Source: Escherichia coli
Lineage (GTDB): Bacteria; Pseudomonadota; Gammaproteobacteria; Enterobacterales; Enterobacteriaceae
Direction: 5' to 3' (one strand)
Length of the DNA stretch: 64,000 nt
Assembly: GCF_045037415.1 (NCBI RefSeq)
Contig: NZ_CP173438.1
In this document: positions 1-64,000 of the stretch, piece after piece
Numbering within the stretch: position 1 is the first letter of the stretch
Layout of the letters: the number at the start of each line of letters is the position of its first letter
The notes under the pieces: model-generated
The model's database searches: none
Told to the model about the DNA's origin: nothing
What the model saw: the letters and a program-made list of their open reading frames with translations, nothing else
Made by a program: the position numbers and the translations under genes

Positions 1-1535
1 ACTTTTATGAAGAACGCCCTGCGAGCGGTTGGGATATTCGTGCCGAAGCCTGGCTTCCCGCTTATCCGCAGCTTGGCGGTAAAATCGTTTTCGAACATTA
101 TTACGGGGATGAAGTTGCGCTATTTGGTACCGACAATCTAGAGAAAGATCCCTTCGCTGTCACGTTAGGCGTGAAATACCAGCCTGTTCCGCTCATTGCT
201 GTAGGAACGGACTTCAAAGCAGGAACCGGTGATAACACCGATACCACGGTCAACGCAACGCTTAACTACCAGTTTGGCGTCCCGCTCAAAGACCAGCTTG
301 ATCCTGACAAAGTGAGCGCGGCTCACTCACTCATGGGCAGCCGTCACGACTTTGTTGAACGTAACAACTTTATTGTTCTGGAATATAAAGAGAAAGATCC
401 CCTCGATGTCACTTTGTGGCTGAAAGCTGATGCGATGAATGAACATCCCGAGTGCGTGATTAAAGATACGCCAGAAGAAGCTATCGGGCTGGAAAAATGT
501 AAATGGACCATTAACGCGCTTGTCAACCACCACTACAAAATTGTCGCTGCGTCATGGCAGGCGAAAAACAATGCCGCCCGCACGCTGGTGATGCCGGTTA
601 TCAAAGAGAATACCCTGACAGAGGGCAACAATAACCACTGGAACCTGGTGCTGCCCGTCTGGCAGTACAGCTCTGACAAAGCCGAACAAGGAAAACTCAA
701 TACCTGGCGGGTTCGCCTGGCGCTGAAAGATGAAAAGGGCAACCGACAGAACTCAGGCGTGGTGGAAATCACCGTTCAGCAGGACCGTAAAATTGAGCTG
801 ATTGTTAATAACATCGCGAACGTGCCGGAAGAGAACAACCACAGCCACGAAGCCAGTGCACAGGCTGATGGTGTAGATGGTGTGGTGATGGATCTCGATA
901 TTACTGATAGCTTTGGCGACAACACTGACCGCAACGGTAATGTCTTGCCGCAGGATAATCTCAACCCGCAGCTGTTTGATGCCAACGATAAAAAAGTGAC
1001 GCTGACGAATAACCCCTGCACTACCGAGACTCCCTGTGTCTTTATCGCCAAACAAGATAAAGAAAAGGGGACCGTTACGCTCTCCAGTACGTTGCCTGGC
1101 ACCTTCCGTTGGAAGGCGAAAGCTGCCCCCTATGATGACAGTAACTATGTTGACGTAACGTTCCTGGGGGCTGACATCGGCGGGCTGAATGCCTTTATCT
1201 ATCGCGTTGGTGCGGCTAAATCCGTGAATCTTATCGGCAATAAAGAACCGTTGCCCCTCAATAGCCGATATCGCTTTGTGTTGTGGCGCGACGCTAACAA
1301 AGACGGTGTGTTCCAGCTATCTGAAAAGCTCACTGACGAAGAGATGAAACAGTATGACTACCAATGGGAATTCACGGGGCATAGCGTAAATGGCAATACT
1401 GGCGCGCAAGCCAATACCACTAACGTCGATATCGAGATCCCGGCAACGAACAAGGAAGCGGCAGCGAAGTTTAGTGCCCAGGTAACCGATGGTGTGCAAG
1501 GGTACGGTTTGCAGGTCAATTACAGCAAGACATAG
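1..1535 (+). CDS. sinH: Intimin/invasin-family inverse autotransporter (SinH-like), 3' portion; 5' end lies outside the window
   Basis: Frame is open from the window edge to the stop at 1533-1535. First residues in window (..GKIVFEHYYGDEVALFGTDNL..VGTDFKAGTGDN..) resemble the end of an intimin beta-barrel followed by passenger domains. Order sinH-sinI-ratA-xseA matches CS54-type island synteny (established knowledge). Confidence 0.6.
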   Translation, partial: FYEERPASGWDIRAEAWLPAYPQLGGKIVFEHYYGDEVALFGTDNLEKDPFAVTLGVKYQPVPLIAVGTDFKAGTGDNTDTTVNATLNYQFGVPLKDQLDPDKVSAAHSLMGSRHDFVERNNFIVLEYKEKDPLDVTLWLKADAMNEHPECVIKDTPEEAIGLEKCKWTINALVNHHYKIVAASWQAKNNAARTLVMPVIKENTLTEGNNNHWNLVLPVWQYSSDKAEQGKLNTWRVRLALKDEKGNRQNSGVVEITVQQDRKIELIVNNIANVPEENNHSHEASAQADGVDGVVMDLDITDSFGDNTDRNGNVLPQDNLNPQLFDANDKKVTLTNNPCTTETPCVFIAKQDKEKGTVTLSSTLPGTFRWKAKAAPYDDSNYVDVTFLGADIGGLNAFIYRVGAAKSVNLIGNKEPLPLNSRYRFVLWRDANKDGVFQLSEKLTDEEMKQYDYQWEFTGHSVNGNTGAQANTTNVDIEIPATNKEAAAKFSAQVTDGVQGYGLQVNYSKT

Positions 1536-1584
1536 GAACAGCGCCATGGCTGATCGGGCCACCGCTGAATGTTAACCAAGGAGA

Positions 1585-2583
1585 GTGTTTATGAAACCTC
1601 ATATGAAACGTGGCCTGACAAAAGTCGCGCTGGCACTGATGCTGGCTGGATACTGTGCCGTACCAGTCGCTATGGCGGAAGATGCTGCCTGGGTCGCCAG
1701 TGGAACGACAGCTGAATTCGAGGGGACCATACCCTGGCTCTATCGCGAAGGGGGGAATGCTACGATTAACTCGGAAGATGCGGATCACATCAAAGTGACA
1801 TCTGATAGTAAAGGTATCCGTCCTGCAGGTAGCGAGTCTGATAAACGCCTTTACTCAGGGGATACCATCACGCTGGGTTGGGATATCGGCGATACCGAAG
1901 GGGATATCGATGATGGTTCCGCAGGCATTGATGCGAAAACGACGGCGACCATCAAATGGTACAGCTACAGTGATAATGCGGGTGGCGGTAAAACGGAGTT
2001 GACTGCGGCGGCAGGAAAAACCAGTTATAAAATCACCGATGGCGATCGTGGACGCTATATCGGTGTTGAAATCCAGCCTATCACTCAGACCGGTAATCCC
2101 TTCCAGGGAACTTCGCTGACTCTGCTGGATATTTCTACGGCCAGCGGTGGCGGCAGCGATACGGATAATGTCGATCCTGGTCCGGTTGTTAACCAGAACC
2201 TGAAAGTTGCCATCTTCGAGAAAGACACCAGTACCAACCTTATCGGTGGTAATACAGCCATTGCGCTTAACAAAACGTATGTGGCCAAACTGTACTCGGA
2301 TGAAAACCAGAACGGTAAATACGACGCGGGTACGGATGTGGACGTTACCGCTAACTACGACTTTGCGTGGGTCTTTAACGGTAACAGTAAACAACTTGCG
2401 GCGGCGGGCGGTATTGCCAACGCCAGCTTCGATAACAATGACATTGTTATTCCGCAAACTAACGAACAAGCAAGAACCAGCCTTAACGGTAGTGACCGTA
2501 ATGGTAAGACCGGCCTTGCAATCCCGGCAAACGGCGACGGCGTTCAGGGCTATACGCTGTCTATCATTTACAAACACCACTAA
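1585..2583 (+). CDS. sinI: SinI-like secreted protein (332 aa) with signal peptide
   Basis: RBS aaggagag upstream; N-terminal signal peptide (MKRGLTKVALALMLAGYCAVPVAMA); C-terminal about 100 aa homologous to the C-terminus of the preceding intimin-like protein (..NGNxxxAxAN..DIxIPxTN..DGVQGYxL..Y). Confidence 0.6.
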   Translation: MFMKPHMKRGLTKVALALMLAGYCAVPVAMAEDAAWVASGTTAEFEGTIPWLYREGGNATINSEDADHIKVTSDSKGIRPAGSESDKRLYSGDTITLGWDIGDTEGDIDDGSAGIDAKTTATIKWYSYSDNAGGGKTELTAAAGKTSYKITDGDRGRYIGVEIQPITQTGNPFQGTSLTLLDISTASGGGSDTDNVDPGPVVNQNLKVAIFEKDTSTNLIGGNTAIALNKTYVAKLYSDENQNGKYDAGTDVDVTANYDFAWVFNGNSKQLAAAGGIANASFDNNDIVIPQTNEQARTSLNGSDRNGKTGLAIPANGDGVQGYTLSIIYKHH

Positions 2584-2590
2584 TGCGCAC

Positions 2591-2621
2591 AACAGCATTC
2601 CCGTATGGGAATGCTGTTTTC
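2591..2621 (+). terminator. Rho-independent terminator after sinI-like gene
   Basis: Hairpin acagcattccc-gtat-gggaatgctgt followed by TTTT. Confidence 0.6.
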
Positions 2622-2692
2622 CGCCTGTTTTGCTTAGCGACGCGTTAAGCAAAACGGGTTGACGTTTTGTTTATCATGCTGGAGTTTTCTAC

Positions 2693-5600
2693 ATGTCGGT
2701 ATGTCTGAAACCAGGAAAAATCATTGTGCTTCTGGGCATGTTGGCAGCCTTTATGCTGTCTGACTTTGCACGGGCAGAGGTGGAATGGCAGACATATCCT
2801 GGTTCTACAGGCGAGTTTAACGGTACAGTTCCTATTGCCGATAGCGCCAGCGTACCCGTTTATCAGGGAAGCGTTCAGCTTGATCCTGCTGCATCTCATG
2901 ATGTGGCGTTTTCTGCTAAACCGAATGAATTTAGCGTTGACGATGACGCTGCTAACCTGATAGTTGCTAATCCTCAGGACAGTGAAGGCGACCAGTTTTC
3001 TACACCACCTGCGCTGCGCTGGGAAAACCAGACGCCGCCGACCGTCAGTCTGGTGTGGGCGGATGCCGCCACGCCGGATACGCCGCTCAATCCACAGCCC
3101 ATCGCCAACCGCAGCTTTTGCGCGCAAGGTCTGGCCGGGCGTTCGCTGGTGGCCTGGCCACAGATTGATGCGCAGCAGACCATTCCACTGCTTTATCTGC
3201 TGACCTCGACCGGTTATCCCTATGAGGGGACGGTGGTGCTGGCTGACCAGAAAGTGACGCTGAATATCGCGCCCGCGCAGGGCGATTTAATTTCGGTGAG
3301 CGCCAGTGGTTATAACGAAACGCTCGGCGCGGCAAAAACCACCGTTGGCGGCACTATCACGCTGACCGTCACCACCAAAGATTGTCAGGGTAACGTCGCG
3401 GGTAATATTCCATTTATTATCAAGCGTAAAGATGCCCAAAACCGTCAGGGCGCGGTAAATAATACCGCGCCGGTGGTGCTGGATAGCACCGAGTTAACGA
3501 CGACGGTAACCGAGTATCGTGGCACATCGGATGCTAACGGTACGGCAACCATCACGGTGACCCAGCCTAACGGCCCCGGTGTTAAAACGCCGCTGGTAGT
3601 CGGCATTTCCGGCATTGCACAAACCAGTGAGGCGGCGGTGATCTTTACCGTGCTCACCAGCCCGGACGTGGCGCAGGCCACGATGTGGGGCCATATGGCG
3701 GAGACGGTGGAAGCCCATGGTTACACGTTCAGTAGACCAAAACTGGCGGCGGAAGTCAGTAACGAAAATGCCACGGTCGTCGATCACAATGAAACCTGGT
3801 CCACCTTTACCTGGAGCGGCGCAGATAGCCATTGCACCGTGCTGCCGGGCATGCGCCACTTCGGCGCACTGGCGACGGTGATTCCCTCCACGGTACAGAC
3901 TGTGCTCGGCTGGCCGATGCAGGGCGATTATTACTGGTCATCGCTGGCGGGGCTTACCGGGCAGCACCATGCGGCAGATGTCTCTAACCGTGGCGAAACG
4001 CAGAAGCCGGACAGCACCACGTTCCTCGTGAGCTGCGTGGATAAGCCCGCGCCTGACGTCGAGCCGAAAATCGTCCTCACGCCAGAAAACTATGATGACA
4101 CGGCGCAGGCGATGAAAGCGAAGGTGGGCGAGGATGCGACGATGCGTCTGGCCATCACCGACACGAAAAACAACGATCAACCGCTGGCGTATTACTACTT
4201 CTCGCTACATCTGGATGATGGCGTCAATCGTAAGAATCAAACCGACACTGCCTGGGAAGCCCATCCGGTACAGATTGCTGGCGGCAGTAATTTTCGCCAG
4301 GTCGACGCACATACCTATGAAGGCATGACCGACGCCAACGGCCAGGCTTCGCTCACCCTGAGCCAGCCCGGCGGCGCGGGGGTGAAAACCCATATCACGG
4401 CAAGAATGCGCAGCGATTTTAACGCCACAGATGCCAAAGATGTGATTTTTACCGTAATCACCAGCCCGGACAGCGACAAAGCGCGGATGTGGGGCCATAT
4501 GCGCGGCATTATTGAGTCCGGCAGTTTGTATAAACGCCCGTTGCTGGCGGATGAAACCGAGCATGAATTGGGAACAGTGCGGGAAAATAACGAAGACTGG
4601 GCGCTCTACGATCAAAACACCAGTATGCAGGCGGAATGCGGCGTCGGTCATATACCGCGCCAGAGCTCACTGGAAAGCCTGTTTTCAGCCCATCCCGGTA
4701 ACGCGATTGGTACTGAATATGGCTGGCCCACTGCACAACAGGGCTATTTAAGCGCGGTGGAGCAAGCCACGCATTCATCGGTGGATCTGGGGAACGGGAG
4801 CGTCGACAGCTATTCCGGCTTTAAGCCGAATTACCTCTCCTGTTCGGGTAATGAGATGGTAGCGAATGTTGAAGTCAGCACCGATCATGATGTGTCTGTT
4901 GGCACCCAAGCGCAAGCCAAAGTGGGTGACACCATTGTGATGACCGTGCGTACGATTAACTCGCTCAATAATATCCCTGTACCCTTTACTGCATTCACCA
5001 TTACCAAAGGTATGGGGTATAACCGAGCGGGGCAGGTGAGCGGGTTTGATGACCCGAGCAGTGGTGCAATCACGATGGATAACACGCAATACGGCACATC
5101 ACAGTCATCGAAGGTTTATGCGGGAATAACCGATGCCCGGGGCGTGGCGACGGTCGAGATTAAGCAACCACAGGGCGTCGGGCTAAAAACGGTGCTGAGC
5201 GTAACGCCGGTAAATTCCTACCTGCCGAATACCGTTAACTACAGCGTTATTTTTACTACCCCAACCAGCCCGGACGTTACCGGCGCGCAGATGTGGGGCC
5301 ATATGGATGAAACGATCACCGTTGATTCATCAACCTTTACCCGGCCTAAACTGGCGTCGGAAGTCGCCAGCCCGGACGGAACCCTGACCGAAAATAACGA
5401 AATCTGGGCGCGCGTGAGCCAGGCCAATACGTCCAGTACCAGTAAAGGTGGCTGCGACACCAATATGTTGCCACGTCGTTCCCAGCTAAGTGCGCTGTAT
5501 AACGCCAACAGTGGTAACGCGGTGCAAACGGCGCACGGTTGGCCAACACAGCGTCAGCCTTACTGGAGCAACTCACCGGCAGATAAAACTCCACACTTTT

Positions 5601-8600
5601 TCACGATAGCGCTGAACGATGGCGCACAAACTATTGGCGGCGATACGCCGGTTTACGTCAGTTGCCTGAAGACGGCGAACAAACCTGCCAGCAGCATTAC
5701 GCTGGAGGTGGTTGATAAAGCGCAATGGAATACCGGGAATAGCGCGGCAACGCTGAAAAAAGGCGAGACGCTACAGGTTAAAGTGACGGTAAAAGACGCA
5801 CAGGGCAACGCGTTAGCGGATATGCCATTTACCCTCAATCGCGGTGATGGCTATACCCGTAGCGGCGAAAAACATGTGGCGGGCAGCGGCGATGCGCTGG
5901 TTGCGCCGGTGGTAGTCAATGGCGGGCTGGCAGATGAAACCACGTTGAACGACACTGCAACGGTGTATACCGCCATGACCGACAATGACGGCAGCAAAAT
6001 TCTCAATATTACCCGCCCGGATACTCACGGCACCAAAACGGCGCTGACGGCAATGCTTTACTCTGATGCGACGAAAAAATCCAGCATCGACACAATCTTT
6101 ACGGTGGTGACCAGCCCGGATAGCCGCCTGGCAAAAATGTGGGGACATATGCCGGAAACGGTGACTGCTGCGGACGGTACGGTATTTAAGCGCCCGCTGT
6201 TGTTGAAGGAACTGGCCTATCAGACTGGGCGAACATCAACGTCTGAAGACAATGAAAACTGGGCGTTGTTTAACATTAATTATGCAAGTTTTTCCACGAC
6301 GTACAGCGGCTGTGGAACCAACTATATTCCGACTCAGGCCGGTCTGACGTCACTGTTTGCTAATAATGCGGGCAACACCATGAAAACCGTGCAGGGCTGG
6401 CCGGTGGCAACGCGCTATTTATCCAACACTTCCGACAACGGCAGCATGGAGCAGCGTAACTACAAGGCGGTAGATCTCAGCAATGGCACGAGTGCGGCAG
6501 TGTCATCAACGACGCTGGAGCTGCTGACCTGCCAGACCGCGCCGATAGCCGCGGTGAGCCAAATCCTGCTGGAAGCGGCAGATCCGGTGACGCTGGATAC
6601 CACCTATAACGTGGTAAAAGCGAAAAAAAGCGAAGAATCCGTGGTGCGCGTCATCACCAAAGATGCGCAAGGCAACCTTGTGGGCAATACGGCATTTATC
6701 CTGACGCGAGCCAACAGTGTAAGTCGGGCTAATTCATCGGCGACGATGAGTGTGGGCGCGCTGACGGTGACGGATGCGTGGGGAAATACGCGAAATAATT
6801 TCCAGTCAACGAGTGAAACCATTTACGGCGTGACCGGTGCCGACGGGTCAACGACATTTACCCTAAAACAGGATAACAGTACCGGGTTAAGAACCGATCT
6901 CACGGCAAAACTGGATACGTCCAGCAGCGTCAAGGCGATGCTACCGGTGGTCTTTACCGTCGTGACCAGCCCGGATTCGCCAAAAGCGAATTTTTGGGGA
7001 CATATGGCCGAAACGGTGACGGCCTCCGATGGTTCGGTTTATAAGCGACCGTTGCTGTTTGGCGAGCTTACCAACAACTATGCACGATATAGCACGTTTG
7101 AGAACGGTGAAAGTTGGGCAAGATTCACCTCGACTCAGTCGGCTGACACCAGCATGAATGGGTGTGGTACAGATTATATGCCAACGCTGGATGGTCTGAA
7201 GTCTTTGTATGACGCCAATAGAGGTAATGCGATGAATACGGTACAGGGATGGCCGGTAAATATGAGTTATCTCACCAATACCCCGAGTAATACACAAACA
7301 GGGAGCCGTTACTACAATGTGGTGCAACTAAATTCTGGCGCAGTTTCGCAAATCGTATCCACCGTGCTGGCGTTACAAACCTGCCGTACAACGCCGTTGA
7401 TGACTGCCAGCCAGATTACGCTGGAAGCCTCAGACCCCGGGCAGTTTGTCAGCATTGACAGCACACTTAGCGCCGTCAAAGCGAAGAAGGGGGATGAGGT
7501 GTCGATCCGCATTTCGACTAAAGATGCGCAGGGGAATTTAGTCGGCAATACGCCGTTTGCCCTGAAACACGCGAACTCGATCAATCGTCAGAATGTGACG
7601 TCATCGCAGAAAGTGTCAGTCACGACTGCGGCGGGTGCGACGGTGGATACCAGTGCAACGACCATCCTGTATGGTGTAACAGGGCCAGATGGAACCACTA
7701 CGATGACGCTCCGACAGGATGCTTCCACTGGGTTAAGAACCGACTTTTATGCTCTATTAAACGATACTGGCGTGTCGTCGGACACCTTGTCGGTGATCTT
7801 TACCGTCACCACCAGCCCGGATACGCCGCTGGCGACCAATTGGGGCCATATGGCGGAAACCTTTACCAGCAGCGAAGGCGTCACCTTCAAACGGCCTTTC
7901 CTCAAAGCCGAACTCTCTGGCGGTACGGCGAAAACGGCCAATAATGAAGTCTGGTCGCTCCTGACCGCGACTGAGAAAGCGGACGTCAGCAAGGCTGGGT
8001 GTGATGAGGCGTATCAACCGCTGACGACTGATATGCAGGGGCTGTATGTCGATTATCCCAATGGTCAACTGGCAACGGTGCTCGGCTTGCCGACTGCTGC
8101 AGGGAACTGGTGGGATTATGACATGATGGCGGTAGCGGGCGGTAGCTGGAGTAACCAGGCGTTTGTTCCGGGAAATGGTCAGTTGATTCAGGCATCGTCC
8201 AGCTATACGGCGATAGTGATGTGTTTGGTAGAGCCTCATACGGAAGCAGTCACAATAGAGCTTACCTCAACGGCGCAGGATGCAGCAAAATCGCTCAGCA
8301 ATGATGGACGACCGAGCGCTGTAGCGAAGAAAGGTGAGCTGATTCCGTTGACGGTGACCGTGCGTGATAGCGCCGGGAACCCGATGCCATATGCCGACTT
8401 TACCCTTTCGCGTGAAACGACGCTGGATCGCGCGAAAGCAACCGTTAACACGAGTGCAGACGATCTTACCGTAACGGCATTGGTTCCGGTGAGTAGGGAT
8501 AGCGTGTTGACAGCAAGTGGAGCAAAAACTCTCGCAACGACGGGCAGTGATGGCACAGCCACCTTTGAGGTTGGGCAGTACTCTACTACCGGGTTGGCGA

Positions 8601-10774
8601 CGCCGTTAACCGTGACGCTGGCGCGTGATACAACGAAAGTCGCCACGCTGGATGTTATCTACACGGTGATTACCAGCCCAGATTCACCGAGTGCTAAATT
8701 CTGGGGGCATATGCCGGACACCTTTACCAGTTCGGCGGGCGTCACCTTCAAACGACCCCTGCTGAAAACCGAAACCAGCTCAGGCTTATCGATTAGTTCT
8801 AACGGCGAAGTTTGGTCGTATATGAGCAACTTGCAAAATTTAACATCTACAGATTGCCCACTCGAGAATCAACCGCGCAGTAAGGAACTGTTGGATTTGT
8901 ATAGTGATCATCCGAACGGCGCAATAATGACTGACCTTGGGTTACCGATGAATGCGGGTAACTGGTGGGCTTATGATATGGCCATACTGGGTACAACAAC
9001 GTGGTCTTATCAGACTGTCAGCCTGAGAACAGGAGCTATCGCGAAGAATTCTGCAACCAACGCACTGATGCTCTGTCTGGCGCAGCCGCATCCGGCAGGC
9101 GTTAGCGTAACATTGACGTCATCCGCACTGGATGACGCCAGAACCCTCAGCAATGGCGGCCGACCTAGCGCGTCAGTGAAAAAAGATAACCCATTGCCAA
9201 TTGTGGTTATGGTCAAAGATCGTGATGGCAACCCGCTGGCGGGCGAAGCGATAACGCTCAGGCGTGATAATGCGATGAGCCGCTCAGGAACCATTGTAAA
9301 CACGGCAGCAAATGTGATGGTATTGACGGAACTGGCACCCGTGTCGGCAACATTCACTCTCGCCTCACACGGCACGCAATGGCTTGGTTTTACCGGCAGC
9401 GATGGTACGGCGATATTCAATGTTGAACAGCCTGATACTGTCGGCCTGGCAACACCGTTTACCGCCATCCTGGCACGTGATACGGAAACCACCACTGTCC
9501 TTGATGCGATCTTCACCGTTGTCACCAGCCCTGATTCCGCAATGGCGGCCTACTGGGGTCATATGCCGGATACGGTAACGGCAGAAAACGGTGTGGTCTT
9601 TGAAAGACCTAAATTGTGGAAAGAGCTGCCGTCGACATCAGGGGTTAGCAAGGTCAATAGTAACAATGAAGTCTGGCCCGTGTTTAACGCAACGCAGAGG
9701 GCTGACAGCAATCTCAGCCCTTGTGAAGCGGCACGTCGGCCATTGAGTGATGATTTAGAATCGCTCTATGCTCGCTATCCGGGGAACACGCTGACGACAC
9801 AAATCGGTTGGTCTACGCAGTATACATGGTGGGCGCTGGATAACTGGCTGGGAGGCAGTAATCCGCAGGTAGTCGGTCTGAATAATGGTTCAGCGTGGGG
9901 GACGGTGAATACCGCGTATCAAGGGTGCCTGGTTAACCCGCGTGCGACTGTCTCCAGCGTCACGTTGACATCGACGGCACTGGATAGCAGTACGCAGGCG
10001 GCGAAGGTGAAAAAAGGCGACGCCGTTCCCGTTGTCGTTACCGTGAAAGACAGTGTCGGGAAACCAGTGCCGAATATTTCGTTTATCCTCAAACGTGGTG
10101 ACGCTACGCCGCGTAATAGCGGGGCGACGTTGTATGGCGATGTGGATACAATGGACGATTTGACTGTACAACCCTCATCCGGTGCGGCAGTCACGTTGGC
10201 TGATAGCGGGAATACAATCGATGGAGTTACTGGAGCAGACGGTACAGCAAGTTTTACCGTTGGTCAGGATAATACGCCAGGATATAAAACGCCGTTGACG
10301 GTGACGCTGACGGATAACGCCACAATAACGGCGACGCTGGACACGATTTTCACCGTGCCGACCAGTCCTAATGTCGCCACGGCGTATTTCTGGGGTCATA
10401 TGGCGGATACCGCCACGGTAAGTGGCAAGATGCTGCATCGCCCGCTATTAAAATCGGAGTTGCCGTCAGGGGTTACCGCAGCAGCAACGCCCAATGTGAA
10501 TAATGAAACCTGGGCGCTGGCACATGTTATAGATTCCACTAAATGGGATGTCGCACGGCAGTGCGGTAGTATGAATAACGTGCCGAGCAGTGCCGAATTA
10601 CAAACATTACACTCCGGCTTTAGCACATTGGGATGGCCGTCATCGATAAGCTTCCCGTATTTATCTACTGATAAGGCTGGATCGTTCTATTGTGGTGTTG
10701 AGGAAGGCTCTGGCAGTCTCAACTGTGGCATTCAGCCTGCGAAAACGCCGGGGTTTGCAACCTGTTTCCAATAA
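2693..10774 (+). CDS. ratA: Giant repetitive Ig-like-domain surface protein (2693 aa), RatA-like
   Basis: Signal peptide at N-terminus; about nine tandem repeats of roughly 280 aa, each ending in a conserved FTVxTSPD..A..WGHM(A/P)(E/D)T motif; adjacent to xseA as in CS54-type islands. Confidence 0.65.
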
Positions 10775-10808
10775 CCTTGCCCACCCTATCAATATGAGGT
10801 TCCGAAAG

Positions 10809-12225
<1,417 letters not shown>

Positions 12226-12307
12226 TTATTCAGTCGATAGTAACCCGCCCTCCGGGGATAGCAAGCATTTTTTGCAAAAAGGGGTAGATGCAATCGGTTA
12301 CGCTCTG

Positions 12308-12313
12308 TATAAT
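12308..12313 (+). promoter_or_regulatory. Candidate -10 hexamer (TATAAT) of guaBA promoter with GC-rich discriminator
   Basis: TATAAT 44 nt upstream of guaB ATG, followed by gccgcgg; -35 element not convincingly identified. Confidence 0.4.
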
Positions 12314-12356
12314 GCCGCGGCAATATTTATTAACCACTCTGGTCGAGATATTGCCC

Positions 12357-13823
12357 ATGCTACGTATCGCTAAAGAAGCTCTGACGTTTGACGACGTTCT
12401 CCTCGTTCCTGCTCATTCTACCGTTCTGCCAAATACTGCTGACCTCAGCACTCAGCTGACGAAAACTATTCGTCTGAATATCCCTATGCTTTCCGCAGCA
12501 ATGGATACCGTAACGGAAGCGCGCCTGGCTATTGCTCTGGCTCAGGAAGGCGGTATCGGCTTTATCCACAAAAACATGTCCATTGAACGCCAGGCAGAAG
12601 AAGTTCGCCGTGTGAAAAAACACGAATCTGGCGTGGTAACCGATCCGCAGACCGTACTGCCAACTACGACGCTGCGTGAAGTGAAAGAACTGACCGAGCG
12701 TAACGGCTTTGCTGGCTACCCGGTTGTTACCGAAGAAAACGAACTGGTCGGCATTATCACCGGTCGTGACGTGCGTTTTGTGACCGACTTGAGCCAGCCG
12801 GTTAGCGTTTACATGACGCCGAAAGAGCGTCTGGTAACCGTGCGTGAAGGCGAAGCCCGTGAAGTGGTGCTGGCAAAAATGCACGAAAAACGCGTTGAAA
12901 AAGCGCTGGTGGTTGATGATGAATTCCACCTGATCGGCATGATCACTGTTAAGGACTTCCAGAAAGCGGAACGTAAACCGAACGCGTGTAAAGACGAACA
13001 AGGCCGTCTGCGTGTAGGTGCAGCGGTTGGCGCGGGCGCTGGTAACGAAGAGCGTGTTGATGCGCTGGTTGCCGCAGGCGTTGACGTTCTGCTGATCGAC
13101 TCCTCTCACGGTCACTCTGAAGGTGTTCTGCAGCGTATCCGTGAAACTCGCGCTAAATATCCTGACCTGCAAATCATCGGCGGCAACGTGGCAACTGCTG
13201 CAGGTGCCCGCGCGCTGGCAGAAGCCGGTTGCAGTGCCGTTAAAGTGGGTATCGGCCCTGGTTCTATCTGTACGACGCGTATCGTGACTGGTGTCGGTGT
13301 TCCGCAGATCACCGCCGTTGCTGATGCAGTAGAAGCCCTGGAAGGTACCGGCATTCCGGTTATCGCTGACGGCGGTATCCGTTTCTCAGGCGATATCGCT
13401 AAAGCTATCGCCGCTGGCGCAAGCGCGGTGATGGTAGGTTCCATGCTGGCAGGTACTGAAGAATCTCCGGGTGAAATCGAACTCTACCAGGGCCGTTCTT
13501 ACAAATCTTACCGTGGTATGGGTTCCCTGGGCGCGATGTCCAAAGGTTCTTCTGACCGTTACTTCCAGAGCGACAACGCTGCCGACAAACTGGTGCCGGA
13601 AGGTATCGAAGGTCGCGTAGCCTATAAAGGTCGCCTGAAAGAGATCATTCACCAGCAGATGGGCGGCCTGCGCTCCTGTATGGGCCTGACCGGCTGTGGT
13701 ACTATCGACGAACTGCGTACTAAAGCGGAGTTTGTACGTATCAGCGGTGCGGGTATTCAGGAAAGCCACGTTCACGACGTGACCATTACTAAAGAGTCCC
13801 CGAACTACCGTCTGGGCTCCTGA
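12357..13823 (+). CDS. guaB: IMP dehydrogenase
   Basis: 488-aa protein starting [21 protein letters not shown] with CBS domains and catalytic [11 protein letters not shown] motif; the ORF-track start at 12288 is an upstream extension. Confidence 0.95.
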
Positions 13824-13891
13824 TTCTCTTCGCCCGACTTCATGTCGGGCGATTTATATTATCTGTTTCACTTGCCTCGGAATAAGCGTCA

Positions 13892-15469
13892 ATGACGGAA
13901 AACATTCATAAGCATCGCATCCTCATTCTGGACTTCGGTTCCCAGTATACTCAACTGGTTGCGCGCCGCGTGCGTGAACTGGGGGTTTACTGCGAACTGT
14001 GGGCGTGGGATGTGACAGAAGCACAAATTCGTGACTTCAATCCAAGCGGCATTATTCTTTCCGGCGGCCCGGAAAGTACTACTGAAGAAAACAGCCCGCG
14101 TGCGCCGCAGTATGTCTTTGAAGCAGGCGTACCGGTATTCGGCGTTTGCTATGGTATGCAGACCATGGCGATGCAGTTGGGCGGTCACGTTGAGGCTTCT
14201 AATGAACGTGAATTTGGCTACGCGCAGGTTGAAGTCGTAAACGACAGCGCACTGGTTCGCGGTATCGAAGATGCTCTGACCGCAGATGGTAAACCGCTGC
14301 TGGACGTCTGGATGAGCCACGGCGATAAAGTTACCGCTATCCCGTCCGACTTCGTCACCGTAGCCAGCACCGAAAGCTGCCCGTTTGCCATCATGGCCAA
14401 CGAAGAAAAACGCTTCTATGGCGTACAGTTCCACCCGGAAGTGACTCACACCCGCCAGGGTATGCGCATGCTGGAGCGTTTTGTGCGTGATATCTGCCAG
14501 TGTGAAGCCCTGTGGACGCCAGCGAAAATTATCGACGACGCTGTAGCCCGCATCCGCGAGCAGGTAGGCGACGATAAAGTCATCCTCGGCCTCTCTGGTG
14601 GCGTGGATTCCTCCGTAACCGCAATGCTGTTGCACCGCGCTATCGGTAAAAACCTGACTTGCGTATTCGTCGACAACGGCCTGCTGCGTCTCAACGAAGC
14701 AGAGCAGGTTCTGGATATGTTTGGCGATCACTTTGGTCTGAACATTGTTCACGTACCGGCAGAAGATCGCTTCTTGTCAGCGCTGGCTGGCGAAAACGAT
14801 CCGGAAGCAAAACGTAAAATCATCGGGCGCGTTTTCGTTGAAGTATTCGATGAAGAAGCGCTGAAACTGGAAGACGTGAAGTGGCTGGCGCAGGGCACCA
14901 TCTACCCTGACGTTATCGAATCTGCTGCTTCTGCAACCGGTAAAGCACACGTCATCAAATCTCACCACAACGTGGGTGGGCTGCCGAAAGAGATGAAGAT
15001 GGGCCTGGTTGAACCGCTGAAAGAGCTGTTCAAAGACGAAGTGCGTAAGATTGGTCTGGAGCTGGGCCTGCCGTATGACATGTTGTACCGTCACCCGTTC
15101 CCGGGACCAGGCCTTGGCGTTCGTGTTCTGGGGGAAGTGAAGAAAGAGTATTGTGACCTGCTGCGCCGTGCTGACGCCATCTTCATTGAAGAACTGCGTA
15201 AAGCGGACCTGTACGACAAAGTCAGCCAGGCGTTCACCGTCTTCCTGCCAGTACGTTCCGTTGGCGTAATGGGCGATGGTCGTAAGTATGACTGGGTTGT
15301 CTCTCTGCGTGCTGTCGAAACCATCGACTTTATGACCGCACACTGGGCACATCTGCCGTACGATTTCCTCGGTCGAGTTTCCAACCGCATTATCAATGAA
15401 GTGAATGGTATTTCCCGCGTGGTGTATGACATCAGCGGCAAGCCACCAGCAACTATTGAGTGGGAATGA
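13892..15469 (+). CDS. guaA: GMP synthase (glutamine-hydrolysing)
   Basis: 525-aa protein [36 protein letters not shown]..; glutamine amidotransferase plus ATP-pyrophosphatase (SGGVDSSV) domains. The last codons (IEWE-stop) lie within the prophage att core. Confidence 0.95.
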
Positions 15470-15471
15470 TT
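15455..15471. repeat. attL core (17-bp direct repeat) overlapping guaA stop codon
   Basis: Identical 17-mer at 55459-55475. Confidence 0.8.
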
Positions 15472-15517
15472 AACAGCTAACTCATAGCAACTCATTCCTA
15501 TTCAGATACTAATTTAA

Positions 15518-15546
15518 CCCTCTGTTTTTACAGAGGGTTTTTGTTT
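15518..15546 (+). terminator. Rho-independent terminator downstream of guaA (phage-supplied copy)
   Basis: ccctctg-ttttta-cagaggg plus T-run; near-identical hairpin with a different loop at 55502-55527. Confidence 0.7.
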
Positions 15547-15604
15547 TTATGTATTCATTTCTATTCACTCTACACCATATTTTTCGTCGGTACAGGTGAC
15601 GGTA

Positions 15605-15619
15605 TTACCTTAAAGGTAT
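15605..15619. promoter_or_regulatory. Imperfect copy of prophage palindromic motif (TTACC-TTAAA-GGTAT) upstream of int
   Basis: One mismatch to TTACC-N5-GGTAA; 43 bp upstream of int start. Confidence 0.4.
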
Positions 15620-15661
15620 ACTCTCATACCGTCATGAAAATGGTTTCTATACGGGTGAATT

Positions 15662-16918
15662 GTGCTTACCGATACAAAATTAAAAAACCTCAAGCCGCAG
15701 GACAAACTGTACAAGGTCTCCGATCGTGACGGGCTGTATGTAGCTGTGCTTACGTCAGGCACGGTCTCGTTTCGCTATGACTACCGTATCAACGGTCGCC
15801 GCGAAACACTGGTAATCGGGCAGTATGGGCGTGACGGTATCAGCCTGGCAGAAGCGCGAGAAGAACTGATTGCTGCAAAGAAGCTGCTTAAAGCAGGCCA
15901 GTCACCGGCTGCGGCTAAACGTGACGGTATTAAAAAGATTCGTGGTGCCGAGACGTTTGCGGTACATACCGACAGTTATATGAAACACGTCATCCTGGCT
16001 GACAGTACCCGCGCAATGAAGCAGGCGGTGATCGACCGTGACATACTTCCGGTTCTTGGCAACAAAATGATGGCTGAAATTACCACATCAATGGTTCGTG
16101 ATTTGTGTGACCGGATTGTCGAACGCGGTGGTCGGGCAACAGCAGTACAGGCCAGGGAGATCATCAGCAGCGTATACCGTCACGCCAATGACCGTGGTCA
16201 TGGTTTGTTTAATCCTGCGGCTGACATTAAACCTTCGTCTATCGCCATATTTAAACCACGAGAGCGAACACTGACACCAGAAGAAATTGGCCTGTTCTTC
16301 CGCACGCTGGATGCCATTGGTGCTATGGGCACTATGAAAATGGCTTTAAAGCTGGTGCTTATCACCATGGTTCGTAAGGGAGAATTCACCAATGCAACGT
16401 GGGATGAAATAGATTTTAAAAAATGGACATGGACAATTCCTTCAGACCGCATGAAGGGAAGTCGGGCGCACGTTATTTACCTGCCTAAACAGGCACAGGA
16501 TATATTAGTCGGGTTGCAGATGTGCGCTGGTGGAAGTGAATATCTGGTTCCTGGTCGTTACAATTTCCGGAAGCCATTATCTAATGCCGCGCTGAACTCT
16601 CTGATCGACAGAACGGTGAAAATAATAAATGAAGATGGTGAGCATATTCAGGATTTTACTGTACATGATATGCGCCGTACAGCCAGTACATTGTTGCATG
16701 AGGCTGGTTATCCTTCAGACTGGATTGAAAAGGCTCTGGCACACGAGCAGAAAGGTGTGCGCGCCGTATATAACAAAGCGGAATACGCCAGACAGCGCGC
16801 CTACATGTTGCAGCAGTGGGCCGATATGATTGATTCCTGGATTAACGGGGAGCATACGGATCTGATTCCGTTCTCCCCGTCGAAGTTTGAGAAGTGGATG
16901 GAAGACAGTAATAAATAA
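15662..16918 (+). CDS. int: Tyrosine integrase (P4-type N-terminal arm-binding domain)
   Basis: GTG start; MLTDTKLKNLKPQDKLYKVSDRDGLYVAV.. typical of P4-like integrases; C-terminal catalytic region with HxxR and terminal Tyr; adjacent to attL. Confidence 0.9.
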   Translation: MLTDTKLKNLKPQDKLYKVSDRDGLYVAVLTSGTVSFRYDYRINGRRETLVIGQYGRDGISLAEAREELIAAKKLLKAGQSPAAAKRDGIKKIRGAETFAVHTDSYMKHVILADSTRAMKQAVIDRDILPVLGNKMMAEITTSMVRDLCDRIVERGGRATAVQAREIISSVYRHANDRGHGLFNPAADIKPSSIAIFKPRERTLTPEEIGLFFRTLDAIGAMGTMKMALKLVLITMVRKGEFTNATWDEIDFKKWTWTIPSDRMKGSRAHVIYLPKQAQDILVGLQMCAGGSEYLVPGRYNFRKPLSNAALNSLIDRTVKIINEDGEHIQDFTVHDMRRTASTLLHEAGYPSDWIEKALAHEQKGVRAVYNKAEYARQRAYMLQQWADMIDSWINGEHTDLIPFSPSKFEKWMEDSNK

Positions 16919-16920
16919 TT

Positions 16921-17580
16921 CTATCCTTCCTGGACTTTGGTAAGCGTCAGATTTCCGCAGAACACTGCGCCGGTGTCGATGTACATTTGGTTTGCATACA
17001 CCAGTGGGTGATGTGCTGGCGTATGACCGAAGATGAACAAATCGGCACCGGTTATCTCCGAGACAATACCGTCCTGCGCGTCGCTAACCCGCTCACGATT
17101 CCATATCACCATTTCTTCCGGTACTGGCTTATCGAATGCGTATTCGTTGTGCGGGTAGTCTGCGTGGCAGATGACGACCTTCTTATTGCCGGTAACCAGT
17201 TCGATAATCATCGGGAGGTTGGTAACCTTTGGCAGAAGGTATTTGAGTTGCACATCCTGCTCAGAATCAAGTTGGTGCCACCATCCACCGCCGTTTGACA
17301 TCCAATGTCCGAAACTTCCGCCGTTGACCAGTGCATCCAGCATCATCTGCTCATGGTTGCCACGAACAGCTCGGAACCACGGCATAGTAATCAAATCCAG
17401 GCATTCGACGTTTTCAGCGCCGCGGTCAACAAGGTCACCAACGGAAATAAGCAAATCGCGCGCCGGGTCGAATGAAACTTTGTCGAGTTCGTTCATCAGC
17501 AGCGTGTAGCACCCATGCAGATCGCCGACGACGAAGATATTGCACCAGTCAGCGCCATTGATGCGTTGATATAGGTTCAT
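16921..17580 (-). CDS. Ser/Thr protein phosphatase (lambda PPase / PrpA-like metallophosphatase)
   Basis: GDLHG, GDLVDRG and GNHE metallophosphatase motifs; start taken at MNLYQRING to avoid overlap with the upstream gene. Confidence 0.8.
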
Positions 17581-18239
17581 GCTGCACGCTCCCGCCCCTG
17601 GTTGTCTGTTGGTGACAGCGGAGCATTGCTGAATGCATTTGTTAATCCGCCGATATCCAACGCGTATCCAGGGTGTAGTTGCACTGCCGGGTCTTCGCAC
17701 TGATTACCCCAAACATCGAAGCCATGAGACGTCTGGCGGGCGAACAGTTCAATGCGAGAAACATCGCCTAATAATTGCACAAGTTTTTCACGAACGATAT
17801 CTGGCTTTCTTGAATGCTCAAGCCGCGGTGCGGTAAATGACTGAACGATCCCTGCATTAATGCGCGTAGGTAGTTTTCCCTTTACCGCAAACAGGCAATC
17901 TTCACTATTGGCGCGAGTCATGTGTCCCATACCCATAACCAGTTTATCTGGTTGTCGACTACCACATTTTATCCACGTGAAGCCCTTCATCGTCATCAGA
18001 CGGAATCCCCAGGCTTCAACAACTTTTAGTGCTTCGAGTGGTTGTGTTGGCACCCACCACATGGCCAACAGACAGTTTTCATCGGCCAAATCCCACACAG
18101 GAAGGCGGCAGATATCCAGCACACTCATAACCGGATATTTAAAACCGGCACCGCGATTACCATCTGCGGCTTTGTCCCGGTATACCCAGGGTGGATCTGC
18201 ATAGATTAGTGTGTATTTCTTAGTCATAAACCACCCCAC
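17577..18239 (-). CDS. DNA N6-adenine methyltransferase (MT-A70-like)
   Basis: DPPW motif (..[12 protein letters not shown]..) near the N-terminus; overlaps the phosphatase start by 4 nt. Confidence 0.75.
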
Positions 18240-18486
18240 AACATCCTATGCCGCTATAGTCGCCACGGCGAAGGCCGTTACCTTTTGTGATACATTGGTC
18301 CCTGCGAACCGCGATCCTTGCACGTTCAACATCACCAGAAGCAACATCCATACACTGAAGCCAAAGGTGAGCGGCAATGCGGAATTGCCCTTTTTTCTCT
18401 CTTTCAATCGCGCGTTTTTCGATCTCTATCGCCGCAGGAGTAACGGCGACAATCTTTGACGGACTGCGCATTGAAACCTTATTCAT
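18220..18486 (-). CDS. Small hypothetical prophage protein (possibly ANR-type regulator)
   Basis: ORF only; start uncertain (M at 18519, 18486 or 18471). Confidence 0.3.
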   Translation of the reverse strand: MNKVSMRSPSKIVAVTPAAIEIEKRAIEREKKGQFRIAAHLWLQCMDVASGDVERARIAVRRDQCITKGNGLRRGDYSGIGCCGVVYD

Positions 18487-18628
18487 GTGATATTTTTCAA
18501 GTCGGCTTAACTTTCTCACTTAATCCAACCCTCTCTGAAAATTAATGCCAGCAGATAAAGCCATGCTGAAACAGAGGCCAGGAATAAGTACCATCCTGAC
18601 CATTTGCTCCAGTGCCTTAGCAGCGCAC

Positions 18629-18877
18629 TCATGCAGCGTTGCTCACGGGACGATATACACGTTGCTGAACAGGAGGCTTTTTACCCTGGAACTCTGCCGG
18701 GCTTGCTGCCTGACGTTCATCAAGCCAACGCTCAACTTCATCACGGTTCCATGCGCAGCGTTTATCGGTGATATACCAGCGTTTAGGAAATTCCCCTGCG
18801 CGCTCCATACGGTCGATAGTGCTCCATGACAGTGGCACCACCGCCAGGAGTTCTTTCTTACCTAATGCACCTTTCAT
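18629..18877 (-). CDS. AlpA-family phage regulatory protein / excisionase-like HTH
   Basis: 82 aa; ..LSWSTIDRMERAGEFPKRWYITDKRCAWNRDEVERWL.. resembles AlpA/Xis-type winged helix; located in the int-proximal early operon. Confidence 0.6.
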   Translation of the reverse strand: MKGALGKKELLAVVPLSWSTIDRMERAGEFPKRWYITDKRCAWNRDEVERWLDERQAASPAEFQGKKPPVQQRVYRPVSNAA

Positions 18878-18926
18878 GAATACCTCTCTTGGTTGCAGTG
18901 CGGCGCACGTGGCGCCGCGGTGGTGG

Positions 18927-19868
18927 TTACATAGATGTTTCGTTTAATTCTTCCCGACGAACGCTGTAAACGTCGGTTGCTTTTGCCAGCAGTTCGTCAT
19001 CATCTGAAAGTTTTTGTGCAATGTATTTGTAAGCCTTATCCAGTTCGGAGACAGTGCTGTAATTCATCGCTGCGCTGGTAAAGGCCATCAGCATTTCTTC
19101 TGGATCACGGCTGTCCGATTTACGCGTTTGCTCATCAGGCTTTTTCGCTGGTTTAGCGTTGATCAGACTGTTCATTCCCGCAGCAGTGGTCGTTTGCGGA
19201 GTAATGTCTCGCTCAACGCGCGGTGCCGTTTCCTGTAATTCGTCTGGGGTGTAGACGCCCATGATTACGTCAGGACAGTGCAGGCGAGACCAGCGTTTTG
19301 TCGCAAGGTATGCGAGTTGTTGTTTCGGATCACTGGCCCAAAGTGTGGAGTTTCTTACCTGTGCTTGAGACAGCATTAACTCAAGCACTCGAGGTTGATC
19401 CTCGCCCTTCATGGTTGCCCATACGCGAACACCGCAGCCTTCTTCGTCTTTTAGAGTCCAGCCTGGTGCGATATATGGATTGCCGTTTTTGGATGTTTTC
19501 TCAACAAACTTACCGATCACGCGTTCCCACGGCCCGAACCACTCGTAGTTGATGCGATCTTTTGTTGGCGACATCGTTGAGATAACTGCGTTTACTAATT
19601 GGGCTTCATAACCTAGCGTGCCGTTCACAACATGGGTTTTCTGAGCCACGGCAAACGGGTTCATTCCCCACTGCGCAGCCTGCATTGCCACGGCCATGCA
19701 ATCAGCTGGTTTCCCGGCGAGGTGCGCCGGTACCGTTACGCGGCTTTGCGCCATTACCTCGGCGAATTTCATCAGTTGGTTCAAGCCGTCTGGGCTGAAA
19801 ATAGTTGCAGCAGTTCCAGCGATTGCTGTGTCTACTGGTGCGTTGATGTTTGCGATGTCGTTGCTCAT
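18927..19868 (-). CDS. RecT-family single-strand annealing recombinase
   Basis: RecT-like sequence; start at MSNDIANI overlapping the stop of the upstream exonuclease gene. Confidence 0.75.
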   Translation of the reverse strand: MSNDIANINAPVDTAIAGTAATIFSPDGLNQLMKFAEVMAQSRVTVPAHLAGKPADCMAVAMQAAQWGMNPFAVAQKTHVVNGTLGYEAQLVNAVISTMSPTKDRINYEWFGPWERVIGKFVEKTSKNGNPYIAPGWTLKDEEGCGVRVWATMKGEDQPRVLELMLSQAQVRNSTLWASDPKQQLAYLATKRWSRLHCPDVIMGVYTPDELQETAPRVERDITPQTTTAAGMNSLINAKPAKKPDEQTRKSDSRDPEEMLMAFTSAAMNYSTVSELDKAYKYIAQKLSDDDELLAKATDVYSVRREELNETSM

Positions 19869-20686
19869 ATGTACATATCCTGTTTGCGTGCCCACTCAGG
19901 GCGTTTAATGATTTCCACACCGCCCCATTCATCATTGATGCGGCATTCGTGATAGGTATTCAGATCCCGGCGGAACAGAGCGTGCCCGGCATCGACATCC
20001 TGCGCATCCAGCTCGAACACGCGTACCGGATACCGACCACAATCAATGCTTTCGCTCACGGCAAGAAAGAAAAAACCATGCGGCTGACCAGTAACCCTCA
20101 TTGCGCCTTCGCGGTACATTGCGTCCTGCACGTGGTAGCGGAATTCCTCGATGTGGCGTGCAAAACGGTCCATATCTGCAACCTTTTTCACGTCGACGAT
20201 CACGTTGTGCTCGTTCAGCCATTTGTCTGGACGAATTCGGCACAACTCCCCCGTCTCTTCATCGTTCCAGTACATTGATGCTTCGCAGTAACCAGGTGCT
20301 TCCAGCATCCAGCGTGCCGCCGGGTGAGCCATTGCGCTATCACGCATCAGCTCCAGTTTCCGCCACTGCTCGGCATCAAGTACCGTAATCCCCATATCCG
20401 CCACATCACGAAGAAATTCCTCTTCGTCAGCTTTACCTTGTTTCGTCCGACGATCGAATTTCGGTGAAACAATGAAGCGTTTGTCGAACTCTCCAGGCTC
20501 CAGAAGCAGACAGTGCAATGCGGTTCCCATATCCAGTGCAGACTTTTTCTCTTCGTCTTCTGGTGCTGCCTGAACCCATTTAAGAAGCGCCGGATTCTTG
20601 GCAACCATGTCCAGTTGCGACTTACTCACGCCGTCACCGGCGTGGTAGTCTTCGTTGCTGATGTCGAAATAAATTCCCGGTTTCAT
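19865..20686 (-). CDS. PD-(D/E)XK exonuclease (phage recombination exonuclease, YqaJ/RecE-like)
   Basis: 273 aa immediately upstream of RecT in the same operon; conserved D..E.K-type nuclease signature region (..VIVDVKKV..). Confidence 0.6.
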   Translation of the reverse strand: MKPGIYFDISNEDYHAGDGVSKSQLDMVAKNPALLKWVQAAPEDEEKKSALDMGTALHCLLLEPGEFDKRFIVSPKFDRRTKQGKADEEEFLRDVADMGITVLDAEQWRKLELMRDSAMAHPAARWMLEAPGYCEASMYWNDEETGELCRIRPDKWLNEHNVIVDVKKVADMDRFARHIEEFRYHVQDAMYREGAMRVTGQPHGFFFLAVSESIDCGRYPVRVFELDAQDVDAGHALFRRDLNTYHECRINDEWGGVEIIKRPEWARKQDMYI

Positions 20687-20982
20687 GCCGCGTCCCTCTG
20701 CCCATCAAGCTGATCAGCCAGATCCCAGCGGGCGATAATTGCCATTGCCTCGCGCCGGTAGGCATCCATTAGTTCTTCGAACTCAGGGCTGTCTTTAGCG
20801 GCCTCCAGTACTTCCTGGCGAACGCCTTTAACTGTTACAACGTCGAAAGTTGATGCCAGTTGATGAAGCCGGATACTCTCAATCAGTTCAACTTGTCGGT
20901 CATATAGCTGTTCTGACAGACGGTAGTCCTTGTCGAATGCCAGCATGATTTTTTGAAGATTTTTCTGCTGATTAACGTTCAT
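20683..20982 (-). CDS. Hypothetical early-left protein
   Basis: ORF MNVNQQKNLQKIMLAF..; tightly coupled to flanking genes. Confidence 0.4.
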   Translation of the reverse strand: MNVNQQKNLQKIMLAFDKDYRLSEQLYDRQVELIESIRLHQLASTFDVVTVKGVRQEVLEAAKDSPEFEELMDAYRREAMAIIARWDLADQLDGQRDAA

Positions 20983-20984
20983 TA

Positions 20985-21137
20985 TCAGCCCTCCCATATC
21001 TCGTTATCGTTGGCCACATCGCGAGCTTCTTTGCTGACGAAAGCCCACTTAATGCCTTCCTGTAAGGTGCGGAACTTCCAGCTCATGAATCCGCATGCAG
21101 TAACGCAGTACCAACCGTTGATGATTTTCCACTGCAT
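20985..21137 (-). CDS. Small hypothetical protein (50 aa), first gene of the leftward early operon
   Basis: Translated by hand: MQWKIINGWYCVTACGFMSWKFRTLQEGIKWAFVSKEARDVANDNEIWEG; SD gaggt 9 nt upstream; below ORF-track size cutoff. Confidence 0.4.
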   Translation of the reverse strand: MQWKIINGWYCVTACGFMSWKFRTLQEGIKWAFVSKEARDVANDNEIWEG

Positions 21138-21156
21138 AACTTGTTACCTCGGTCTG

Positions 21157-21171
21157 TTACCGTTGAGGTAA
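21157..21171. promoter_or_regulatory. Palindromic operator-like motif TTACC-GTTGA-GGTAA at the leftward early promoter
   Basis: Perfect copy; abuts a -10-like element of a minus-strand promoter whose -35 TTGACA is at 21194-21199. Confidence 0.6.
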
Positions 21172-21218
21172 TAATTATGCGTATATGGTTTGATGTCAAT
21201 AGATATGAGTTAAAAAAA

Positions 21219-21233
21219 TTACCCGTTAGGTAA
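21219..21233. promoter_or_regulatory. Palindromic operator-like motif TTACC-CGTTA-GGTAA
   Basis: Perfect copy 62 bp from the copy at 21157; paired arrangement. Confidence 0.6.
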
Positions 21234-21244
21234 TCGAATAGGCA

Positions 21245-21270
21245 ATAAAAAAGCCGCCATAAGGCGGCTT
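21245..21270 (-). terminator. Rho-independent terminator after repressor gene
   Basis: On minus strand aagccgcc-ttat-ggcggctt followed by TTTTTT. Confidence 0.6.
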
Positions 21271-21290
21271 ACTTACTGAAAAATATGGTT

Positions 21291-21875
21291 TTATTGTTTG
21301 TTTTTTTCGTTCTGGTTGATGACAAATTCAATGTAACTTTCGATCTTTGCTTTCTCGGTTTCGGGTAACAATGCGTAGCGTGAGCGGTCATAGTTGATAG
21401 TCGCAGGGTCGTGCGGGTGAATCAGTAGTTCATATCCGTGACGCCCGAATGCGGATGCAACATTCTCCAGGGTGGAAATGGAAACGCTGACCTCATTGTT
21501 TAACAGGCGGCTGATTGTCACCTGGGCGACGCCGGATGCGCGGTGAAGTTTTCCCTGAGTTGAAAGGTCGCGGCTTTCACTCATCCAGCGTTCCAGGTTG
21601 TGAGCTGCCAGCTGACCAATGTCGCTTGGGCCGACAGGCTGAAAACCTTCCTGAGAAAGCGAGCGATCGATATCAAGCCAGTTACGGGGTTTATTGGCGG
21701 CAGCTTCAATTTTTCGCGCAACCTGGTCGCCGATAACCTTCTTGCCAAGAGCCCAGCGGTTTACCAGATTTGCCTGAGTTCCAAGTTTTTCTGCCATCCG
21801 CGTCTGAACACCATTGAATTCACGGTCGATCAAGTCGTTGAGATTTTGCCTGCGGACGTCCTGGATACTTTTCAT
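21291..21875 (-). CDS. Prophage repressor-like regulator with two HTH modules and no peptidase S24 domain
   Basis: 194 aa; two HTH-like segments (..TRMAEKLGTQANLVNRW.. and ..ASGVAQVTISRLLNNE..); divergent from the Cro-like gene; no Ser/Lys autocleavage domain. Confidence 0.6.
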   Translation of the reverse strand: MKSIQDVRRQNLNDLIDREFNGVQTRMAEKLGTQANLVNRWALGKKVIGDQVARKIEAAANKPRNWLDIDRSLSQEGFQPVGPSDIGQLAAHNLERWMSESRDLSTQGKLHRASGVAQVTISRLLNNEVSVSISTLENVASAFGRHGYELLIHPHDPATINYDRSRYALLPETEKAKIESYIEFVINQNEKNKQ

Positions 21876-21930
21876 TTTCTGGAAAATCGCCTCATATATG
21901 AATCAGTAGATGATTCAATTTAAAGCAATA

Positions 21931-21945
21931 TTACCCAACAGGTAA
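21931..21945. promoter_or_regulatory. Palindromic operator-like motif TTACC-CAACA-GGTAA in the repressor/cro intergenic region
   Basis: Perfect copy. Confidence 0.6.
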
Positions 21946-21951
21946 ATGCAC

Positions 21952-21990
21952 CCCATAGGTAACTATCCTTGATTTTTGTTACCTTATGGG
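21952..21990. promoter_or_regulatory. Second inverted repeat in the immunity region (cccataggtaac-N14-gttaccttatggg) overlapping the putative rightward promoter -35
   Basis: Half-sites GGTAAC/GTTACC in outward orientation; candidate rightward promoter -35 TTGTTA 21976-21981 and -10 TATTAT 21999-22004. Confidence 0.45.
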
Positions 21991-22029
21991 TGAATATTTA
22001 TTATCTGAAATAAATATCAGGCAATAGCT

Positions 22030-22260
22030 ATGAGCGATAACGGACATTTCGATTTCAAAAAGCACTGGCTTGCACTTACTCCGGATGAGCGTGAAGCCTT
22101 CGCACAGGAAGCCGGAACGACGAGTCACTATATCCAGACTCACTTAACAGGTAAGCGCAAAATGCCAGGTAAGGTATTGATGAATGGGCTTTTTAAAGCA
22201 TGTAAAACAAGACAATGGCTGCGCTCAAAAGCGGAACTGGCATACTTCTTCTACTCATGA
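22030..22260 (+). CDS. Cro/CII-like small HTH regulator
   Basis: 76 aa, HTH-like ..EAGTTSHYIQTHLTGKRKMP..; divergent from repressor. Confidence 0.5.
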   Translation: MSDNGHFDFKKHWLALTPDEREAFAQEAGTTSHYIQTHLTGKRKMPGKVLMNGLFKACKTRQWLRSKAELAYFFYS

Positions 22261-22282
22261 TATCTGGCAACAACCCTCTGTA

Positions 22283-22304
22283 GACCGCCATCCGGCGGTC
22301 TTTT
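22283..22304 (+). terminator. Rho-independent terminator after cro-like gene (tR1-like)
   Basis: gaccgcc-atcc-ggcggtc followed by TTTT. Confidence 0.55.
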
Positions 22305-22315
22305 CATATCTATTC

Positions 22316-22330
22316 GTACCTCAAAGGTAA
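22316..22330. promoter_or_regulatory. Imperfect palindromic motif GTACC-TCAAA-GGTAA
   Basis: One mismatch to TTACC-N5-GGTAA; just downstream of the tR1-like terminator. Confidence 0.4.
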
Positions 22331-22410
22331 TAAAAAACCAAATCTGGTTGATCTTTTTTTTGTGTCAGCACAAAATAACCGTAATCCCAATACTAATAAC
22401 AGGGCTTACC

Positions 22411-22611
22411 ATGGAAATCATTACACGTATTGATGCCGCAAAGCGCGGACTTAAACGCTACTACACCGGAAAACCATGTAAGCACGGACATGACAGTGAA
22501 CGCTGGGTTTACAACGGACACTGTGTTGAGTGCACCATGGAGTCAAACCGTCGCATCAGGGCAGAGATTAAGCAGATCATGATTAATTCCTCCCCACAAC
22601 ATTCAAGCTGA
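22411..22611 (+). CDS. Small Cys/His-rich (zinc-finger-like) hypothetical protein
   Basis: MEIITRIDAAKRGLKRYYTGKPCKHGHDSERWVYNGHCVEC..; start chosen at ATG 22411. Confidence 0.4.
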   Translation: MEIITRIDAAKRGLKRYYTGKPCKHGHDSERWVYNGHCVECTMESNRRIRAEIKQIMINSSPQHSS

Positions 22612-22626
22612 TAGCGGAGATTAATC

Positions 22627-23442
22627 ATGAGCAGACATGCAACAGATTGGGCTTGGGAGACAGATCCAGGTAGCTCATCATTAAAGCTCATACTGCTCTC
22701 GATGGCTGACAGAGCCGATGAATATAACCTCTGCTACCCCAGCATAGAACGCCTCGTTAAAGACACTTGCCTGAATAAAAAAACCGTGCAGGCCGGGCTT
22801 ATATCGCTCATGAAAATGGGGATTATTTCAGATACCGGAGAGAGAAAGGGAGCGACAAAAAGAGTGCGGGTTTTCTCTCTTAATATAACCAAAAACGGGA
22901 ACATTAAAGGCAACCGGGAGGGGGGCAATGAACCCGAAAACGGGAATATACCCGAAAACGGGAATATACCCAAAAACGGGATGTTGAATGATCCCAAAAA
23001 CGGGATGTTGAATGATCCCAAAAACGGGATCCAGAACCAGTCATATAACCAGTCATTTAACCAAGAGAGGGAGAGCAGGACAAAAAGCGGGGATTCTGTG
23101 CCTCATGACCCCGGAGCAAACAACGCCGTGATGAATAACTTTGTTCCTCCTGGTGGGCCAGGGCAATTAGGCAAATTTGTCATGCATGAACAATGGCAGC
23201 CATCAGATGACTTTCTTCGGAAAAGCTCATTGCAGGGGATCTACCTGGACAGTCTGCCAACGGCACAGGAACTTGCAGAGTTCAGAATTTACTGGATGGC
23301 TGAGGGTAAGGCATACCATCAGGCACAGTGGGAGCAGAAGCTGGCAAGGCGGCTGCAGATTAGCAGACAGAAGCAATCAACATTACCTGATAACAACGTT
23401 CCGCACTGGAACAGCCCTGAAGCATGGGAGGATTTCTTGTGA
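22627..23442 (+). CDS. Replication initiator (O-like: N-terminal HTH, internal repeat linker)
   Basis: N-terminal HTH-type domain; in-frame tandem repeats in the middle (NGNIPENGNIPKNGMLNDPKNGMLNDPKNG); directly precedes the P-like helicase loader as lambda O precedes P. Confidence 0.6.
   Translation: MSRHATDWAWETDPGSSSLKLILLSMADRADEYNLCYPSIERLVKDTCLNKKTVQAGLISLMKMGIISDTGERKGATKRVRVFSLNITKNGNIKGNREGGNEPENGNIPENGNIPKNGMLNDPKNGMLNDPKNGIQNQSYNQSFNQERESRTKSGDSVPHDPGANNAVMNNFVPPGGPGQLGKFVMHEQWQPSDDFLRKSSLQGIYLDSLPTAQELAEFRIYWMAEGKAYHQAQWEQKLARRLQISRQKQSTLPDNNVPHWNSPEAWEDFL
22933..23032. repeat. Iteron-like tandem direct repeats inside the replication initiator gene (candidate phage origin)
   Basis: Five copies of the core CCC(G/A)AAAACGGGA: two 18-bp units (cccgaaaacgggaatata), two 24-bp units (cccaaaaacgggatgttgaatgat) and a partial fifth. 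Confidence 0.55.
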
Positions 23443-24224
23443 ACAACGTTTTTACCGCGATACAAAACCGTGACGGAGAAGCCCTTTCTCGCATGTCAGG
23501 TTATGAGCATCAGTACGTCAACAATGACAATGTGGTGAACATGTCAGCAGAGAGGCTTGTTGATGCCCTTTTTAAACAGCTGAAACAACTGTTTCCGGCG
23601 GCAGTGGTAACCAACCTGAAGACGCCAGAGCAGGAAGTTGCTGCAAAACAGCAGTGGATTGCTGCGTTTGCCGAAGGGGGGATCCGAACCCGTGAACAGG
23701 TTTCTGCTGGTATGCGCCACGCCCGCGCCAGTGAATCTCCGTTCTGGCCGTCTCCAGGGCAATTTATCAAGTGGTGCAAAGACAGCAAGATGGTTCTTGG
23801 CGTCACCATTGACGATGTGATGGCGGAGTTTCACCGGTACAGCAAGGAAAAAAGTTTATATCCTGGTGGTCCCGAAAGATTCCCGTGGCGACATCCGGTT
23901 ATGTACTGGGTCGTATGTGATACCCGCCGTGCAATGTATCAGCGCCAGCTTAGCGAGATTGAGGTTGAGAAACACGCACGCAGGCTGCTCGATGATTGGG
24001 CGAAAAAGGTGGCTTCCGGACAGCAGATACCCGATCCGGTGATCAGCATACAGGCAAAGCCAGAGCCCATGAGTACGCCTCCGGACACAGGGAGAGACGT
24101 TTACCATCCACCAGGGCGAAGTTTCGGGTGCATGCCTAACGCCGCCACCCTTGGGGGAATAACACCGGCGCAGTGGCTGATGGAGGAATACAGGCGGGGA
24201 AAGGCGGCAGGATTTATCAAGTAA
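23424..24224 (+). CDS. Replication protein P-like (DnaB helicase loader)
   Basis: Clear similarity to lambda P central region as recalled (..QWIAAFAEGGIRTREQVSAGMRHARASESPFWPSPGQFIKWCKD.. versus lambda ..QWVLAFRENGITTMEQVNAGMRVARRQNRPFLPSPGQFVAWCRE..). Exact start uncertain (23424 or GTG 23439). Confidence 0.8.
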   Translation: MGGFLVNNVFTAIQNRDGEALSRMSGYEHQYVNNDNVVNMSAERLVDALFKQLKQLFPAAVVTNLKTPEQEVAAKQQWIAAFAEGGIRTREQVSAGMRHARASESPFWPSPGQFIKWCKDSKMVLGVTIDDVMAEFHRYSKEKSLYPGGPERFPWRHPVMYWVVCDTRRAMYQRQLSEIEVEKHARRLLDDWAKKVASGQQIPDPVISIQAKPEPMSTPPDTGRDVYHPPGRSFGCMPNAATLGGITPAQWLMEEYRRGKAAGFIK

Positions 24225-24261
24225 TACCAGCGCGATAGCGCATTTTTTTACGCCTCGACAA

Positions 24262-24276
24262 TTACCTGTTAGGTAA
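24262..24276. promoter_or_regulatory. Palindromic operator-like motif TTACC-TGTTA-GGTAA
   Basis: Perfect copy, upstream partner of the site at 24324. Confidence 0.6.
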
Positions 24277-24296
24277 TAAAATTTTCTAAAATCTAT

Positions 24297-24324
24297 TGAT
24301 TTCGTGTCTTATGTGGTTTTTAAT
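24297..24324 (+). promoter_or_regulatory. Candidate sigma70 promoter (TTGATT-N16-TTTAAT) for the DUF1064/HNH operon
   Basis: -35 24297-24302, -10 24319-24324; the -10 abuts the palindromic motif at 24324-24338. Confidence 0.4.
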
Positions 24325-24338
24325 TACCTCAGAGGTAA
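24324..24338. promoter_or_regulatory. Palindromic operator-like motif TTACC-TCAGA-GGTAA overlapping the promoter -10/+1
   Basis: Perfect copy 4 nt upstream of the ATG at 24342. Confidence 0.6.
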
Positions 24339-24341
24339 ATC

Positions 24342-24695
24342 ATGAGAAAACAGATACAGGCTCTTGGTCGACTCAAAACAGGTCAGATGAACAAAACAGA
24401 ATCTGCGTATTGCCAGCACCTTGAGCTGCGTAAACGTGCAGGGGAAATCGCCTGGTATCGATTCGAGGGTATCAAGCTACGGTTAGCTGACAACTGCTTC
24501 CTGACTGTAGATTTTGCCGTGATGTTGGCTGACGGGCAGTTGGTGATGGTGGACGTTAAGGGAAGTAAGTCAGTCTTTACTGACGATGCGAGAGTCAAGA
24601 TGAAGGTTGCGGCAGACAGCTATCCGTTTGTCTTTCAGGTTGCTTATCCAAAACCTAAAAAGCTCGGTGGTGGATGGGAGGTTGAGGAACTATGA
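24342..24695 (+). CDS. DUF1064-like phage protein
   Basis: 117 aa MRKQIQALGRLKTGQMNKTESAYCQHLELRK..; recalled as a conserved phage family of unknown function. Confidence 0.5.
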   Translation: MRKQIQALGRLKTGQMNKTESAYCQHLELRKRAGEIAWYRFEGIKLRLADNCFLTVDFAVMLADGQLVMVDVKGSKSVFTDDARVKMKVAADSYPFVFQVAYPKPKKLGGGWEVEEL

Positions 24696-25300
24696 GCGAG
24701 AAGCCCAATGCTGCGGGATTGATTGTATCCGGTGATAAAAACCCGAATTGGAAGGGTGGGAAAATCGAAAAGGTTTGCTCCGTATGTGGCAGGCAATATC
24801 AGGTTAAGCGAGCCAACTCATCTTCAAGGTTCTGCTCACTTCAGTGTGTAGGAATTTCACAGCGAGGCAAGACGGTAAATCGGGAACTAAAGCGAGTATT
24901 AAAAATATGCTGCGTATGCGGATCTTCGTTCTCCGTTTTCTTGAGTCATGAGAAGCGTCATAAATGCTGCTCGAAACAGTGTTCCAACATAATGCGTTCT
25001 TCTCTGATGAAGGGGGAAGGAAATCCAAACTGGTCTGGTGGATTATCGAGATTGCCGTATCCGTGGGATTTCCGAGAAACGAGCAAGAGGGTTATTGAGC
25101 GAGATGGTTTTACTTGTCAGAACCCAGGTTGTGATGGAACAGACAAAAGGCTAACAACTCATCACATCAATTACGACAAGCAAGATTGTCGTCAGGAGAA
25201 CCTTATTTGCCTTTGTTCGAGCTGTAACTCGAAGGCTAATTTCGGTCGGCATAAGTGGCAAAAGTTTTATGAATCACTGATGAAAAATAGATCGGCATGA
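24692..25300 (+). CDS. HNH endonuclease
   Basis: C-terminal HNH signature (..TTHHINYDKQDCRQENLICLCSSCNSK..); multiple CxxC pairs; start overlaps previous stop. Confidence 0.75.
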   Translation: MSEKPNAAGLIVSGDKNPNWKGGKIEKVCSVCGRQYQVKRANSSSRFCSLQCVGISQRGKTVNRELKRVLKICCVCGSSFSVFLSHEKRHKCCSKQCSNIMRSSLMKGEGNPNWSGGLSRLPYPWDFRETSKRVIERDGFTCQNPGCDGTDKRLTTHHINYDKQDCRQENLICLCSSCNSKANFGRHKWQKFYESLMKNRSA

Positions 25301-25442
25301 ATCGACGATCTTTTTAGTTATCAATGTAATCAATAAGTTATGTGGATAAGCGAGGGTAAAGATGGAAAGTAATATCAAAGGGTTAGTTGCCGCCGGGCAT
25401 GAGATGGCTTCGTAACTGAAAGCAGAATGTGGTGCCGTTGAT

Positions 25443-25652
25443 ATGCGCAGTGTGGCAAAGTCCCTTGAGCGTGATGCTGAATACACGATGCGAAAAGGTC
25501 TGCTGATATACAAAATCTGGAATGAGAGTTTAACTCGCGGTCCTGATTTTGTGATGTTGCGTTCCGGTGAATTTTCTAAATTACCAGTTCGGGTTTCATT
25601 TTGTCCGTTCTGTGGTGAAAGTCTGAAAACGTGGGAGAACAGAAATGAATGA
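25443..25652 (+). CDS. Hypothetical protein with C-terminal CPFC zinc-ribbon-like motif
   Basis: ORF only. Confidence 0.35.
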   Translation: MRSVAKSLERDAEYTMRKGLLIYKIWNESLTRGPDFVMLRSGEFSKLPVRVSFCPFCGESLKTWENRNE

Positions 25653-25956
25653 AATTAAAGAAATACCAGTAGTACGTGATGAATATGGCTACTGGACGCA
25701 TCCTGAATATGAAAAATTCTGTGACGGTCGGGAATATATTTCAACGGAAGAGTTTAACGCCTGGATGGAGGAAAATAATCTTCAATACGTCCTCTGCTTC
25801 AGAGATGAAGGATGTGCTGACCTTGATGCGTGTGATGCTGATATTTCTGCATGGGAACCGGAACGACCAGAGGGCAATGGATGGTTTATTGGTTCAATAC
25901 ATGACACCGAAGATGGCCCGGTTTGTGTATGGCTGAGAAATAAGGCCGAAGCATAA
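25645..25956 (+). CDS. Hypothetical phage protein
   Basis: ORF only; overlaps previous stop. Confidence 0.4.
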   Translation: MNEIKEIPVVRDEYGYWTHPEYEKFCDGREYISTEEFNAWMEENNLQYVLCFRDEGCADLDACDADISAWEPERPEGNGWFIGSIHDTEDGPVCVWLRNKAEA

Positions 25957-26084
25957 AGGCTATAAACCGACTAACAACTAAATACTGAAGATTTAAATCA
26001 GAAACGATTTTTATTAAATCCTTAACCGGAGGGATTCCTGCACCCTCAGAACATCAGGAGGCCGTCCGAAAGGGCGGTAGTGAA

Positions 26085-26267
26085 ATGCGAAAATTCAAAA
26101 TAATTATTGAAACGGGAATAGCCGGTGGAGATTTCGAGGATGAATTCGAAGTGGATGATGATGCAACACCAGATGAAATACAGGATGAAGCTAAAGATAT
26201 TTTCTTTAACTACTGCAATTACTCATACCACGAAATAAAAGACGAAGAGGAAGAACAAAATGGCTGA
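26085..26267 (+). CDS. Small highly acidic protein (60 aa)
   Basis: About one third D/E residues (..GGDFEDEFEVDDDATPDEIQDEAKD..EIKDEEEEQNG). Confidence 0.45.
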   Translation: MRKFKIIIETGIAGGDFEDEFEVDDDATPDEIQDEAKDIFFNYCNYSYHEIKDEEEEQNG

Positions 26268-26436
26268 TTTTGGTTCAACTAAATATAACGCCAGTTTTGA
26301 AGAATGGCATGAACTGTTAATGGATTATGCAGAGTTACGCGGTGGAAGTGCCGCTGATGCTGAAGCATGGCGTGATGATTATGAAGCAGGGAAAACACCG
26401 GTCGAAGCATATTGTGATGAGTGGGGCGATGAATGA
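26260..26436 (+). CDS. Small acidic protein (58 aa)
   Basis: Translated by hand: MADFGSTKYNASFEEWHELLMDYAELRGGSAADAEAWRDDYEAGKTPVEAYCDEWGDE; ATG overlaps previous stop; below ORF-track cutoff. Confidence 0.4.
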   Translation: MADFGSTKYNASFEEWHELLMDYAELRGGSAADAEAWRDDYEAGKTPVEAYCDEWGDE

Positions 26437-26792
26437 GCGAGATTAATTATCAGGAAGGGCATGAAAAGGCAGGGCAGGCAAAACCAGTTGCATGGCGATA
26501 TCGCTACGTGAAAAAAGACGTTACAGACTTTCAGGGGAAGCCGTGGGCTGGTGACTGGAAATATGTACCGACAAAAGAGGATTGTAACGACAGGCCGAAC
26601 TATGAAATTCAGGCCTTATTCATCGGCCCGCCAGTCCCGGTGACATCAGAAGGACTGGTTAAAGCCGTGCGCTTTTATGAACAGGTAAAGCGTGAGAATC
26701 CGCCAGTCGAAACAGGAGCATGGAAGGATGCTGTTGACTGGGTGCTCAGAGAGGCTTGCCAAGCTGTAAACATTGGCATCAAAGGAGAGTGA
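26433..26792 (+). CDS. Hypothetical phage protein
   Basis: ORF, translationally coupled to neighbours. Confidence 0.4.
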   Translation: MSEINYQEGHEKAGQAKPVAWRYRYVKKDVTDFQGKPWAGDWKYVPTKEDCNDRPNYEIQALFIGPPVPVTSEGLVKAVRFYEQVKRENPPVETGAWKDAVDWVLREACQAVNIGIKGE

Positions 26793-26793
26793 T

Positions 26794-27918
26794 ATGACCA
26801 CTATGACCAAAGAGCGACTACTGACAATCAAGCAGTGGCGCGAAACATACGGACCTGGTAGCAACGTTGTACTGCCAGCAGAAGAAGCGGAAGAACTGGC
26901 ACGAATTGCACTTGCATCGCTGGAAGCAGAACCGGTGGCGTGGATGCGTGATGACGCAGATGGTCGTGAGTATAACGCTCGCAATGAATTTTCTGGTGGA
27001 GGGGGAGGAGTTCCACTCTACGCCACCCCTCCAGTGCCAGTAGTACCGGAAGAAAAACCAATGCCTAATCCTCTTAGCATGTACGCGGTTGATGCTGTTG
27101 CCGCTATTGCAGAGGTGAGAGGCTGGAACGCCTGCCGCGCCGCCATGCTTCATGGTGCCGAACCTGCAAGTAATCATGAAGAGTTGCCACTTGATTATCT
27201 CCAAGGTCAAAAAGATGGTCTTGAATGGGCTGCGCAGCTTGCAGAAGCAAATCACCCACAAACTGGCGACTGGCTTTACGATGACCCGCTGGAGCTGGCT
27301 AAAGCTATCAGAAAAGGTCCTGACATGCCCGAATTCGATGGACCAACTCCGATAACGCCTGAGGCCATTGAAAACGCAATTGAATACATCCGCAGTATCG
27401 CTTTTCACATCGATGAAGACGATTACCACGGCAAACATATTGCGTATTTCATGCGACAAGCATTGGCCTTGCTGGAAGGGCATTCATGCAGCAACGACAG
27501 ACTGGGTAAAGCCGATAATCAACCAGTACGCGGCAACCAGGCTGCCGAATCCAATCGCGGTAATGAGTGGACCGGCAATCCTGATATTGATAACGCCATC
27601 ATCATGCTCGATCGCATAGATACGCTGGAAAGTTGCGATGATGACCGTATTGAGGCGGTTAAGACTGTTTTGCGTAGACTGGCTGGCAACTATCCGGTAA
27701 CTCCGGATGGTTTGATAAGCTGTAGTGAGCGAATGCCGGATACCAAAACAGCCGTTCTTGTTGCCGTGGAGTTTGACAGGAAAGGTGACTGGCGAATGAA
27801 ATGGGCGACTTACATCCCGGGGCATCCTGACGCTAATGATGGGTGGATAATTCCTGGTGCGTCGTGGAAACCGTCACACTGGATGCCGCTACCAGAACCG
27901 CCGCAGGAGGTGAAGTGA
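26794..27918 (+). CDS. Hypothetical phage protein with C-terminal DUF551-like domain
   Basis: SD aaggagag before ATG 26794; C-terminal ..WIIPGASWKPSHWMPLPEPP resembles the DUF551 family (recalled). Confidence 0.45.
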   Translation: MTTMTKERLLTIKQWRETYGPGSNVVLPAEEAEELARIALASLEAEPVAWMRDDADGREYNARNEFSGGGGGVPLYATPPVPVVPEEKPMPNPLSMYAVDAVAAIAEVRGWNACRAAMLHGAEPASNHEELPLDYLQGQKDGLEWAAQLAEANHPQTGDWLYDDPLELAKAIRKGPDMPEFDGPTPITPEAIENAIEYIRSIAFHIDEDDYHGKHIAYFMRQALALLEGHSCSNDRLGKADNQPVRGNQAAESNRGNEWTGNPDIDNAIIMLDRIDTLESCDDDRIEAVKTVLRRLAGNYPVTPDGLISCSERMPDTKTAVLVAVEFDRKGDWRMKWATYIPGHPDANDGWIIPGASWKPSHWMPLPEPPQEVK

Positions 27919-28040
27919 TGAACAAGTGCAACGCTCTGCTTTATGCCATGGTGATTGGTTTCGGCCTGGCTGCTGGTATCCGGGTTTATATTACCTGGGA
28001 GTCATTAATCAATCTGGCGTGGAGTGCGATTCGTGGCTAA
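27918..28040 (+). CDS. Small hydrophobic membrane protein (40 aa)
   Basis: SD aggagg upstream; MNKCNALLYAMVIGFGLAAGIRVYITWESLINLAWSAIRG. Confidence 0.4.
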   Translation: MNKCNALLYAMVIGFGLAAGIRVYITWESLINLAWSAIRG

Positions 28041-28371
28041 ATCCCCCGCAGAACGCAAAGCCGCGCAGCGCGCTCGGCAGTCCGCCGCCGGTGAGCGCAA
28101 AATTGAACTGGTGCTGGATAAGCAGGAGCAGGAAATGCTGGCGCGGAACTGCGCCGCCCGGCGCCCTGGTCGCGATCCCTATGAAATGGCCGAGTACATC
28201 GCGCTGCTGATCCGCCAGGATGATGCACGTGTGCGCGGGCGTATAAAATCGATCAGCAGAAAACGTTGCGGTAAGTGCGGCGAGAGAGTTCCAGTTAATT
28301 CATGCCCGTGTAATGGTGACTCGCAATGCTGGGTGACTAAAGGCTGGCATGAAACGAAATTAATAGTGTGA
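28024..28371 (+). CDS. Hypothetical protein with C-terminal Cys-rich zinc-ribbon-like motif
   Basis: ..RKRCGKCGERVPVNSCPCNGDSQCW..; immediately upstream of the packaging genes. Confidence 0.4.
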   Translation: MRFVAKSPAERKAAQRARQSAAGERKIELVLDKQEQEMLARNCAARRPGRDPYEMAEYIALLIRQDDARVRGRIKSISRKRCGKCGERVPVNSCPCNGDSQCWVTKGWHETKLIV

Positions 28372-28456
28372 CATGTCACGAGTAGATTATGCATGATGAA
28401 TTTGACGGTTTTGGATACTGCCGCCAACTATGGCGGCTTTATTTTGCATGGTACTA

Positions 28457-28471
28457 TTACCACAACGGTAA
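28457..28471. promoter_or_regulatory. Palindromic operator-like motif TTACC-ACAAC-GGTAA upstream of terminase small subunit
   Basis: Perfect copy 18 nt upstream of the TerS ATG at 28489. Confidence 0.55.
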
Positions 28472-28488
28472 CTATTACCACGGTGGTT

Positions 28489-29085
28489 ATGATGCCTGCT
28501 GAACCTAAAACCTATAAACGCAAATCAACGCAATTTAAGCCACTAACAGCAATGCAGGAGGCTTATTGCCAGTCATACATCAAAACGCCTGAAAACCAGA
28601 CTCAGGCAGCGATTAACGCAGGATTCTCTCCAAATACAGCGGCAGTTAAAGCCAGTGTCATGATGCGCGATGAACGCATTCAAAAACGGATTGCCGAGTT
28701 GATGGAGGAGCGCAACAAACGAATGCGCGTCAGTGCTGATTACGTTCTCATGCGCCTGGTGGAGATCGACCAGATGGACGTGATCGACATCCTCAACGAC
28801 GATGGGAGCCTTAAACCAATCCGTGAGTGGCCGAAAATCTGGCGCACTACGCTTAGTGGCTTTGATCTGTCATCGACCATCATGAACATGAACGAGGATT
28901 CGATAGAGACAATCCTCAAAAAAATTAAATGGCCTGACAAGGTGAAGAACCTCGAACTGATTGGTAAGCACGTCGACGTCAACGCATTCAAAGAACGCCT
29001 GGATGTTAATGTGAATGTGACAATTGCTGATCGCATAGCAGCAGCCAGGAAGCGACTCAAAGAACGTCAGGATGGTAATCAGTGA
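28489..29085 (+). CDS. Terminase small subunit
   Basis: MMPAEPKTYKRKSTQFKPLTAMQEAYCQSYIKTPENQTQAAINAGFS.. typical TerS N-terminus; directly precedes TerL. Confidence 0.75.
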   Translation: MMPAEPKTYKRKSTQFKPLTAMQEAYCQSYIKTPENQTQAAINAGFSPNTAAVKASVMMRDERIQKRIAELMEERNKRMRVSADYVLMRLVEIDQMDVIDILNDDGSLKPIREWPKIWRTTLSGFDLSSTIMNMNEDSIETILKKIKWPDKVKNLELIGKHVDVNAFKERLDVNVNVTIADRIAAARKRLKERQDGNQ

Positions 29086-30557
29086 CAGATACAGCGTTAT
29101 CTCCTGAAGAGCAGTTGATCGAGGATATTGCAGGGTTCACTCACGATCCGCTTGGCTATGCCCTCTATGCGTTCCCGTGGGGGGAAGAGGGGACTGAACT
29201 GGCACATGCTACCGGCCCACGTAAGTGGCAGGCTGATGCGTTCCGAGAGATACGTGATCACCTGCAGAATCCAGAGACGCGCTATCAGCCGCTTATGCTG
29301 GCACGTGCTTCGGGTCACGGTATTGGTAAATCCGCATTCATCTCAATGCTGATCAACTGGGGCATGTCCACTTGCGAGGATTGTAAGGTCGTGGTGACCG
29401 CCAACACCGACAACCAGCTACGAACGAAGACCTGGCCGGAAATTATCAAGTGGTCAAACCTTGCTATCACGAAAGACTGGTTTACCTGTACAGCTACCGC
29501 GATGTACAGCAATGACCCTGGACACGACAAGCGGTGGCGAGCTGACGCAATCCCCTGGTCTGAGCACAACACTGAGGCATTCGCCGGACTACACAACGAG
29601 CGCAAACGCATCATCGTGGTATTCGATGAAGCGTCGAATATTGCGGATCTGGTGTGGGAAGTTGCCGAAGGTGCGCTAACGGACGAAGACACTGAGATTA
29701 TCTGGGTGGCGTTCGGAAACCCGACGCGTAATACCGGGCGATTCCGTGAATGTTTCCGCAAATATAAACACCGCTGGAAAACTGCGCAGATTGACAGCCG
29801 GACGGTGGAAGGCACTAACAAACAGCAGTTGCAGAAATGGGTTGATGACTACGGGGAAGACAGCGACTTCGTTAAAATCCGTGTGCGCGGCATATTCCCT
29901 GATGCATCTGAATTGCAGTTTATCCCTACCGGTCTTACTGATGAGGCAATGAAACGGGTGGTAACCGCTGCGCAGGTGGCGCATGCTCCGGTGATAATCG
30001 GTGTTGACCCGGCATATTCAGGCGTTGATGACGCGGTGATATACCTGCGGCAGGGGCTGCACAGTAAGGTGCTATGGACTGGTAACAAGACCACCGACGA
30101 TCTGATTATGGCGAAGCGTATCGCTGACTTTGAAGACCAGTACCAGGCTGACGCGGTGTTCATCGACTTCGGTTACGGAACTGGTCTGAAGTCAATCGGT
30201 GATGGCTGGGGTCGTACATGGCAACTTGTTCCGTTCGGTGGCGCGTCTACTGACCCGCAGATGCTCAACAAGCGTGGGGAGATGTTCAACTCATGCAAGA
30301 CATGGCTGAGGCTGGGCGGCATGCTGGATGACCAGGAAACAGCGGACGACCTGTCTGCGGCAGAGTACAAAGTTCGAGTGGACGGTAAAATCGTTATCGA
30401 ACCGAAGGAAGATATCAAGGAGCGGCTTGGGCGTTCTCCTGGTAAAGGCGATGCGCTACTGCTGACGTTTGCGTTCCCTGTGTCGAAGCGTCTGCGAATT
30501 CCCGGGCAGCAGAACCAGCAAGGCAAGGCCATCACAGATTATGACCCGTATGCTTAA
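29082..30557 (+). CDS. Terminase large subunit
   Basis: 491 aa with Walker A-like ..ARASGHGIGKSAF.. and C-terminal nuclease region. Confidence 0.9.
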   Translation: MTDTALSPEEQLIEDIAGFTHDPLGYALYAFPWGEEGTELAHATGPRKWQADAFREIRDHLQNPETRYQPLMLARASGHGIGKSAFISMLINWGMSTCEDCKVVVTANTDNQLRTKTWPEIIKWSNLAITKDWFTCTATAMYSNDPGHDKRWRADAIPWSEHNTEAFAGLHNERKRIIVVFDEASNIADLVWEVAEGALTDEDTEIIWVAFGNPTRNTGRFRECFRKYKHRWKTAQIDSRTVEGTNKQQLQKWVDDYGEDSDFVKIRVRGIFPDASELQFIPTGLTDEAMKRVVTAAQVAHAPVIIGVDPAYSGVDDAVIYLRQGLHSKVLWTGNKTTDDLIMAKRIADFEDQYQADAVFIDFGYGTGLKSIGDGWGRTWQLVPFGGASTDPQMLNKRGEMFNSCKTWLRLGGMLDDQETADDLSAAEYKVRVDGKIVIEPKEDIKERLGRSPGKGDALLLTFAFPVSKRLRIPGQQNQQGKAITDYDPYA

Positions 30558-30614
30558 TCCGCTGGTGGGGATAATGTCGTTGATATCCTCTGATGAGGAT
30601 AAAACAAAGCCAGC

Positions 30615-31022
30615 TCATCGGCTGGCTGTTTGTGACATGTCACTGTGTTGTTGCTCGCTTAACTTCTGCTTCAGCAAGTAACCTTCAAGCATCCAGATTT
30701 TGTTTACAGCATTCTGCCGGGCAATCTTCCGACCAATTTCTGCATCAAAATTTTCCGGACTTGCACAGGCACTCTCTCCGGTGACAGTGAAGCCATTCTT
30801 CAGCACCAGTACGCAGAAAGTGAGAAGGTGCAGAGCATCAGGGGTGGCTTCGACATAAGGCTCCGGATTATAAATAAGGTCATCTTCTTTAGCCTGGTGA
30901 TCACCCTGCGCAGCAGTGAAAAAATGCTCACTGCAAATGAGGCCTTCAATTTTCTCAGGTGTTACACGCGGTGCCGTTTTGCCTTTCTCAACGATTTCTT
31001 TTTCGATTTGCTGGTCGTTCAT
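30615..31022 (-). CDS. Gp49-like phage protein, accessory gene in opposite orientation
   Basis: 135 aa; family assignment from memory only; inserted between terL and portal on the opposite strand. Confidence 0.45.
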   Translation of the reverse strand: MNDQQIEKEIVEKGKTAPRVTPEKIEGLICSEHFFTAAQGDHQAKEDDLIYNPEPYVEATPDALHLLTFCVLVLKNGFTVTGESACASPENFDAEIGRKIARQNAVNKIWMLEGYLLKQKLSEQQHSDMSQTASR

Positions 31023-31219
31023 AATCTCACCTTAAAAAAATGCCCGGCGAACCGGGCGAACTGGAAGCAATGAGTTATGCCTTCCGTGGCTGTACTGGTT
31101 TACAGCATGAAGTCATCGCAATGGCGTCCTGCTGTAAAAAGGGCGGTGATAGTCCTTCAAGGGAAACCATCACCGCCAAGCCCCTGGAACTTCTGGCATC
31201 ACGGTCCTTAGGCGTGATT

Positions 31220-31296
31220 CTGGCGTGGCATGCAGGATTCGAACCTGCGACCAACCGCTTAGAAGGCGGTTGCTCTGTCCAACTGAGCTAATGCCA
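31220..31296 (-). tRNA. tRNA-Arg (anticodon UCU), phage-encoded
   Basis: Folded by hand: acceptor GTGGCAT/ATGCCAC, D-arm GCTC..GAGC, anticodon stem ACCGC/GCGGT with loop CTTCTAA (anticodon TCT), T-arm GCAGG-TTCGAAT-CCTGC, discriminator G and encoded CCA. Confidence 0.85.
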
Positions 31297-31619
31297 CAAC
31301 GCTGAGAGCACTTAGCCTGTTAAGGCGCCACACTTTGTCGCGGCTCCATAAATGCTCTCATCGTTGTACCCTCGTCTCTTCCGAGGCGTCACACCGAATC
31401 GCCGGGATGGTGAATCCCCGTGCGCGGAATAAAACCGCTCGACTTGCACATTCCGGCTACCTGGTTCGTTTGCCCGAGCAAGGGAGGGTGCCCCTTAAAC
31501 GTATCCAGACCGCTATCGGCGCATGTGCCATACGCCGTACTGCTCAAAATAAAAGCTCACTCCACCTGTTCAATTTAACGACAATCCAGTCAGGTTAGTA
31601 ACCGGAATGAACTCTTTGG

Positions 31620-31634
31620 TTACCTGAAAGGTAA
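31620..31634. promoter_or_regulatory. Palindromic operator-like motif TTACC-TGAAA-GGTAA upstream of the head gene cluster
   Basis: Perfect copy about 90 bp upstream of ORF 31725. Confidence 0.55.
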
Positions 31635-31724
31635 TAATTTGTGCGTTAAATGTCAACTATCTACGATAAATAAATCATATGTGGTTAAATTGGTAATAAT
31701 TTAATTGCGTACGGAGTCATTGAT

Positions 31725-31931
31725 ATGTGCATGGGTAGCTCACCATCAGTGCCTGCAACACCAGAAGTTCAGGCAGCACCACAGGAGCAGGATGCCGCCG
31801 TTGTTGATGCCCGCGACGAAGAAACACGTCGCCGTCGCGCTGCTGCTGGTCGTAGTTCTACGCTGCTTACCGGTTCTCAGGGCGACACATCAACCGCTAA
31901 TACCAGCGGTAAAACGCTGCTTGGTCAGTAA
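31725..31931 (+). CDS. Small hypothetical protein (68 aa) preceding portal
   Basis: SD ggag upstream; the RBS context cggagtcattga is repeated in front of the portal gene. Confidence 0.4.
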   Translation: MCMGSSPSVPATPEVQAAPQEQDAAVVDARDEETRRRRAAAGRSSTLLTGSQGDTSTANTSGKTLLGQ

Positions 31932-31945
31932 CCGGAGTCATTGAA

Positions 31946-33625
31946 ATGGCGGAAACAACTAAAGAGCGATTGAACAAACAGTTCGCACAACTTGAAAGCG
32001 AGCGTCAGTCGTTCGAGCCGCACTGGCGCGAGTTGAGTGATTACATCAACCCGCGTGGTTCCCGCTTTCTGACTTCTGAGGCCAACCGTAACGATCGGCG
32101 CAATACACGCATTATTGATTCGACCGGGACTATGGCGGCGCGCACTCTCGCCAGCGGCATGATGTCAGGCATCACAAGCCCCGCGCGTCCGTGGTTTCGC
32201 CTGGCTACGCCAGATCCTGAAATGATGGATTATGGCCCTGTTAAGTTGTGGCTTGAGGCGGTGCAGAACCGCATGAACGATATGTTCAATAAGTCGAATC
32301 TCTATCAGTCTCTGCCGCAGTTATACGGAAGCCTCGGCACATACAGCACTGGTGCAATGGCAGTGCTGGAGGATGACGAGGACATCATTCGCACAATGCC
32401 ATTCCCGATAGGCAGTTACTACCTGGCTAACTCACCTCGTGGCAGTGTGGACACCTGTTTTCGCAAGTTCTCTATGACTGTTCGTCAGCTTGTTCAGGAG
32501 TTCGGGCTAAATAACGTCAGCGAATCCGTAAAAAGCATGTGGGAAAGCGGCACCTACGAGAAGTGGATTGACGTGATGCATTCGGTTTACCCGAACATTG
32601 ACCGCGATACATCGAAGCTGGATAGCAAGAACAAGCCATTCAAATCGGTTTATTACGAGGTTGGTGGCGATAACGACAAGTTGTTGCGTGAGTCCGGATT
32701 TGATGAGTTTCCAATTATGGCTCCGCGCTGGGAAGTTAACGGCGAAGATGTTTATGGATCATCATGCCCGGGTATGCTGGCGCTTGGACCTGTTAAGGCA
32801 TTGCAGCTTCTCCAGAAGCGCAAGTCGCAGTTGATTGATAAAGCCACCAATCCGCCGATGGTTGCTCCGACTTCCCTCAAGAATCAGCGCGCCTCCCTTC
32901 TTCCTGGCGACATCACGTATATCGATCAGATTACTGGTCAGGATGGCTTCAGGCCTGCTTATCTGGTTAACCCCAGTACAGCAGATTTGGTAGCAGACAT
33001 TCAGGACACTCGTCAAATCATTAACAGCGCCTACTTTGTCGATCTGTTCATGATGTTGCAGAACATCAATACCCGCTCGATGCCTGTTGAAGCGGTGATC
33101 GAAATGAAAGAAGAAAAACTTCTGATGTTGGGGCCGGTTCTGGAGCGCCTGAACGACGAATGTCTTAATCCTCTCATTGACCGCGCTTTCTCGATGATGG
33201 TGCGTAAAAACATGCTGCCGCCACCGCCAGACGTGATGGAAGGTATGCCCCTGAAGGTCGAATACATTTCCGTCATGGCTCAGGCGCAGAAGTCTATCGG
33301 CCTGTCCAGTCTGGCGTCCACGGTTAACTTCATTGGTCAACTTGCGCAAGCGAAACCAGAAGCTCTCGACAAACTCAACGTTGATCAGGCGATCGATGCA
33401 TTCGCTGATATGTCCGGAGTGTCTCCAACCGTCATTGTTCCGCAGGAACAGGTTGAGCAGGCTCGCCAGCAACGGGCACAGCAGCAACAGCAACAACAAA
33501 TGATGGCGGTGGGGATGGCGGCGGCACAGGGTGCCAAGACGCTAAGCGAAGCTAAAACTTCGGATCCGAGTGTTTTGACAGCTATGGCGAATGCAGTTAG
33601 TGGTCAGGGTGGGCAATCACAATGA
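31946..33625 (+). CDS. Portal protein (T7-type head-to-tail connector family)
   Basis: 559 aa; size, position after terminase and Q/A/M-rich C-terminal tail resemble podovirus gp8-type portals. Confidence 0.8.
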   Translation: MAETTKERLNKQFAQLESERQSFEPHWRELSDYINPRGSRFLTSEANRNDRRNTRIIDSTGTMAARTLASGMMSGITSPARPWFRLATPDPEMMDYGPVKLWLEAVQNRMNDMFNKSNLYQSLPQLYGSLGTYSTGAMAVLEDDEDIIRTMPFPIGSYYLANSPRGSVDTCFRKFSMTVRQLVQEFGLNNVSESVKSMWESGTYEKWIDVMHSVYPNIDRDTSKLDSKNKPFKSVYYEVGGDNDKLLRESGFDEFPIMAPRWEVNGEDVYGSSCPGMLALGPVKALQLLQKRKSQLIDKATNPPMVAPTSLKNQRASLLPGDITYIDQITGQDGFRPAYLVNPSTADLVADIQDTRQIINSAYFVDLFMMLQNINTRSMPVEAVIEMKEEKLLMLGPVLERLNDECLNPLIDRAFSMMVRKNMLPPPPDVMEGMPLKVEYISVMAQAQKSIGLSSLASTVNFIGQLAQAKPEALDKLNVDQAIDAFADMSGVSPTVIVPQEQVEQARQQRAQQQQQQQMMAVGMAAAQGAKTLSEAKTSDPSVLTAMANAVSGQGGQSQ

Positions 33626-33918
33626 CAGATTACGAAGACGATCAACTGAAAGAAGAAAACGCCCGTAAGCAACGTGACATGGCGCAGCGTGAAATTGATG
33701 ACATTCGCTTTGTCATGAGCAGTGAACAAGGGCGTCGCGTTGTCTGGTCGGTGCTGGAGAAAGGCCGTGTGTTTTCCGCTATCTCACCGATGGACGCTAT
33801 GGCAATGGCATTTAATGAGGGGCAACGCAATCTGGCGCTGGAACTGTTTCAGCGCGTTATGGCGCATTGCCCTGAACAGTATTTGAAGATGGCCAAAGAG
33901 GCCAGTGAACAGGAGTGA
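33622..33918 (+). CDS. Hypothetical head-module protein
   Basis: ORF coupled to portal. Confidence 0.4.
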   Translation: MTDYEDDQLKEENARKQRDMAQREIDDIRFVMSSEQGRRVVWSVLEKGRVFSAISPMDAMAMAFNEGQRNLALELFQRVMAHCPEQYLKMAKEASEQE

Positions 33919-34616
33919 TCATGAATTTATTTGAGCGTTTGCTGTATCGCCGTCTTTGCAATGAGCAACCAGTCGATGGTGGAGCAGCTCCGGCTGCGTC
34001 AGAACCGTCAGCGCCTGCAGGTGATAACCCTGCTCCAGTTGGTGATCCATCACAACCGGAAGGTGATAAGCCACAACCTGTTGCTGATGGCGATAAACCT
34101 GCTGATGACAAAAAGCCTGAAAACGATAAGCAGGGTGAAAAAAAGGACGGCGATAAACCAGAGGGTGCGCCTGAGAAGTACGAGTTTCAGGCTGCCGAAG
34201 GCGTAGAGCTGGATACAGAAGCGTTGAAGGAATTCGAGCCGGTGGCGCGAGAACTTAACCTGACCAACGAGCAAGCGCAAAAGCTGGTTGATGCTTATCC
34301 GAAGATTCTGGCAGGTGTTCAGCAGCGCCAGGCAGAAGCCTGGCAGAAAACAACCGAGCAGTGGGCTGCGGATGTAAAAGCTGACAAAGAAATCGGTGGC
34401 GGCAAGTTGATTTCTAACCTTAGCGTCGCACAGCGTGCGCTTGACCAGTTCGGGACACCTGAACTCAAAGAATATCTGAACACCACCGGGCTGGGTAATC
34501 ACCCTGATCTGGTCAAAACGTTCGTGAGAATCGGAAAGGCGATGTCTGAAGATGGCATGGTCACCGGTGGTAATGAAGGCCAGCGTAGTGCGGCCGAAGT
34601 GCTCTATGGCAAATAA
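33915..34616 (+). CDS. Scaffolding protein (putative)
   Basis: Acidic, low-complexity N-terminal half (P/D/K-rich) and helical C-terminal half; position between portal and capsid. Confidence 0.55.
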   Translation: MIMNLFERLLYRRLCNEQPVDGGAAPAASEPSAPAGDNPAPVGDPSQPEGDKPQPVADGDKPADDKKPENDKQGEKKDGDKPEGAPEKYEFQAAEGVELDTEALKEFEPVARELNLTNEQAQKLVDAYPKILAGVQQRQAEAWQKTTEQWAADVKADKEIGGGKLISNLSVAQRALDQFGTPELKEYLNTTGLGNHPDLVKTFVRIGKAMSEDGMVTGGNEGQRSAAEVLYGK

Positions 34617-34624
34617 GAGAGGAA

Positions 34625-35617
34625 ATGACAATGGCTGTTAAAGGCTTAACTGCGCTAACGCTGGCTGACTGGGGTAAGCGCGTCGATCCAAACGGGAAAG
34701 TCGATAAGATTATCGAGCTTCTCGGTCAAACAAACCCGATCCTTCAGGATATGCCTTTTGTCGAAGGGAACCTTCCTACCGGACACCGAACCACCATTCG
34801 TTCTGGTTTACCTTCAGCTACCTGGCGTTTGCTGAACTATGGCGTACAGCCAAGCAAATCAACCACAGTGCAGGTAACCGATTACGTTGGCATGCTGGAA
34901 ACCTATGCTGAAGTCGATAAGTCACTGGCTGATCTGAACGGTAATACTGCCGAATTCCGCCTGTCTGAAGACCGCGCATTTATTGAAGCGATGAATCAGC
35001 AGATGGCGCAGACACTGTTTTATGGTGATTCCAGCGTTAACCCTCAGCAGTTTATGGGACTGTCCTCCCGCTATTCCAGCCTGTCTGCGGGTAATGCTCA
35101 GAACATCATTGATGCTGGTGGCACGAGTACAGATAACACCTCAATCTGGTTAGTGGTGTGGGGCGAAAACACCGTGCATGGCATCTTCCCGAAAGGGCAG
35201 AAGGCTGGCATCCAGATGGAAGATAAAGGCCAGGTGACACTGGAAGATGCGAATGGCGGCAAGTACGAAGGCTACCGTACCCATTACAAATGGGACAACG
35301 GACTTGCTCTGCGTGACTGGCGTTATGTTGTTCGCATTGCAAACATCGATGTCAGCAATCTTTCAGAACCTTCCTCTGCCGCAAATATTGCGAAGTTGAT
35401 GGTTAAAGCACTGCATCGCATTCCAAATCGTGGCATGGGTCGCCCGGTGTTCTACATGAACCGCACTGTAGGCCAGGCTCTTGATCTGCAATCTCTGGAG
35501 AAAACATCTCTGGCGATCAGCGTAAAAGAGACAGAAGGCGAGTGGTGGACTTCATTCCGTGGTGTACCAATCCGTGAAACTGATGCGCTTCTGGAAACAG
35601 AAGCCCGCGTGGTGTAA
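34625..35617 (+). CDS. Major capsid protein
   Basis: 330 aa following scaffold; strong RBS; typical position and size. Confidence 0.75.
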   Translation: MTMAVKGLTALTLADWGKRVDPNGKVDKIIELLGQTNPILQDMPFVEGNLPTGHRTTIRSGLPSATWRLLNYGVQPSKSTTVQVTDYVGMLETYAEVDKSLADLNGNTAEFRLSEDRAFIEAMNQQMAQTLFYGDSSVNPQQFMGLSSRYSSLSAGNAQNIIDAGGTSTDNTSIWLVVWGENTVHGIFPKGQKAGIQMEDKGQVTLEDANGGKYEGYRTHYKWDNGLALRDWRYVVRIANIDVSNLSEPSSAANIAKLMVKALHRIPNRGMGRPVFYMNRTVGQALDLQSLEKTSLAISVKETEGEWWTSFRGVPIRETDALLETEARVV

Positions 35618-35668
35618 CGCCTGTTATTAACCTGTGGGTCGTAACAGACCCACTAATGGAGAAAGAAG

Positions 35669-36106
35669 ATGATCACCGACAAACTGTTGATGTTCTCCGA
35701 AGCTCAGGCGGTTACGAATACCGCGGCTTCTACTGACGTAATCGATCTCGGTCCAATTGACGGAAAACGTCGTGATATCGGCGTGGGTTATCCGCTTGAG
35801 TTTTGGGTGCTGGTTAACGAAGCCGCCACGGCAAGTGGTGAGGAAACTGTAAACATCCAGTTGCAGACGAGTGAGAATAACAGCTCATGGTCCACTATTT
35901 ATGATAGTGGCGCACTGGCAAAGGATACCCTGACAGCAGGTAAACGAGTTGTTTCTGCAAAGGTGCCTGCCGGTGTTCAGCGATATCTGCGTGTTAACTA
36001 CTCCGTCGCAACTGGCCCACTAACGGCTGGCGAATTCACTGCTGGTATCAGTCTTGATGTTGATGCCAATACGCCGTATCCGATCCGCTCAAAAGTAACT
36101 GGTTAA
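35669..36106 (+). CDS. Hypothetical virion protein (possibly capsid decoration)
   Basis: ORF with RBS after capsid gene. Confidence 0.4.
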   Translation: MITDKLLMFSEAQAVTNTAASTDVIDLGPIDGKRRDIGVGYPLEFWVLVNEAATASGEETVNIQLQTSENNSSWSTIYDSGALAKDTLTAGKRVVSAKVPAGVQRYLRVNYSVATGPLTAGEFTAGISLDVDANTPYPIRSKVTG

Positions 36107-36116
36107 GGTGATATTT

Positions 36117-36452
36117 ATGTCAGGTGAGAAACCAAGATACCGCGTTCTGCGCCTCTCTCATATCCATAACACTCTGTGGCCGGAGGGGGCAGAAATCGAA
36201 TACGAAGGTGAGCCTGGTAGCGCACTGGAACCTGTTAACGATGCAGCCAGACAGGCAAAAGCAAAGGTAGCAGGAAAGGTGTCTATGGCAGCAACCAGCA
36301 CCAAAATCATCAACGATGTGTCAGATGATGGTGAACTGGATAAGCTCCGTGAAGAGTACGAATTGCTCTTTAACGAGAAGCCACACCATAACGCCAAAGC
36401 AGAAACGCTCCGCGAGAAGATCGCAGATAAGCGTAAAGAACTGGGCGTGTAA
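36117..36452 (+). CDS. Hypothetical virion protein
   Basis: SD aaggtg before ATG 36117. Confidence 0.4.
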   Translation: MSGEKPRYRVLRLSHIHNTLWPEGAEIEYEGEPGSALEPVNDAARQAKAKVAGKVSMAATSTKIINDVSDDGELDKLREEYELLFNEKPHHNAKAETLREKIADKRKELGV

Positions 36453-36502
36453 GCCTCGCGGATGAGACAAGGGGCTTCGGCCCCTTTATTGCAGGAGTGT
36501 AT

Positions 36503-36826
36503 ATGGAACTCGTAAACCTCAAAACCGGCACTGACAGCTACCAGGATGAGAGCGGAGAAACCAGAACTCGCGATGAATACCCGTGGGGGCTGTGCATCAC
36601 GCTGAATAACGACACATTGAATAAGCTGAAGGCGCAACCTCAGGGCGTCGGAACAGAAGTGATGATAACTGCAAAGGCTGTTATCCGAGGCCTGTCTGCC
36701 AGAGAAACTGACGATGGCGTTAATCGCAGCGCCGATCTGCAGATCACTGATATGGCGATCGCTCCTGTTTCCGGGGATGTAGAAAAATCAGCGGCTGAAA
36801 CTCTGTACGGTAACGGAGGTGAGTGA
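36503..36826 (+). CDS. Hypothetical virion protein
   Basis: SD aggagtg before ATG 36503. Confidence 0.4.
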   Translation: MELVNLKTGTDSYQDESGETRTRDEYPWGLCITLNNDTLNKLKAQPQGVGTEVMITAKAVIRGLSARETDDGVNRSADLQITDMAIAPVSGDVEKSAAETLYGNGGE

Positions 36827-37431
36827 TGGCCTCTGTAGTAGAGATCTGTAATCGTGCGCTGTCCAATATTGGCAACAGCCGCAGCATTAACAGCCTGACG
36901 GAAGCCAGCAAGGAAGCGGGGGAATGTTCGCTGCACTTTGAGGCCTGCCGTGATGCTGTGCTTTCTGATTTTGACTGGAACTTTGCTACCAAACGCGTGG
37001 CGCTTGCAGATACGAGCAATCCACCGCCTGACTGGGAATATGCGTACCAGTACCCGTCAGATTGTCTGCGCATTACTGAAATTATGCTTCCTGGTGTACG
37101 CAATCCAACAGCAGCAATGCGCGTTCAGTACGAAGTTGGTGCAGACACCAACGGAACAGGAAAATTGATCTACACAGACCAGCCGCAGGCATGGCTCAAG
37201 TATGTCTCTCGCGTTTCAGATGTAAACATGTTTGATGCCATTTTTATGGAGGCGCTGGCCTGGCGTCTTGCGGCAGCCATTAACATGGCGCTGACTGGGA
37301 ATGCGGATCTCGGTACATTTGCTCTCAATATGTACAATCGCGTGATTCTTAGTGCTGGCTCGCATAGCCAGAATGAATCACAGGAACCACAGCCACCGGT
37401 TGACGAGTTTACCATTGCGAGGTTGTCCTGA
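36823..37431 (+). CDS. Tail/adaptor protein (putative tail tubular protein A-like)
   Basis: 202 aa directly preceding an 823-aa protein, as gp11 precedes gp12 in podoviruses; assignment by gene order. Confidence 0.4.
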   Translation: MMASVVEICNRALSNIGNSRSINSLTEASKEAGECSLHFEACRDAVLSDFDWNFATKRVALADTSNPPPDWEYAYQYPSDCLRITEIMLPGVRNPTAAMRVQYEVGADTNGTGKLIYTDQPQAWLKYVSRVSDVNMFDAIFMEALAWRLAAAINMALTGNADLGTFALNMYNRVILSAGSHSQNESQEPQPPVDEFTIARLS

Positions 37432-39902
37432 TGGCTATCAGTTGGATCCAGCCCAGCTTTGCCGGTGGTGAGATTGGACCGTCGTTGTACGGGCGTATTG
37501 ACATGGCGAAGTACCAGGTGGCATTGCGCAAGTGCGATAACTTTATCGTGCGGCAGTATGGCGGCGTTGAGAATCGACCAGGTACGCGTTTTGTCGGTGC
37601 CGCCAAATACCCAAATCGGAAATGCCGCCTGATCCCGTTCCAGTTCTCGACGGTTCAGACCTATGCTCTGGAGTTCGGACACCAGTACATGCGCGTTATC
37701 AAAGATGGTGCGTTGGTGCTGAACAGCAGCAATGTTATTTATGAAATTGCCACGCCATATACTGAAGCCGATCTGTTCCGAATTAAATTCACGCAAAGCG
37801 CCGACGTGCTTACGCTTGTTCATCCGGCATACCCGCCGAAAGAGTTGCGTCGCTATGCGCATGACAACTGGCAACTGGTTGATGTGGTAACGAAGAACGG
37901 ACCATTTGAAGATATCAATATTGACGAGTCAGTGACGGTTTATGCCAGCGCCAGCACCGGGACAATTACGTTAACGGCAAGCGCCTCTATTTTTGGCGCG
38001 GAGCAGGTAGGCAAATTGTTCTATCTGGAACAGCCTGCAGTGGATTCTGTGCCGGTATGGGAAACCAGTAAGAGTACGTCAATTGGCGATATTCGCCGTG
38101 CAGACAGTAACTACTATCGCGCCGTTACAGTAGGCAAAACAGGCACTTTGCGCCCTTCGCATACAGAAGGCACATCATGGGATGGCTGGGGCGGATCCGG
38201 TGATGATGATACCGGCATTGAGTGGGAGTATCTGCACAGTGGTTTTGGCATTGCCCGTATCTCTGCTGCAAATGGAACTACTGCAACTGCCGAGGTGATT
38301 TCCTATATCCCTTCGCAGGTAGTTGGCGAGGATAATGCCAGCTATAAATGGGCTAAATATGCCTGGAACAGTGTTAATGGTTATCCTGGCACTGTTGTTT
38401 ATTATCAACAACGTCTTTACTTCGCCGCATCGACTGCGTTTCCTCAGACTATCTGGGCCAGCCGTACCGGGGATTATAAGGATTTTGGCAAAAGCAATCC
38501 TACGCAGGATGACGACAGAATTATCTACACCTATGCCGGGCGTCAGGTTAATGAGATCCGCCACCTGATTGATGTTGGTTCGCTGGTGGCGCTGACTTCC
38601 GGAGGTGAGTACGTCATCACTGGCGACCAGAACAAAGTGCTTACCCCATCATCATTTGCATTCAGCTCTCAGGGATCAAATGGCTCGAGCAATGTCCCAC
38701 CAATTGCCGTGGCGAATATTGCTCTGTTCGTCCAAGAGAAAGGCAGTGTTGTCCGTGATCTGGCCTACTCATTCGATGTTGACGGCTATCAGGGGAACGA
38801 CCTGACCATCCTTGCCAATCATCTTTTTCAGAAGCACAGCATTGTTGACTGGTGCTTCTCGATAGTCCCTTACTCCAGCGCCTTCTGCATTCGTGATGAC
38901 GGTAAATTACTGGTGATGACCTATTTGCGTGATCAGCAGGTTTTTGCATGGGCACCACAATCCAGTACCGGAAAATATGAAAGCACATGCAGTATCAGCG
39001 AAGGAAATGAAGATGCGGTGTATTTCGTCGTTAACCGAACCGTTAACGGGCAAACAGTGAGATACATCGAGCGACTGTCCAGCCGTTTATTTACCAGCGA
39101 TGAAGATGCTTTCTTTGTTGATTCTGGCCTTAGCTATGATGGAAGAAATACGTCTGACAGAACGATGATCATCACTGGTGGTTCTGGCGAATGGGATTAC
39201 CGCGAGGAATATACAATCAGTGTTTCTGGTGGTGCGTACTTCACCAGTAGTGATATCGGTGCCCAACTACAGTTCCCTTATACCGGAACTGATCCTGATA
39301 CTGGCGATGAAGTGTCAAAAGAATTACGTTGCGACATTATTTCTGTAACCAGCAATACCGCTGTAGTGGTTCGTGCTAACAGGAACGTCCCGCCATCCCT
39401 CAGGAATGTGGCCACCACGAACTGGCAGATGGCGCGCCGGACATTTGGAGGCCTGTCTCATCTTGAAGGCCAGACCGTAAACATTCTCTCTGATGCGAAC
39501 GTGGAACCACAGAAAGTGGTTTCCGGAGGTGCCGTCACGCTGGAATCTCCGGGGGCTGTAGTGCACATCGGCCTGCCAATAACTGCTGAATTCGAAACAC
39601 TGGATATCAACATTAACGGACAGGAAACGCTGCTGGACAAAAAACAGGTGATCCCCTCCGTTACTCTGGTTGTGAATGCCAGTCGCGGCATCTGGGCGAC
39701 TACGCCCGGCGGTAAATGGTACGAATATCCACAGCGTGAATTCGAGTTCTACGATGATCCTGTTGATGATGCTACCGGAAAAGTAGAAGTGAAACTGGAC
39801 AGTAACTGGGGCAAAAACGGACGTGTAAAAATCCGTCAGCTTGATCCGTTGCCGCTGTCTGTTCTTGCCGTTATTCCTCGCCTTACTGTTGGGGGATTCT
39901 GA
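37431..39902 (+). CDS. Large tail structural protein (putative tail tubular protein B-like)
   Basis: 823 aa, size and position. Confidence 0.45.
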   Translation: MAISWIQPSFAGGEIGPSLYGRIDMAKYQVALRKCDNFIVRQYGGVENRPGTRFVGAAKYPNRKCRLIPFQFSTVQTYALEFGHQYMRVIKDGALVLNSSNVIYEIATPYTEADLFRIKFTQSADVLTLVHPAYPPKELRRYAHDNWQLVDVVTKNGPFEDINIDESVTVYASASTGTITLTASASIFGAEQVGKLFYLEQPAVDSVPVWETSKSTSIGDIRRADSNYYRAVTVGKTGTLRPSHTEGTSWDGWGGSGDDDTGIEWEYLHSGFGIARISAANGTTATAEVISYIPSQVVGEDNASYKWAKYAWNSVNGYPGTVVYYQQRLYFAASTAFPQTIWASRTGDYKDFGKSNPTQDDDRIIYTYAGRQVNEIRHLIDVGSLVALTSGGEYVITGDQNKVLTPSSFAFSSQGSNGSSNVPPIAVANIALFVQEKGSVVRDLAYSFDVDGYQGNDLTILANHLFQKHSIVDWCFSIVPYSSAFCIRDDGKLLVMTYLRDQQVFAWAPQSSTGKYESTCSISEGNEDAVYFVVNRTVNGQTVRYIERLSSRLFTSDEDAFFVDSGLSYDGRNTSDRTMIITGGSGEWDYREEYTISVSGGAYFTSSDIGAQLQFPYTGTDPDTGDEVSKELRCDIISVTSNTAVVVRANRNVPPSLRNVATTNWQMARRTFGGLSHLEGQTVNILSDANVEPQKVVSGGAVTLESPGAVVHIGLPITAEFETLDININGQETLLDKKQVIPSVTLVVNASRGIWATTPGGKWYEYPQREFEFYDDPVDDATGKVEVKLDSNWGKNGRVKIRQLDPLPLSVLAVIPRLTVGGF

Positions 39903-40366
39903 TGATCGATGTTCAAATTATTCCCGCAACCGAAGAGCATCTTCAGATGATTTTGCCGGATGTTCGTCAGGCTGATATTGACGAACTGTATGCGGTATCA
40001 CTGATGACTACCGAAGATGCGCTGCGTGTTGGTCTGCGTACTGCGACTATGGCCTGGTCAGGATTTGCGAACGGAGAACTGGTAACCATGTTTGGCGTAT
40101 CTCCGGCGTCAATGATCGGTGGCAATGGTACGCCATGGCTGGTAGGAACCAGCCGTATTGAAAAATATCAGAAGACATTTCTTCGCCACTGCCGCCCTGT
40201 ATTGCAGCAGATGCTGGCAGTTTATCCGCGTCTGGAAAACTACGTCGACGAGCGAAACCATGTTGCCAAAGCATGGCTCCACTGGCTTGGATTCAGGCTT
40301 GAAGAAGCCGCGCCTTATGGTGCTCTTGGTCTTAATTTCCACAGATTTCACATGGAGAGAAAATAA
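39902..40366 (+). CDS. Hypothetical virion protein
   Basis: ORF, overlapping start/stop with neighbours. Confidence 0.4.
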   Translation: MIDVQIIPATEEHLQMILPDVRQADIDELYAVSLMTTEDALRVGLRTATMAWSGFANGELVTMFGVSPASMIGGNGTPWLVGTSRIEKYQKTFLRHCRPVLQQMLAVYPRLENYVDERNHVAKAWLHWLGFRLEEAAPYGALGLNFHRFHMERK

Positions 40367-40905
40367 TGTGTAACCCAGCCATCGCTTTGGTTGCCGTCAC
40401 AGTGGCATCCACAGCCGCGTCAATGTACAGCCAGAGCAAGCAGGCAAAATACCAGTCAGCCATAGCTGATCGGAATGCTGAAATTGCTGAAGCTCAGGCA
40501 CAGGATTCAATCAATCGTGGGAATATTGAAGCGGATCAGCGTCGTCGTGAAATGCGTCAACGCTCAGGCACTGCGGCGGCCACTATGGGGGCTACCGGTG
40601 CGGAATTAAGTAGCGGAACAGCTCTTGACGTTTTTGCGGATAATGCTCAGTTCGGCGCTCTTGATGCGTTAACGACAGTGAATAATGCTCAGCGTGAGGC
40701 ATATGGGTATCAGGTTCAGGGAATGAATGCTCAGGCACAGGGGGCTGCTGCTCAGTCGGCTGCTAAATCATCGATGACCAGCACTTTGTTAACAGCACCA
40801 CTAAAAGCATACGGTGCATACCAGATGGGCGGAGGAACGTGGAGCCCATTCTCTCAGAAGGCTGCGCCGATTTCTGCTGCTGTTGGCACTCCAACCGGTC
40901 GATAA
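40366..40905 (+). CDS. Internal virion protein (Ala/Gln-rich)
   Basis: 179 aa, low complexity A/Q/G-rich, hydrophobic N-terminus. Confidence 0.4.
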   Translation: MCNPAIALVAVTVASTAASMYSQSKQAKYQSAIADRNAEIAEAQAQDSINRGNIEADQRRREMRQRSGTAAATMGATGAELSSGTALDVFADNAQFGALDALTTVNNAQREAYGYQVQGMNAQAQGAAAQSAAKSSMTSTLLTAPLKAYGAYQMGGGTWSPFSQKAAPISAAVGTPTGR

Positions 40906-40917
40906 GGGGATAATAAG

Positions 40918-43431
40918 ATGCCAGTTGTACCAACAACATCGGGCCGTCAGGTTCAGAGCAGAGGGATTTCGACGCAGGGATTCTCATCGTTTCAGACGCC
41001 AAATGTCGGTGATGTACTTGGCGATGTTGCAGAGCAATATGCAGGTATTATTGCGCAGGCAAAACAGCGTGCGAATGTTGCTATGGCTCAGGATGCTTCT
41101 CTTAGCTTAAGCCAGATAAGCAGCGATCTGCTGAATAACCCTGAAACAGGTTTGCTTAACCTGAAAGGGAAAAATGCTATTGGAAAAGGTCAGGAGTATA
41201 CGCAGCAGTTTGATGCCCAGGTCGAGCAACTGGCTATGTCGCTGCCGGATGAACAGGCTCGTAATGCTTTCATGCAGCAGGCGCAGCAGCAGCGCATTCA
41301 GTTCACTACGCAGGCCGGGCGGCACGAGATAGGGCAAATAAATGCCTACGAAGAAGGCCAGTTTCAGGCGACGCTGCTGAACAATGGTAAAAATGCCGCA
41401 GCATTGTATGGCGACAACGCCGCATACGTATTGGCTAATAAGCAAACTTTCCAGCAAATTGAGGATTACGGCATTGCGCATGGCTGGAGCGACGAGCAAA
41501 TCCAGGCCAAGAAAATCGAGTTTAAAGAGAAGGTTGCTGATGCAGCATTGTCCCAGTGGTCGGCAAACAATGCGACCGCATTCATCCAAAGTAATGGCGA
41601 GTTAAGTGATACTGCTGCTGGAGCTAGCCGTGCTGTAGCAGATAGTGATTCTTCCGAGCGTGCCCGTGGCATACGCAACAATAACCCAGGAAATCTCGAA
41701 TACAGCAAAACCAATCCGTGGGTAGGCCAGACCGGTGATGATGGTCGATTTGCTAAATTCGAAACACCTGAACACGGGATTCGTGCATTAGGGCGGAACC
41801 TGATGTCGTATCAGAGGCAGGGTATTGATACCGTCAGCGAGATAATTAATCGCTGGGCACCGCCTACTGATAAAAATGACACTATGTCGTATATCAAAGC
41901 AGTGTGCGAACAACTTGGCGTTTCTGCTGATGAGCCTCTCGATGCATCTAATCCTGATACCCTGAAGGCGCTTTGTGCAGCCATTATCCATCATGAGAAC
42001 GGTAGCCAGCCATACAGTGATCAGCTGTTAAGTGCTGGTGTCAGTGCAGCACTTGGTTTATCAACAATTCCAACCAACACCAAACGCTATACCGGTAATG
42101 CAGCATTCGATGCGGCATCTCCTGAGGCGCAGGCAAGTTTTATGCGACAGGCGGATCAACTGCGTCGGCAGCAGCAGGCTGAATATAAAACGATGATTGA
42201 CAGCCAAGTTCGCGATGCGACAGCTGCGTATATGCGTGGCGTTGAATTTCCTAACCCACCTGGTGAGGCTGATTTTATTGCAGCTTATGGAGTCAGAGAA
42301 GGAAACCTGCGATATACCGAGTTCAGAAATACGCAAATCGCCGGACAGTATATAGGCTCTTTCCGCAACATGCCGACAAGCAGCATTACAGCATATGTTG
42401 AGCAATTACGCCCGGATACTGGTGAGACAGGGGAGGGTTATGCGGCACGAGCCGCTCTTTATGACAACGTTGTGTCGGCTGCAAGTCAGGTGATAAAGCA
42501 GCGACAGGCTGATCCTGTACAGTTCTCTCTTGCCGCCGGACAGGCAAAGCCTATCGACATGAGCAATAAGGATAACTTTGGACAGAGCGTTGCCTTGCGT
42601 GCTGCTCAGGTCAGTGACCTTGCTAAGTCATATGGCACTCCACTGACGTTCTTTTCCAAAGACGAGGCCAATCAGATCGGTGTTTTCTTTCGTAATGCGC
42701 CCGTTTCCCAACAGGCAGCATATCTCGATACCATCAGGCAGAGCACTGGTGGTGGGCAGGTGTATATGTCAGCACTACAGCAGATCAGTGCCAACGCTCC
42801 ATCTGCTGCCGTTGCCGGGATACTGATGGATAAGCCAGGTGGTATTTTGGCAGAAAAAAACTGGTTTAATCCGGATGTTTCCGTGTCTCCTGAAACCGCT
42901 GCGCAGACAATTCTTGCTGGCGCGGCGGCTCGTAAAGGTACTGATGACGCGAAAGGTATTCCGATGCCTAAAGATGCTGATCTTCGCCTTGAGTTTTCTG
43001 ACATGGTGAAGGATGCATTTGCTGGTGATGCTCAGGGGGCATCAATGGCATACGAGATCGCAAAGGACTATTACGCTGGTGTGATGGCGAAAAAAGGCGT
43101 GGTATCAGGCGAAATTGACAATGATATCTGGAAACAGGCTGTTAACGTAGCTACAGGTGGCGTGCATGACTATAACGGAATGGGGAATGTTCTTTTGCCT
43201 TGGGGAATGTCTGCAGAGCAATTCGATAAGCAGGTTAATCAGGTTTGGAATGAACAAGTTGTTGGCACAGGGATAAAAACACCGCCTGGTCAGTATGGTT
43301 TGCAAAGTTACGGCGATAGTCAGTACCTGGTGAAACTTGGTACTGGTTATCTGCTAAAAGATGATGGTTCTCCCGTTGTTCTTGATCTGACACAGAAGCG
43401 TCAGAGATTCTCCGGAGATATTCCGCAATGA
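40918..43431 (+). CDS. Large internal virion / ejection protein
   Basis: 837 aa; size and position. Confidence 0.5.
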   Translation: MPVVPTTSGRQVQSRGISTQGFSSFQTPNVGDVLGDVAEQYAGIIAQAKQRANVAMAQDASLSLSQISSDLLNNPETGLLNLKGKNAIGKGQEYTQQFDAQVEQLAMSLPDEQARNAFMQQAQQQRIQFTTQAGRHEIGQINAYEEGQFQATLLNNGKNAAALYGDNAAYVLANKQTFQQIEDYGIAHGWSDEQIQAKKIEFKEKVADAALSQWSANNATAFIQSNGELSDTAAGASRAVADSDSSERARGIRNNNPGNLEYSKTNPWVGQTGDDGRFAKFETPEHGIRALGRNLMSYQRQGIDTVSEIINRWAPPTDKNDTMSYIKAVCEQLGVSADEPLDASNPDTLKALCAAIIHHENGSQPYSDQLLSAGVSAALGLSTIPTNTKRYTGNAAFDAASPEAQASFMRQADQLRRQQQAEYKTMIDSQVRDATAAYMRGVEFPNPPGEADFIAAYGVREGNLRYTEFRNTQIAGQYIGSFRNMPTSSITAYVEQLRPDTGETGEGYAARAALYDNVVSAASQVIKQRQADPVQFSLAAGQAKPIDMSNKDNFGQSVALRAAQVSDLAKSYGTPLTFFSKDEANQIGVFFRNAPVSQQAAYLDTIRQSTGGGQVYMSALQQISANAPSAAVAGILMDKPGGILAEKNWFNPDVSVSPETAAQTILAGAAARKGTDDAKGIPMPKDADLRLEFSDMVKDAFAGDAQGASMAYEIAKDYYAGVMAKKGVVSGEIDNDIWKQAVNVATGGVHDYNGMGNVLLPWGMSAEQFDKQVNQVWNEQVVGTGIKTPPGQYGLQSYGDSQYLVKLGTGYLLKDDGSPVVLDLTQKRQRFSGDIPQ

Positions 43432-45230
43432 GTTACTTTGGCCTTAATCCAGTAAACCAGAATCAGCAGCTTGACGAAGCAGCATCAAATCCAGCTGGCT
43501 TTAACAGCGATGTTGGTTTTTTCGACAATGCTGTAGGAGCGGCATTGTCTGGTTTGTACTCCGGGCTGGTGGCAAAGCCAGATCAGTTGCTCTGGGCAGG
43601 GATGGATAAAATCGTATCCCCGATTGCTCAGTTTGTTAACGAAAACACCTCGCTCAATGACACTTCAGTTTCATACATTGCCGAGCAGAGAAAACTAGCA
43701 GAGCAGCAGGTTAAGCGGCTGACGCCTGATGCCGCGACAACCGGAACCGCCGGGCAGGTTCTTTATGGGTTGTTCGATATGGGCGGGCAGGCTGTTGTCG
43801 GTACAACGCTCGGTGGTCCTGTCGGAGGTGCAGCGGCGGTAACTTCGCTACAGGGTTTTTCTGAGTTTGAACGGCTGACAGCACAGGGTGTTGATTTCAG
43901 GACAGCGCAGGAAGCGGGATTAGTGCAGGGCATTACTGCTGGGGCCGGGACATTGATCCCTATGAGCCTCGGGTTACGTGCTGGTGGTGCGCTGGCGGAA
44001 GGTGTGGCGGCTCAGCTCGCGCGGACGGGTGAGAGTTCAGTGCGACGCGCCGCAGCAACAGCAGTACGTGCAACGCCAGATATTGCCTATGCCGCAGGTA
44101 CAAATATTGCGTTCGGTATGGCACAGCGTGGGCTTACTGCAAAAACGCTTCGTGATGGTGGCTATAGCGAAATGGCTAACCAGTATGATGTGTTGGATCG
44201 ACAGGCAATTGCTATTGATGCTGTTCTTGGGGTGGCGTTTGGTGGTGTCGGCAGATTTATTAACTCTCGCGGCGAGTCTACAAGCGCACCAAATTTTTCA
44301 CAAGTTGATGTTGATGCTGCACTGGCGGCGAATGCCGCTCATCATGCTGAAATTGATATTGCGCCCGGCGTGCCGATCAACGTGCTTTCGCGCAATTCTC
44401 ACATTCAGGCTCTGCGAAAAGCTATGTCTGATGTTAGCCAAGGGAGACCTGTAGACGTTGCCAGCATTGTTGAGTCTGCATCTTTCAGTGAAATTCCTGG
44501 GCGCAAGAGTCTGCTGTCTCAGGCAGTTAATGAGGCTCTGTCATCTGTAGATGATGGAGTAACGGCGCGCTCTATAGAAAATCGGTTGCTTGAAGAACAG
44601 GCCGCGCAGCTTTTGCCGCGTGGAGATAGACAGGTTTACCAGTCTGAAATCGCTAATAGCCAACGAATTATTGAAAATCTCACTGAACAGCGTGCACAAA
44701 TTCTTGCAGAAGATCCAACCGGTAGCGGTAAAGCTTTGTCTCGTGCTCGATCAGATAAACAGGCCAGACTTCGCGATATTGATCAACGAATCCGGCAGGC
44801 ACAAGAACGCCTGGAATTTTCCCGTAACGCGTTGGCACCGCACGAGCCTGGCGGTCAGTTTTTTGAAGCTCGAGCAGAACTGGCTCGGAGACAGCAGGCA
44901 GAAAGTGAACTTAATGCTCAGGCTGTTTCATTCTATAAAACAGCAGAGGTCAGGACGCCAGACGAAGTAGCTCCTTTTGAGCCTGATAAAATATTGCAAC
45001 AGGCAGAACAAAAAATGATGGCGGATCAGGCGGGAGATATTGATCTGCGCATAGCTGAAGACTCGCTGCTTGAATCACCTGACATGATAATCACCGTGCT
45101 GGATGATGATGGTAATCCACAATCGCGCAGCGCGCGTGAAGTACTGGATGAAGCGAACAGGGAAAGTGAGCAGGCAATACAGGATTCAAGCCTGTTTGAT
45201 GTAGCTGTGGCGTGTTTCTTGAGAGGTTAA
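43428..45230 (+). CDS. Internal virion / ejection protein
   Basis: 600 aa, Gly/Ala-rich N-terminus, coiled-coil C-terminus. Confidence 0.45.
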   Translation: MSYFGLNPVNQNQQLDEAASNPAGFNSDVGFFDNAVGAALSGLYSGLVAKPDQLLWAGMDKIVSPIAQFVNENTSLNDTSVSYIAEQRKLAEQQVKRLTPDAATTGTAGQVLYGLFDMGGQAVVGTTLGGPVGGAAAVTSLQGFSEFERLTAQGVDFRTAQEAGLVQGITAGAGTLIPMSLGLRAGGALAEGVAAQLARTGESSVRRAAATAVRATPDIAYAAGTNIAFGMAQRGLTAKTLRDGGYSEMANQYDVLDRQAIAIDAVLGVAFGGVGRFINSRGESTSAPNFSQVDVDAALAANAAHHAEIDIAPGVPINVLSRNSHIQALRKAMSDVSQGRPVDVASIVESASFSEIPGRKSLLSQAVNEALSSVDDGVTARSIENRLLEEQAAQLLPRGDRQVYQSEIANSQRIIENLTEQRAQILAEDPTGSGKALSRARSDKQARLRDIDQRIRQAQERLEFSRNALAPHEPGGQFFEARAELARRQQAESELNAQAVSFYKTAEVRTPDEVAPFEPDKILQQAEQKMMADQAGDIDLRIAEDSLLESPDMIITVLDDDGNPQSRSAREVLDEANRESEQAIQDSSLFDVAVACFLRG

Positions 45231-45235
45231 ATTAA

Positions 45236-47710
45236 ATGAGACAGGAATGTATACAAGCGGTCCAGCAGGCGGCGCAGCGCACGTTAACGGCGCGAGAAAT
45301 ACAGAACATTGAAGACCGCATTTATCGAAATATGCGCTCCATTGCTCGTGATGACCCGATGTCGTGGAGACAACTTTCCGAATCAGAGCGGCTATATCGT
45401 GCAGCACAATTGGCATCTGAAGAATTACAGCGAGAAGCGGCATTAAAGAAACGTCGTGTGGCCCTCACTATAGCCGCACGTCAGAGATTGGATAAATTTA
45501 TCAATAGCTATCAAGGGGCTGATGGGAAACTTGGCGCTCTTAACCGTACTATTGCTTTTAATGCAGACGGTAAATCGAATTTCCTCTCTGTTGAGTCCAG
45601 AACAAAAGCCACTCGTGATTATGCATTGAGTCAATTGCAAGAGGCATTTGAAGCAGTTGATCCTCGCTTTTTTGGCCTGTTTGAAGATGAAGCTGGCGTG
45701 CGTGACCTGGTATATGAAATGCGAGGGCAAAATACTGGCAATGCTAAAGCAAGAAAAGGTGCTAAGGCGTGGAGAGAAGTTACAGAGCTGCTGCGCCGCC
45801 GGTTTAATGATGCTGGTGGGGACATTGGCTATCTCGAAAACTGGGGGATCCCTCAACATCATTCTATGGAAAAGGTTGGGGCGGTATCAAAGGATAAGTG
45901 GGTTGGCGATGTTATAGGTAAGCTGGATCGCAAATATTATACCCGAGCCGATGGACAACTGATGAACGATGCCGAGTTGTCTGCATTTCTTGGAGAGGCT
46001 TATAACACGATAGCTACTGGTGGGCTGAATAAGCTTACTGATACCGGAATGCGAATTTCCGGCGCACGTGCTAACCGTGGTAATGCATCACGACAGATAC
46101 ATTTCAAAAATGCAGATTCCTATCTCCAATATCAACAACTTTATGGTGATCGCTCTCTATGGGAAATCATGGTCGGTCACCTGGAAGGTATCAGTAAAGA
46201 TATTGCTCTGGTGGAAACATATGGTCCAAACCCCGATCATGTTTTCCGCTCCCTTCTTGATCAGGTGAAGGCAGAAACGGCAACAGCTAACCCGAGTAAA
46301 ACCGGTAAAGTCGAGCGGCTGGCGAACAACACAGAGAATCTGTACAACTTTATTTCCGGAAAGACACAGCCTGTAGCGAATCCGCACATCGCGCGATGGT
46401 CTGACAATATCCGCAACTGGCTGGTTGCCAGCAGACTCGGATCCGCGTTGCTGTCATCGTTCTCTGATCTTGGAACCATGTATCTGTCTGCGAAGGTTAC
46501 CAACCTTCCAATGAACCAGTTATTCCGCAACCAGCTTGAAGCTATGGACCCAACGAACCGTACAGAACTTGCGCGGGCGCGCCGCGCTGGTCTGGCGATG
46601 GAATCTCTACTTGGCAGCGTTAACCGCTGGGCGATGGATAATATGGGGCCGTCTGTGTCTCGTTGGGCTGCAACGGCGGTAATGCGTGCCAGTGGGCTTA
46701 CAGCATGGTCAGATGCGCACAAGCGCGCCTATGGCGTAACCATGATGGGAAGCCTGGGAGAAGTAGTGTCACGGACACCAGACCTTCGTAGCCTCGATGA
46801 TTCTGATTTTCGTATCCTGAAAAGCAAAGGGATTACTGACACAGACTGGAGCGTATGGAAGCTGGCGCAACAGGAGGACTGGGGGAACGGCAATAATACG
46901 ATGCTGACACCGGAAAGCATTATGCGTATCCCTGATTCAGCAGTTAAACATCTTGGTGAGCCTGAACGCGTGAAATTTGAGGCAATGCGTAAACTGCTCG
47001 GTGCCGTAACTGAAGAAGTTGATATGGCTGTTATTACACCGGGAGCACGTGAGCAACTGATAACCGGTTCTGGTATTCAGCGTGGAACATGGAAAGGTGA
47101 ATTAACGAGAAGTGTTTTCCTGTTTAAATCGTTCCCTATCTCGGTGGTTATGCGTCACTGGTCACGCGCTATGGGTATGCCGTCTGCTGGTGGGCGTGCG
47201 GCATATATTGCGACGTTTATTGCCAGTACGACCATTCTTGGCGCTTTGTCGCAGCAACTTAACGACCTTGCGTCTGGTCGTAATCCTCGCGAGATGACAG
47301 GAGAAGATGCTGCTAAATTTTGGCTTGGTGCTCTACTGAAAGGTGGTGGTCTTGGCCTTTACGGTGACTTTTTATTGTCAGATCACACTAGGTACGGAAG
47401 CGGCGCGCTGGCGTCGATGCTTGGCCCGGTAGCTGGTCTGGTTGATGACGTAGTGAAGATTGCTCAGGGCATACCGTTAAATGCTGTGGAAGGGAAGAGT
47501 GAGCAGACTGGTGGTGATCTGGTGAAGCTGGGGAAAGGTTTGATGCCTGGTGCGAATCTCTGGTACTTGAAGGCGGCTCTCGATCACATGATCTTTAACC
47601 AGATGCAGGAGTATTTTTCACCAGGCTATTTGCGTAAAATGGAGCAACGTTCGAAGAAAGAGTTTAACCAGACATACTGGTGGCGACCACAGGATGTCAC
47701 TCCGCAATAA
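45236..47710 (+). CDS. Large internal virion / ejection protein
   Basis: 824 aa last gene of the tail/core operon. Confidence 0.45.
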   Translation: MRQECIQAVQQAAQRTLTAREIQNIEDRIYRNMRSIARDDPMSWRQLSESERLYRAAQLASEELQREAALKKRRVALTIAARQRLDKFINSYQGADGKLGALNRTIAFNADGKSNFLSVESRTKATRDYALSQLQEAFEAVDPRFFGLFEDEAGVRDLVYEMRGQNTGNAKARKGAKAWREVTELLRRRFNDAGGDIGYLENWGIPQHHSMEKVGAVSKDKWVGDVIGKLDRKYYTRADGQLMNDAELSAFLGEAYNTIATGGLNKLTDTGMRISGARANRGNASRQIHFKNADSYLQYQQLYGDRSLWEIMVGHLEGISKDIALVETYGPNPDHVFRSLLDQVKAETATANPSKTGKVERLANNTENLYNFISGKTQPVANPHIARWSDNIRNWLVASRLGSALLSSFSDLGTMYLSAKVTNLPMNQLFRNQLEAMDPTNRTELARARRAGLAMESLLGSVNRWAMDNMGPSVSRWAATAVMRASGLTAWSDAHKRAYGVTMMGSLGEVVSRTPDLRSLDDSDFRILKSKGITDTDWSVWKLAQQEDWGNGNNTMLTPESIMRIPDSAVKHLGEPERVKFEAMRKLLGAVTEEVDMAVITPGAREQLITGSGIQRGTWKGELTRSVFLFKSFPISVVMRHWSRAMGMPSAGGRAAYIATFIASTTILGALSQQLNDLASGRNPREMTGEDAAKFWLGALLKGGGLGLYGDFLLSDHTRYGSGALASMLGPVAGLVDDVVKIAQGIPLNAVEGKSEQTGGDLVKLGKGLMPGANLWYLKAALDHMIFNQMQEYFSPGYLRKMEQRSKKEFNQTYWWRPQDVTPQ

Positions 47711-47721
47711 AAGGAGATATG

Positions 47722-47844
47722 ATGGTTCAAATAACTTTTATTGTACTAATATGTGCAGCGTTTTTATGCTATTCATACATTTTGATAAAAATGGGTTTCA
47801 ATTGGAATCTCTGTTGCGTGCAGCGGCATGGTTCGGCTTTGTAG
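47722..47844 (+). CDS. Small hydrophobic peptide (40 aa), uncertain
   Basis: SD aaggag 6 nt upstream of ATG 47722; MVQITFIVLICAAFLCYSYILIKMGFNWNLCCVQRHGSAL. The ORF-track alternative 47694-47882 is in another frame. Confidence 0.3.
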   Translation: MVQITFIVLICAAFLCYSYILIKMGFNWNLCCVQRHGSAL

Positions 47845-47929
47845 TATTAGGAATTGTATTGTTCGGAAGAATAATAAAATAACTAGTTAATTTGTGGATT
47901 GGTGCTGTTTTTCCATGATAGGGGTAATT

Positions 47930-48310
47930 ATGAGAAAAGTATTTTTGATTTTTGGATTTATGCTTCTCGTTGGATGCCAGTCAGCTGCACAGTTTGAAAG
48001 AAATATGCTTACGTGGCGCGGGCAGAGTATAGACGCAATGGTTCAGCAGTGGGGGTATCCTCAGGGAGAGCTTACATCTCCAGATGGAAACAGAGTGTAT
48101 GTTTACTCAAGCTCTGGTAGTTATAACGTACCACAAACCACAACGTATAATACTACGTCTAATCTAATTGGTAATACTATATATTCAAACACATACGCAA
48201 CAACTGATGGCGGTTATACACTCCATTTCAGTTGCTCTGTTTACGTTGAGTTTGGTGCTGATAAGATTATTAAAAATGTTACATGGCGCGGTAATAATTG
48301 CGTTGCGTGA
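47930..48310 (+). CDS. Lipoprotein (accessory gene)
   Basis: SD aggggtaa; lipoprotein signal peptide MRKVFLIFGFMLLVGC with lipobox LVGC; Ser/Thr/Tyr/Asn-rich mature part. Confidence 0.6.
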   Translation: MRKVFLIFGFMLLVGCQSAAQFERNMLTWRGQSIDAMVQQWGYPQGELTSPDGNRVYVYSSSGSYNVPQTTTYNTTSNLIGNTIYSNTYATTDGGYTLHFSCSVYVEFGADKIIKNVTWRGNNCVA

Positions 48311-48341
48311 CATGTCACAGGCCGCTTTCGCGGCCTTGTTT

Positions 48342-48503
48342 TTAACGAATGCCACCGCCACCCGGGCGGGAATCCGCAGAACGCCCACCGCAGCGGGAGC
48401 CGTCAGCAGCAGTGTCGCTGTCGTGCTGACAACGACCGGCAAAGGCCTGAGTTGAAGCTACCAGAGACAACAAAACGAACAGTGCAGCAAATGCTTTTTT
48501 CAT
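48342..48503 (-). CDS. Small secreted peptide candidate (53 aa), low confidence
   Basis: MKKAFAALFVLLSLVASTQAFA signal-peptide-like start followed by a Gly/Arg/Asp-rich tail; lies in a short GC-rich segment. Confidence 0.25.
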   Translation of the reverse strand: MKKAFAALFVLLSLVASTQAFAGRCQHDSDTAADGSRCGGRSADSRPGGGGIR

Positions 48504-48574
48504 TGTGAAATTTCCATCTATAAGCCACCTCAATGTGGCGTCAATGAGTGTAGCACTGACTTTTGTTTCGTCCA

Positions 48575-48597
48575 CAAAAAAGCCCGCGCTGCGGGCT
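48575..48597 (-). terminator. Rho-independent terminator after the 210-aa unknown gene
   Basis: On minus strand agcccgc-agc-gcgggct followed by TTTTTT. Confidence 0.6.
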
Positions 48598-48601
48598 TCT
48601 A

Positions 48602-49234
48602 TTAATGCAGTTTATCTTTGCTTATAACCAGTAGTCTGTGGGTATGCACATCTTTATCACTGCCCCAACAGAAATCAGCCCACTGGCTATAGAAATCATC
48701 CCATGATGTCATGAAGCTAAGAGGTCTATCTTCTTCAGAGCCATCTGAAACGTATACATTATATCCTGGGGTGTTTATAGCCCAAGAAATCATTCTTTCC
48801 CAGAATCTTCTCCCATCGATTGTTTGTTGCTCATCAGATACAACGATCGCATATTGCTCTAGGAAGAACTGAAAAAAAATCTGAGGCAAACCATGAACAG
48901 CACGGTCATGAATAACATTAGGCGTACGCCATACCATGATCTGCGTACATGTTCTTTTGGCTTCGACGATATCTTCCCGAAAGATTAACTTAACCGCATA
49001 CACCGTTTCTGGAGTATCGCTGGTAGTAATCATTCTGTAATGATCGCCATTACAAGATTTTACAAGGCGATAACCATAAGGTGTTGTGAATCCCGGAAGA
49101 ACGAAATCAACCACACCTTTCGCTAAGTAGCTTTCGGTGTGACTAGTGTTCTTCTCAGACATGTTCAGTTTTCTATCGAAATCTGCTTCTGGGATAATGT
49201 ATGGCATCGCTTTTCTTGTTGTATTTGTTCTCAT
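48602..49234 (-). CDS. Hypothetical protein (210 aa) of unknown function in the accessory locus
   Basis: SD gggagga before ATG; own promoter region with palindromic motif and own terminator; no recognisable family. Confidence 0.5.
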   Translation of the reverse strand: MRTNTTRKAMPYIIPEADFDRKLNMSEKNTSHTESYLAKGVVDFVLPGFTTPYGYRLVKSCNGDHYRMITTSDTPETVYAVKLIFREDIVEAKRTCTQIMVWRTPNVIHDRAVHGLPQIFFQFFLEQYAIVVSDEQQTIDGRRFWERMISWAINTPGYNVYVSDGSEEDRPLSFMTSWDDFYSQWADFCWGSDKDVHTHRLLVISKDKLH

Positions 49235-49293
49235 TTCGTCCTCCCATGTTTGGCTACAGGACGCGTTTTGAAGGGAAGATTAAAAATGCTTTC

Positions 49294-49308
49294 TTACCCT
49301 TGAGGTAA
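49294..49308. promoter_or_regulatory. Palindromic operator-like motif TTACC-CTTGA-GGTAA
   Basis: Perfect copy 60 bp upstream of the 210-aa gene start. Confidence 0.55.
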
Positions 49309-49380
49309 TAGTACGCTATTCACCCCCAGTCTGCAATCTGTACAGAATTATTTAAAGGCACATCCCTGTGCCGCCGCCCG

Positions 49381-50037
49381 TCAGAAGAACCCTGCCTTGT
49401 CGTTGATGTACTCCGCGTGCGTCTGGATATCACGCAGGCATTTGCTCACACCAACGATGTAGCAGAACATGGTGGTCAGCTCCGCCGCCGCGCCCGATAC
49501 GTCGTGCCCGTCGTCCTGTAACTGGTTCAGCAGATTCATCAGCAGTGAGTTCTCCGTCAGGCCGAGAACACCAGACGGCGAGTGAATCAGGCTGCGGTAG
49601 CCGGGCTTCAGTGGGGCACTGTATTCTTTTTTGTCTTCCAGCTTGATCGCCTCCATAATGGCGGGCATGAAGCCTGACAAGACCTTCTCCACTTTTGTTT
49701 CTTGTTGTCTTAAACGTTTCTCGCATTCAATGAAGTAGCGTCGCACCTGGCGACCTTTTTCGTTACGCTCGACCATCGCCAGCTCTTTGGCTGTATCAAG
49801 GGTGAGGTGGTACTCTTTGCGGTTGTGGCCGCCTCTACCAGATGTTTGCTTTCCCAAATTGGAAAGCAAAATATAGTCTTGATTTTCAATGAATTCGTAT
49901 TCTGATATGCGATTTGTAATCCATGCTGCAAACACCTTTTTAACACCTAAAAAAGCGTGCAGATCGCGGGCATTACAAAGTAGGGCTGTTTCGTTAGATA
50001 TAGTGCCGTTGAATACGGGGATGAGTTGAGCGTTCAT
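49381..50037 (-). CDS. Antirepressor (AntA-like N-terminal domain plus KilAC-like C-terminal domain)
   Basis: N-terminus ..[36 protein letters not shown].. matches the AntA/AntB pattern as recalled; C-terminal about 80 aa homologous to the downstream 85-aa protein. Confidence 0.65.
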
Positions 50038-50310
50038 GATGGCGTCTCCACTTAGCGAATTACATCACCACCGCTGAGAACCAATCAGATGGTGGTGAAC
50101 TGAACGGAGTTGGTCTTACCGGCCTAAGTGGTACCGGCGTCCTTTCGGACCCCCATTCAGCCCACCATAATTCTGGCATGACTGTGCTATACGCATAAAA
50201 AAACCACGTCTGGCGTGGTATGCGCCACTTAGTAATCCGGGAGAACCAATCCCGGCACTGGATTTTGCCAGTGCCCGATTACTATGGCACAAGAGGAGTG
50301 CGATGTAAAT

Positions 50311-50325
50311 TTACCGCAAAGGTAA
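50311..50325. promoter_or_regulatory. Palindromic operator-like motif TTACC-GCAAA-GGTAA nested inside a larger palindrome
   Basis: Perfect copy flanked by ggagtgc (50294-50300) and gcactcc (50332-50338). Confidence 0.55.
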
Positions 50326-50356
50326 ATATAAGCACTCCATTTGGTAATTTCAAACC

Positions 50357-50614
50357 TTATCTGGTTTGTTTTCGTAATTGTTCGGCACAATAGTCGAGAT
50401 GTGTTTGCAGATCCTGCATAGACATCTGTGAGCTGGTGACGTAGTTAATCAGTGCAGTCAGTTCGGCAAGTGGGCCATCGACATTAAATCCATCCTTATC
50501 GAGATCCCGGAGTAATTTCATCAAGTGCGATCCCTCCACCAGTGACCTGACGCCTCCCGGCGTGTGAATCCTTTCGGTAAATCCGTCTTCCAGTGGATAG
50601 TGATACTGCTGCAT
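50357..50614 (-). CDS. Small antirepressor-like protein (KilAC-like domain only, 85 aa)
   Basis: MQQYHYPLEDGF..; about 45 percent identical to the C-terminal domain of the 218-aa antirepressor (shared ..IH(S/T)P.GV..L.E.S.LM.LL..L..DG..V.G..AELT..Y..DxQTH..Y); LexA box 22 bp upstream. Confidence 0.6.
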   Translation of the reverse strand: MQQYHYPLEDGFTERIHTPGGVRSLVEGSHLMKLLRDLDKDGFNVDGPLAELTALINYVTSSQMSMQDLQTHLDYCAEQLRKQTR

Positions 50615-50635
50615 CTTATCTTCTCCATGCAATAA

Positions 50636-50651
50636 CTGTATATTTATACAG
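50636..50651. promoter_or_regulatory. LexA (SOS) box CTGT-N8-ACAG
   Basis: aaCTGTATATTTATACAGta, near-perfect match to the E. coli LexA consensus; overlaps a TATAAA -10-like element of the minus-strand promoter. Confidence 0.75.
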
Positions 50652-50690
50652 TAGCAAATAATTTGTTTGCTATCCAGCACGTTTTGCAAA

Positions 50691-50705
50691 TTACCTGAAA
50701 GGTAA
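50691..50705. promoter_or_regulatory. Palindromic operator-like motif TTACC-TGAAA-GGTAA between antirepressor-like gene and tailspike
   Basis: Perfect copy in the divergent intergenic region. Confidence 0.55.
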
Positions 50706-50809
50706 TATCTATTCGTATTTACAGCCTTTCTATCCATATGTGGTTTTCCAGGTAATAGAATAACCAGATATGCGGCGCAACGGGTGCTGCGACTATCTGG
50801 AGATTTAAC

Positions 50810-53461
50810 ATGACGGTTTCAACCGAAGTTGACCACAACGAATACACCGGTAACGGAGCTACGACATCATTTCCGTATACCTTCCGTATTTTCAAAAAAT
50901 CCGACCTGGTTGTTCAGGTGTCTGACCTGAACGGGAACGTAACAGAATTGGTTCTGGATACTGACTACACAGTAACCAATGCTGGAGGATATAATGGCGG
51001 TAATGTAATTCTGTCGAAGGCGTTGGCTAACGGTTATCATATTTCTATATCACGAGAGCTCCCGGTTACGCAGGATACTGATTTGCGTAATCAGGGTAAG
51101 TTCTTCGCTGAGGTACATGAAGACGCGTTCGATAAACTGACAATGCTTATTCAAAAGTGTTTTTCATGGATGAGGTTAGCACTTATAAAACCAAGCATTC
51201 TGGCTAACTATTATGATGCAAAAAATAATAAGATATCAAATCTAGCAAATGCCACTGACAGAAACGATGCTGTCAATAAAGGTTATGTTGATGATCTTTT
51301 TACTGGAGGTGTAACGCCTACATCTAACAGCGCTAAAAACGATATTTTTACAAATCACCAAAGAAAGATTGTAGCTACGATGCCGCTTCTTTTTCCTGAA
51401 TATGATGCGATTATGGCTGCTAACCCGTCAGCAACTTATATGTATCCTCAAGGATTCTGCGTTAGCGAAGATTTGATATACATCACTTATCCATTTGAGC
51501 CTAAACAGACGAATAATGTCGTCGCAGTATTTAACATATCTGGTATTTATCAAGGTTATTTCTATGTTCAGGCTGGCGGCCCAGGCTTCGCTGCTGAAGG
51601 AATCGTGGTTACGTCAGACTATGGCCCCAAAAAAATGTTTGTTGGTCACACAAACGGAATACTGCGTGAATTTAATATGGAGGGGGCATTATACGGAAGC
51701 AATCTGCCTCTTGTACAAAACCATGATGTTGGATTATTCAACCAGTTCAGCTACAGAAGAGGTATATGGCTCGTTGAGCAGAATGCGCCAGAAGTAGGAC
51801 AGAAAATCACAAGAACTGTACTTGCAGTGTTCGACAGTGGTTTCAATCGCCTGTCAACTATAACGCTGCCGTTACATGATGTTGGGTATGTAACTAAAAG
51901 CACCTCACCTTATGCGCCTTATTTCAACAAGCGTCAGGGTATTGCGGTAGGTGATAACTACTTTGTCTGCGGCTATGGCGGCTTCATAGCTGATGGGGCA
52001 GGAAGCGCAGGATATAACGAATATCAGGGCAGCAAAGTTTTTAACCCTGACGGTACAAAGCGAACTGAATCAATGCTTCATCCTCAGGCCATGATGGATT
52101 TAATGAAAGCCGCAGGATTGAACGTCACTCGCATAGAAAATGAAGGCGTTTGTGTTTCTCAGGATGGAAAATCCATTTATTCACTTTACATTCATCAGGA
52201 AAGAACTGGCTCTGAACCTTACAATTCAGGTTTGGTTATTTTCGAAGATTTCTCCACTGATAAAGATGCTATCGATTTTACACCTGCATCCAGGCTTTAC
52301 CGCGGATTTGATATCGATCACGCGAGCATTGGGGTATATCCCCGTAGTGCGAAGGGGATTGTTAACCCTGTAGATGGTACGTTGTTCACTAACATGACTG
52401 AAATTCTTCGCTATATGCAGGAGATGAGTCAGAAGGCATTTAATTTTTACACAGGGACTGTCAGCATTGCTGATATATCTGGCGTGGCAATCCCTTCCAG
52501 CACATATGTTGAAATACTGAATGCGAATAATCAGACTTTTATAGTCAACTATTATTCATCTGATAGTGGCATTAGTTATTTGGTTGCAACTAATCCTTCT
52601 GGTGACTTTGTATTTGTGCGCCAGCGACCGGCACAGTGGGCATCTAACTTAACCATTCAGCAAAACGCAGATCCTGATACAAACCAATTAAACCGCATCA
52701 CTGCATCATCATATGCCGGTGCAACTACAAACTCTCAGAAAATATTGGTCCTTGACCAGCAGGCTACAGCTAGCGCAAATAGCTTGGTATTGGGCGGTAG
52801 TTCTTCTGTGTTTAGGTCTGCCACCACGGTGGATATTGCATGCAACAGCGACCCGACAGCATTGGGAGGAACCATACGCTGGCGGTTTTATGATACAGGT
52901 CTTCGCCCGTTTGCTGACAATACCTATAATTTTGGTCAGGCATCGTTTCGTATTAAAGACGCCTACTTTGCAAATGCCCCAACCGTTTCATCAGATGCCA
53001 CGCTGAAAACCAATCCCGAGGCAATATCAGATTTAAGTGAAATGCTTTCTTCTGATAGAGACAGCATTCTTGATGCCTGGGGCGATATTTCTGTTGTGGC
53101 GTATCGATGGCTCGACGCTATATCCATGAAGGGCGATGGTGCCAGATGGCATTTTGGCGTCATGGCTCAGCAGGTAAGGGATGTATTCTTGGCGCACGGA
53201 ATTGATGGAACCAGATTTGGCCTTCTTTGCTATGACGAGTGGGATGATATTTTTGAGCCGGTAATCGCGACTAAAGAGATTACCGATACGTCTGGTGAGT
53301 TGGTCACCGTCGAATATGACACCGGAGAACAGAGGCTGGTTAAAAAAGCGGGTAGTTCATGGGGTATACGGCCTGACCAGTGCGCTTGGCTTGAGGCTGC
53401 ATATCAGCGCCGTCGATGCGATCGTATTGAAGAGCGACTCGAACTATTGGAATCAAAATAA
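50810..53461 (+). CDS. Tailspike / tail fiber with C-terminal intramolecular chaperone (peptidase S74-like) domain
   Basis: 883 aa; conserved phage fiber N-terminal anchor (..YTGNGATTSFPYTFRIF..); C-terminal ..DAWGDISVVAYRWLDAI..GDGARWHFGVMAQQVRDVF.. matches auto-cleaving chaperone domains of tailspikes as recalled. Confidence 0.8.
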   Translation: MTVSTEVDHNEYTGNGATTSFPYTFRIFKKSDLVVQVSDLNGNVTELVLDTDYTVTNAGGYNGGNVILSKALANGYHISISRELPVTQDTDLRNQGKFFAEVHEDAFDKLTMLIQKCFSWMRLALIKPSILANYYDAKNNKISNLANATDRNDAVNKGYVDDLFTGGVTPTSNSAKNDIFTNHQRKIVATMPLLFPEYDAIMAANPSATYMYPQGFCVSEDLIYITYPFEPKQTNNVVAVFNISGIYQGYFYVQAGGPGFAAEGIVVTSDYGPKKMFVGHTNGILREFNMEGALYGSNLPLVQNHDVGLFNQFSYRRGIWLVEQNAPEVGQKITRTVLAVFDSGFNRLSTITLPLHDVGYVTKSTSPYAPYFNKRQGIAVGDNYFVCGYGGFIADGAGSAGYNEYQGSKVFNPDGTKRTESMLHPQAMMDLMKAAGLNVTRIENEGVCVSQDGKSIYSLYIHQERTGSEPYNSGLVIFEDFSTDKDAIDFTPASRLYRGFDIDHASIGVYPRSAKGIVNPVDGTLFTNMTEILRYMQEMSQKAFNFYTGTVSIADISGVAIPSSTYVEILNANNQTFIVNYYSSDSGISYLVATNPSGDFVFVRQRPAQWASNLTIQQNADPDTNQLNRITASSYAGATTNSQKILVLDQQATASANSLVLGGSSSVFRSATTVDIACNSDPTALGGTIRWRFYDTGLRPFADNTYNFGQASFRIKDAYFANAPTVSSDATLKTNPEAISDLSEMLSSDRDSILDAWGDISVVAYRWLDAISMKGDGARWHFGVMAQQVRDVFLAHGIDGTRFGLLCYDEWDDIFEPVIATKEITDTSGELVTVEYDTGEQRLVKKAGSSWGIRPDQCAWLEAAYQRRRCDRIEERLELLESK

Positions 53462-53558
53462 GACCAAATTTAGGTAATTATTATCCGTAAATGGTTTATT
53501 GTGTATGATGGACCTCATCTTCTAAGGGGGTTTTTATGCACAATAAACGGTGGTTACC

Positions 53559-53960
53559 ATGAATGGCACGGTTACGGCGGATTCACTGAATCAAGGGTTA
53601 AGCTTGGGTGCGCTGGCCTCTGTCGTCTACGGCGTTCCGCCAGAGGTGGCTCTCGGTGCTCTGGCTGGTGCGGTAATATTTGTTACCTCTGCTGTAGAGT
53701 ATCCTGTTCGTCGTCGTGTACTCTTGTCGATACTCAGCTTTCTTTGTGGTCTTCTCTTTTACAAACCAACAACATCAATTCTTATCGGAATAGCCAGCAT
53801 GATACCTACCATCACGCAGGACTCTTTCGAGAAAGGGATTGTTTTCTCTGCTGGCGCATTCGTGTCAGCAATTGTCGCAGTGCGAATTGGTATATGGCTC
53901 TATCACCGTTCTGATAATCCACGCCAGTTAATTCCTGGGAGAAAAGGCGATGGTAACTAA
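53559..53960 (+). CDS. Holin-like membrane protein
   Basis: Multiple predicted TM segments; first gene of the lysis cassette; short leader ORF upstream. Confidence 0.45.
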   Translation: MNGTVTADSLNQGLSLGALASVVYGVPPEVALGALAGAVIFVTSAVEYPVRRRVLLSILSFLCGLLFYKPTTSILIGIASMIPTITQDSFEKGIVFSAGAFVSAIVAVRIGIWLYHRSDNPRQLIPGRKGDGN

Positions 53961-54258
53961 TGAGCTTGTTTTGCTTATCACCAATGCAATTATTTGTACT
54001 GGCATAGCAATTCGCGTTGTCACATTCCGGCGTAACGGCTCTCAACATCGAAGATGGGGAGGGTGGCTTGCTTATTTCCTTATTGTTGCTGCGGCCAGTA
54101 TTCCTGTTCGTGTCGCCTATGCAATCTGGTTACGTACGCCAATGGCTGTGGATTTATCTGAGGTCATTATCAACGCTGTCATGCTTGCCGCGGTTATTAA
54201 AACACGCGGTAACGTTGTTCAGATTTTCAAAACATCGAGGTCTAAACATGGAGATTAA
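53950..54258 (+). CDS. Holin-like membrane protein 2
   Basis: 102 aa with 2-3 hydrophobic segments and charged C-terminus; immediately upstream of endolysin. Confidence 0.5.
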
Positions 54259-54877
54259 ACAATTCCAGCGAGCTGCTGGTATTAGCGAGGCTCTGGCCGC
54301 ACGCTGGTTCTCGCATATAACTTCTGCGATGAAAGAGTTTGGTATCAGAAAACCCGAAGATCAGGCAATGTTTATTGCTCAGGTCGGGCATGAGTCTGGT
54401 GGCTTCACCAGGTTGCAGGAGAATTTCAATTACAGCGTCACCGGACTGGCTAACTTCGTTCGTGCCGGTCGTCTTACTCAGGGACAGGCTAACGCATTGG
54501 GTCGTCGTGCAGGCGAGCCACCATTGCCACCTGAGCGCCAGCGTGCGATTGCCAATCTGGTGTACAGCAAACGCATGGGGAACAATGCCTCTGGTGATGG
54601 CTGGAATTACCGTGGCCGCGGACTTATCCAGATTACCGGTTTGAATAACTATCGTGATTGCGGAAACGGCCTGAAAGTGGACCTGCTGGAGAATCCTGAA
54701 CTGTTGGCGCAGGACGAATACGCGGCTCGTAGCGCGGCGTGGTTCTTCTCCAGCAAAGGTTGCATGAAGTATACCGGCGATATTGCACGTGTAACTCTGA
54801 TTATCAATGGTGGCAGGAATGGCATCGACGACCGGCGCGTGCGGTACATCACTGCCAGTAAGGTGCTGGCGGTATGA
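54248..54877 (+). CDS. Endolysin, glycoside hydrolase family 19 (chitinase-like)
   Basis: ..[28 protein letters not shown].. GH19 signature; start at MEIKQFQ (the ORF-track 54017 start is an upstream extension). Confidence 0.85.
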
Positions 54878-55371
54878 TCTGGGCATTCGCAAAAGCATAC
54901 CGGAAACAGTTGGTTGTCATGGCGATGCTTGCTGTTCTGGTCATATCAGGAGTTGTTGCCTGGAATGTGCATGGCAGCCGCCAGTACGATGCCGGGTATG
55001 CTCAGGCGAAGGAAGATCAGAAACAGGCTGATGATAAGTTAAGGTCACAGCGTGAGCAGGAGAAAACACAAATTGAACGTGAAGCACAATCCCGTATCGA
55101 TGCGGCGCGTGCTGATGCTGAGTATGCTAATTCCGCTGCTGACAGCATGCGCGCCGAGCTTGACAAAACCAGGCGGCTCGCCGAACACTATACCGGATCT
55201 TTCCCCCCTGGCACGCCAGCCAGCAAGGTCATCGGTGTGCTCGCCGACATGCTTGAAGAAAGCAACCGAGTTTACAACGCAACAGCAGCTGAGGCTGAAA
55301 AGTATCGTATCGCAGGGGAATTCTGCGAGCAGCAATACGATTCACTGAAGAAGCAAAAATCGTGGCACTGA
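54874..55371 (+). CDS. Spanin inner-membrane subunit (Rz-like)
   Basis: N-terminal TM helix followed by charged coiled-coil region; follows endolysin. Confidence 0.65.
55100..55348 (+). CDS. Spanin outer-membrane lipoprotein subunit (Rz1-like), embedded in the +1 frame of Rz
   Basis: Lipobox LLTAC, Pro-rich mature region; start uncertain (55100 or 55115). Confidence 0.5.
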   Translation: MRRVLMLSMLIPLLTACAPSLTKPGGSPNTIPDLSPLARQPARSSVCSPTCLKKATEFTTQQQLRLKSIVSQGNSASSNTIH

Positions 55372-55458
55372 TTTCCGGTGACGGTATATAAAACGGTACG
55401 GTGAAAATCAGGTTACAGAAAGTTGTTACCAGTCAATTGGTTATGCATGCCGTAAATA

Positions 55459-55475
55459 ATTGAGTGGGAATGATT
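55459..55475. repeat. attR core (17-bp direct repeat)
   Basis: Identical to 15455-15471; followed by host-type guaA-distal sequence and terminator. Confidence 0.8.
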
Positions 55476-55501
55476 TGACCCTGCACTATGAATGAACAAA
55501 A

Positions 55502-55527
55502 CCCTCTGTTACTACAGAGGGTTTTTT
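55502..55527 (+). terminator. Rho-independent terminator (native guaA terminator displaced to attR)
   Basis: ccctctg-ttacta-cagaggg plus TTTTTT. Confidence 0.65.
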
Positions 55528-55565
55528 ATCCTAAAGAATTATAGGTTTGAAGTTACTAACATCGT

Positions 55566-56105
55566 TTAGTTAAACCAGCTATCTGATTTATTCTCTTCTG
55601 CTTTACCCACGCTTTTCATCAGATCGCGACCGCCTTCAGTCATATTTCTGTTTGCGTCAGCTTCAGATTGCACCACATCGGTTTGCGCAGCTTTGTGCTT
55701 CAGTTCCTGATCGATAAATTCGTTTTCGCGCTTAACGCGGGCTTCTTCTTTCGCCAGCGCCAGTTTTTGTTTCTGAATCTCTAAGCTACGTAGCTCATCT
55801 TCATAACTTTGATCGCGTTTTTTGTCCGCAGTGGCTTCGGCGTCCAGTTTATCCTGACGAGCTTTCTTATTCGCTGCTGCCGTTGCCGCTCTTTTATTAG
55901 CCGCGGCCTGGGCGTTTGCGCGACGTTGCTTCTCTTGCTGGATTTCCCTGTTGCGCTCCGCGACCCATTCGTCATGCTGCCTTTGCTCTTCATTTTTACC
56001 TTGCTGTTCCGCTTCTGCGACAGCCGAGAGTTGATCCTGCAATGATGAGGCGATAGCCGGATAGCTTAAGGAGGCTAAGATGGCGCAAAGAAAAACTTTC
56101 TTCAT
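55566..56105 (-). CDS. yfgI: YfgI (periplasmic protein, signal peptide, Lys/Ala/Gln-rich)
   Basis: 179 aa MKKVFLCAILASLSYPAIASS..; conserved neighbour of guaA in E. coli. Confidence 0.8.
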   Translation of the reverse strand: MKKVFLCAILASLSYPAIASSLQDQLSAVAEAEQQGKNEEQRQHDEWVAERNREIQQEKQRRANAQAAANKRAATAAANKKARQDKLDAEATADKKRDQSYEDELRSLEIQKQKLALAKEEARVKRENEFIDQELKHKAAQTDVVQSEADANRNMTEGGRDLMKSVGKAEENKSDSWFN

Positions 56106-56120
56106 GACTCCTCCTGATTA

Positions 56121-56639
56121 TTAGCTCTTTTCAGGACATTTGGTATTTGGCTGAATACGCGTTTCGTTATACGTCGTGGTAATAACAACGGCTAAACCTG
56201 TCGTAAACTGGCACTCTTTACCCACTTGGGTGGAGGTATACACTTTGGTGCCTTCCTTATATGTTAAAGAAACACCTTCCACTAAGGTTTTATCATTCAC
56301 CATAGAACCCGCTGCCGCGCCTACAGCTCCGCCGCCAACTGCACCTGCCGTCGTTCCGGAATTGCTGCCAGACCCGACGTTGTGGCCGATAACACCGCCA
56401 GCGACAGCGCCAATAAGCGCGCCGAAGGCTTGTGCGTTCCGTTTATTTTGGGCGTTGTCTACGGCAACTTTTGCGGGAAGAATGGAAATAATATTAACGG
56501 TTTTAGTTTCTTGTTTGGTATTCAGTTGATCGGTTTGATAAACATCGGCGGCATGATCATCAGCATTTGACTGGCATCCTGCCAGAGTGAATGACGCTAA
56601 CATTGCCACAGGCAGAAGACATTTTTTAAATTTCATCAC
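56121..56639 (-). CDS. yfgH: YfgH outer-membrane lipoprotein (glycine-zipper)
   Basis: 172 aa, lipobox LAGC, Gly-rich GxxxG repeats. Confidence 0.8.
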   Translation of the reverse strand: MMKFKKCLLPVAMLASFTLAGCQSNADDHAADVYQTDQLNTKQETKTVNIISILPAKVAVDNAQNKRNAQAFGALIGAVAGGVIGHNVGSGSNSGTTAGAVGGGAVGAAAGSMVNDKTLVEGVSLTYKEGTKVYTSTQVGKECQFTTGLAVVITTTYNETRIQPNTKCPEKS

Positions 56640-56940
56640 TATTCCTTGTTATACACATTACGAAAAATAAGACATTTAAGATCATCAAAAGAGGAAAGTA
56701 AATGTATTGCGTATAAAGGAATAGATTAAATTTATTAAAATTCATGTGGGGAATAATTTATAAAAATACATCATCACAACATATGTATTAATGATGTATT
56801 TATTTCGCAGCCGAACTGCAGTCAGAACAAAGACGTAAAATTTAAGATGAAAGAATATCTGCCGCTTTGATAATCTCAAAGAGCAAAAGCATCCGACAGC
56901 GAGGTGCCGTTATGTTCTGTGAGAGTGGAGAAGGTAACCG

Positions 56941-57132
56941 CTAACGTTGTACCGGTGATTCGACGGAGAGTGTGGATTGCTGAGCTTCTTTTTTGCTCTG
57001 ATGGTGCTGCCAGGCACCGACGGACGAGTAGATAAAACGGCCAAAGAAGAAGATAAAGCTGATGAGCAGTACGATACGGGTCATGCGACTGTTAAATCGG
57101 TGTCGTTTTCGCATACTGGTTGCCTGACTCAC
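56941..57132 (-). CDS. yfgG: YfgG small membrane protein
   Basis: 63 aa MSQATSMRKRHRFNSRMTRIVLLISFIFFFGRF... Confidence 0.75.
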   Translation of the reverse strand: MSQATSMRKRHRFNSRMTRIVLLISFIFFFGRFIYSSVGAWQHHQSKKEAQQSTLSVESPVQR

Positions 57133-57483
57133 AAAAGGTTCCTTGAAGTATGTCCCACGCCGTGGACGGTACTTACATTAAGGCACAACAGGACAAAATG
57201 GTCAATTCTTCGTTATGTAAAGAAGCGTCAGTGAATACATATTTTAATGTTATGGAAGTTAATTTAATTATTTACAATGATGATGTAATAATGATGAGTT
57301 AACATGATAAACGTAATAATTCATTAATCAGGGTTATTTTGTTTGATATATATCAATTGGAACTTTCATATGACACTTAGAATCATTGCTCTCTATAGTG
57401 ATGAATAATCATCATTCGAAGTCAGGTGGGATGCCTGTCTGAATACACCTCCTTCAGGATGTGGGGGATTCTGCTGAGCATCT

Positions 57484-59727
57484 ATGAAACTGAATGCAAC
57501 TTATATAAAAATACGTGATAAATGGTGGGGGCTTCCGCTGTTCCTGCCTTCTTTAATCTTGCCCATTTTCGCCCACATTAATACTTTCGCGCATATTTCT
57601 TCCGGTGAAGTTTTTCTCTTTTATCTGCCACTGGCACTGATGATCAGCATGATGATGTTTTTCAGCTGGGCGGCATTGCCAGGGATCGCCTTAGGGATTT
57701 TTGTCCGCAAATATGCAGAGCTGGGTTTTTACGAAACGCTCTCATTAACGGCTAATTTTATTATCATTATCATTCTCTGTTGGGGCGGTTACAGGGTTTT
57801 TACCCCCCGGCGTAACAACGTTTCACATGGTGATAGCCGTTTAATTTCCCAGCGACTATTCTGGCAGATTGTGTTTCCTGCAACGCTGTTTCTGATACTT
57901 TTCCAGTTTGCTGCGTTTGTAGGGTTACTGGCGAGCAGAGAAAATCTGGTCGGCGTCATGCCCTTTAACCTCGGGACCTTAATCAATTATCAGGCCTTGC
58001 TGGTGGGTAATCTGATTGGTGTCCCGCTGTGCTACTTTATCATTCGGGTGGTGCGAAATCCGTTTTATTTACGTAGCTATTATTCGCAATTAAAACAGCA
58101 GGTTGATGCCAAAGTTACCAAAAAAGAGTTCGCAATCTGGCTACTGGCATTAGGTGCCTTATTGTTGCTGTTATGCATGCCGTTAAATGAAAAAAGCACG
58201 ATTTTTAGCACCAATTACACCTTGTCATTATTGCTGCCCCTGATGATGTGGGGAGCGATGCGCTATGGTTATAAGTTGATTTCATTGCTCTGGGCGGTCG
58301 TGTTGATGATCAGCATCCATAGCTATCAAAATTACATTCCCATTTATCCTGGCTATACCACGCAGCTGACCATAACCTCCTCCAGTTATCTGGTATTCTC
58401 TTTTATTGTCAATTATATGGCTGTACTGGCAACCCGTCAGCGAGCTGTAGTCAGACGCATTCAGCGGCTTGCGTATGTGGACCCGGTGGTTCATCTGCCA
58501 AATGTTCGCGCCCTGAATCGCGCGTTGCGTGATGCCCCCTGGTCTGCGCTATGCTATTTACACATCCCTGGCATGGAAATGCTGGTTAAGAACTATGGCA
58601 TCATGCTGCGGATTCAATACAAGCAAAAACTTTCTCACTGGCTGTCACCATTGCTGGAACCGGGTGAAGATGTTTATCAGCTTTCGGGTAACGATCTCGC
58701 GCTGCGGCTGAATACAGAATCGCACCAGGAGCGCATTACCGCACTGGATAGCCATCTCAAGCAATTTCGTTTCTTTTGGGATGGAATGCCGATGCAACCG
58801 CAGATTGGCGTCAGTTACTGCTATGTGCGCTCGCCAGTGAATCATATCTACCTGCTGCTGGGAGAGCTAAATACGGTGGCCGAACTTTCCATCGTGACCA
58901 ACGTCCCGGAAAATATGCAGCGTCGCGGAGCAATGTATTTGCAACGCGAATTGAAAGATAAAGTCGCGATGATGAATCGACTACAGCAGGCGCTGGAACA
59001 CAACCATTTTTTCCTGATGGCCCAGCCGATTACCGGTATGCGTGGTGATGTTTACCATGAAATTCTTCTGCGCATGAAGGGTGAGAATGATGAGCTGATC
59101 AGCCCCGATAGCTTCTTACCGGTCGCGCACGAATTTGGTTTATCGTCGAGTATCGACATGTGGGTCATTGAGCATACGCTGCAATTTATGGCTGAAAACA
59201 GAGCGAAGATGCCCGCTCACCGTTTTGCTATTAATCTGTCTCCAACCTCGGTATGTCAGGCTCGTTTTCCTGTTGAAGTCAGTCAGCTGCTGGCTAAATA
59301 TCAGATTGAAGCGTGGCAACTTATTTTTGAAGTCACCGAAAGTAATGCTCTGACCAATGTTAAGCAGGCGCAAATCACCTTGCAGCATCTTCAGGAATTA
59401 GGCTGCCAGATTGCGATTGATGATTTCGGCACCGGCTACGCCAGCTATGCGCGGCTTAAAAATGTGAATGCCGATCTGCTTAAAATTGACGGCAGTTTTA
59501 TCCGCAATATTGTGTCAAATAGTCTGGATTATCAGATAGTGGCGTCGATTTGCCACCTGGCGCGAATGAAGAAAATGCGGGTAGTGGCAGAGTACGTTGA
59601 AAACGAAGAGATCCGCGAGGCGGTGCTCTCTTTGGGGATCGATTATATGCAGGGTTATCTTATTGGTAAGCCGCAACCGTTAATTGATACGCTGAATGAA
59701 ATCGAACCCATTCGCGAAAGTGCCTGA
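57484..59727 (+). CDS. pdeF: Cyclic-di-GMP phosphodiesterase PdeF (YfgF), MASE1 membrane domain plus EAL domain
   Basis: 747 aa; N-terminal multi-TM region, C-terminal EAL domain (..QPITGMRGDVYHEILLRM..). Confidence 0.85.
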   Translation: MKLNATYIKIRDKWWGLPLFLPSLILPIFAHINTFAHISSGEVFLFYLPLALMISMMMFFSWAALPGIALGIFVRKYAELGFYETLSLTANFIIIIILCWGGYRVFTPRRNNVSHGDSRLISQRLFWQIVFPATLFLILFQFAAFVGLLASRENLVGVMPFNLGTLINYQALLVGNLIGVPLCYFIIRVVRNPFYLRSYYSQLKQQVDAKVTKKEFAIWLLALGALLLLLCMPLNEKSTIFSTNYTLSLLLPLMMWGAMRYGYKLISLLWAVVLMISIHSYQNYIPIYPGYTTQLTITSSSYLVFSFIVNYMAVLATRQRAVVRRIQRLAYVDPVVHLPNVRALNRALRDAPWSALCYLHIPGMEMLVKNYGIMLRIQYKQKLSHWLSPLLEPGEDVYQLSGNDLALRLNTESHQERITALDSHLKQFRFFWDGMPMQPQIGVSYCYVRSPVNHIYLLLGELNTVAELSIVTNVPENMQRRGAMYLQRELKDKVAMMNRLQQALEHNHFFLMAQPITGMRGDVYHEILLRMKGENDELISPDSFLPVAHEFGLSSSIDMWVIEHTLQFMAENRAKMPAHRFAINLSPTSVCQARFPVEVSQLLAKYQIEAWQLIFEVTESNALTNVKQAQITLQHLQELGCQIAIDDFGTGYASYARLKNVNADLLKIDGSFIRNIVSNSLDYQIVASICHLARMKKMRVVAEYVENEEIREAVLSLGIDYMQGYLIGKPQPLIDTLNEIEPIRESA

Positions 59728-59765
59728 ATAATGCGGGCCGACATTTCTCGTCGGCCCGCAAAGCA

Positions 59766-63378
<3,613 letters not shown>

Positions 63379-63549
63379 TACCACTTTTACTCCGTTTTAT
63401 TCACGGGACACTGCCTGGATATTATGGCGAGCAATATTGGCAGATGTCCAACTATGCCAGAAAAGGGGGAAAAAAACTGCTGGAGCTTGCGATTTACAGG
63501 TGAATTGAAAAACGCCAGCGGCAGAGCTGGCGCTTTAACTACGGGGGCA

Positions 63550-64000
63550 TTACTCGTCGGCAGCGTAGCCCTGCGGCGGCAGACGTTGACCATCCAGCCA
63601 CGCGGCGTTTTCGTGCATTTTCAGACGACCATCGGCAAACCAGCTAATCACCAGTGGATAAATAGCGTGTTCCTGGGTTTGCACGCGGGCGGTGATGTCA
63701 TCTTCCGTATCACCAGCAAATACCGGGACTTTCGCCTGTAAAATAACCGGGCCACCGTCCAGTTCATCGGTGACGAAATGCACCGATGTACCGTGCTCTT
63801 CATCGCCATTTTCCAGCGCCTGACGATGGGTGTGTAATCCGGGATATTTCGGCAGCAGAGAAGGGTGAATGTTCAGCAAACGCCCAGCATAGTGGGAGAC
63901 AAACGCCGGGCTGAGAATGCGCATAAAACCAGCCAGCACGACCACATCGGGTGCGTACATGTCGATTTCATGAATCAACTCCCGGTCATAGGCTTCACGA
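63550..64000 (-). CDS. purN: Phosphoribosylglycinamide formyltransferase, 3' portion (5' end beyond window)
   Basis: C-terminal PurN sequence ..LLNIHPSLLPKYPGLHTH..; ORF continues past the window end. Confidence 0.85.
   Translation of the reverse strand, partial: REAYDRELIHEIDMYAPDVVVLAGFMRILSPAFVSHYAGRLLNIHPSLLPKYPGLHTHRQALENGDEEHGTSVHFVTDELDGGPVILQAKVPVFAGDTEDDITARVQTQEHAIYPLVISWFADGRLKMHENAAWLDGQRLPPQGYAADE

Follow-up and report, generated by a model that had tools for sequence, protein, structure and literature searches.

The closest described relatives of the locus studied here are sinH (sivH), sinI (sivI) and ratA of the Salmonella CS54 island, together with iatB of E. coli, with the same genes, order and neighbourhood (der/yfgK to xseA). 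A similarity between SinI and SinH was reported for Salmonella by Kingsley in 2003, as cited by Heinz in 2016 (PMC4943183), and Goh in 2019 (PMC6714894) noted that E. coli IatB, which is SinH, resembles the protein encoded downstream of it. The C-terminal similarity of SinH and SinI was thus already known, from this literature and from the NCBIfam model NF040711. In both papers SinI and Rat-like proteins were proposed as substrates of SinH-type autotransporters; in the literature that we found, no experiment addresses the secretion, location or binding of SinI. A like system is ZirT-ZirS-ZirU of Salmonella, where the gene of an inverse autotransporter precedes those of proteins that depend on Sec, lack a barrel and resemble the Ig-like passenger of the autotransporter, and where the secretion of ZirS depends strictly on ZirT (PMC2270342). 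The sinH locus differs from it by an additional giant repeat adhesin. What we found less expected is that the other half of SinI resembles the start of this giant adhesin, encoded next door.

The window, i.e. the whole stretch of 64,000 nucleotides that was analysed (E. coli chromosome, assembly GCF_045037415.1, contig NZ_CP173438.1), starts inside sinH and continues with sinI and the gene of a RatA-like adhesin of 2693 aa, all on the + strand. The three genes make up an adhesin island of extraintestinal pathogenic E. coli (sinH-sinI-ratA), which corresponds to the part of Salmonella CS54 that holds these genes and has der on one side and xseA on the other. The two neighbouring + strand ORFs of the original prediction were found in place: sinH (iatB) at 3–1535, clipped by the window start so that residues 215–724 of 724 remain, and sinI at 1591–2583, which RefSeq annotates as a SinI family autotransporter-associated protein. 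They are separated by 55 nt, where the sequence reads as a Shine-Dalgarno AAGGAG (1578–1583) 7 nt 5' of the ATG at 1591, and they were reported to be co-transcribed (PMC12525524). Between sinI and the RatA-like gene (2693–10774), the + strand would form two strong RNA hairpins (2591–2662), the first at 2591–2618 with UUUU directly 3' and the second at 2620–2662; their minimum folding energy is -50.1 kcal/mol against -30.2 +/- 3.5 for shuffled sequences (z -5.7), and they fall below the criterion (5 T) of a simple terminator scan. These hairpins suggest that sinH, sinI and ratA may not share a single transcript.

The kinship with Salmonella leaves room for clear differences. SinI of the window is only 41–45% identical to Salmonella-type SinI; its mature N-terminal motif is of the AEF type, against NLKSGQWQ in the Salmonella type, and it carries an insertion of 7–12 residues before DGVQGY that Salmonella-type SinI lacks. 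The RatA-like protein belongs to the 2683-aa PRK15316 type (5335 bits; Pfam PF05688 and PF05689) and is neither RatA of strain LT2 nor RatB. It displays a Sec signal peptide, 9 BIg21 and 9 InvE_AD repeats, and no beta-barrel.

The original prediction called the upstream protein intimin-like, rightly: SinH belongs to the inverse (type Ve) autotransporters. Its 510 residues in the window reach 1020.2 bits with the SinH equivalog NF033423 (cut-off 999; model positions 221–729 of 730), match Pfam IAT_beta with E 3e-47, and share the barrel of invasin (4e1t, E 2e-38) and intimin (4e1s, E 6e-38). The fragment is 100% identical to the annotated sinH of E. coli SK1144 and of others, and the full gene is present in locus L001. 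Fragment residues 1–129 (3–389) are the end of the beta-barrel and the linker (IAT_beta profile positions 159–279 of 279); residues 130–393 (390–1181) are the Ig-like domains 1 and 2 of the passenger, named after Xing 2023 (PMC9937491); and residues 394–510 (1182–1532), which are 608–724 of the full-length protein, form the third domain, hereafter the C-module. Xing et al. describe domain 3 as the “receptor-binding domain” and, as SinH-3 (residues 602–724), as a protective antigen (PMC9937491). SinH resembles intimin and invasin by its homologous barrel and its passenger of Ig-like domains; in these two adhesins, in contrast, the polypeptide itself terminates in a C-type lectin-like tip, while SinH ends on an Ig-like module that it has in common with SinI. 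We considered the C-module as such a lectin-like tip and rejected this, as it lacks the CTLD fold.

The small protein is SinI, as had been proposed, its match to NF040711 (the SinI family of autotransporter-associated proteins) covering model positions 1–299 of 299 with 376.3 bits for a cut-off of 165. Its 155 homologues belong without exception to the Enterobacterales. The 330 residues divide into a signal peptide, two beta-sandwich modules and a Gly/Asp-rich linker, and no IAT_beta or other barrel was matched in Pfam: SinI is a Sec-exported protein without a barrel. PDB sequences hold no related chain at E <= 1. The signal peptide of its own, also foreseen by the original prediction, occupies residues 1–29 (1591–1677) and reads as a typical Sec signal, MKPHMKRGLTK followed by a hydrophobic stretch and by AMA|ED, with a predicted cleavage after AMA. 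Its core LALxLAGYC is unusually conserved, the invariant or nearly invariant columns being L9, T10, A13, L14, A15, L16, A19, G20, Y21, C22, P25 and A29 among 39 sequences. A lipoprotein anchored through the invariant AGYC was considered and discarded, since Tyr at -1 misfits a lipobox and distant members have no Cys. The N-module, residues 30–182 (1678–2136), is marked by the conserved landmarks GTxP, GDTEGDxD and TxTGxP and starts with the motif EDAAWVASGTTAEFEGTIPW (1678–1737), which motif HMM and hhalign also find in the RatA-like protein. The linker TASGGGSDTDNVDPGPVVNQ (2137–2196), with a pLDDT <50 at residues 186–189, leads to the C-module, residues 203–330 (2197–2580), a beta-sandwich with one helix modelled by AF2 at a pLDDT of about 90. 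This linker is where other E. coli alleles are repeatedly truncated: many stop at this module boundary, at or near PGPVVN, so that those lineages can do without the C-module. Across the same loci SinI diverges much faster than SinH (40–45% against 62–86% identity).

The C-terminal resemblance of the two neighbours, on which the original prediction was built, is confirmed. BLASTP aligns SinH fragment 407–507 with SinI 214–327 (32% identity over 116 columns, E 1e-10). By Smith-Waterman the two proteins score 127, which lies 15.1 standard deviations above shuffles of the whole SinI (39.9 +/- 5.8) and 16.0 above shuffles restricted to the C-terminal parts (30.5 +/- 6.0), and the reversed sequence scores 37. 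Each family model recognizes the other protein, NF040711 matching SinH 404–507 (E 2.5e-23) and the SinH model matching SinI 210–329 (E 2.3e-11). Profile-profile comparison of 39 SinI and 22 SinH sequences by hhalign gives a probability of 99.2% and E 3.3e-19 over 111 columns, pairing SinI 203–330 with SinH fragment 394–510 (about 128 and 117 aa), and 19 columns are invariant among 6 SinH and 12 SinI C-modules. The abundance of G, N, D and T in both proteins might have evoked chance or compositional bias, an explanation refuted by the shuffles, the reversed control, the profile comparison and these invariant columns together. The prediction spoke of the last ~100 residues: these do align, and the homology reaches about 15–25 residues further towards the N-terminus. 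In the motif that it drew, the part from D(I)(V)IP.TN to GVQGY.L..Y stands, while NGN.G and (T/S)D(R/G) are slightly out of register. Its picture of SinI as no more than a copied SinH end behind a signal peptide of its own is not supported as it stands: common descent applies to residues 203–330 (39% of SinI), whereas residues 30–182 are unlike SinH. The N-terminal parts of the two proteins score like shuffles (z -0.1), and neither alignment nor profile-profile comparison relates the N-half of SinI to domains 1–2 of SinH; outside the C-module nothing in the two proteins aligns.

This duplication is old. In the C-module tree, which splits into 20 SinH against 21 SinI plus one distant inverse autotransporter, the SinH and SinI types of the enterobacterial loci are reciprocally monophyletic, and their identity is about the same within a locus (37.4%) as between loci (36.6%); the permutation result on this difference (194/10000) is driven by the distant metagenomic locus L022. 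These separate clades and the equal identities indicate an ancient event, not a recent local copy, and led us to reject a recent duplication or a gene conversion between sinH and sinI: the C-module of SinI is an old paralogue of Ig-like domain 3 (608–724) of SinH. A recent duplication within the locus that left behind a module without function could be argued from the sinI alleles that are pseudogenes; the ORFs are nevertheless intact and the synteny fixed across at least 8 genera, so that this explanation, like that by chance, retains a practically negligible probability.

At E <= 1e-3 the C-module matches no more than 61 of 1.84 billion representative proteins. Apart from three fragments of the same proteins, two at contig ends and one due to a frameshift, its HMM matches only proteins of autotransporter or SinI size. 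None of 18 C-modules scanned exceeds a Pfam gathering threshold; below the threshold appear DUF5057 in nine of them (best E 1.3e-4), GEVED and Flg_new_2. The module profile also partly matches proteins containing SpaA/SdrD_B, solely over the stretch of an EF-hand-like loop and not at the level of a family. This loop, DANKDGVFQLSE in SinH (1290–1325), follows the pattern D-x-[DN]-x-[DN]-G-x-hydrophobic-x3-[ED], found in 18 of 21 SinH and in 7 of 21 SinI C-modules, and the conserved D-x-N-x-D-G suggests that the shared module may bind calcium, here a predicted Ca2+ site.

The N-module points to the other neighbour. From SinI proteins we made an HMM of a 24-aa motif; run against 3182 six-frame ORFs, it finds only SinI and the N-termini of RatA-like proteins (E 3e-7 to 0.02), among them that of the window (E 4.6e-5; hhalign E 9e-5), where the counterpart of the SinI motif is the 19 aa that begin the mature protein (2777–2833). 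This motif opens a beta domain (2777–3292) that could be a remote homologue of the whole N-module, the match at that length being marginal (HMM E 0.95; hhalign probability 53%). The relation is clearer in distant loci. In L022, the SinI-like p290 and the adhesin p367 share 33% identity over 144 aa (BLASTP E 1e-19), and p367 matches the SinI of the window (E 5e-16) and the N-module HMM (1e-28). Yersinia p374 matches this HMM with E 0.014 on the first pass and 7e-25 after an iteration that included p374 itself in the profile, and Budvicia p404 with 5e-22, likewise to a profile to which it had been added. At E <= 1 in 3471 ORFs, an HMM made of SinI N-modules alone retrieves nothing but SinI proteins and the N-termini of downstream adhesins, and a C-module profile used as negative control gives E 0.56 with the RatA N-terminus. 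On these grounds the SinI N-module appears related to the N-termini of the downstream adhesins, clearly in distant loci, weakly but specifically for E. coli RatA. An alignment search with the N-module brought up members of the SinI family plus a single Shigella fusion fragment, and no adhesins, probably through a limit of the word index; as to fold, the RatA N-terminus and the N-module are both generic beta-sandwiches that share no specific match. We also asked whether the motifs of SinI and RatA have evolved in concert and rejected this, the overall permutation result (3/10000) collapsing to a single split between types A and B, within which no signal is left (4794/10000 and 1043/10000).

A SinI gene lies directly 3' of a SinH-type autotransporter gene in all related loci that retain the upstream gene, and the order autotransporter, SinI, adhesin is maintained in every examined locus long enough to show three genes: with a RatA-like protein and on the same strand in Escherichia, Citrobacter, Pseudocitrobacter, Superficieibacter and Leminorella where the locus extends far enough, and also in Budvicia, which carries two SinI paralogues, in Yersinia and in L022. 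Whereas the downstream adhesin is a RatA-like giant here, Budvicia, Yersinia and a metagenomic locus have in its place a small protein with an invasin-D4-type tip; the tip is then borne by a separate protein, unlike in intimin and invasin. In all, C-modules occur nowhere but in the autotransporter and the SinI family, and N-modules nowhere but in the SinI family and at the N-terminus of the downstream adhesin, a distribution not described for Zir in the literature that we found.

This distribution suggests for SinI the role of a partner or adaptor within a multiprotein adhesin resembling ZirTSU. By analogy with ZirT-ZirS-ZirU, SinH, SinI and the RatA-like protein would make up a single Ig-type adhesin, in which SinI would be the two-handed partner, related through its C-module to the SinH tip and bearing as N-module a handle also found on the RatA-like adhesin. 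SinI would reach the periplasm through Sec, and its release or its hold at the surface would depend on SinH. The same handle on SinI and RatA suggests that one and the same step might recognise both, and SinI may bridge RatA to SinH. We judge this reading as a whole a little likelier to be right than wrong. IatB promotes biofilm without the downstream protein (PMC6714894), so that SinH is not strictly in need of SinI. A more precise form, a head-to-tail assembly at the surface where C-modules are docking sites, N-modules docking handles, and SinI the adaptor tethering the giant adhesin to the autotransporter stalk, is in our opinion unlikely. It recalls the adaptors PapF and PapK of chaperone-usher pili, where one part has the acceptor element only, a middle part has both elements and the distal adhesin the other only, and the C- and N-modules are distributed in this way here; the analogy is purely functional, with no kinship of sequence or fold, no usher, no chaperone and no evidence of strand exchange. 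Classical two-partner secretion (TpsA/TpsB) was rejected: SinI, SinH and the RatA-like protein have no TPS or Omp85/POTRA matches in Pfam, and the transporter is the IAT barrel.

SinI might instead be just a secreted substrate of SinH, a passenger in trans like ZirS, without any bridging; the N-module would then serve secretion or recognition in a TPS-like role, and the C-module would act alone after release, e.g. on the ligand of SinH domain 3. This is the published hypothesis (PMC4943183), it has the precedent of ZirS, and a module directly behind the signal peptide in both SinI and the adhesins sits where a targeting element is expected. On the other hand it gives no reason for C-modules to occur in the autotransporter and SinI alone, and the linker fills the lumen of an inverse autotransporter barrel, a problem raised by Heinz et al. 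(PMC4943183); we regard it as unlikely. The receptor-binding and protective role given to domain 3 by Xing et al. (PMC9937491) could also make of SinI a soluble competitor or decoy, which as a freed copy of the SinH tip would block access to the host receptor or bind away antibodies against domain 3, and the fast divergence of SinI would fit an immune-exposed protein. SinI is only 32–39% identical to this domain, which makes antigenic mimicry improbable; the paralogues have moreover been separate since before the genera diverged, and the N-module and its link to RatA find no explanation, so that a decoy seems quite doubtful to us. Hardly more credible, and in our view even a little less so, is a periplasmic chaperone or assembly factor of Ig fold that would stay in the cell and serve the SinH passenger, RatA or both, even if two tandem Ig-like modules behind a Sec signal recall PapD-type chaperones and periplasmic IgSF proteins are often chaperones, as pointed out by Heinz et al. 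(PMC4943183).

By itself the shared domain changes little, being a documented feature of a named family that was found again. It is however exactly the SinH-3 fragment under test as vaccine antigen against extraintestinal pathogenic E. coli, and as a second protein, predicted to be secreted, carries a diverged copy of it, a cross-reaction or interference of SinI with SinH-3 is worth checking. Returning to SinI as the two-handed partner, the pattern of modules could make testable how giants of the RatA/RatB type, which have neither an anchor nor a dedicated secretion system, reach the surface. If the head-to-tail assembly were true, it would bring a pilus-like logic of assembly within type V secretion, loci with two SinI, as in Budvicia, would form longer chains, and it would explain how RatA and RatB arrive at the surface and are retained there despite having no barrel and no known secretion system.

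The window opens inside sinH, whose 3' part (ORF A, 3-1535, + strand, 510 codons) is followed after 55 nt by sinI (ORF B, 1591-2583, +, 330 codons, AAGGAG ahead of the ATG) and then by a ratA-like ORF (2693-10774, 2693 codons). Many complete E. coli chromosomes are 100% identical to window DNA 1-2700; there the three genes come after hisS-yfgM-bamB-der and are annotated as sinH, 'SinI family autotransporter-associated protein' and 'adhesion domain-containing protein', and in the window xseA, guaB and guaA lie 3' of the ratA-like gene. With curated models, ORF A reaches 1020 bits for the SinH equivalog (cut-off 999) and includes the terminal part of the inverse-autotransporter barrel; ORF B reaches 376 bits for SinI (cut-off 165). 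The third protein matches end to end a 2683-aa 'RatA-like' model and has nine copies each of the BIg21 and InvE_AD repeats. The locus thus corresponds, in E. coli, to sinH-sinI-ratA of the Salmonella CS54 island. In E. coli AH21C062 (H1, NZ_CP196276.1) sinH is broken by ISEc52, an IS3-family element. Further on, a prophage of about 40 kb (~15500-55500) sits between guaA and yfgI; its left 24.5 kb is ~97% identical to the podophages vB_EcoP_PAS61, phiv142-3 and TL-2011b, a tRNA-Arg(tct) lies within the prophage (31221-31297, -), and strain SK1144 is without this prophage.

That SinI shares its C-terminal domain with the intimin-like protein upstream, as originally predicted, is confirmed by BLASTP, Smith-Waterman, family models and profile-profile comparison. 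BLASTP aligned SinI 214-327 to residues 407-507 of the SinH fragment (32% identity, E 1e-10); the Smith-Waterman score of 127 lies 15-16 standard deviations above shuffled controls (reversed sequence: 37), and each family model matches the C-terminus of the other protein (SinI model on SinH, E 2.5e-23; SinH model on SinI, E 2.3e-11). The profiles of 39 SinI and 22 SinH sequences (probability 99.2%, E 3e-19) pair SinI 203-330 with the C-terminal 117 residues of SinH (608-724 of the full-length protein), and no other region; 19 columns are invariant in the joint alignment of both module types. This similarity is itself already known, since earlier papers describe it and NCBIfam holds a curated model of the family.

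Among 1.84 billion representative proteins, the profile of this C-terminal module (C-module) found only 61 matches at E <= 1e-3. Those of full length have the size of SinI or SinH and end in the module; the rest are either short fragments or surface proteins of very large size in which a single stretch matches. This stretch is an EF-hand-like loop, which reads DANKDGVFQLSE in SinH and DKNGNGTYDTGE in SinI of the Salmonella type. The C-module HMM matched autotransporters, SinI proteins and fragments of these only. Of 21 SinH modules, 18 have the strict loop pattern, as do 7 of the 21 from SinI, which suggests that the C-module might bind calcium. The same SinH segment has been named Ig-like domain 3 or 'receptor-binding domain', and, as construct SinH-3 (residues 602-724), it gives protection when used as a vaccine antigen (PMC9937491).

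Twenty related loci, drawn from Escherichia, Citrobacter, Pseudocitrobacter, Superficieibacter and Leminorella, were compared, and every one extending far enough has the order sinH - sinI - ratA-like on one strand. One clade of the C-module tree holds 20 SinH modules, the other 21 SinI modules plus a single autotransporter module, from a distant metagenomic locus; SinH-SinI identity is about equal within a locus (37.4%) and across loci (36.6%). The copy is old, with no ongoing homogenisation. Between the window and the related loci L007-L021, SinI (40-45% identity) and RatA-like proteins (40-55%) have diverged much further than SinH (62-86%), and within E. coli several deeply divergent sinI/ratA allele classes stand beside a fairly conserved sinH.

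The view of SinI as a duplicated adhesin module with its own signal peptide holds for the C-module but not for residues 30-182, a second beta-sandwich for which alignment of the two proteins revealed no similarity to SinH. This N-module, connected to the C-module by a Gly/Asp-rich linker, shows a sub-threshold likeness to SCAB-Ig / AIR9-A9 domains. Right behind the signal peptide stands a conserved motif (EDAAWVASGTTAEFEGTIPW in the window, NGNLKSGQWQIVSDSTGTIQGTVPW in Salmonella/Citrobacter-type alleles), and it recurs at this position in RatA-like proteins (19 residues in the window; ALKSGTWQEVNTSTDAINGTVP elsewhere). When an HMM of this SinI motif (24 residues) was run on 3182 six-frame ORFs from the window and the loci, its only matches down to E ~0.02 were SinI and RatA-like proteins; in RatA-like proteins the match always lies just after the signal peptide (E 3e-7 to 0.02; 4.6e-5 for the window protein). 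At L022, a distant metagenomic locus, the relationship spans the whole module: the SinI-like N-module matches the third protein's N-terminus (33% over 144 aa, E 1e-19), and the autotransporter end matches the SinI-like C-module (48% identity, E 2e-29); the window SinI also matches the L022 third protein (E 5e-16). With an HMM of the N-module derived solely from SinI-type proteins, all matches at E <= 1 among 3471 ORFs were SinI proteins or downstream-adhesin N-termini, and the outcome was the same after one iteration. The Budvicia and Yersinia loci follow the same scheme, with a small invasin-D4-type tip protein as third component and, in Budvicia, two SinI paralogues. Apparent deletion fusions also occur: P0293 (Shigella flexneri), a 170-aa fragment, has the SinI N-part in frame with the last RatA repeat, and in P0160, P0161 and P0163 the autotransporter barrel is fused directly to RatA-type BIg21/InvE_AD domains.

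The SinI signal peptide (1591-1677) is unusually conserved, with 'LALALAGY' and a Cys invariant in the enterobacterial group; it is kept between E. coli and its Yersinia and Budvicia homologues despite 25-30% overall identity. This is no lipobox. Many E. coli sinI alleles stop at or just past the module boundary, in the linker (2137-2196) (P0014, P0016, P0018, P0035, P0043, P0007, P0009, P0011). Two divergent allele groups end at '...PGPVVN', where the next codon is CAG, one transition from TAG; other truncated alleles have a frameshift within PGPVV or inside the C-module, and within the 65%-identity group of alleles the truncated clusters hold more members than intact ones. Public records name some SinI-family proteins of Budvicia, Chania, Serratia and Yersinia 'ornithine carbamoyltransferase' (P0229, P0231, P0237, P0244, P0250, P0261, P0276, P0284), evidently a propagated annotation error.

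The sequences establish the homologies, how the modules are distributed and the conserved gene order; the function proposed from them is that SinH, SinI and the RatA-like protein probably form one multiprotein adhesin, in which SinI would be a two-handed partner, one module being of the SinH-tip kind and the other of the adhesin-start kind. The sequences appear compatible with like-with-like and with C-module/N-module contacts alike. In Salmonella, ZirS is secreted only with ZirT present (PMC2270342); Heinz et al. proposed SinI and Rat-like proteins as substrates of SinH-type autotransporters (PMC4943183), Goh et al. drew the same analogy for E. coli IatB, i.e. SinH (PMC6714894), and co-transcription of sinH and sinI has been reported (PMC12525524). 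Against an obligatory role, IatB promotes biofilm without the downstream protein (PMC6714894), many E. coli sinI alleles end at the module boundary, and two strong hairpins separate sinI from ratA. These hairpins (2591-2662; z -5.7 versus shuffles) are long and perfect or near-perfect, with stems of 12 and 17+2 bp and UUUU after the first; they may act as a terminator or stabilise the mRNA, dividing the sinH-sinI transcript from ratA.

In the accessible literature we found no description of an N-terminal motif or module common to SinI and downstream adhesins, whose Rat N-terminal region Heinz et al. called only 'highly divergent' (PMC4943183), nor of the complementary distribution of the N- and C-modules. 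As read from sequence, both are a modest extension of the known picture; the module pattern leads to a testable hypothesis, in which SinI would act as an adaptor for the display of RatA-type adhesins.

Follow-up and report, generated by a model that had tools for sequence, protein, structure and literature searches.

A single open reading frame of 2693 aa (2693..10774) in the 64,000-nt stretch of Escherichia coli DNA analysed here (the window; all features given below lie on its plus strand) encodes a giant protein with nine tandem repeats. The question raised by this locus is what the repeats are and whether they form an array whose length changes readily between strains or an old, stable architecture.

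Identity and neighbourhood of the ratA-like gene

The predicted product is 100% identical to the E. coli RefSeq protein WP_000109687.1 (annotated as adhesion domain-containing protein / DUF823 adhesin), and the DNA of the locus is 100% identical to that of closed E. coli genomes and their annotation. The NCBIfam equivalog model NF011844 (RatA-like protein) matches end-to-end, residues 3-2693 aligning with profile positions 1-2683 of 2683, at 5335.1 bits (cut-off 3870), which confirms the name "RatA-like giant protein" that a sequence-only reading had proposed. Pfam recognizes nine stretches each of BIg21 (PF05688; 639 bits, E 4.6e-196) and InvE_AD (PF05689; 920.5 bits, E 7.7e-282), which alternate and exceed the gathering scores, as in DUF823 repeat proteins. 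We regard the frame, with a probability of about 85%, as the E. coli RatA-like protein, encoded by the third gene of the sinH-sinI-ratA ("ila," CS54-like) locus, and this explanation includes its units, its hinge motif and its export, as described below. RefSeq, NCBIfam and Pfam already contain both this protein and its arrangement of repeats, so it is not a new kind of object; the architecture is known and ordinary, and the modest novelty lies in the detail of the breakpoints.

Two genes precede ratA: (i) sinH, an intimin-like inverse autotransporter gene cut by the window start, so that its 3' part occupies 1..1535 (Pfam IAT_beta, E 3.4e-47; RefSeq annotation of the identical locus), and (ii) sinI (1591..2583), encoding a SinI-family autotransporter-associated protein without a beta-barrel (NCBIfam NF040711, 376 bits; annotation), whose C-terminal part is 32% identical to the C-terminus of SinH. 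BLASTP comparison of RatA with SinH and SinI gave only one weak, N-terminal match of 48 aa, to SinI. The locus sits between der and xseA, the annotated order in closed genomes being der-Zn ribbon-sinH-sinI-adhesin-xseA-guaBA, and all loci examined share the order sinH-sinI-ratA, among them that of a divergent allele with 11 units. The sinI-ratA intergenic region (2584..2692) contains two strong hairpins (RNA fold -46.3 kcal/mol; z = -6.1 relative to shuffled sequences). It has neither a consensus promoter nor a consensus terminator, and promoter and terminator scans around both ends of the ratA-like gene found nothing. According to a review, sinH is co-transcribed with sinI, ratA being unmentioned. 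Given this statement and the two hairpins, operon coupling of ratA is uncertain.

Nine two-domain units and their internal hinge

The protein begins with a predicted Sec signal peptide (aa 1-28; 2693..2776), suggested by a hydrophobic helix at aa 7-26 in an AF2 model and by an AxA cleavage site recognized by reading the sequence (...FARA|EVEW). It is followed by a conserved beta-sandwich domain of ~170 aa (aa 29-197; 2777..3283) that has no Pfam family and for which a fold search returned no informative match. The remainder consists of nine units, assigned from Pfam and the unit alignment: R1 (aa 198-457; 3284..4063; BIg21 plus InvE_AD, also from PDB 5n40), R2 (aa 458-724; 4064..4864), R3 (aa 725-1000; 4865..5692), R4 (aa 1001-1289; 5693..6559), R5 (aa 1290-1573; 6560..7411; the unit that was modelled), R6 (aa 1574-1853; 7412..8251), R7 (aa 1854-2137; 8252..9103), R8 (aa 2138-2421; 9104..9955) and the terminal R9 (aa 2422-2693; 9956..10771), whose adhesion domain has extra cysteines.

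The sequence-only reading had described nine repeats marked by FTVxTSPD...WGHM, and exactly nine copies were found. The motif [FY]T[VT]xTSP[DN] occurs at aa 318, 586, 854, 1136, 1421, 1703, 1990, 2274 and 2553, and each copy is followed 14 aa downstream by WGHM (nt 3686, 4490, 5294, 6140, 6995, 7841, 8702, 9554 and 10391), with a spacing of 804-861 nt (268-287 aa). The corresponding hinge motifs are J1 (3644..3697; motif search, AF2 model and map of repeated 14-mers) and, by the same motif, J2 (4448-4501), J3 (5252-5305), J4 (6098-6151), J5 (6953-7006), J6 (7799-7852), J7 (8660-8713), J8 (9512-9565) and J9 (10349-10402). Both motifs together gave 18 occurrences, compared with a mean of 0.19 and a maximum of 4 in 20,000 protein shuffles, and no further WGHM was found in any frame of the 64-kb window. 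That reading had left to a check whether periodicity goes beyond the short motif, and it does: protein autocorrelation peaks at 284, ~567, ~850, 1132, 1417 and 1699 aa, and an alignment of the nine units contains 24 invariant columns distributed over the entire unit, which extends the periodicity well past the motif. The downstream segment, proposed as NNE(N/T)WA, is present in a looser form: N[NG]ExW is found in seven of the nine units, and only its core E-x-W, located 35-38 aa downstream of the WGHM tryptophan, is invariant. Columns invariant in 33 diverse units include S137, P138, G147, H148, M149, R163, P164, E184, W186, C202 and C275.

In every unit a BIg21 Ig-like domain is followed by an InvE_AD domain, and Yersinia InvE carries this same pair at its tip. 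The InvE structure (PDB 5n40) aligns by sequence with aa 187-427 (E 1.6e-31), and the two-domain fold of the unit is that of the solved structure. In the AF2 model of R5 (pLDDT 94.4, pTM 0.88) the last Ig strand passes through F132-P138, and the adhesion domain opens with a strand formed by WGHM (147-149), so FTVxTSPD...WGHM comprises the last Ig strand, a short linker and the first adhesion-domain strand, and NNExW is the next conserved strand. The proposal of Ig-like modules with a conserved junction was thus half right: the BIg21 domains are Ig-like, but each ~280-aa repeat comprises two domains, BIg21 then InvE_AD, and the junction is real but links these two domains within a unit rather than one unit to the next. 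Nor does the motif cap the repeats, as had been claimed, since it lies inside the unit, at the Ig-to-adhesion-domain junction; the C-terminal end of the protein is an adhesion domain, not a hinge motif. The name "adhesion domain" itself derives from InvE. Weak structural matches, together with the fold reportedly described in the InvE paper, place InvE_AD in the C-type-lectin-like class. Ca2+- and carbohydrate-binding motifs are reportedly absent from the lectin-fold domain of InvE, and InvE itself is not known to bind a particular target.

Selection at the protein level may maintain the motif because it would fix a rigid joint between the Ig and lectin-fold domains (cf. the D4-D5 pair of invasin and the D2-D3 pair of intimin). 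The motif copies use different synonymous codons (the G codon of WGHM is GGC, GGA, GGG or GGT), a pattern that agrees better with selection than with recent copying. This synonymous variation among hinge codons also led us to reject recent gene conversion between units.

Old units, rare changes in unit number and broken alleles

The units are ancient duplicates. They share 25-42% amino acid and 40-53% nucleotide identity, and Tandem Repeats Finder (TRF), applied to positions 1-16000, found no unit array, only five short repeats with periods of 8-15; the nucleotide-level divergence noted by the sequence-only reading is therefore genuine. Positional orthologues of the N-terminal domain, of units 1-4 and of the last unit occur across Escherichia, Salmonella and proteins near Citrobacter and Atlantibacter (the nearest named relatives of some of the proteins compared). 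R9 corresponds to the last unit of all the related proteins compared except one, which ends after its fifth unit. Proteins contain 5 to 11 units (5-9 in related species), and their number changes only in the middle block, units 5-8, which is also the most divergent in sequence.

Every large cluster of E. coli alleles, with between 208 and 4065 member sequences, encodes proteins of ~2680-2697 aa, consistent with nine units, which were counted directly in about 20 full-length representatives; nine units are retained even between alleles at 66% amino acid identity. Intact variants with 7, 8 or 11 units exist, so the size variation through repeat gain or loss that had been suggested does occur, but it is rare and not the usual state. 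Those variants, as well as the ratA length differences between Salmonella serovars that serve as a PCR marker (PMC10812584), would suit a contingency-type array, i.e., recent duplicates whose number is often changed by homologous recombination, allowing quick tuning. Such a locus consists of near-identical tandem DNA units, whereas the units described here are only 40-53% identical, their longest shared exact stretch is 17 nt and TRF detects no array. The constant nine units of the large clusters, the positional orthology of units 1-4 and 9 across genera and the presence of the tested junction deletions in only four related genomes among 5426 closed ones also argue against it. Contingency behavior as the usual state is largely refuted, and we consider this explanation very improbable.

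Unit losses are recent and sporadic, whereas the gains seen are old: the extra pair of units in the divergent 11-unit allele shares only 42-56% identity with the sister units most similar to it. Twelve of about 15 in-register whole-unit deletions break at the hinge motif, i.e., within 26 of 283 positions (binomial P = 1.3e-10). The only 11-17-nt exact repeats of the gene sit at this motif, as do most repeated 14-mers and all of the longest exact repeats (15-17 nt), which makes the hinge the preferred crossover site for these rare in-frame deletions. The J1-J3 deletion, a clean loss of 536 aa, was identified in four related closed chromosomes; in a closed-genome example, 2157/2157 residues around the gap are identical and the crossover lies inside GATGTGGGGCCATATGG. 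These were the only closed genomes (4/5426) with any of the five junction deletions tested; searches for the chimeric junctions J2/J3, J4/J5, J6/J7 and J7/J8 in closed genomes gave 0 each (the J4/J5 search joined two normal pieces and was judged by identity and piece count, not coverage).

Most of the variants come from draft or Logan assemblies, as clusters with a single member, and their breakpoints lie at repeated sequence, where assemblers fail, so the 7- and 8-unit forms might be artefacts of repeats collapsed in short-read assemblies. However, the shared exact sequence (up to 17 nt) is well under usual assembler k-mers, the 8-unit allele P0200 (J2/J3 deletion) was found on five independent contigs that differ in sample and assembler (one assembled at k=141), and four closed chromosomes carry the J1-J3 deletion in a CDS annotated as intact. 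We consider an artefact about as improbable as the contingency array.

A wider interpretation, in which the hinge is both a structural joint and a built-in in-frame breakpoint operating through 11-17-nt microhomologies, rod length is under selection and units 5-8 are an adaptive zone, seems to us unlikely, although somewhat less so than the two alternatives above. If it were true, lineages would drop whole units to make the rod shorter and, less often, extend it, and rod length may track capsule or O-antigen thickness, or antibody pressure.

The gene is often broken: it is a pseudogene in L004, an 1827-aa truncated product is known, and many clusters are truncated, which argues that it is dispensable in many lineages. 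Within R6, TRF identified a 10-nt direct repeat, GGCGGTAGCG, in 1.9 copies (8128..8146). In silico loss of one copy gives exactly the 1827-aa truncated product P0276, recorded on 183 contigs; this 10-nt slippage deletion was found in 0/5426 closed E. coli genomes.

Putative export route and comparison with known systems

RatA gave no Pfam match to IAT_beta and is not itself an inverse autotransporter (T5eSS), the barrel being encoded by the upstream sinH. Its gene arrangement is instead that of ZirT/ZirS-type two-partner systems, in which a barrel-less, leader-bearing Ig-domain protein is encoded downstream of a barrel gene. RatA would cross the inner membrane through Sec, after which the SinH barrel would help to display or release it, by a ZirT/ZirS-like route; outside, it may serve host colonization as an extended, multivalent rod carrying lectin-fold binding domains. 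An export model for SinH, SinI and Rat was proposed as a hypothesis by Heinz et al., 2016 (PMC4943183), and attenuation of UPEC after ila gene deletion is reported second-hand in PMC12928451. Alternatively, RatA may be independent of SinH, using another route, such as type II secretion, or having a periplasmic role: a Sec-type leader is all that it has, with no barrel of its own, the sinI-ratA hairpins suggest separate expression, and InvL of Acinetobacter is a barrel-less, invasin-like adhesin secreted by the T2SS (PMC9245377). The conserved gene order, the natural proteins P0010 and P0018, in which a SinH-like barrel is fused directly to RatA-type units, and the use of the same two-domain unit as a passenger tip by InvE, itself an inverse autotransporter, point the other way, and we hold this alternative to be the less plausible one, though deserving more weight than any other considered here. 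Adhesion and SinH-dependent export are inferred properties of RatA. SinH is pursued as an ExPEC vaccine antigen (review). For that work, as for typing or assembling the locus, it is relevant that the neighbouring protein is giant, variable, often inactivated and possibly dependent on SinH for its export.

RatA does not differ from the known E. coli RatA-like protein (NF011844; WP_000109687.1). With RatA and RatB of the Salmonella CS54 island (NF011843 and NF011842, "DUF823/DUF824 repeat adhesins") it shares the N-terminal domain, the first four units in order, a related terminal unit and the neighbours sinH and sinI (see also PMC4943183). It scores below the Salmonella RatA (2075.6 bits, cut-off 3700) and RatB (2229.5 bits, cut-off 4079) equivalogs, and good alignment is limited to the N-terminal ~1470-1490 aa. 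The Salmonella proteins have fewer middle units (the two examined, of 1845 and 1893 aa, have six units; the RatA and RatB profiles span 1860 and 2435 aa) and, unlike in Salmonella, the E. coli locus has a single rat gene and no shdA. The tip domains of invasin and intimin have integrin- or Tir-binding features. These proteins (PDB 1cwv, 1f00/1f02), with a single tip domain each, showed no detectable sequence family match to RatA. The Salmonella ZirT-ZirS/ZirU system is arranged alike, with the gene for the barrel protein first and those for leader-bearing, barrel-less Ig-domain proteins after it; ZirS is about a tenth the size of RatA. InvE of Yersinia pseudotuberculosis (PDB 5n40; source of the Pfam name InvE_AD) has its own barrel and one terminal adhesion domain, whereas RatA has no barrel and carries the domain pair nine times. 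A useful picture of RatA is thus an InvE-type pair of Ig and lectin-fold domains repeated nine times, with ends fixed across genera, a middle varying in number and sequence, and natural in-frame losses of whole units that break at the hinge motif.

The RatA-like protein and its repeats

The only ORF at 2693..10774 (+ strand) encodes a RatA-like protein of 2693 aa, which matches the NCBIfam 'RatA-like protein' equivalog from end to end (5335 bits; cut-off 3870 bits) and scores under the cut-offs of both the Salmonella RatA and RatB equivalogs. The gene is 100% identical in DNA to its counterpart in closed E. coli chromosomes, e.g., that of strain 4/1-1, where the product is annotated as 'adhesion domain-containing protein' or 'DUF823 domain-containing adhesin' (WP_000109687.1). 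The locus runs der, a zinc-ribbon gene, sinH, sinI, the ratA-like gene, xseA, guaB and guaA, with the 3' part of sinH (encoding an IAT_beta barrel) and sinI upstream of the ratA-like gene. In the protein, Pfam searches distinguished nine BIg21 (E 4.6e-196) and nine InvE_AD domains (E 7.7e-282), and no beta-barrel. By sequence, 5n40 (E 1.6e-31), the adhesin InvE of Yersinia pseudotuberculosis, is the sole relative with a solved structure. The protein and its repeat architecture are already catalogued.

The motif [FY]T[VT]xTSP[DN] occurs nine times in the protein, each time followed 14 aa downstream by WGHM (nt 3686, 4490, 5294, 6140, 6995, 7841, 8702, 9554 and 10391; + strand), with a motif-to-motif spacing of 804-861 nt (268-287 aa). 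Together, the two motifs were observed 18 times, compared with a mean of 0.19 in the shuffled protein (20,000 shuffles), and WGHM is absent outside these nine sites in any frame of the whole 64-kb window. This bears out the nine tandem ~280-aa repeats of the sequence-only reading, as well as their divergence at the nucleotide level: units R1-R9 share 25-42% amino acid and 40-53% nucleotide identity, and Tandem Repeats Finder reported no array of them. The periodicity extends beyond the short motif, since the nine-unit alignment contains 24 invariant columns spread over the full unit length; protein autocorrelation peaks at 284 aa and its multiples. The downstream segment first described as NNE(N/T)WA holds in part, with E-x-W invariant across the nine units but NNExW present in only seven.

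Anatomy of one unit

The structure model of unit R5 (pLDDT 94.4, pTM 0.88) matched 5n40 in a Foldseek search (E 1.2e-19), so each ~280-aa repeat is predicted to consist of an Ig-like domain and, after it, a C-type-lectin-fold 'adhesion' domain. The Ig-like modules with a conserved junction proposed earlier are thus present, but each unit comprises two domains rather than one. In the R5 model, the final Ig strand passes through F132-T133...T136-S137-P138 without a break, and the second domain opens with a strand made up of W146-G-H-M149; this placement makes FTVxTSPD...WGHM a predicted hinge inside the unit (J1-J9 in R1-R9). The motif recurs as strictly as stated by the sequence-only reading, but it does not cap the units, and the protein ends with an adhesion domain. 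At its start, a leader precedes a beta-sandwich domain (aa 29-197) unrelated to the units.

When 33 diverse units, taken from the RatA-like protein and its relatives, were aligned, hinge residues S137, P138, G147, H148 and M149 proved invariant in 33/33, as did R163, P164, E184, W186 and the cysteine pair C202/C275. Copies differ in the WGHM glycine codon (GGC, GGA, GGG, GGT) and, again synonymously, in adjacent codons, which argues for protein-level selection, and against recent copying, as the source of hinge conservation.

Unit number and its changes

All three E. coli alleles compared (100, 89.6 and ~74% DNA identity) have nine hinges, and all large protein clusters, of 208 to 4065 member sequences each, are 2678-2697 aa long. 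Rare full-length variants carry eight units (2397-2425 aa), seven units (2131 and 2157 aa) and, in one allele of the same locus, eleven units (3264 aa). In the latter, the two extra units match units 6 and 5 of the same protein at just 56% and 42% identity, respectively, meaning that this gain is old. Size variation through repeat gain or loss, suspected earlier, is thus real but rare: nine units are the stable state in E. coli, unit loss is recent and sporadic, and unit gain is ancient. Length differences of ratA between Salmonella serovars serve as a PCR marker (PMC10812584).

It is very improbable that the 7- and 8-unit variants are assembly errors rather than true alleles, although the sequences shared between units could suggest it. 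Assemblers usually work with k-mers longer than these stretches, the J2/J3 allele (a deletion joining hinge 2 to hinge 3) occurs on five independent contigs, one of them a k=141 assembly, and the 2157-aa allele is intact in four closed chromosomes (strains 1446, 1447, AZ 189 and AZ 190). This allele matches the window allele at 2157/2157 residues and differs from it by a clean loss of 536 aa from J1 to J3. None of 5426 closed genomes carries any of the other four junction deletions tested.

Breakpoints were mapped by aligning each variant to the nearest nine-unit allele. The exact one-unit deletions, with breakpoints -13 to +12 aa from the W of WGHM, are J2/J3 (three allelic backgrounds), J3/J4, J4/J5 (twice), J6/J7 (three times), J7/J8 and J8/J9. 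Other in-register deletions have breakpoints at NNExW (one), at GNAMxTVQGWP (two) or, in a two-unit deletion, within the Ig domain; irregular in-frame deletions (30-480 aa) are also present. In our own tally, 26 of 283 positions account for 12 of roughly 15 in-register events (binomial P = 1.3e-10). Hinges contain 17 of the 22 repeated 14-mers of the gene and all of its longest exact repeats (15-17 nt), and several coincide exactly with observed breakpoints: GATGTGGGGCCATATG(G) (J1/J2/J3), GTGACCAGCCCGGAT (J4/J5) and GGCGTCACCTTCAAACG (J6/J7). The clustering of breakpoints at the hinge is a modest new detail.

A nine-unit profile search matched only 405 representative proteins among 1.84 billion, with nine down to one tandem units, many of them inverse autotransporters that end in one such unit. 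Relatives, named directly or through a named cluster-mate (90% clusters), include proteins of E. albertii (2140 aa, 7 units), Citrobacter amalonaticus (2128 aa, 7 units), Salmonella (1893 and 1845 aa, 6 units) and Atlantibacter (~1560-1590 aa, 5 units), the Citrobacter and Atlantibacter names coming from cluster-mates of the analysed proteins. When the units of each relative were assigned to their E. coli counterparts among R1-R9, the order of the N-terminal domain and units 1-4 was the same in every protein compared, and the last unit was the R9 counterpart in all except the 5-unit protein, which stops after its fifth unit. Number changes were confined to the middle block (R5-R8-like) in these proteins. 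The two main, deeply divergent E. coli allele families (the window allele versus alleles P0306/P0295) share 66% amino acid identity overall, with 72-79% in units 1-4, 50-58% in units 5-8 and 65% in unit 9. Megablast against the distant allele covered only the first half of the gene, which fits the stronger divergence of units 5-8.

A 10-nt direct repeat, GGCGGTAGCG (x1.9; 8128-8146), lies inside R6. In silico loss of one copy yields exactly the 1827-aa truncated product P0276, recorded in the protein database on 183 contigs (the longest of 4.9 Mb); this deletion was found in none of 5426 closed RefSeq E. coli genomes. In E. coli GDSC2227PM (L004:6849-15967) the entire locus is decayed: sinH and sinI are both cut short and joined to each other, and in the ratA-like gene (6111 nt) codon 196 is an internal stop and no more than seven WGHM motifs are left.

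Genomic context, proposed export and the hinge of InvE

The interval between sinI and the ratA-like gene (2584-2692) folds into two strong hairpins, one of 12 bp and one of 17 bp (-46.3 kcal/mol, z -6.1), with UUUUCC after the first; consensus scans of this region found no promoter or terminator. The hairpins may limit sinHI read-through into ratA. A review describes sinH as co-transcribed with sinI, and ratA is absent from its account (PMC12525524). A ~39-kb prophage occupies 15662 to about 54325, between guaA and yfgI, its tyrosine integrase adjoining guaA. As annotated in an identical closed genome, it encodes a portal, major capsid, T7 gp14-like core protein, tail fiber, holins and GH19 lysin, and holds an internal tRNA-Arg.

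The protein has a leader-like N-terminal helix and no Pfam match to anchoring-domain families, and its position after sinH and sinI is conserved in the loci examined. Heinz et al. drew an analogy to ZirT/ZirS and suggested that a SinH-type inverse autotransporter takes Rat-like proteins as substrates (PMC4943183; also PMC6714894). In the second-hand account of PMC12928451, UPEC with deleted genes of this locus (ila) is reported to be attenuated in mice. The RatA-like protein would be exported by Sec, a disulfide would then form in each lectin-fold domain, and SinH would aid display or release of a long rod with nine potential binding domains. Against this route, or leaving it open, are the two strong hairpins separating sinI from ratA and the frequent inactivation of the ratA-like gene.

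Logan assemblies contain natural chimeras, P0010 (1616 aa, 16 contigs) and P0018 (902 aa), in which an N-terminal SinH-like inverse-autotransporter barrel is joined mid-adhesion-domain to several RatA-type units. Their make-up suggests deletions that fused a barrel gene to a rat gene, and they demonstrate that a barrel can carry RatA-type units as passengers. The barrel-less RatA and SinI are 37.5% identical across ~48 N-terminal residues (2693-2833 and 1591-1734), a weak match (E 0.005, two-protein database) spanning the leader and an early mature motif, G(S/T)T(G/A)EF(N/E)GT(V/I)P; this could be a common export recognition signal. In E. coli S1-IND-02-A, an internal stop makes sinH a pseudogene (L003:669-2843) and the downstream ratA-like gene is intact (2691 aa, nine units), a natural case that could serve as a test of whether RatA needs SinH.

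The hinge of InvE (5n40) is near-identical (...FNVITSPDSAQASMWGNM...), but has N at the position of the H of WGHM. By analogy with invasin and intimin, we infer that the hinge motif may fix a rigid joint.

Follow-up and report, generated by a model that had tools for sequence, protein, structure and literature searches.

A Uetakevirus prophage at the 3′ end of Escherichia coli guaA carries a terminator-like hairpin resembling the guaA terminator of its hosts

Several mobile elements integrate at the 3′ end of a gene and reconstitute it, as phage 21 and e14 do at icd, P4, P22 and HP1 at tRNA genes and genomic islands at ssrA (Campbell; Williams), the attP of such elements duplicating the 3′ end of the target gene, which stays intact. 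At guaA the closest described systems are the Uetakeviruses ΦV10, ε15 and vB_EcoP_ZX5, which have in common a 17-bp attP/attB core verified experimentally by PCR (PMC9782041). Integration of ZX5 at the guaA 3′ end was demonstrated by PCR and Sanger sequencing and left host growth unaffected (PMC9782041), and a ΦV10-like phage has been reported in guaA of EHEC O103:H25 (PMC3293862). These papers mention neither the terminator nor any likeness of it to that of the host, and the word ‘terminator’ occurs nowhere in the ZX5 paper (PMC9782041). The GenBank records of ΦV10 and ε15 already label the phage hairpin considered below a rho-independent terminator, and the ε15 depositors also marked IHF and RNase III sites in the spacer region of the P′ arm, the IHF site overlapping the hairpin. 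Genomic islands use the same end of the gene: GIsul2 and others integrate at GAGTGGGA in the guaA 3′ end, the same target octamer, within the same codons, as that of the prophage described here (PMC9376610).

We analysed a 64-kb stretch of E. coli DNA (the window) in which a prophage separates guaA from yfgI (Table 1). The window contains two exact copies of the 17-mer ATTGAGTGGGAATGATT, both on the + strand; allowing up to two mismatches uncovered no further copy in the 64 kb, and none is expected (100 shuffles). Rejoining the left host flank, the core and the right host flank gave 100% identity over 842 nt to unoccupied guaA–yfgI junctions, the alignment that the initial annotation of this locus had named as its check. 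Joining the right phage end, the core and the left phage end gave an attP that is contiguous in the free phages ΦV10, ZX5, Tyrion, 65FD and ε15, and the hairpin at attL is therefore phage-borne. These data bear out what had been claimed of the junctions, namely an exact 17-bp core on both sides with the guaA stop codon (TGA, 15467–15469) inside it, and phage-derived sequence 3′ of the core at attL. Among 5425 complete E. coli genomes the same attL is present in 567 (∼10%) and the contiguous guaA–yfgI site in 4567.

Table 1. Features of the guaA prophage and its host flanks, with positions in the window.
Feature	Position	Strand	Evidence
guaA (GMP synthase, 525 aa)	13892..15469	+	ORF list; RefSeq annotation of identical DNA
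attL core ATTGAGTGGGAATGATT (I-E-W-E-stop + TT)	15455..15471	+	Exact repeat; identical to the published ZX5/ΦV10/ε15 attP/attB core
Prophage body, Uetakevirus (ΦV10/ε15-like), 39,987 bp between cores	15472..55458		Nucleotide identity, gene content
P′ arm spacer, core to hairpin; conserved blocks including CTATTCA (15498–15504)	15472..15515	+	16 Uetakevirus attP/attL sequences
Phage intrinsic-terminator-like hairpin AACCCTCTGT-TTTT-ACAGAGGGTT, then TTTGTTTTT	15516..15548	+	Terminator scan, folding, ΦV10/ε15 annotation, pairing
P′ arm-type integrase binding motif GGTGACGGTAT (predicted)	15595..15605	+	Motif scan; ε15 annotation
int, P4-type tyrosine integrase, co-oriented with guaA	15662..16918	+	Pfam; PGAP annotation of identical DNA
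Lysis cassette: two holins, GH19 endolysin, Rz/DUF2514 (54874–55371)	53550..55371	+	Pfam; ΦV10 annotation
P arm-type integrase binding motif GGTGACGGTAT (predicted)	55377..55387	+	Motif scan; ε15 annotation
attR core	55459..55475	+	Exact repeat of ATTGAGTGGGAATGATT
Native guaA terminator AAAACCCTCTGT-TACT-ACAGAGGGTTTT TT	55498..55527	+	Folding; present in empty sites
yfgI (DUF5384), first host gene right of the prophage	55566..56105	-	ORF list, annotation, Pfam

Judged by nucleotide identity and gene content, 15455–55475 is a complete-looking ΦV10/ε15-type (Uetakevirus) prophage of 40 kb. Its first 24.5 kb, the part queried (15472–40000), is 97% identical over 76–83% of its length to the isolated Uetakeviruses vB_EcoP_PAS61, phiv142-3, ZX5 and TL-2011b. 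The 17-bp core, the Rz–attP–int layout, the hairpin, the arm-type motifs and the integrase family are all those of ΦV10, ε15 and ZX5; we see no essential difference and regard the prophage as another lysogen of the same kind. Int is composed of the Pfam domains Arm-DNA-bind_3, Phage_int_M and Phage_integrase. The motif annotated in ε15 as the integrase binding site lies on both sides of the core and hairpin, with near-copies of GGTGACGGTAT at 15830, 15920 and 16174 (− strand), the scan returning 10 matches where 0.8 are expected. At the far end the lysis cassette, which comprises the last genes of the late operon, now reads towards attR.

The last five codons of guaA and the stop are part of the att core. 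The 17-bp identity in E. coli runs through the stop codon and guaA is therefore unchanged, with no base altered by the insertion. The reading frame is kept, as the annotation had it: the 525-aa ORF ends at the stop in the core, and GuaA carries the same RefSeq accession (WP_000138282.1) in the lysogen and in an empty-site strain. The target ORF thus survives insertion as it does with a gene-reconstituting attP, and the principle is the same. Here, however, the coding duplicate is tiny (11–17 bp), and the second conserved piece is a terminator, set 48 nt of unrelated phage sequence beyond the core. The core common to phage and host measures 13 bp in Salmonella (empty sites ATTGAGTGGGAATAA) and 11 bp in Klebsiella (attR ATTGAGTGGGAGTAA; attL ...GGGAATGATT), and the phage therefore also supplies the stop codon there; the changes to guaA on insertion in these hosts are synonymous or affect the stop codon only. 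Because attP shares only ATTGAGTGGGA with the Klebsiella attB, strand exchange must, on these sequences, fall within ATTGAGTGGGA. Native enterobacterial sites were obtained indirectly, through look-ups of prophage flanks and neighbouring genes; IEWE-stop is widely conserved, and the matches listed in a contig scan with the guaA end were mostly non-enterobacterial. A native Enterobacter site sought through the Rz gene of Tyrion yielded a match to Tyrion itself only.

In E. coli, guaA and yfgI are convergent and the native guaA terminator lies between them. In the window CCCTCTGTNNNNACAGAGGG is found only twice, at 15518–15537 (loop TTTT) and 55502–55521 (loop TACT), with 0 occurrences expected. 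The initial annotation had described the two hairpins as near-copies with the same stem and different loops, which holds, and had given the stem as 7 bp, which does not: the common stem is 8 bp, or 10–12 bp if flanking A–U pairs are included. Predicted folding energies are −15.9 kcal/mol for the phage hairpin and −17.3 kcal/mol for the native one, and measured against shuffled sequences the z-scores of the corresponding 3′-UTR segments are −4.0 and −5.1. Each hairpin is a GC-rich stem-loop with a T-run on its 3′ side (a U-run on the transcribed strand), placed 3′ of a stop codon, as in an intrinsic terminator. A simple terminator scanner missed the native copy because greedy extension of the stem through A/T pairs consumes the T-run, an artefact, since folding shows the hairpin. 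From stop codon to hairpin the distance is 48 nt in the phage and 28 nt in native E. coli, a detail absent from the annotation. In the lysogen the phage hairpin stands 3′ of guaA and 5′ of int, and the native terminator, which is present in empty sites, is now found at attR, where it had been placed, 3′ of the phage Rz gene. In a promoter scan, neither the interval from the hairpin to int nor the surroundings of attR contained a sigma-70-like promoter. No Rfam family reached its gathering score at either junction, with only sub-threshold chance matches at attL and none at attR, and a known sRNA or cis-element at the junctions was set aside on this basis. From its position and form we infer that the phage hairpin acts as a ‘replacement terminator’ for guaA; its benefit to the phage is probably no smaller than that to guaA.

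The distance from stop codon to stem (15470–15517) is 48 nt in 16 of 16 Uetakevirus attP/attL sequences from six host genera, and the ∼14 nt directly 5′ of the hairpin vary freely among these 16 phage and prophage sequences. In an alignment of 19 phage and host sequences, 190 of 190 stem cells (100%) are paired. The sole changes within the stem convert U–A to U·G, at three positions, where pairing survives only in the + strand RNA, and the 19 sequences contain no compensatory double change. The structure of the hairpin in this phage and host set is supported, then, by conservation and by wobble-only changes, not by covariation.

The 8-bp stem is native 3′ of guaA in E. coli, K. pneumoniae, Salmonella (identity confirmed) and Cronobacter, where the spacers between stop and hairpin measure 28, 28, 48 and 45 nt, respectively. 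Closest to the phage hairpin is the Salmonella version, which has the same TTTT loop, the same flanks and the same 48-nt distance from the stop. Over a 40-nt block the phage sequences match Salmonella at 33–36 positions and one another at 33–37, as against 28–30 for E. coli, and AACCCTCTGTTTTTACAGAGGGTTTTTATTTAT is exactly common to some Salmonella sites and a Citrobacter werkmanii prophage at the same 48-nt offset. The 48-nt spacers of phage and Salmonella match at 16–18 of 48 positions, which is not significant (P about 0.1–0.3). Capture of one contiguous host segment is unsupported, the match between phage and Salmonella consisting of the hairpin block and the core only. By sequence similarity, the phage hairpin is a homologue of the guaA terminator of enterobacteria and most like its Salmonella form. 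Most likely, attP acquired host 3′-flank DNA by capture or copying, and selection then retained it. The hairpin at issue in this host-capture reading is the CCCTCTGT hairpin of the guaA flanks.

Unrelated-looking islands at guaA, found in Providencia, Cronobacter, Klebsiella, Pseudomonas, Novacetimonas and others, encode integrases 51–54% identical to the Int of the window; 121 E. coli chromosomes carry this island type. They too have a hairpin and T-run, with a GC stem that starts 48–49 nt after the guaA stop, and this hairpin does covary: double changes that keep pairing are seen in 5 of 8 pairs, a result reached in 0 of 500 shuffles. The hairpin is of a GCCCGC/GCGGGC type and the arm motifs are TGGCA repeats, both unlike those of the prophage. 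These elements are islands, not phages. They resemble GIsul2 in their target, and a megablast search of a plasmid collection with island attL and int gave no match, so we do not name them GIsul2. We suggest, tentatively, that a terminator hairpin ∼48 nt past the guaA stop may be a conserved and selected attP module across the guaA-targeting integrase clade, and that the slot in the Uetakeviruses took up a Salmonella-type terminator. On this view the clade would take in both podophages and genomic islands, in hosts that range from Enterobacteriaceae to Pseudomonas and the acetic-acid bacteria.

Taken as a whole, the locus is very probably explained by a Uetakevirus prophage at the guaA attB, with terminators swapped and with a phage hairpin of host-terminator origin. 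In the scheme we propose, the P4-type tyrosine integrase inserted the phage by site-specific recombination of its attP with the attB known from the guaA 3′ end. The free phage presents Rz (the end of the late operon), the P arm, the core, 48 nt, the terminator hairpin, the P′ arm site and int, in that order, and the host guaA, the core, 28 nt, the terminator and yfgI. An equivalent putative intrinsic terminator therefore lies just 3′ of the core in each partner, and recombination simply swaps the two: after integration the phage hairpin would stand at the end of guaA, and the native hairpin at the end of the phage lysis operon. The phage hairpin may then terminate guaBA transcripts, keep the 3′ end of guaA normal, and shield the co-oriented int and the prophage from read-through of a strongly expressed operon, and in the circular phage the same hairpin may insulate int from late transcription. 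Retroregulation by lambda sib offers a partial parallel: sib lies 3′ of int, and integration parts the two. The likeness is that of an RNA structure beside attP with a transcriptional context changed on integration, and RNase III sites are annotated in ε15. The prophage hairpin, unlike sib, is 5′ of int and remains linked to that gene; what changes is the upstream transcription unit, from Rz to guaA.

The hairpin might have been selected only for phage needs, ending the late/lysis operon in the circle and silencing int, in which case its service to guaA would be incidental and its likeness to the host without functional meaning. This would accord with its position in the free phage, between Rz and the co-oriented int, and with the terminator annotations of the ΦV10 and ε15 depositors, made without reference to guaA; the related islands, moreover, carry a different hairpin sequence in the same place, so that a host-like sequence is not required. 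However, it would be left unexplained why the hairpin is nearly identical to the Salmonella terminator in its loop and flanks and lies at the same 48 nt from the stop, and we regard the idea as possible but on balance doubtful. Nor is it truly exclusive of the terminator swap, as one RNA hairpin would do both jobs. A DNA-level function in attP, where the hairpin would be a spacer, bend, cruciform or protein site for the intasome and not primarily a terminator, seems unlikely. The three stem substitutions are all A to G opposite T, which would put C·A mismatches on the opposite strand and into a cruciform; the T-run on the + strand is always 3′ of the hairpin; and the covariation of the island hairpins speaks against a sequence-specific protein site. 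What such a function would explain is the location of the hairpin inside the functional attP, flanked by the core and the P′ arm-type site, its distance from the core, which is fixed in all Uetakeviruses and nearly the same in the islands with integrases 51–54% identical, and the overlap with the IHF site annotated in ε15.

The resemblance between phage and host hairpins could also have arisen in the opposite direction, the native enterobacterial guaA terminator being the fossil attL (P′ arm) of an ancient guaA element and the phages carrying the original. Elements of the integrase clade in many phyla do have a hairpin ∼48 nt after the stop, and the native Salmonella hairpin is also at 48 nt and has phage-like flanks. 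Against this, the native flanks in E. coli, Klebsiella, Salmonella and Cronobacter have the look of orthologues, with an (A/C)ATGAA(T/C) motif before the hairpin and indel differences, arm-type motifs are not evident in them, and the Salmonella spacer has no significant similarity to that of the phage; such a descent is quite improbable. That two GC-rich terminators came to have a common stem by coincidence or convergence appears more improbable still, to the point of being hardly credible: terminator stems are short and compositionally biased, but the 64 kb hold no further copy of the 16 specified bases, with none expected, and identity extends past the stem, as the exact AACCCTCTGTTTTTACAGAGGGTTTTTATTTAT match at the 48-nt offset in some Salmonella sites and the C. 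werkmanii prophage illustrates.

A guaA prophage with its own terminator-like hairpin is real, and it is already published or annotated; added here are the host-native stem in four genera, the supply of a stop codon in Salmonella and Klebsiella, and the covarying island hairpin. The value for annotation is little, in that the analysis delimits a common prophage and shows guaA undamaged. The comparative value is modest: attP here duplicates the terminator of its target gene, beyond the last codons, and an equivalent hairpin occurs, equally far from the stop, in distantly related guaA islands. If a conserved attP module is indeed at work across the clade, it would amount to a general ‘terminator-swap’ design by which elements sit behind a highly expressed essential operon with no disturbance and no read-through. 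Should transcript mapping confirm this, guaA would offer a clear example of elements insulating themselves from a strongly transcribed host operon, not perturbing it, and a rule of practical use in predicting where att sites begin and end in protein-gene targets.

The 17-bp core occurs in the window as two exact same-strand copies (none expected by chance), and the left copy, at the guaA-side junction attL, contains the guaA stop codon, as the initial annotation had claimed. When rejoined, the outer flanks (15055-15471 plus 55476-55900) were 100% identical over 842 nt to empty guaA–yfgI junctions. Of 5425 complete E. coli genomes, 4567 have the site contiguous and empty, and 567 carry the identical attL junction. 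The rejoined inner flanks were contiguous in the free phages ΦV10, vB_EcoP_ZX5 (ZX5) and O157 typing phages 9 and 10, and likewise unbroken in Enterobacter phage Tyrion, one Klebsiella phage and Salmonella phages 65FD, PAT1, SPN1S and ε15. The guaA reading frame is preserved, again as proposed: insertion alters no base of the gene in E. coli, and empty-site strain and lysogen share one GuaA RefSeq accession. These comparisons demonstrate site-specific insertion at a known attB, with guaA intact and an exchange of the sequences that lie right of the core.

Features of the guaA locus and its prophage (window coordinates; strand where given)
Feature	Position	Description
Giant adhesin ORF	2693-10774 (+)	2693 aa; nine BIg21/InvE_AD repeat pairs
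guaA ORF	13892-15469	525 codons; end formed by left core copy
Left core copy (attL)	15455-15471	ATTGAGTGGGAATGATT
guaA stop codon	15467-15469	TGA, inside left 17-bp repeat
CTATTCA direct repeats	15498-15504, 15561-15567	either side of phage hairpin
Phage hairpin	15518-15537	loop TTTT; 48 nt past guaA stop
Integrase-site motif, P' arm	15595-15605	same motif as ε15 annotation
Integrase (Int), P4-type	15662-16918	Pfam Arm-DNA-bind_3, Phage_int_M, Phage_integrase
tRNA-Arg (anticodon UCU)	31221-31297 (-)	between terminase and portal genes, opposite strand to both
Low-GC gene block	48600-50740 (-)	GC 0.44-0.46; between tail genes and tailspike
AntA-type antirepressor	49381-50037	within low-GC block
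Integrase-site motif, P arm	55377-55387	same motif as ε15 annotation
Right core copy (attR)	55459-55475	ATTGAGTGGGAATGATT
Native hairpin	55502-55521	loop TACT; 28 nt past TGA of second core

The prophage is 97% identical to isolated Uetakeviruses across 76-83% of the first 24.5 kb of its interior and has the expected modules: recombination and replication genes, terminase, portal, capsid, large internal/tail proteins, tailspike, holins, endolysin and Rz. The tRNA-Arg gene also appears in the annotation of a related prophage (strain Ecol_AZ162). The low-GC block, which besides the antirepressor holds two ORFs without a Pfam match, is an accessory region that varies among related prophages. Outside the prophage, the invasin/intimin-like adhesin ORF adjoins xseA upstream of guaBA; Citrobacter has similar proteins in the corresponding position (L155, L157).

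Other hosts narrow the crossover. The Klebsiella lysogen (L006, L127) has attL ...ACGATTGAGTGGGAATGATTAACGG... and attR ...AAATAATTGAGTGGGAGTAATCCCC..., Salmonella empty sites (L136-L144, host confirmed through protein names) read ...ACCATTGAGTGGGAATAAGCC..., and the last bases of attB are GAGTAA in Klebsiella and GAATAA in Salmonella. AttP and attB therefore have 11 bp in common in Klebsiella, 13 bp in Salmonella and 17 bp in E. coli, and strand exchange must fall inside ATTGAGTGGGA. The guaA stop (TAA to TGA) comes from the phage in both Salmonella and Klebsiella, as does a synonymous last Glu codon in Klebsiella.

The window holds exactly two copies of the pattern CCCTCTGT-N4-ACAGAGGG, each followed by a T-run. 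The phage and native hairpins have folding energies of -15.9 and -17.3 kcal/mol, and their 3'UTR segments fold far better than shuffled ones (z = -4.0 and -5.1, respectively). The initial annotation correctly placed the displaced native hairpin behind the second core and gave the two hairpins one stem with different loops; its stem length needs correcting, 8 bp being shared rather than 7. A simple terminator scanner did not report the native hairpin (55498-55527), because its 12-bp stem takes in the adjoining A and T runs, so that the tail window retains too few T's. The minus-strand tail of this hairpin is UUUUGUUC, so it may be bidirectional and also serve convergent yfgI.

Four genera have the stem CCCTCTGT/ACAGAGGG in their native guaA terminator, which lies 28 nt past the stop in E. 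coli (loop TACT) and K. pneumoniae (GTTT), 48 nt in Salmonella (TTTT; 3' arm GCAGAGGG or ACAGAGGG) and 45 nt in Cronobacter (TTAT); Citrobacter has a shortened variant. In 16 phage and prophage attP right arms, which come from six host genera, every hairpin begins precisely 48 nt past the stop and 15 have the loop TTTT, and the ∼14 nt directly upstream vary freely. Aligned across 40 nt, phage copies agree with the Salmonella terminator at 33-36 positions, with one another at 33-37 and with the E. coli terminator at 28-30, the Salmonella terminator being as near to the phage copies as these are to each other; the C. werkmanii prophage copy equals some Salmonella sites across AACCCTCTGTTTTTACAGAGGGTTTTTATTTAT. 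Only the core and hairpin block are common to phage and Salmonella, the 48-nt spacer showing no significant similarity (16-18 of 48 matches). On this sequence evidence the likeness is homology rather than chance. A coincidental stem and a host terminator that is itself a fossil attL are both less likely readings. We conclude from the alignments that the phage's copy of the guaA terminator is of the Salmonella type; it could have entered by capture or by patch-wise recombination in a lysogen.

The annotated ε15 integrase sites read GTGACGGTAT; with this motif on both arms, and near-copies in the 5' part of int, the phage hairpin lies inside attP, between core and P' arm site. A DNA-architectural role in attP is less likely than termination. 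All 190 of 190 stem cells are paired in the combined phage and host alignment, which contains no double (compensatory) changes; the sole stem variation is a U-A to U.G change, which affects three positions and nine sequences of several lineages and preserves pairing in plus-strand RNA only, and the minus-strand tail of the phage hairpin, UUAAAUUAG, has no U-run. The stem changes and strand-specific tail favour a plus-strand terminator, short of proof. Integration would then swap terminators, because both partners have an equivalent one just right of the core: guaBA transcripts would end at the phage hairpin, ahead of co-oriented int, and phage late/lysis transcripts at the native hairpin, ahead of convergent yfgI. 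The phage hairpin would also divide Rz from int in the circular phage, and a purely phage-centred function is compatible with terminator exchange. The CTATTCA repeats, which are conserved across almost all 16 Uetakevirus right arms, may be binding sites for Int, IHF or Xis.

The initial interpretation is correct, yet known. The ZX5 attP and attB core is published as 'attgagtgggaatgatt', with insertion at the guaA 3' end demonstrated by PCR and Sanger sequencing and the same attP stated for ΦV10 and ε15 (PMC9782041), and a ΦV10-like phage in guaA was noted in EHEC O103:H25 (PMC3293862). The GenBank records of ΦV10 (26781-26813) and ε15 (26795-26824) already mark the hairpin as a putative rho-independent terminator, and the ε15 record surrounds it with binding sites for integrase and sites for IHF and RNase III. 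Our small additions are the Salmonella-type likeness and a ∼48-nt hairpin pattern in guaA islands, neither found in the published accounts of guaA integration consulted, which include those of ZX5 and GIsul2.

Other elements occupy the site in two Salmonella loci (L142, L145) and a 6.65-Mb genome (L149); one carries Abi_C and a BsuBI/PstI-type restriction enzyme, another an IS110 transposase and an antitoxin. The Uetakevirus attR core of L149 leads into other, IS-bearing DNA in place of yfgI, which suggests a tandem array of elements at guaA.

A genome scan for the guaA end identified a second insertion family (L022, L023, L039, L041, L051, L062, L064, L078, L103, L123, L125, L153, L158), whose hosts among the matches listed are Providencia, E. 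albertii, Enterobacter, Lelliottia, Cronobacter, K. michiganensis, Stutzerimonas, Pseudomonas, Chitinibacter, Sheuella, Collimonas, Novacetimonas and others; such an insertion is present in 121 E. coli chromosomes. The published island GIsul2 also lies in guaA, using GAGTGGGA, and its paper does not mention a terminator (PMC9376610); we do not equate the present islands with it. Intact second-family integrases are 51-54% identical to Int. Past the core come TGGCA-type repeats and then a GCCCGC/GCGGGC-type hairpin with a T-run, its GC stem starting 48-49 nt past the stop in most islands, in the same columns as the phage hairpin. This hairpin covaries: 99.3% of cells are paired, with compensatory changes in 5 of 8 pairs (0 of 500 shuffles had as many). 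Because islands and phages place the hairpin alike, the guaA-targeting elements of this integrase clade appear to share one layout: core, ∼48 nt, hairpin and T-run.

Follow-up and report, generated by a model that had tools for sequence, protein, structure and literature searches.

A dispersed set of palindromic sites in a phiV10-like prophage of Escherichia coli, very probably the operators of the lysogeny repressor Rep

In phage lambda, the operators of CI and Cro are confined to OL and OR, and cleavage of CI involves RecA. Dispersed operators are known from phage P1, whose C1 repressor has 22 of them spread over the genome and whose immI module consists of a C4 antisense RNA, icd and ant (PMC8546580), and from mycobacteriophage L5, in which prophage silencing extends past the immunity region through more than 20 repressor sites along the genome (PMC9283540). 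Among the Uetakevirus podophages (epsilon15, SPC32H, phiV10 and ZX5), lysogeny is governed by a Rep/Ant switch. In Rep, an N-terminal helix-turn-helix (HTH) DNA-binding domain is followed by an HTH-like middle domain for dimerisation and, at the C-terminus, by a domain for tetramerisation and Ant binding (PMC9986798). The protein is described as tetrameric, with pairing between N-terminal domains of different dimers, and as binding palindromic sites in trans (PMC9638917; PMC9986798); its mechanism of gene repression is said to lack extensive characterisation (PMC9986798). Overexpression of the ZX5 repressor abolished free phage and lowered endolysin and holin transcripts by more than 99.9% (PMC9782041).

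Here we analysed a 64-kb stretch of E. coli DNA (the window) in which a prophage has inserted at the 3' end of guaA. It shares 97-98% identity with the Uetakevirus phage phiV10 and spans 15455-55475, ~40 kb, as set by att cores whose sequence is identical to that given for phiV10, epsilon15 and ZX5 (PMC9782041):

15455..15471, plus strand, attL core ATTGAGTGGGAATGATT, at the 3' end of guaA
55459..55475, plus strand, attR core ATTGAGTGGGAATGATT, the right end of the prophage

The prophage carries a palindrome, TTACC-N5-GGTAA, that is real and strongly non-random. An earlier note on this DNA had listed ten perfect copies, and we reproduced every coordinate in the window (21157, 21219, 21931, 24262, 24324, 28457, 31620, 49294, 50311 and 50691). 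Its contention that chance could hardly account for them holds, as 100 dinucleotide-preserving shuffles yielded no match to the perfect pattern. When all 1024 patterns of the form X5-N5-rc(X5) were scored in the prophage, 966 were absent, 55 occurred once, two occurred twice and TTACC occurred 10 times, making it the top outlier of an unbiased scan; moreover, its half-sites are paired there exclusively at a gap of 5. Perfect copies all fall within 15455-55475, and none is present in the host DNA covered (24 kb flanking the prophage in the window and 100 kb from a carrier E. coli chromosome, 124 kb in all). The note had seen no copy in the flanks, and this stands for perfect copies only: four one-mismatch copies occur there, each within a long open reading frame, and two further 50-kb segments of host DNA hold 2 and 4, roughly the chance level. 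Within the prophage, the one-mismatch copies reported at 15605 and 22316 are genuine, but that set was incomplete, having overlooked two more at 21979 and 28475 and a two-mismatch copy at 21948; these three weak sites are additions of the present analysis. In an alignment of orthologous operators, invariance reaches 98% in the half-site columns, compared with 20% in the spacer and 29% in the flanks, and the full site reads as a 17-19-bp palindrome, (W)ATTACC-WWWWW-GGTAAT(W), with A or T as its central base.

In the left half of the prophage the sites, given without strand, are as follows:

15605..15619, O_int, one mismatch (TTACCTTAAAGGTAT), the same variant being kept in all 6 genomes
21157..21171, proximal O_L, next to the -10 of TTGACA-17-AATTAT, the leftward early promoter, and covering ~-7 to +8
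21219..21233, distal O_L, 62 bp from the proximal site (~-62)
21931..21945, the O_R site closest to rep, perfect
21948..21962, the middle O_R site, two mismatches (GCACCCCATAGGTAA)
21979..21993, the O_R site closest to cro, one mismatch
22316..22330, one-mismatch site (GTACC...), directly after the cro terminator and before the replication genes
24262..24276, distal operator of the post-replication promoter (~-62), directly after a terminator
24324..24338, proximal operator of the same promoter, TTGATT-17-TTTAAT, at ~-7 to +8

The mismatch in O_int creates a -10-like TATACT (TATAAT in epsilon15) ~43 bp ahead of int. Distal O_L comes directly after the rep terminator and is followed by a conserved T-tract. 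Between rep and cro the sites are spaced by 17, 31 and 48 bp; the counterpart of the middle one is perfect in epsilon15 (33358) and SPC32H (34407), and the one closest to cro overlaps the -35 and spacer of a predicted rightward promoter, TTGTTA-17-TATTAT. The 22316 site is shared with phiV10 and Tyrion. Sites and promoter blocks further to the right are:

28457..28471, no strand, first terS operator, adjoining a conserved extended -10 (TGgTACTAT)
28475..28489, no strand, one-mismatch terS operator, the second of the pair, at a spacing of 18 bp
31620..31634, no strand, single operator upstream of the head/structural operon
31676..31724, plus strand, a ~50-bp block (CATATGTGGTTAAATTGGTAATAATTTAATTGCGTACGGAG) that is near-invariant in five genomes
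49294..49308, no strand, operator ahead of gene 48602-49234, adjoining a leftward -10-like TACTAT
50311..50325, no strand, operator at the -10 of the leftward promoter TTGAAA-17-TATATT
50691..50705, no strand, operator in the interval from which ant and the tailspike gene diverge
50737..50761, plus strand, conserved tailspike promoter block TATGTGGTT-N5-GGTAATAGAAT, with a -10-like TAGAAT

That all sites are intergenic or in promoter regions, as first proposed, is correct once gene starts are corrected, although the longest open reading frame call covers both terS operators. These lie within terS as annotated in phiV10, yet upstream of its start according to the epsilon15 and Tyrion annotation (ATG 28492 here); the extended -10 comes directly after a terminator, and the second operator overlaps the terS ribosome-binding region. 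Likewise, once ant is taken to begin at its true ATG (50614, minus strand), the 50691 operator falls upstream of the gene. The gene behind 49294 matches phrog_1349, of unknown function. In our map, 12 of ~13 transcription units have at least one site, which bears out the claim that sites stand ahead of nearly every unit of the prophage. The lysis-cassette promoter has an operator in relatives but none here, because the O-antigen-modification genes that lie between tailspike and lysis genes in those phages are missing from this prophage.

The same motif, relative positions and gene order are found in the Uetakevirus Rep/Ant phages. Perfect copies number 11 in epsilon15, 9 in Tyrion, 8 in phiV10, 10 in SPC32H and 10 in Klebsiella phage Kp4865-1, where the TTACC palindrome again tops the unbiased scan, and equivalent relative positions are kept across epsilon15, SPC32H, Tyrion and Kp4865-1. 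Seven orthologous sites are labelled 'protein_bind: repressor / lysogeny' in the epsilon15 RefSeq record, features that may be predicted rather than footprinted; the positions here orthologous to annotated sites at terS, head, ant/tailspike, PL and the post-replication promoter all carry the palindrome. Compared with its relatives, this prophage has an extra operator in the accessory region (49294), and its ant/tailspike site is perfect where phiV10 has a one-mismatch TCACC. A phage-restricted palindrome, orthologous positions, a Rep homologue and a LexA-controlled Ant are thus all present, and the sites are an already known, genus-wide annotated operator set rather than a new system. The regulators concerned are:

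21291..21875, minus strand, rep, 194 aa, with the three domains described for Rep
22030..22260, plus strand, cro-like gene, 76 aa, phrog_35 'transcriptional repressor'
49381..50037, minus strand, second antirepressor, in which a Bro-N/AntA N-terminus is joined to a C-terminal domain with 40% identity to SPC32H Ant
50088..50172, minus strand, C4 antisense RNA (Rfam RF01695), 61.2 bits against a gathering score of 45
50197..50274, minus strand, isrK-like Hfq-binding sRNA (Rfam RF01394), 60.9 bits
50357..50614, minus strand, ant, divergent from the tailspike gene and encoding a small antirepressor of 85 aa with 88% identity to SPC32H Ant
50636..50651, no strand, perfect LexA box CTGTATATTTATACAG, 22 bp upstream of the ant start

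The 21291-21875 protein matches SPC32H Rep along its full length (PDB 5D50; E 4e-42, alignment over residues 1-190). Its sequence shows 100% identity to the phiV10 and ZX5 repressors and 42% identity to SPC32H Rep. Overall identity among the Rep proteins compared is only 43%, yet their N-terminal NLVNRW recognition helix is invariant. We therefore consider it highly likely that Rep, the protein that represses lytic growth in temperate Uetakevirus podophages of the epsilon15/phiV10 type, has these sites as its operators. The earlier suggestion of a single dimeric regulator, plausibly this protein, is upheld as to the Rep homologue but needs amendment as to its state, a tetramer rather than a simple dimer (PMC9638917; PMC9986798), and the tetrameric state fits the pairing of operators. 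Motif statistics, positional orthology, Rep and Ant homology and promoter geometry were computed here; that Rep is the lysogeny repressor, tetrameric, palindrome-binding and inactivated by Ant comes from the literature and database annotation. The palindrome is not itself a LexA (SOS) box, CTGT-N8-ACAG, from which it differs; the genuine LexA box at 50636 is separate.

A recurrent promoter layout accompanies the sites, with a -10 hexamer abutting the operator (17 of 94 oriented ends, against ~6% expected). At PL and the post-replication promoter, paired operators lie 62 bp apart (~+1 and -62) in five genomes, with conserved -35 and -10 elements between them; in Kp4865-1 one pair is at 63 bp. 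The note had described pairs 60-70 bp apart with one copy overlapping -10/+1. This overlap is confirmed for proximal O_L and 24324, and two pairs have a spacing of exactly 62 bp, but other spacings are 17, 31 and 48 bp (rep-cro) or 18 bp (terS). The late promoters (head, tailspike and, in relatives, lysis) lack a -35 and share a second conserved element, CCATATRTGG, with a Rep half-site 5 nt after it; single operators lie 39-51 bp upstream of CCATATRTGG/TATGTGGTT. Within the CATATGTGGTTAAATTGGTAATAATTTAATTGCGTACGGAG block are this late-promoter element and, exactly 62 bp from operator 31620, a GGTAA half-site. The genus-conserved 62-bp spacing, the abutting -10 and the CCATATRTGG layout are additions of the present analysis.

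These arrangements suggest how Rep might act. Each half-site would be read by one N-terminal HTH domain, and because the DNA-binding domains of a tetramer come in two pairs, one tetramer could hold two operators, either adjacent (17-18 bp; rep-cro and terS) or 62 bp apart with the promoter looped out (PL and post-replication); a 62-bp loop is a tight one. If Rep occupies every listed site, RNA polymerase would be blocked at about six promoters where the operator overlaps or abuts the -10 (int, PL, post-replication, terS and two accessory leftward units); at the predicted PR the operator overlaps the -35 and spacer. At head and tailspike the core element is of activator type and the lone operator is upstream of it, so repression there would be less direct. 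On induction, LexA-controlled Ant would remove Rep from DNA, instead of Rep being cleaved. A more elaborate scheme, which would account for the genus-invariant 62-bp pairs and for single operators phased ~5-6 helical turns upstream of CCATATRTGG, and in which Rep tetramers or octamers form tight micro-loops, perhaps bridging distant operators prophage-wide, and the same sites are reused by Cro or a late activator in lytic growth, seems to us rather unlikely.

The sites could also be targets, even the main ones, of the 76-aa Cro-like protein, as lambda Cro shares CI operators, with dispersed sites letting it shut early promoters and perhaps aid late ones in lytic growth; we regard this as possible but clearly the less probable assignment. 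The interval from rep to cro holds three operators, an arrangement shared with lambdoid switches, and the protein matches a PHROG family of transcriptional repressors. Across the genus it is 76-100% identical where Rep proteins are only 43% identical, with an invariant HTH segment (EAGTTSHYIQTHLTG), so conservation alone cannot give the sites to Rep only. However, its DNA binding is putative, it has no Pfam match, and database annotation and the literature give the sites to Rep. Replacement of Rep by Cro also clashes with the invariant Rep recognition helix, whereas additional binding by Cro is compatible with the Rep explanation; judging from these sequence comparisons, the Cro-like protein may share the Rep operators.

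At the late promoters, single sites ~40-50 bp upstream of the core element are in an activator-like rather than repressor-like position, and simple occlusion does not explain repression there. The palindrome might thus serve as an upstream activator site, from which a phage activator, or Rep or Cro working positively, would contact RNA polymerase from ~-60 to -80. The near-constant phase of single operators (50-53 or 62 bp from TGGTT) agrees with this, but comes from ~four independent promoters, and the identical sequence sits at +1, a repressor position, in at least five sigma70-type promoters. We know of no activator with TTACC-N5-GGTAA specificity, and the candidate late regulator at 28024-28371 belongs to no recognisable DNA-binding family; we judge such a role improbable. 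Least credible by far is that the palindromes act as RNA (hairpins, processing or termination) or bind a host factor. Each 19-mer can fold into a 7-bp hairpin (-5.5 to -6.2 kcal/mol) and several sites adjoin terminators, but half-sites are invariant with no compensatory changes, the palindromes have no following T-run and the distal -62 sites lie upstream of transcription starts; absence of the motif from the host DNA covered argues against a host regulon, and the motif differs from the nearby LexA box.

Rep operators in this prophage resemble those of P1 in that one repressor serves many scattered units, including an antirepressor operon that opens with a C4-type antisense RNA. Here the C4 RNA lies upstream of the Bro-N::Ant gene, and the 50311 promoter, with its operator at the -10, drives isrK/C4 and the second antirepressor; together they appear to form a P1/P7-immI-like module under one operator, with putative RNA regulation, an assignment that is likewise new to this analysis. 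P1 operators, however, are asymmetric 17-mers (ATTGCTCTAATAAATTT), whereas those here are palindromes and occur at late promoters too, and P1 C1 is unrelated to XRE-type HTH proteins, whereas the repressor here is an XRE-type homologue of SPC32H Rep. We therefore reject the P1 C1 operator class, and the analogy is functional only. The mycobacteriophage stoperator class is rejected as well: L5 sites are asymmetric 13-mers, monomer-bound, orientation-dependent and elongation-blocking, whereas these are symmetric and mostly on promoters, abutting -10 hexamers. Lambda offers three adjacent palindromic operators between divergent repressor and cro, cooperative or looped binding through repressor oligomers, and SOS as the inducing signal; this prophage differs from it in having operators at ~12 units and in relying on a LexA-controlled antirepressor to inactivate Rep.

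Taken together, the regulatory motif was correctly recognised from raw sequence alone, while the dispersed-operator biology of Rep with a LexA-controlled antirepressor is already in databases and the literature. The analysis offers concrete predictions for Rep, namely 62-bp looping and the late-promoter element. Because the immunity region is found in 561 of 5426 complete E. coli genomes (~10%), the operator map could aid the reading of prophage induction, superinfection immunity and phiV10-based reporter phages, a modest gain.

A pattern count over the window confirmed ten perfect copies of TTACC-N5-GGTAA at the positions reported in the earlier note (21157, 21219, 21931, 24262, 24324, 28457, 31620, 49294, 50311 and 50691). 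The perfect motif arose in none of 100 dinucleotide-preserving shuffles of the window, and allowing up to one mismatch gave 18 window matches against 1.1 expected. As an empirical null, we counted every X5-N(0-11)-rc(X5) pattern across the prophage: at gap 5, 966 of the 1024 pentamers had no match, 55 had one, 2 had two and TTACC had ten. Within the prophage, TTACC and GGTAA were absent at any other gap from 0 to 11. The mismatched copies previously given at 15605 and 22316 stand, with two more one-mismatch copies (21979, 28475) and one two-mismatch copy (21948) having been overlooked.

Escherichia phage phiV10 and phages close to it (genus Uetakevirus, type phage Salmonella phage epsilon15) share 97-98% identity with the prophage, and the motif is strongly over-represented in all members of the genus examined. 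Perfect copies number 8 in phiV10, 11 in epsilon15, 9 in Tyrion (compared by search and alignment only), 10 in SPC32H and 10 in Klebsiella phage Kp4865-1. In an unbiased scan of Kp4865-1, whose structural genes show only ~65% DNA identity, the motif was again the top palindrome. The copies are positionally orthologous across these relatives.

Orthologous operators across the relatives
int: one site upstream, invariably the same one-mismatch variant with a GGTAT end
Leftward early promoter (PL): operator pair
rep-cro interval: 2-3 operators
Downstream of replication genes: operator pair
terS: 1-2 operators upstream
Head genes: 1 operator upstream
ant/tailspike interval: 1 operator
Lysis cassette: 1 operator upstream, in relatives

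In alignments of four operator regions, invariant columns make up 98% of the half-sites, compared with 20% of the spacers and 29% of the flanks, which marks a site that a protein recognises by its two half-sites. The consensus from 34 distinct pooled sites is (W)ATTACC-WWWWW-GGTAAT(W), the central base being A or T in 34/34. A reading of the repeats as RNA hairpins or terminators was rejected: the hairpins they would form are modest, their half-sites stay invariant and show no compensatory changes, and in many cases transcription starts only downstream of the site. The att core ATTGAGTGGGAATGATT, identical to that given for phiV10, epsilon15 and ZX5 (PMC9782041), occurs at 15455 and 55459 and so places the prophage at 15455-55475, at the 3' end of guaA. 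Every perfect site falls within these limits, as the earlier note had proposed, with none in the 24 kb of host flanks in the window and none in two 50-kb stretches of an E. coli chromosome that has the same prophage. One-mismatch matches in host DNA occur about as often as chance predicts, and each of the four found in the window flanks is within a long ORF. On these grounds (no perfect site in 124 kb of host DNA, flank matches confined to ORFs) the host-regulon reading was also rejected. The host flank upstream of guaA contains a 2693-aa ORF (2693-10774) with strong AT skew, probably a giant adhesin-type protein unrelated to the operators.

Regulatory genes and RNAs of the prophage
21291-21875, minus strand: repressor gene, rep
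22030-22260, plus strand: Cro-like protein
49381-50037: Bro-N protein
50088-50172, minus strand: C4 antisense RNA
50197-50274, minus strand: isrK-like Hfq-binding sRNA
50357-50614, minus strand: antirepressor gene, ant

The protein that binds these palindromes was proposed to be the product of 21291-21875, and this assignment is supported: it aligns over its full length with the SPC32H repressor (PDB 5D50, E 4e-42) and is 100% identical to the phiV10 and vB_EcoP_ZX5 repressors. When the ZX5 repressor was overexpressed, free phage disappeared and endolysin and holin transcripts fell by >99.9% (PMC9782041). According to secondary descriptions, SPC32H Rep binds DNA through its N-terminal domain, dimerises through the middle one and uses the C-terminal one both for tetramerisation and for contact with the antirepressor; the tetramer binds palindromic sites with DNA-binding domains paired across dimers (PMC9638917, PMC9986798). 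Repressors of the phiV10 and epsilon15 types share only ~43% identity; their N-terminal HTH segment, including N36-L-V-N-R-W41, is invariant, which would fit the unchanged operator. A covariation approach searched for relatives in which the Rep DNA-binding domain and the motif had both changed, and found motif and recognition helix kept in every Rep-homologue phage of the phage collection, with the Cro-like protein conserved too, a pattern that would fit binding by either protein. The Cro-like protein has 76-100% identity among members of the genus, its HTH being invariant; it matched no Pfam family and may bind the same operators as Rep.

The operators fall into two placement classes, overlapping the core promoter (class A) or single and upstream of it (class B). 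In class A, PL (TTGACA-17-AATTAT) and the post-replication promoter (TTGATT-17-TTTAAT) share their last -10 T with the first T of TTACC, so that the proximal operator covers about -7 to +8. At both, a distal operator stands upstream of the proximal one at a spacing of exactly 62 bp in five genomes (63 bp for one pair in Kp4865-1), and conservation extends to the -35 and -10 hexamers and to an A/T tract beside the distal operator; this geometry and conservation suggest that the paired operators may be joined by looping. In the PL spacer, TATATGGTT on the opposite strand resembled the late element described below, is not conserved in epsilon15-type genomes and was taken as chance. Operators also abut a TACTAT -10 at 49294 and the -10 of TTGAAA-17-TATATT at 50311; at int, the conserved operator 'mismatch' itself forms the -10 (TATACT; TATAAT in epsilon15), and site 21979 overlaps the -35/spacer of PR, the predicted rightward promoter. 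At terS, the operator abuts a conserved extended -10 (TGnTAyTAT), itself right after a terminator, with a second site 18 bp downstream; given this adjoining -10, a reading of the pair as a roadblock only was set aside. The terS start annotated in phiV10 (NC_007804.2 CDS 41-715), which is also the longest ORF here, would enclose two operators and a terminator tail within the gene. A real start at ATG 28492 (window 28393-28492) is indicated by how epsilon15 and Tyrion are annotated and by a conserved ribosome-binding site.

In class B, comprising head and tailspike promoters (and lysis in relatives), the lone operator is followed 39-51 bp downstream by a second conserved element, TATGTGGTT or CCATATRTGG, which replaces a -35. 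Its phiV10 version is a perfect 14-bp palindrome, AACCATATATGGTT. The 64-kb window has exactly three copies of ATGTGGTT, all at promoters of this kind.

Occurrences of the TATGTGGTT / CCATATRTGG element
Window: 24310-24318, 31678-31686, 50737-50745
phiV10 (locus L001): 24736-24749
epsilon15 (locus L005): 24753
SPC32H (locus L004): 24831
Kp4865-1 (locus L007): 35811

At the post-replication, head, tailspike and lysis promoters the element takes the place of the -35; its distance downstream from an operator centre is 39-51 bp in every case, and a Rep half-site comes 5 nt after it. Its geometry and conservation point to a late-promoter element, which may be the target of a putative late activator; the candidate is the 28024-28371 product (phrog_536), which matched no Pfam family. 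Simple occlusion does not explain repression at class B promoters. One option is looping between the operator and a half-site in the core promoter, and the head promoter has a GGTAA half-site exactly 62 bp from its operator. Others are hindrance of an activator or of the alpha subunit, and positive action by another protein. Upstream of the head operon, a ~50-bp block (31676-31724) is near-invariant in five genomes, adjacent coding DNA being only 65-83% identical; this exceeds what would be needed for a promoter alone, so the block may include a leader RNA element.

That sites stand at nearly every transcription unit also holds, with at least one operator at 12 of ~13 units on our map. The small leftward unit 30615-31022, in the terL-head interval, has no operator and a LexA-like box instead; this second LexA-type box, CTGTACTGGTTTACAG, lies upstream at 31090-31105 (phiV10 locus L001, 2722). 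The gene may therefore be an SOS-controlled accessory gene; it is similar to Sf6 gene 66. The same interval holds a tRNA gene (31224-31297, minus strand, Rfam 73 bits), matched in SPC32H by a tRNA-Arg in the corresponding position. The lysis cassette here keeps the promoter core TGGTTTATTGTGTATGATGG and lacks the operator. In the region 53461-53550 it directly follows the tailspike gene; the O-antigen-modifying genes found at this position in phiV10, epsilon15, SPC32H and Tyrion are absent, as is the lysis-promoter operator.

The true start of ant is ATG 50614, and the resulting 85-aa product shares 88% identity with SPC32H Ant. At 50636-50651, 22 bp upstream of this start, is a perfect LexA box, CTGTATATTTATACAG, which is conserved in epsilon15-type genomes. 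Immediately downstream of the operator-50311 promoter come the isrK-like and C4 RNAs, both above their Rfam gathering scores, and then the Bro-N protein, which shares 40% identity with Ant in its C-terminal domain. This arrangement (isrK, C4 RNA, Bro-N::Ant fusion) is like immI of phages P1 and P7; P1 immI (c4 - icd - ant) is also under the main repressor. By this analogy, the module would form a second antirepressor circuit, additional to that of ant under LexA control.

In the epsilon15 RefSeq record (NC_004775.2), seven protein_bind features bear the label 'repressor / lysogeny', and each is one such palindrome.

protein_bind features of epsilon15
12-27
2931-2947
19895-19911
32479-32494
32554-32570
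32616-32632
35906-35922

A full-text literature search for statements on the motif or on epsilon15/phiV10 operators returned nothing beyond the ZX5 paper. We regard the finding as already known, because motif, distribution and repressor assignment can be found in a public annotation, and earlier work has characterised both repressor and antirepressor. What the prophage carries is the dispersed-operator Rep/Ant switch of epsilon15-like phages. It is functionally like P1 C1, with 22 dispersed asymmetric operators (PMC8546580), and the L5-type mycobacteriophage repressors, with >20 operators and stoperators (PMC9283540), but its own sites are symmetric and its repressor is a tetrameric XRE-type protein. 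Of 5426 complete E. coli genomes, 561 carry the immunity region, and the element is thus common in this species.

Follow-up and report, generated by a model that had tools for sequence, protein, structure and literature searches.

A NinI-type phosphatase gene and an orphan MT-A70 methyltransferase gene close the early-left operon of a phiV10-like Escherichia coli prophage

Introduction

The closest studied counterpart of the methyltransferase treated here is M.EcoPA8orf6770P, the gp5 enzyme of Stx2a phages. This MT-A70 family protein with a DPPW motif is encoded near int at the early-left end, and its gene is followed by one for a DUF1382 protein. The enzyme alone showed almost no activity in vitro on DNA (dam-) or RNA. 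It binds PNB-2, a protein of 76 amino acids encoded upstream, in a 1:1 ratio, and in a SAM-consumption assay the complex preferred 16S rRNA and the 30S subunit; the base that is modified was not mapped. Formation of the holoenzyme with PNB-2 was proposed to need the STEC-type C-terminal tail, which comprises the last ca. 27 amino acids. Transcripts of the methylase and PNB-2 genes of Stx phages were reported in lysogens near stationary phase, the methylase affects virulence, and an intact M.EcoPA8orf6770P gene leads to more spontaneous prophage induction and amoeba killing (PMC10810198). M.EcoGV from E. coli O104:H4 is near-identical to this enzyme and belongs to the same MT-A70 lineage according to Gong et al. 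(PMC10810198). M.EcoGV is listed as GATC-specific and is reported to methylate GATC in vivo when the enzyme is over-produced (PMC10810198, PMC6602927). The published evidence on this lineage is conflicting, with GATC in DNA and 16S rRNA as the competing substrates (PMC10810198, PMC6602927).

Other adenine methyltransferases are more distant. Eukaryotic MT-A70 enzymes possess additional domains and function as heteromers in which partner subunits are dedicated to them (Gong et al., PMC10810198; a review). M.EcoGII is an orphan, prophage-borne, non-specific adenine methyltransferase of E. coli that was reported to be silent in the lysogen.

The reference for the phosphatase is NinI of phage lambda (Nin221), the solved structure of which is PDB entry 1G5B. 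The lambda ninI gene was reported to be non-essential; in the literature on the biological role of NinI this non-essentiality was all that we found, with no target assigned. The nin regions of lambda and phi80 harbour the phosphatase gene upstream of Q, with NinE on one side and NinG/Rap on the other, and in phage HK225, as in phi80, the NinI-type gene is flanked within the nin region by ninE and rap. E. coli itself possesses the chromosomal phosphatases PrpA and PrpB, which have a role in stress signalling.

A closely related phage is phiV10, with an early-left operon of the phiV10/epsilon15 type, in which the AlpA gene, a small membrane ORF, the PerC gene and the methyltransferase gene follow each other in this order and the integrase gene lies on the guaA side. 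Its gp33 is annotated as a putative adenine methylase, and the next gene encodes a DUF1382 protein of 64 amino acids. Here we describe a prophage which shares this arrangement but carries a phosphatase gene in the DUF1382 slot.

Results

Prophage and gene order

The analysed stretch of 64 kb (the window) is E. coli chromosome with a prophage of ca. 40 kb related to phiV10 (Uetakevirus) at the guaA terminator. Two direct repeats of 27 nt that are 93% identical and lie 39,984 bp apart mark the prophage ends. The prophage is apparently complete and phiV10-like, with podovirus-type relatives. Positions 15400-18950 are 100% identical to the genome of E. coli Ecol_AZ146 and to several others. In Ecol_AZ146 the RefSeq annotation gives the order guaA, integrase, phosphatase, MT-A70, PerC, HTH regulator, RecT and PD-(D/E)XK nuclease, with further genes for a repressor-like HTH protein, replication, terminase, portal and capsid. 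The published phage vB_EcoP_PAS61 aligns with the whole of 16800-18950 (98.4% nucleotide identity) and shows the int, phosphatase and methylase genes in the same order. Both genes and their arrangement are therefore already known from public records, under RefSeq accessions and names and in phage PAS61. The features of the region are collected in Table 1.

Table 1. Features of the integrase-proximal part of the prophage, in window coordinates
Feature	Position	Strand	Remarks
attL core (guaA terminator hairpin)	15516..15542	+	27-nt direct repeat; attR core 55500-55526
P4-type tyrosine integrase	15662..16918	+	Pfam Arm-DNA-bind_3, Phage_int_M, Phage_integrase; convergent with the operon
NinI/lambda-type Ser/Thr(/Tyr) protein phosphatase	16921..17580	-	219 aa, start ATG 17580; RefSeq WP_001055436.1
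ATGA shared by the methylase stop and phosphatase start codons (translational coupling)	17577..17580	-	read from sequence
Orphan MT-A70 family adenine methyltransferase	17577..18227	-	216 aa, start ATG 18227; RefSeq WP_000163459.1
PerC-family small regulator	18220..18519	-	99 aa from GTG 18519 or 83 aa from ATG 18471; Pfam PerC 6e-07, PHROG 868 5.7e-62
38-aa predicted membrane ORF, equivalent of phiV10 p35	18516..18632	-	overlaps AlpA (ATGA) and PerC (GTGA)
AlpA-type excisionase/regulator	18629..18877	-	Pfam Phage_AlpA 3.1e-05, PHROG 66 2e-16
RecT recombinase	18927-19895	-	Pfam RecT 2.2e-44; upstream in the same leftward operon
PD-(D/E)XK exonuclease	19865-20686	-	Pfam DUF3799 9.5e-23; upstream in the same leftward operon
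Sigma-70-like promoter, candidate early-left promoter	21199-21171	-	TTGACA-17-AATTAT; consensus match
Terminator-like hairpin 3' of the repressor gene	21270-21251	-	consensus scan

The phosphatase and methylase genes were expected, from an earlier note on this DNA, to overlap and to close a leftward early operon next to the integrase gene. The integrase gene does lie beside them, convergent with the operon and with its stop codon 2 nt from that of the phosphatase gene. The place at the distal end of the operon also agrees with the sequence. From AlpA onwards the genes form a chain of overlapping stop and start codons, ATGA from AlpA to the 38-aa ORF, GTGA from there to PerC, ATGACTAA from PerC to the methylase and ATGA from the methylase to the phosphatase. 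The GTGA coupling holds for the 99-aa reading of PerC from GTG 18519, and the PerC-like gene overlaps the methylase start by 8 nt. A consensus scan found no terminator-like site on the minus strand from 21171 to 16921 and no promoter-like site between RecT and the methylase, and there was no Rfam match at E ≤ 0.1 to structured RNAs in 15000-23500. The same scan found a strong terminator-like hairpin after the repressor gene, with the promoter-like site just downstream of it. The promoter and terminator calls are consensus matches; at the place equivalent to the hairpin a terminator is annotated in phiV10.

As to the overlap itself, the two genes do overlap but its extent depends on the starts. 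The maximal ORFs, both on the minus strand, run from 16921 to 17700 (phosphatase, 259 aa from GTG) and from 17577 to 18239 (methylase, 220 aa from GTG) and share 124 nt, whereas with the starts supported by homologues the overlap is the 4 nt of ATGA. We place the phosphatase start at ATG 17580 (MNLYQRING...) on the basis of the homologues from lambda (MRYYEKIDG) and phi80 (MSMYQRING) and of the RefSeq and PAS61 annotation. The methylase start at ATG 18227 (MTKKYTL...) follows from the same annotations together with homologues. An ATGA likewise joins the methylase gene to DUF1382 in phiV10.

The phosphatase

The phosphatase contains a Metallophos domain (PF00149) in residues 15-188, with a score of 58.9 bits against a Pfam gathering cut-off of 21.5 (E = 1.2e-15), and matches PHROG 246, described as NinI-like serine-threonine phosphatase, with E = 9e-108. 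It has the same length as lambda NinI and aligns to 1G5B without gaps, residues 1-217 on 1-217 (E = 6.7e-100). The residues that we take to be the metal ligands and the general acid of the lambda enzyme (D20, H22, D49, N75, H76, H139 and H186 in 1G5B) are all seven conserved at the same numbers. The motifs GDLHG, GDLVDRG and GNHE, with H139 and H186, make up the complete set of the PPP family. By homology, the enzyme is predicted to hydrolyse phospho-Ser/Thr/Tyr in a Mn2+-dependent reaction. The amino acid identity to Ppp of phi80 is 78.5%.

The chromosomal enzymes PrpA and PrpB were considered as alternative assignments. Since the phosphatase scores below the NCBIfam equivalog cut-offs of both (266.1 against 326 bits for PRK11439 and 221.5 against 332 bits for PRK09968), it is a phage NinI-type enzyme rather than PrpA or PrpB. 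Its gene is intact and under purifying selection (dN/dS 0.06-0.13). None of the PADLOC defence models matched the protein. Unlike the lambda and phi80 genes, the phosphatase gene is located outside a nin region; it closes the early-left operon and abuts int.

The methyltransferase

The methylase covers the whole MT-A70 profile (PF05063, positions 1-172 of 172) with 79.9 bits against a Pfam cut-off of 23.9 (E = 2.8e-22) and matches PHROG 359 'DNA methyltransferase' (3e-120) and the PADLOC model MTase_II (2.7e-77). With the Pfam, PHROG and 1G5B results, the identification of the two products as a Ser/Thr phosphatase and an adenine methyltransferase in the earlier note is confirmed. The DPPW motif is found at residues 11-14 (D11-P12-P13-W14), and the C-terminal segment I159-E-L-F-A-R164...G174-N-Q176 corresponds to the permuted motif order of the beta class; both are invariant across seven homologues and align to MTA1. 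Among MT-A70 chains in the PDB, the ciliate protein MTA1 is the best match (7F4R, 4.3e-13), with METTL3 at 6e-06. These distant enzymes (E = 4e-13 and 6e-06; MTA1 entries 7F4L/7F4R) share the catalytic domain with the methylase, with the N-terminal DPPW and the C-terminal ELFAR...GNQ, but the prophage protein is a bare polypeptide of 216 amino acids, unlike the eukaryotic heteromers with their extra domains. An AlphaFold2 model built from the alignment of seven sequences had a mean pLDDT of 52, which is too poor for a fold search. The gene is intact and under purifying selection (dN/dS 0.05-0.25), so that by these rates both genes are functional cargo and not decay products.

No cognate restriction endonuclease gene was found beside the methylase gene, which is flanked by the genes of the PerC-like regulator and of the phosphatase, and PADLOC returned methylase models only. 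A type II restriction-modification system was rejected on this ground, and because no restriction gene adjoins it the methylase is, by gene content, an orphan. M.EcoGII was rejected as a relative. It is also a prophage-borne orphan adenine methyltransferase of E. coli, but with 349 amino acids, a DPPY motif of the beta class and a central target-recognition domain it belongs to a different, unrelated family.

The methylase is 98% identical to gp33 of phiV10, including the C-terminal tail. To M.EcoPA8orf6770P it is 83-84% identical over residues 1-187 and ca. 81% overall, and the core similarity includes the loops 85-100 and 119-133, which vary between sub-lineages. It shares with that enzyme the DPPW motif and the place near int at the early-left end. 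The two systems differ as follows. First, the tail after residue ca. 187 is unrelated to that of the Stx2a-phage enzyme, which ends in ...IVKFLEKTNERKNDVDKGITS; the tail of 36 residues found here is common to phiV10 and Enterobacter phage Tyrion. Second, a PNB-2 gene is absent from the 64-kb window, where the best tblastn match has E = 0.37. Third, the upstream gene is PerC-like, and its product was rejected as a PNB-2 homologue as the two proteins have no similarity; PNB-2 itself has no Pfam match.

The gene upstream of the methylase gene varies among related phages. It encodes PerC in phiV10 and in the prophage described here, and PNB-2 in Stx2a phages. Salmonella phage SPC32H and E. coli CREC-36 have a DndB/DGQHR gene at this place, a Klebsiella phage has DUF1317, and Tyrion has a gene for a winged-helix protein of 75 amino acids. 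Co-variation of the tail with the adjoining upstream gene would have hinted at a partner subunit but was not seen: the phiV10-type tail occurs with PerC, DndB-like and winged-helix genes directly upstream. As the tail tracks no particular upstream neighbour, the idea that PerC takes the place of PNB-2 as partner found no support.

Distribution and cassette replacement

In a survey of 5,426 complete E. coli genomes, the module of PerC and methylase genes (counted at ≥95% identity) was present in 537, in 513 of which the PerC-like gene is linked to the methylase gene. The methyltransferase is a conserved resident of the early-left operon that is translationally coupled to the upstream PerC-like gene. 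The junction of integrase, phosphatase and methylase genes was found in 142 genomes, so that ca. 74% of the module carriers lack it; those that were sampled are annotated as MT-A70, DUF1382 and integrase. phiV10 and most phage relatives align to 16800-18950 in two separate pieces that together cover 69%, and the Stx2a phages have the same order of methylase and DUF1382 as phiV10. No DUF1382 homologue was found by tblastn elsewhere in the window.

The borders of the exchanged segment were located by a base-by-base comparison with phiV10. Identity persists across the stop codon of the methylase gene and over codons 1 and 2 of the gene that follows (ATGAAC), and is then lost; it restarts inside the last int codons, which belong to the swapped cassette. 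The integrase accordingly ends in ...EKWMEDSNK here and in ...EKWMAGE in phiV10. NinI has replaced the small DUF1382 gene in a minority sub-lineage, and the junctions of the swap lie at gene boundaries.

Of the 1,456 phage records with NinI-like genes, only those of PAS61 and BP9 contain this near-identical copy (≥99%), which lies beside the methylase gene. The nearest other NinI proteins are 60-80% identical to the phosphatase, and its gene shows 79% DNA identity to those of the nearest other phage relatives, phi80 and HK225. All lambdoid NinI genes among those examined are in nin regions, with no methylase gene. Because DUF1382 fills the slot elsewhere, the junctions are at gene boundaries and NinI genes otherwise reside in nin regions, we regard the adjacency of phosphatase and methylase as a mosaic produced by cassette swap, with no functional link indicated. 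The variability of the slot agrees with the accessory position that the earlier note had assigned to these genes, whereas its description of them as a pair does not hold, with the phosphatase gene following the methylase gene in 142 of the 537 carriers.

Discussion

Proposed function

The reading that we favour, at a probability of roughly 0.6, is that these are two independent accessory genes at the distal early-left end of a phiV10-like prophage, of which the methylase would be Dam-like and the phosphatase would act in lytic growth. On derepression or infection, both genes would be transcribed by read-through from the early-left promoter, and their translation would be coupled via ATGA. The methylase would methylate adenine at N6 with S-adenosylmethionine as methyl donor, most likely in DNA at GATC, as over-produced M.EcoGV is reported to do. 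Such an enzyme could top up the methylation of fast-replicating phage DNA and protect it from cutters of unmethylated GATC. The phosphatase may dephosphorylate host (or phage) phospho-Ser/Thr/Tyr proteins in the lytic phase and would be dispensable like lambda NinI. Nothing points to the two proteins acting on each other or on a common target. The roles that the earlier note suggested, an effect on host signalling and protection from restriction, are generic possibilities.

Three observations touch on this scheme. The near-inactivity of M.EcoPA8orf6770P alone on dam- DNA in vitro, with the preference for 16S rRNA in the presence of PNB-2, weakens an assignment to GATC in DNA (PMC10810198). With 3.5-3.7 GATC sites per kb in the prophage and 3.0-3.3 in the host flanks, the GATC density is ordinary and favours no particular specificity. 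The early-lytic timing of expression is deduced from gene order, and the methylase gene of Stx phages was reported to be transcribed in lysogens (PMC10810198).

In the lysogen, the early-left operon would be under repression and is likely silent. A comparison of the methylomes of the lysogen and a cured strain would probably give little information, because host Dam would mask GATC methylation if the enzyme is GATC-specific and because the operon is likely silent.

Alternative explanations

For the methylase, we rate Dam-like activity on DNA as most likely from the comparisons above, with activity on rRNA as a live rival. In the latter case the enzyme would modify 16S rRNA in the 30S subunit, like the complex of M.EcoPA8orf6770P and PNB-2, and would tune translation and the frequency of spontaneous induction. 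The high identity to the Stx2a-phage enzyme (83-84% in the core, ca. 81% overall) speaks for it, as do the preference of that complex for 16S rRNA/30S and the raised spontaneous induction (PMC10810198); the closest solved relatives also include RNA m6A enzymes such as METTL3. We nevertheless consider this unlikely, as PNB-2 is missing from the window (no tblastn match better than E = 0.37), the PerC-like protein upstream bears no similarity to it, and the tail linked to PNB-2 binding is exchanged for an unrelated one of 36 amino acids. Moreover, the rRNA base modified by the Stx2a-phage complex was not mapped in the published work (PMC10810198), and the best PDB match is to the ciliate MTA1 family, which acts on DNA according to a review.

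The two genes might also serve lysogenic conversion instead of lytic growth; the phosphatase would then rewire the stress signalling of the host and the methylase its gene expression. A position beside int is typical of conversion genes, a PerC-family regulator gene lies directly upstream, and the phosphatase resembles PrpA/PrpB of E. coli stress signalling (266 bits against the PRK11439 model). The Stx-phage methylase transcript in lysogens near stationary phase, with its effect on virulence, points the same way (PMC10810198). Against this, overlapping codons tie both genes into an operon that lies downstream of the repressor gene and opens with genes for recombination, and the consensus scan gave no promoter-like site between RecT and the methylase gene, which makes a conversion role doubtful.

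A bolder proposal is that the target of the MT-A70 enzyme in the phiV10 lineage is set by the coupled upstream protein, be it PerC-like, the winged-helix protein of Tyrion, PNB-2 or the DndB-like protein of SPC32H. Instead of being a simple Dam-like enzyme, the methylase could in that case have RNA or particular DNA sites as its substrate and form, with the phosphatase, a module for host takeover. We hold this to be quite improbable; if it were true, the module would tune translation and phospho-signalling and set the frequency of prophage induction.

That phosphatase and methylase form a two-component system (defence, anti-defence or toxin-antidote pair) which requires both proteins is hardly credible: the ATGA coupling and the 98-100% identity of the arrangement in 142 E. 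coli genomes and phages PAS61 and BP9 would fit, but ca. 74% of the genomes with the methylase module lack the junction and those sampled have a similarly coupled DUF1382 gene, among the 1,456 phage records with NinI homologues only PAS61 and BP9 have a near-identical (≥99%) copy adjoining a methylase gene, the lambdoid NinI genes examined sit in nin regions without a methylase gene, and no PADLOC defence model matches the phosphatase. The tight coupling to the methylase gene could by itself reflect co-function, and DUF1382 is coupled in the same way in phiV10.

Implications

With the favoured reading of two independent accessory genes, the locus is a clean gene-for-gene replacement of a cassette at ORF boundaries in a phage accessory slot, in which the ATGA coupling is kept. 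Beyond correct annotation this has little significance, and the matter of substance is the true substrate of a widespread MT-A70 lineage. A close relative (ca. 83% core identity) of the Stx-phage MT-A70 enzyme is present in some 10% of complete E. coli genomes, and the methylase described here, which lacks the proposed specificity subunit, lends itself to a natural test of the ability of the catalytic subunit to methylate DNA on its own.

Prophage boundaries, replication and flanking genes

The prophage of about 40 kb is bordered by two copies of a 27-nt sequence that look like its attL/attR core. This repeat contains the hairpin of the guaA rho-independent terminator, and the terminator is therefore regenerated on integration. 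The host genes upstream of xseA-guaBA include sinH, for an inverse autotransporter of the intimin-like type, together with sinI and a gene of 8 kb whose product has adhesion domains. Inside the prophage, a tRNA gene lies with the terminase on one side and the portal gene on the other. Five iteron-like repeats lie within the gene for a DnaT/O-like replication protein (about 22627-23442) and are the probable replication origin of the phage.

The integrase (+) and phosphatase (-) genes are convergent, with stop codons 2 nt apart (16918-16921), and no terminator was found between them; int would receive antisense transcription from the leftward early operon.

Features of the prophage, its flank and related MT-A70 loci
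Feature	Location	Strand	Remarks
sinH, sinI, 8-kb adhesion-domain gene	window about 1-11000 (L001 3962-15375)		RefSeq annotation of identical genome
Direct repeat, 27 nt	window 15516-15542 and 55500-55526		93% identical
PerC-family small regulator gene	window 18220-18519	-	ANR family also matched, weakly
Iteron-like repeats, 24 nt (GAATATACCCAAAAACGGGA...)	window 22881-23033		n = 5; spacing 18-63 bp
tRNA-Arg	window 31221-31297	-	anticodon TCT
DndB/DGQHR-domain gene, 355 aa	L005 937-2004 (Salmonella phage SPC32H); L008 3141-4208 (E. coli CREC-36)
Winged-helix protein gene (HTH_24/MarR-like), 75 aa	L006 1784-2011 (Enterobacter phage Tyrion)		immediately upstream of MT-A70 gene

Possible upstream partners of the MT-A70 methylase

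Complete E. coli genomes were surveyed with a query (Stx2a phage locus L003, 2774-3627) that includes PNB-2, the upstream partner of the Stx2a-phage MT-A70 enzyme M.EcoPA8orf6770P. Matches occurred in about 1,000 genomes, with the PNB-2-like gene contiguous with the Stx-type methylase in only 74, and most of the sampled matches span the PNB-2 part only. Adjacency of PNB-2 to this methylase is thus not obligatory. The small protein of phage Tyrion recalls PNB-2 of Stx phages, for which a winged helix is predicted. In SPC32H and CREC-36 the DndB/DGQHR-domain gene is inserted between the PerC and MT-A70 genes and overlaps the methylase start; its product is possibly a different partner for the same methylase.

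In the prophage described here, the PerC-family regulator and the methylase are translationally coupled, and the two are linked in 513 of the 537 carrier genomes. Since PerC homologues activate virulence loci of EPEC and EHEC, cross-talk of the prophage regulator with the host is conceivable.
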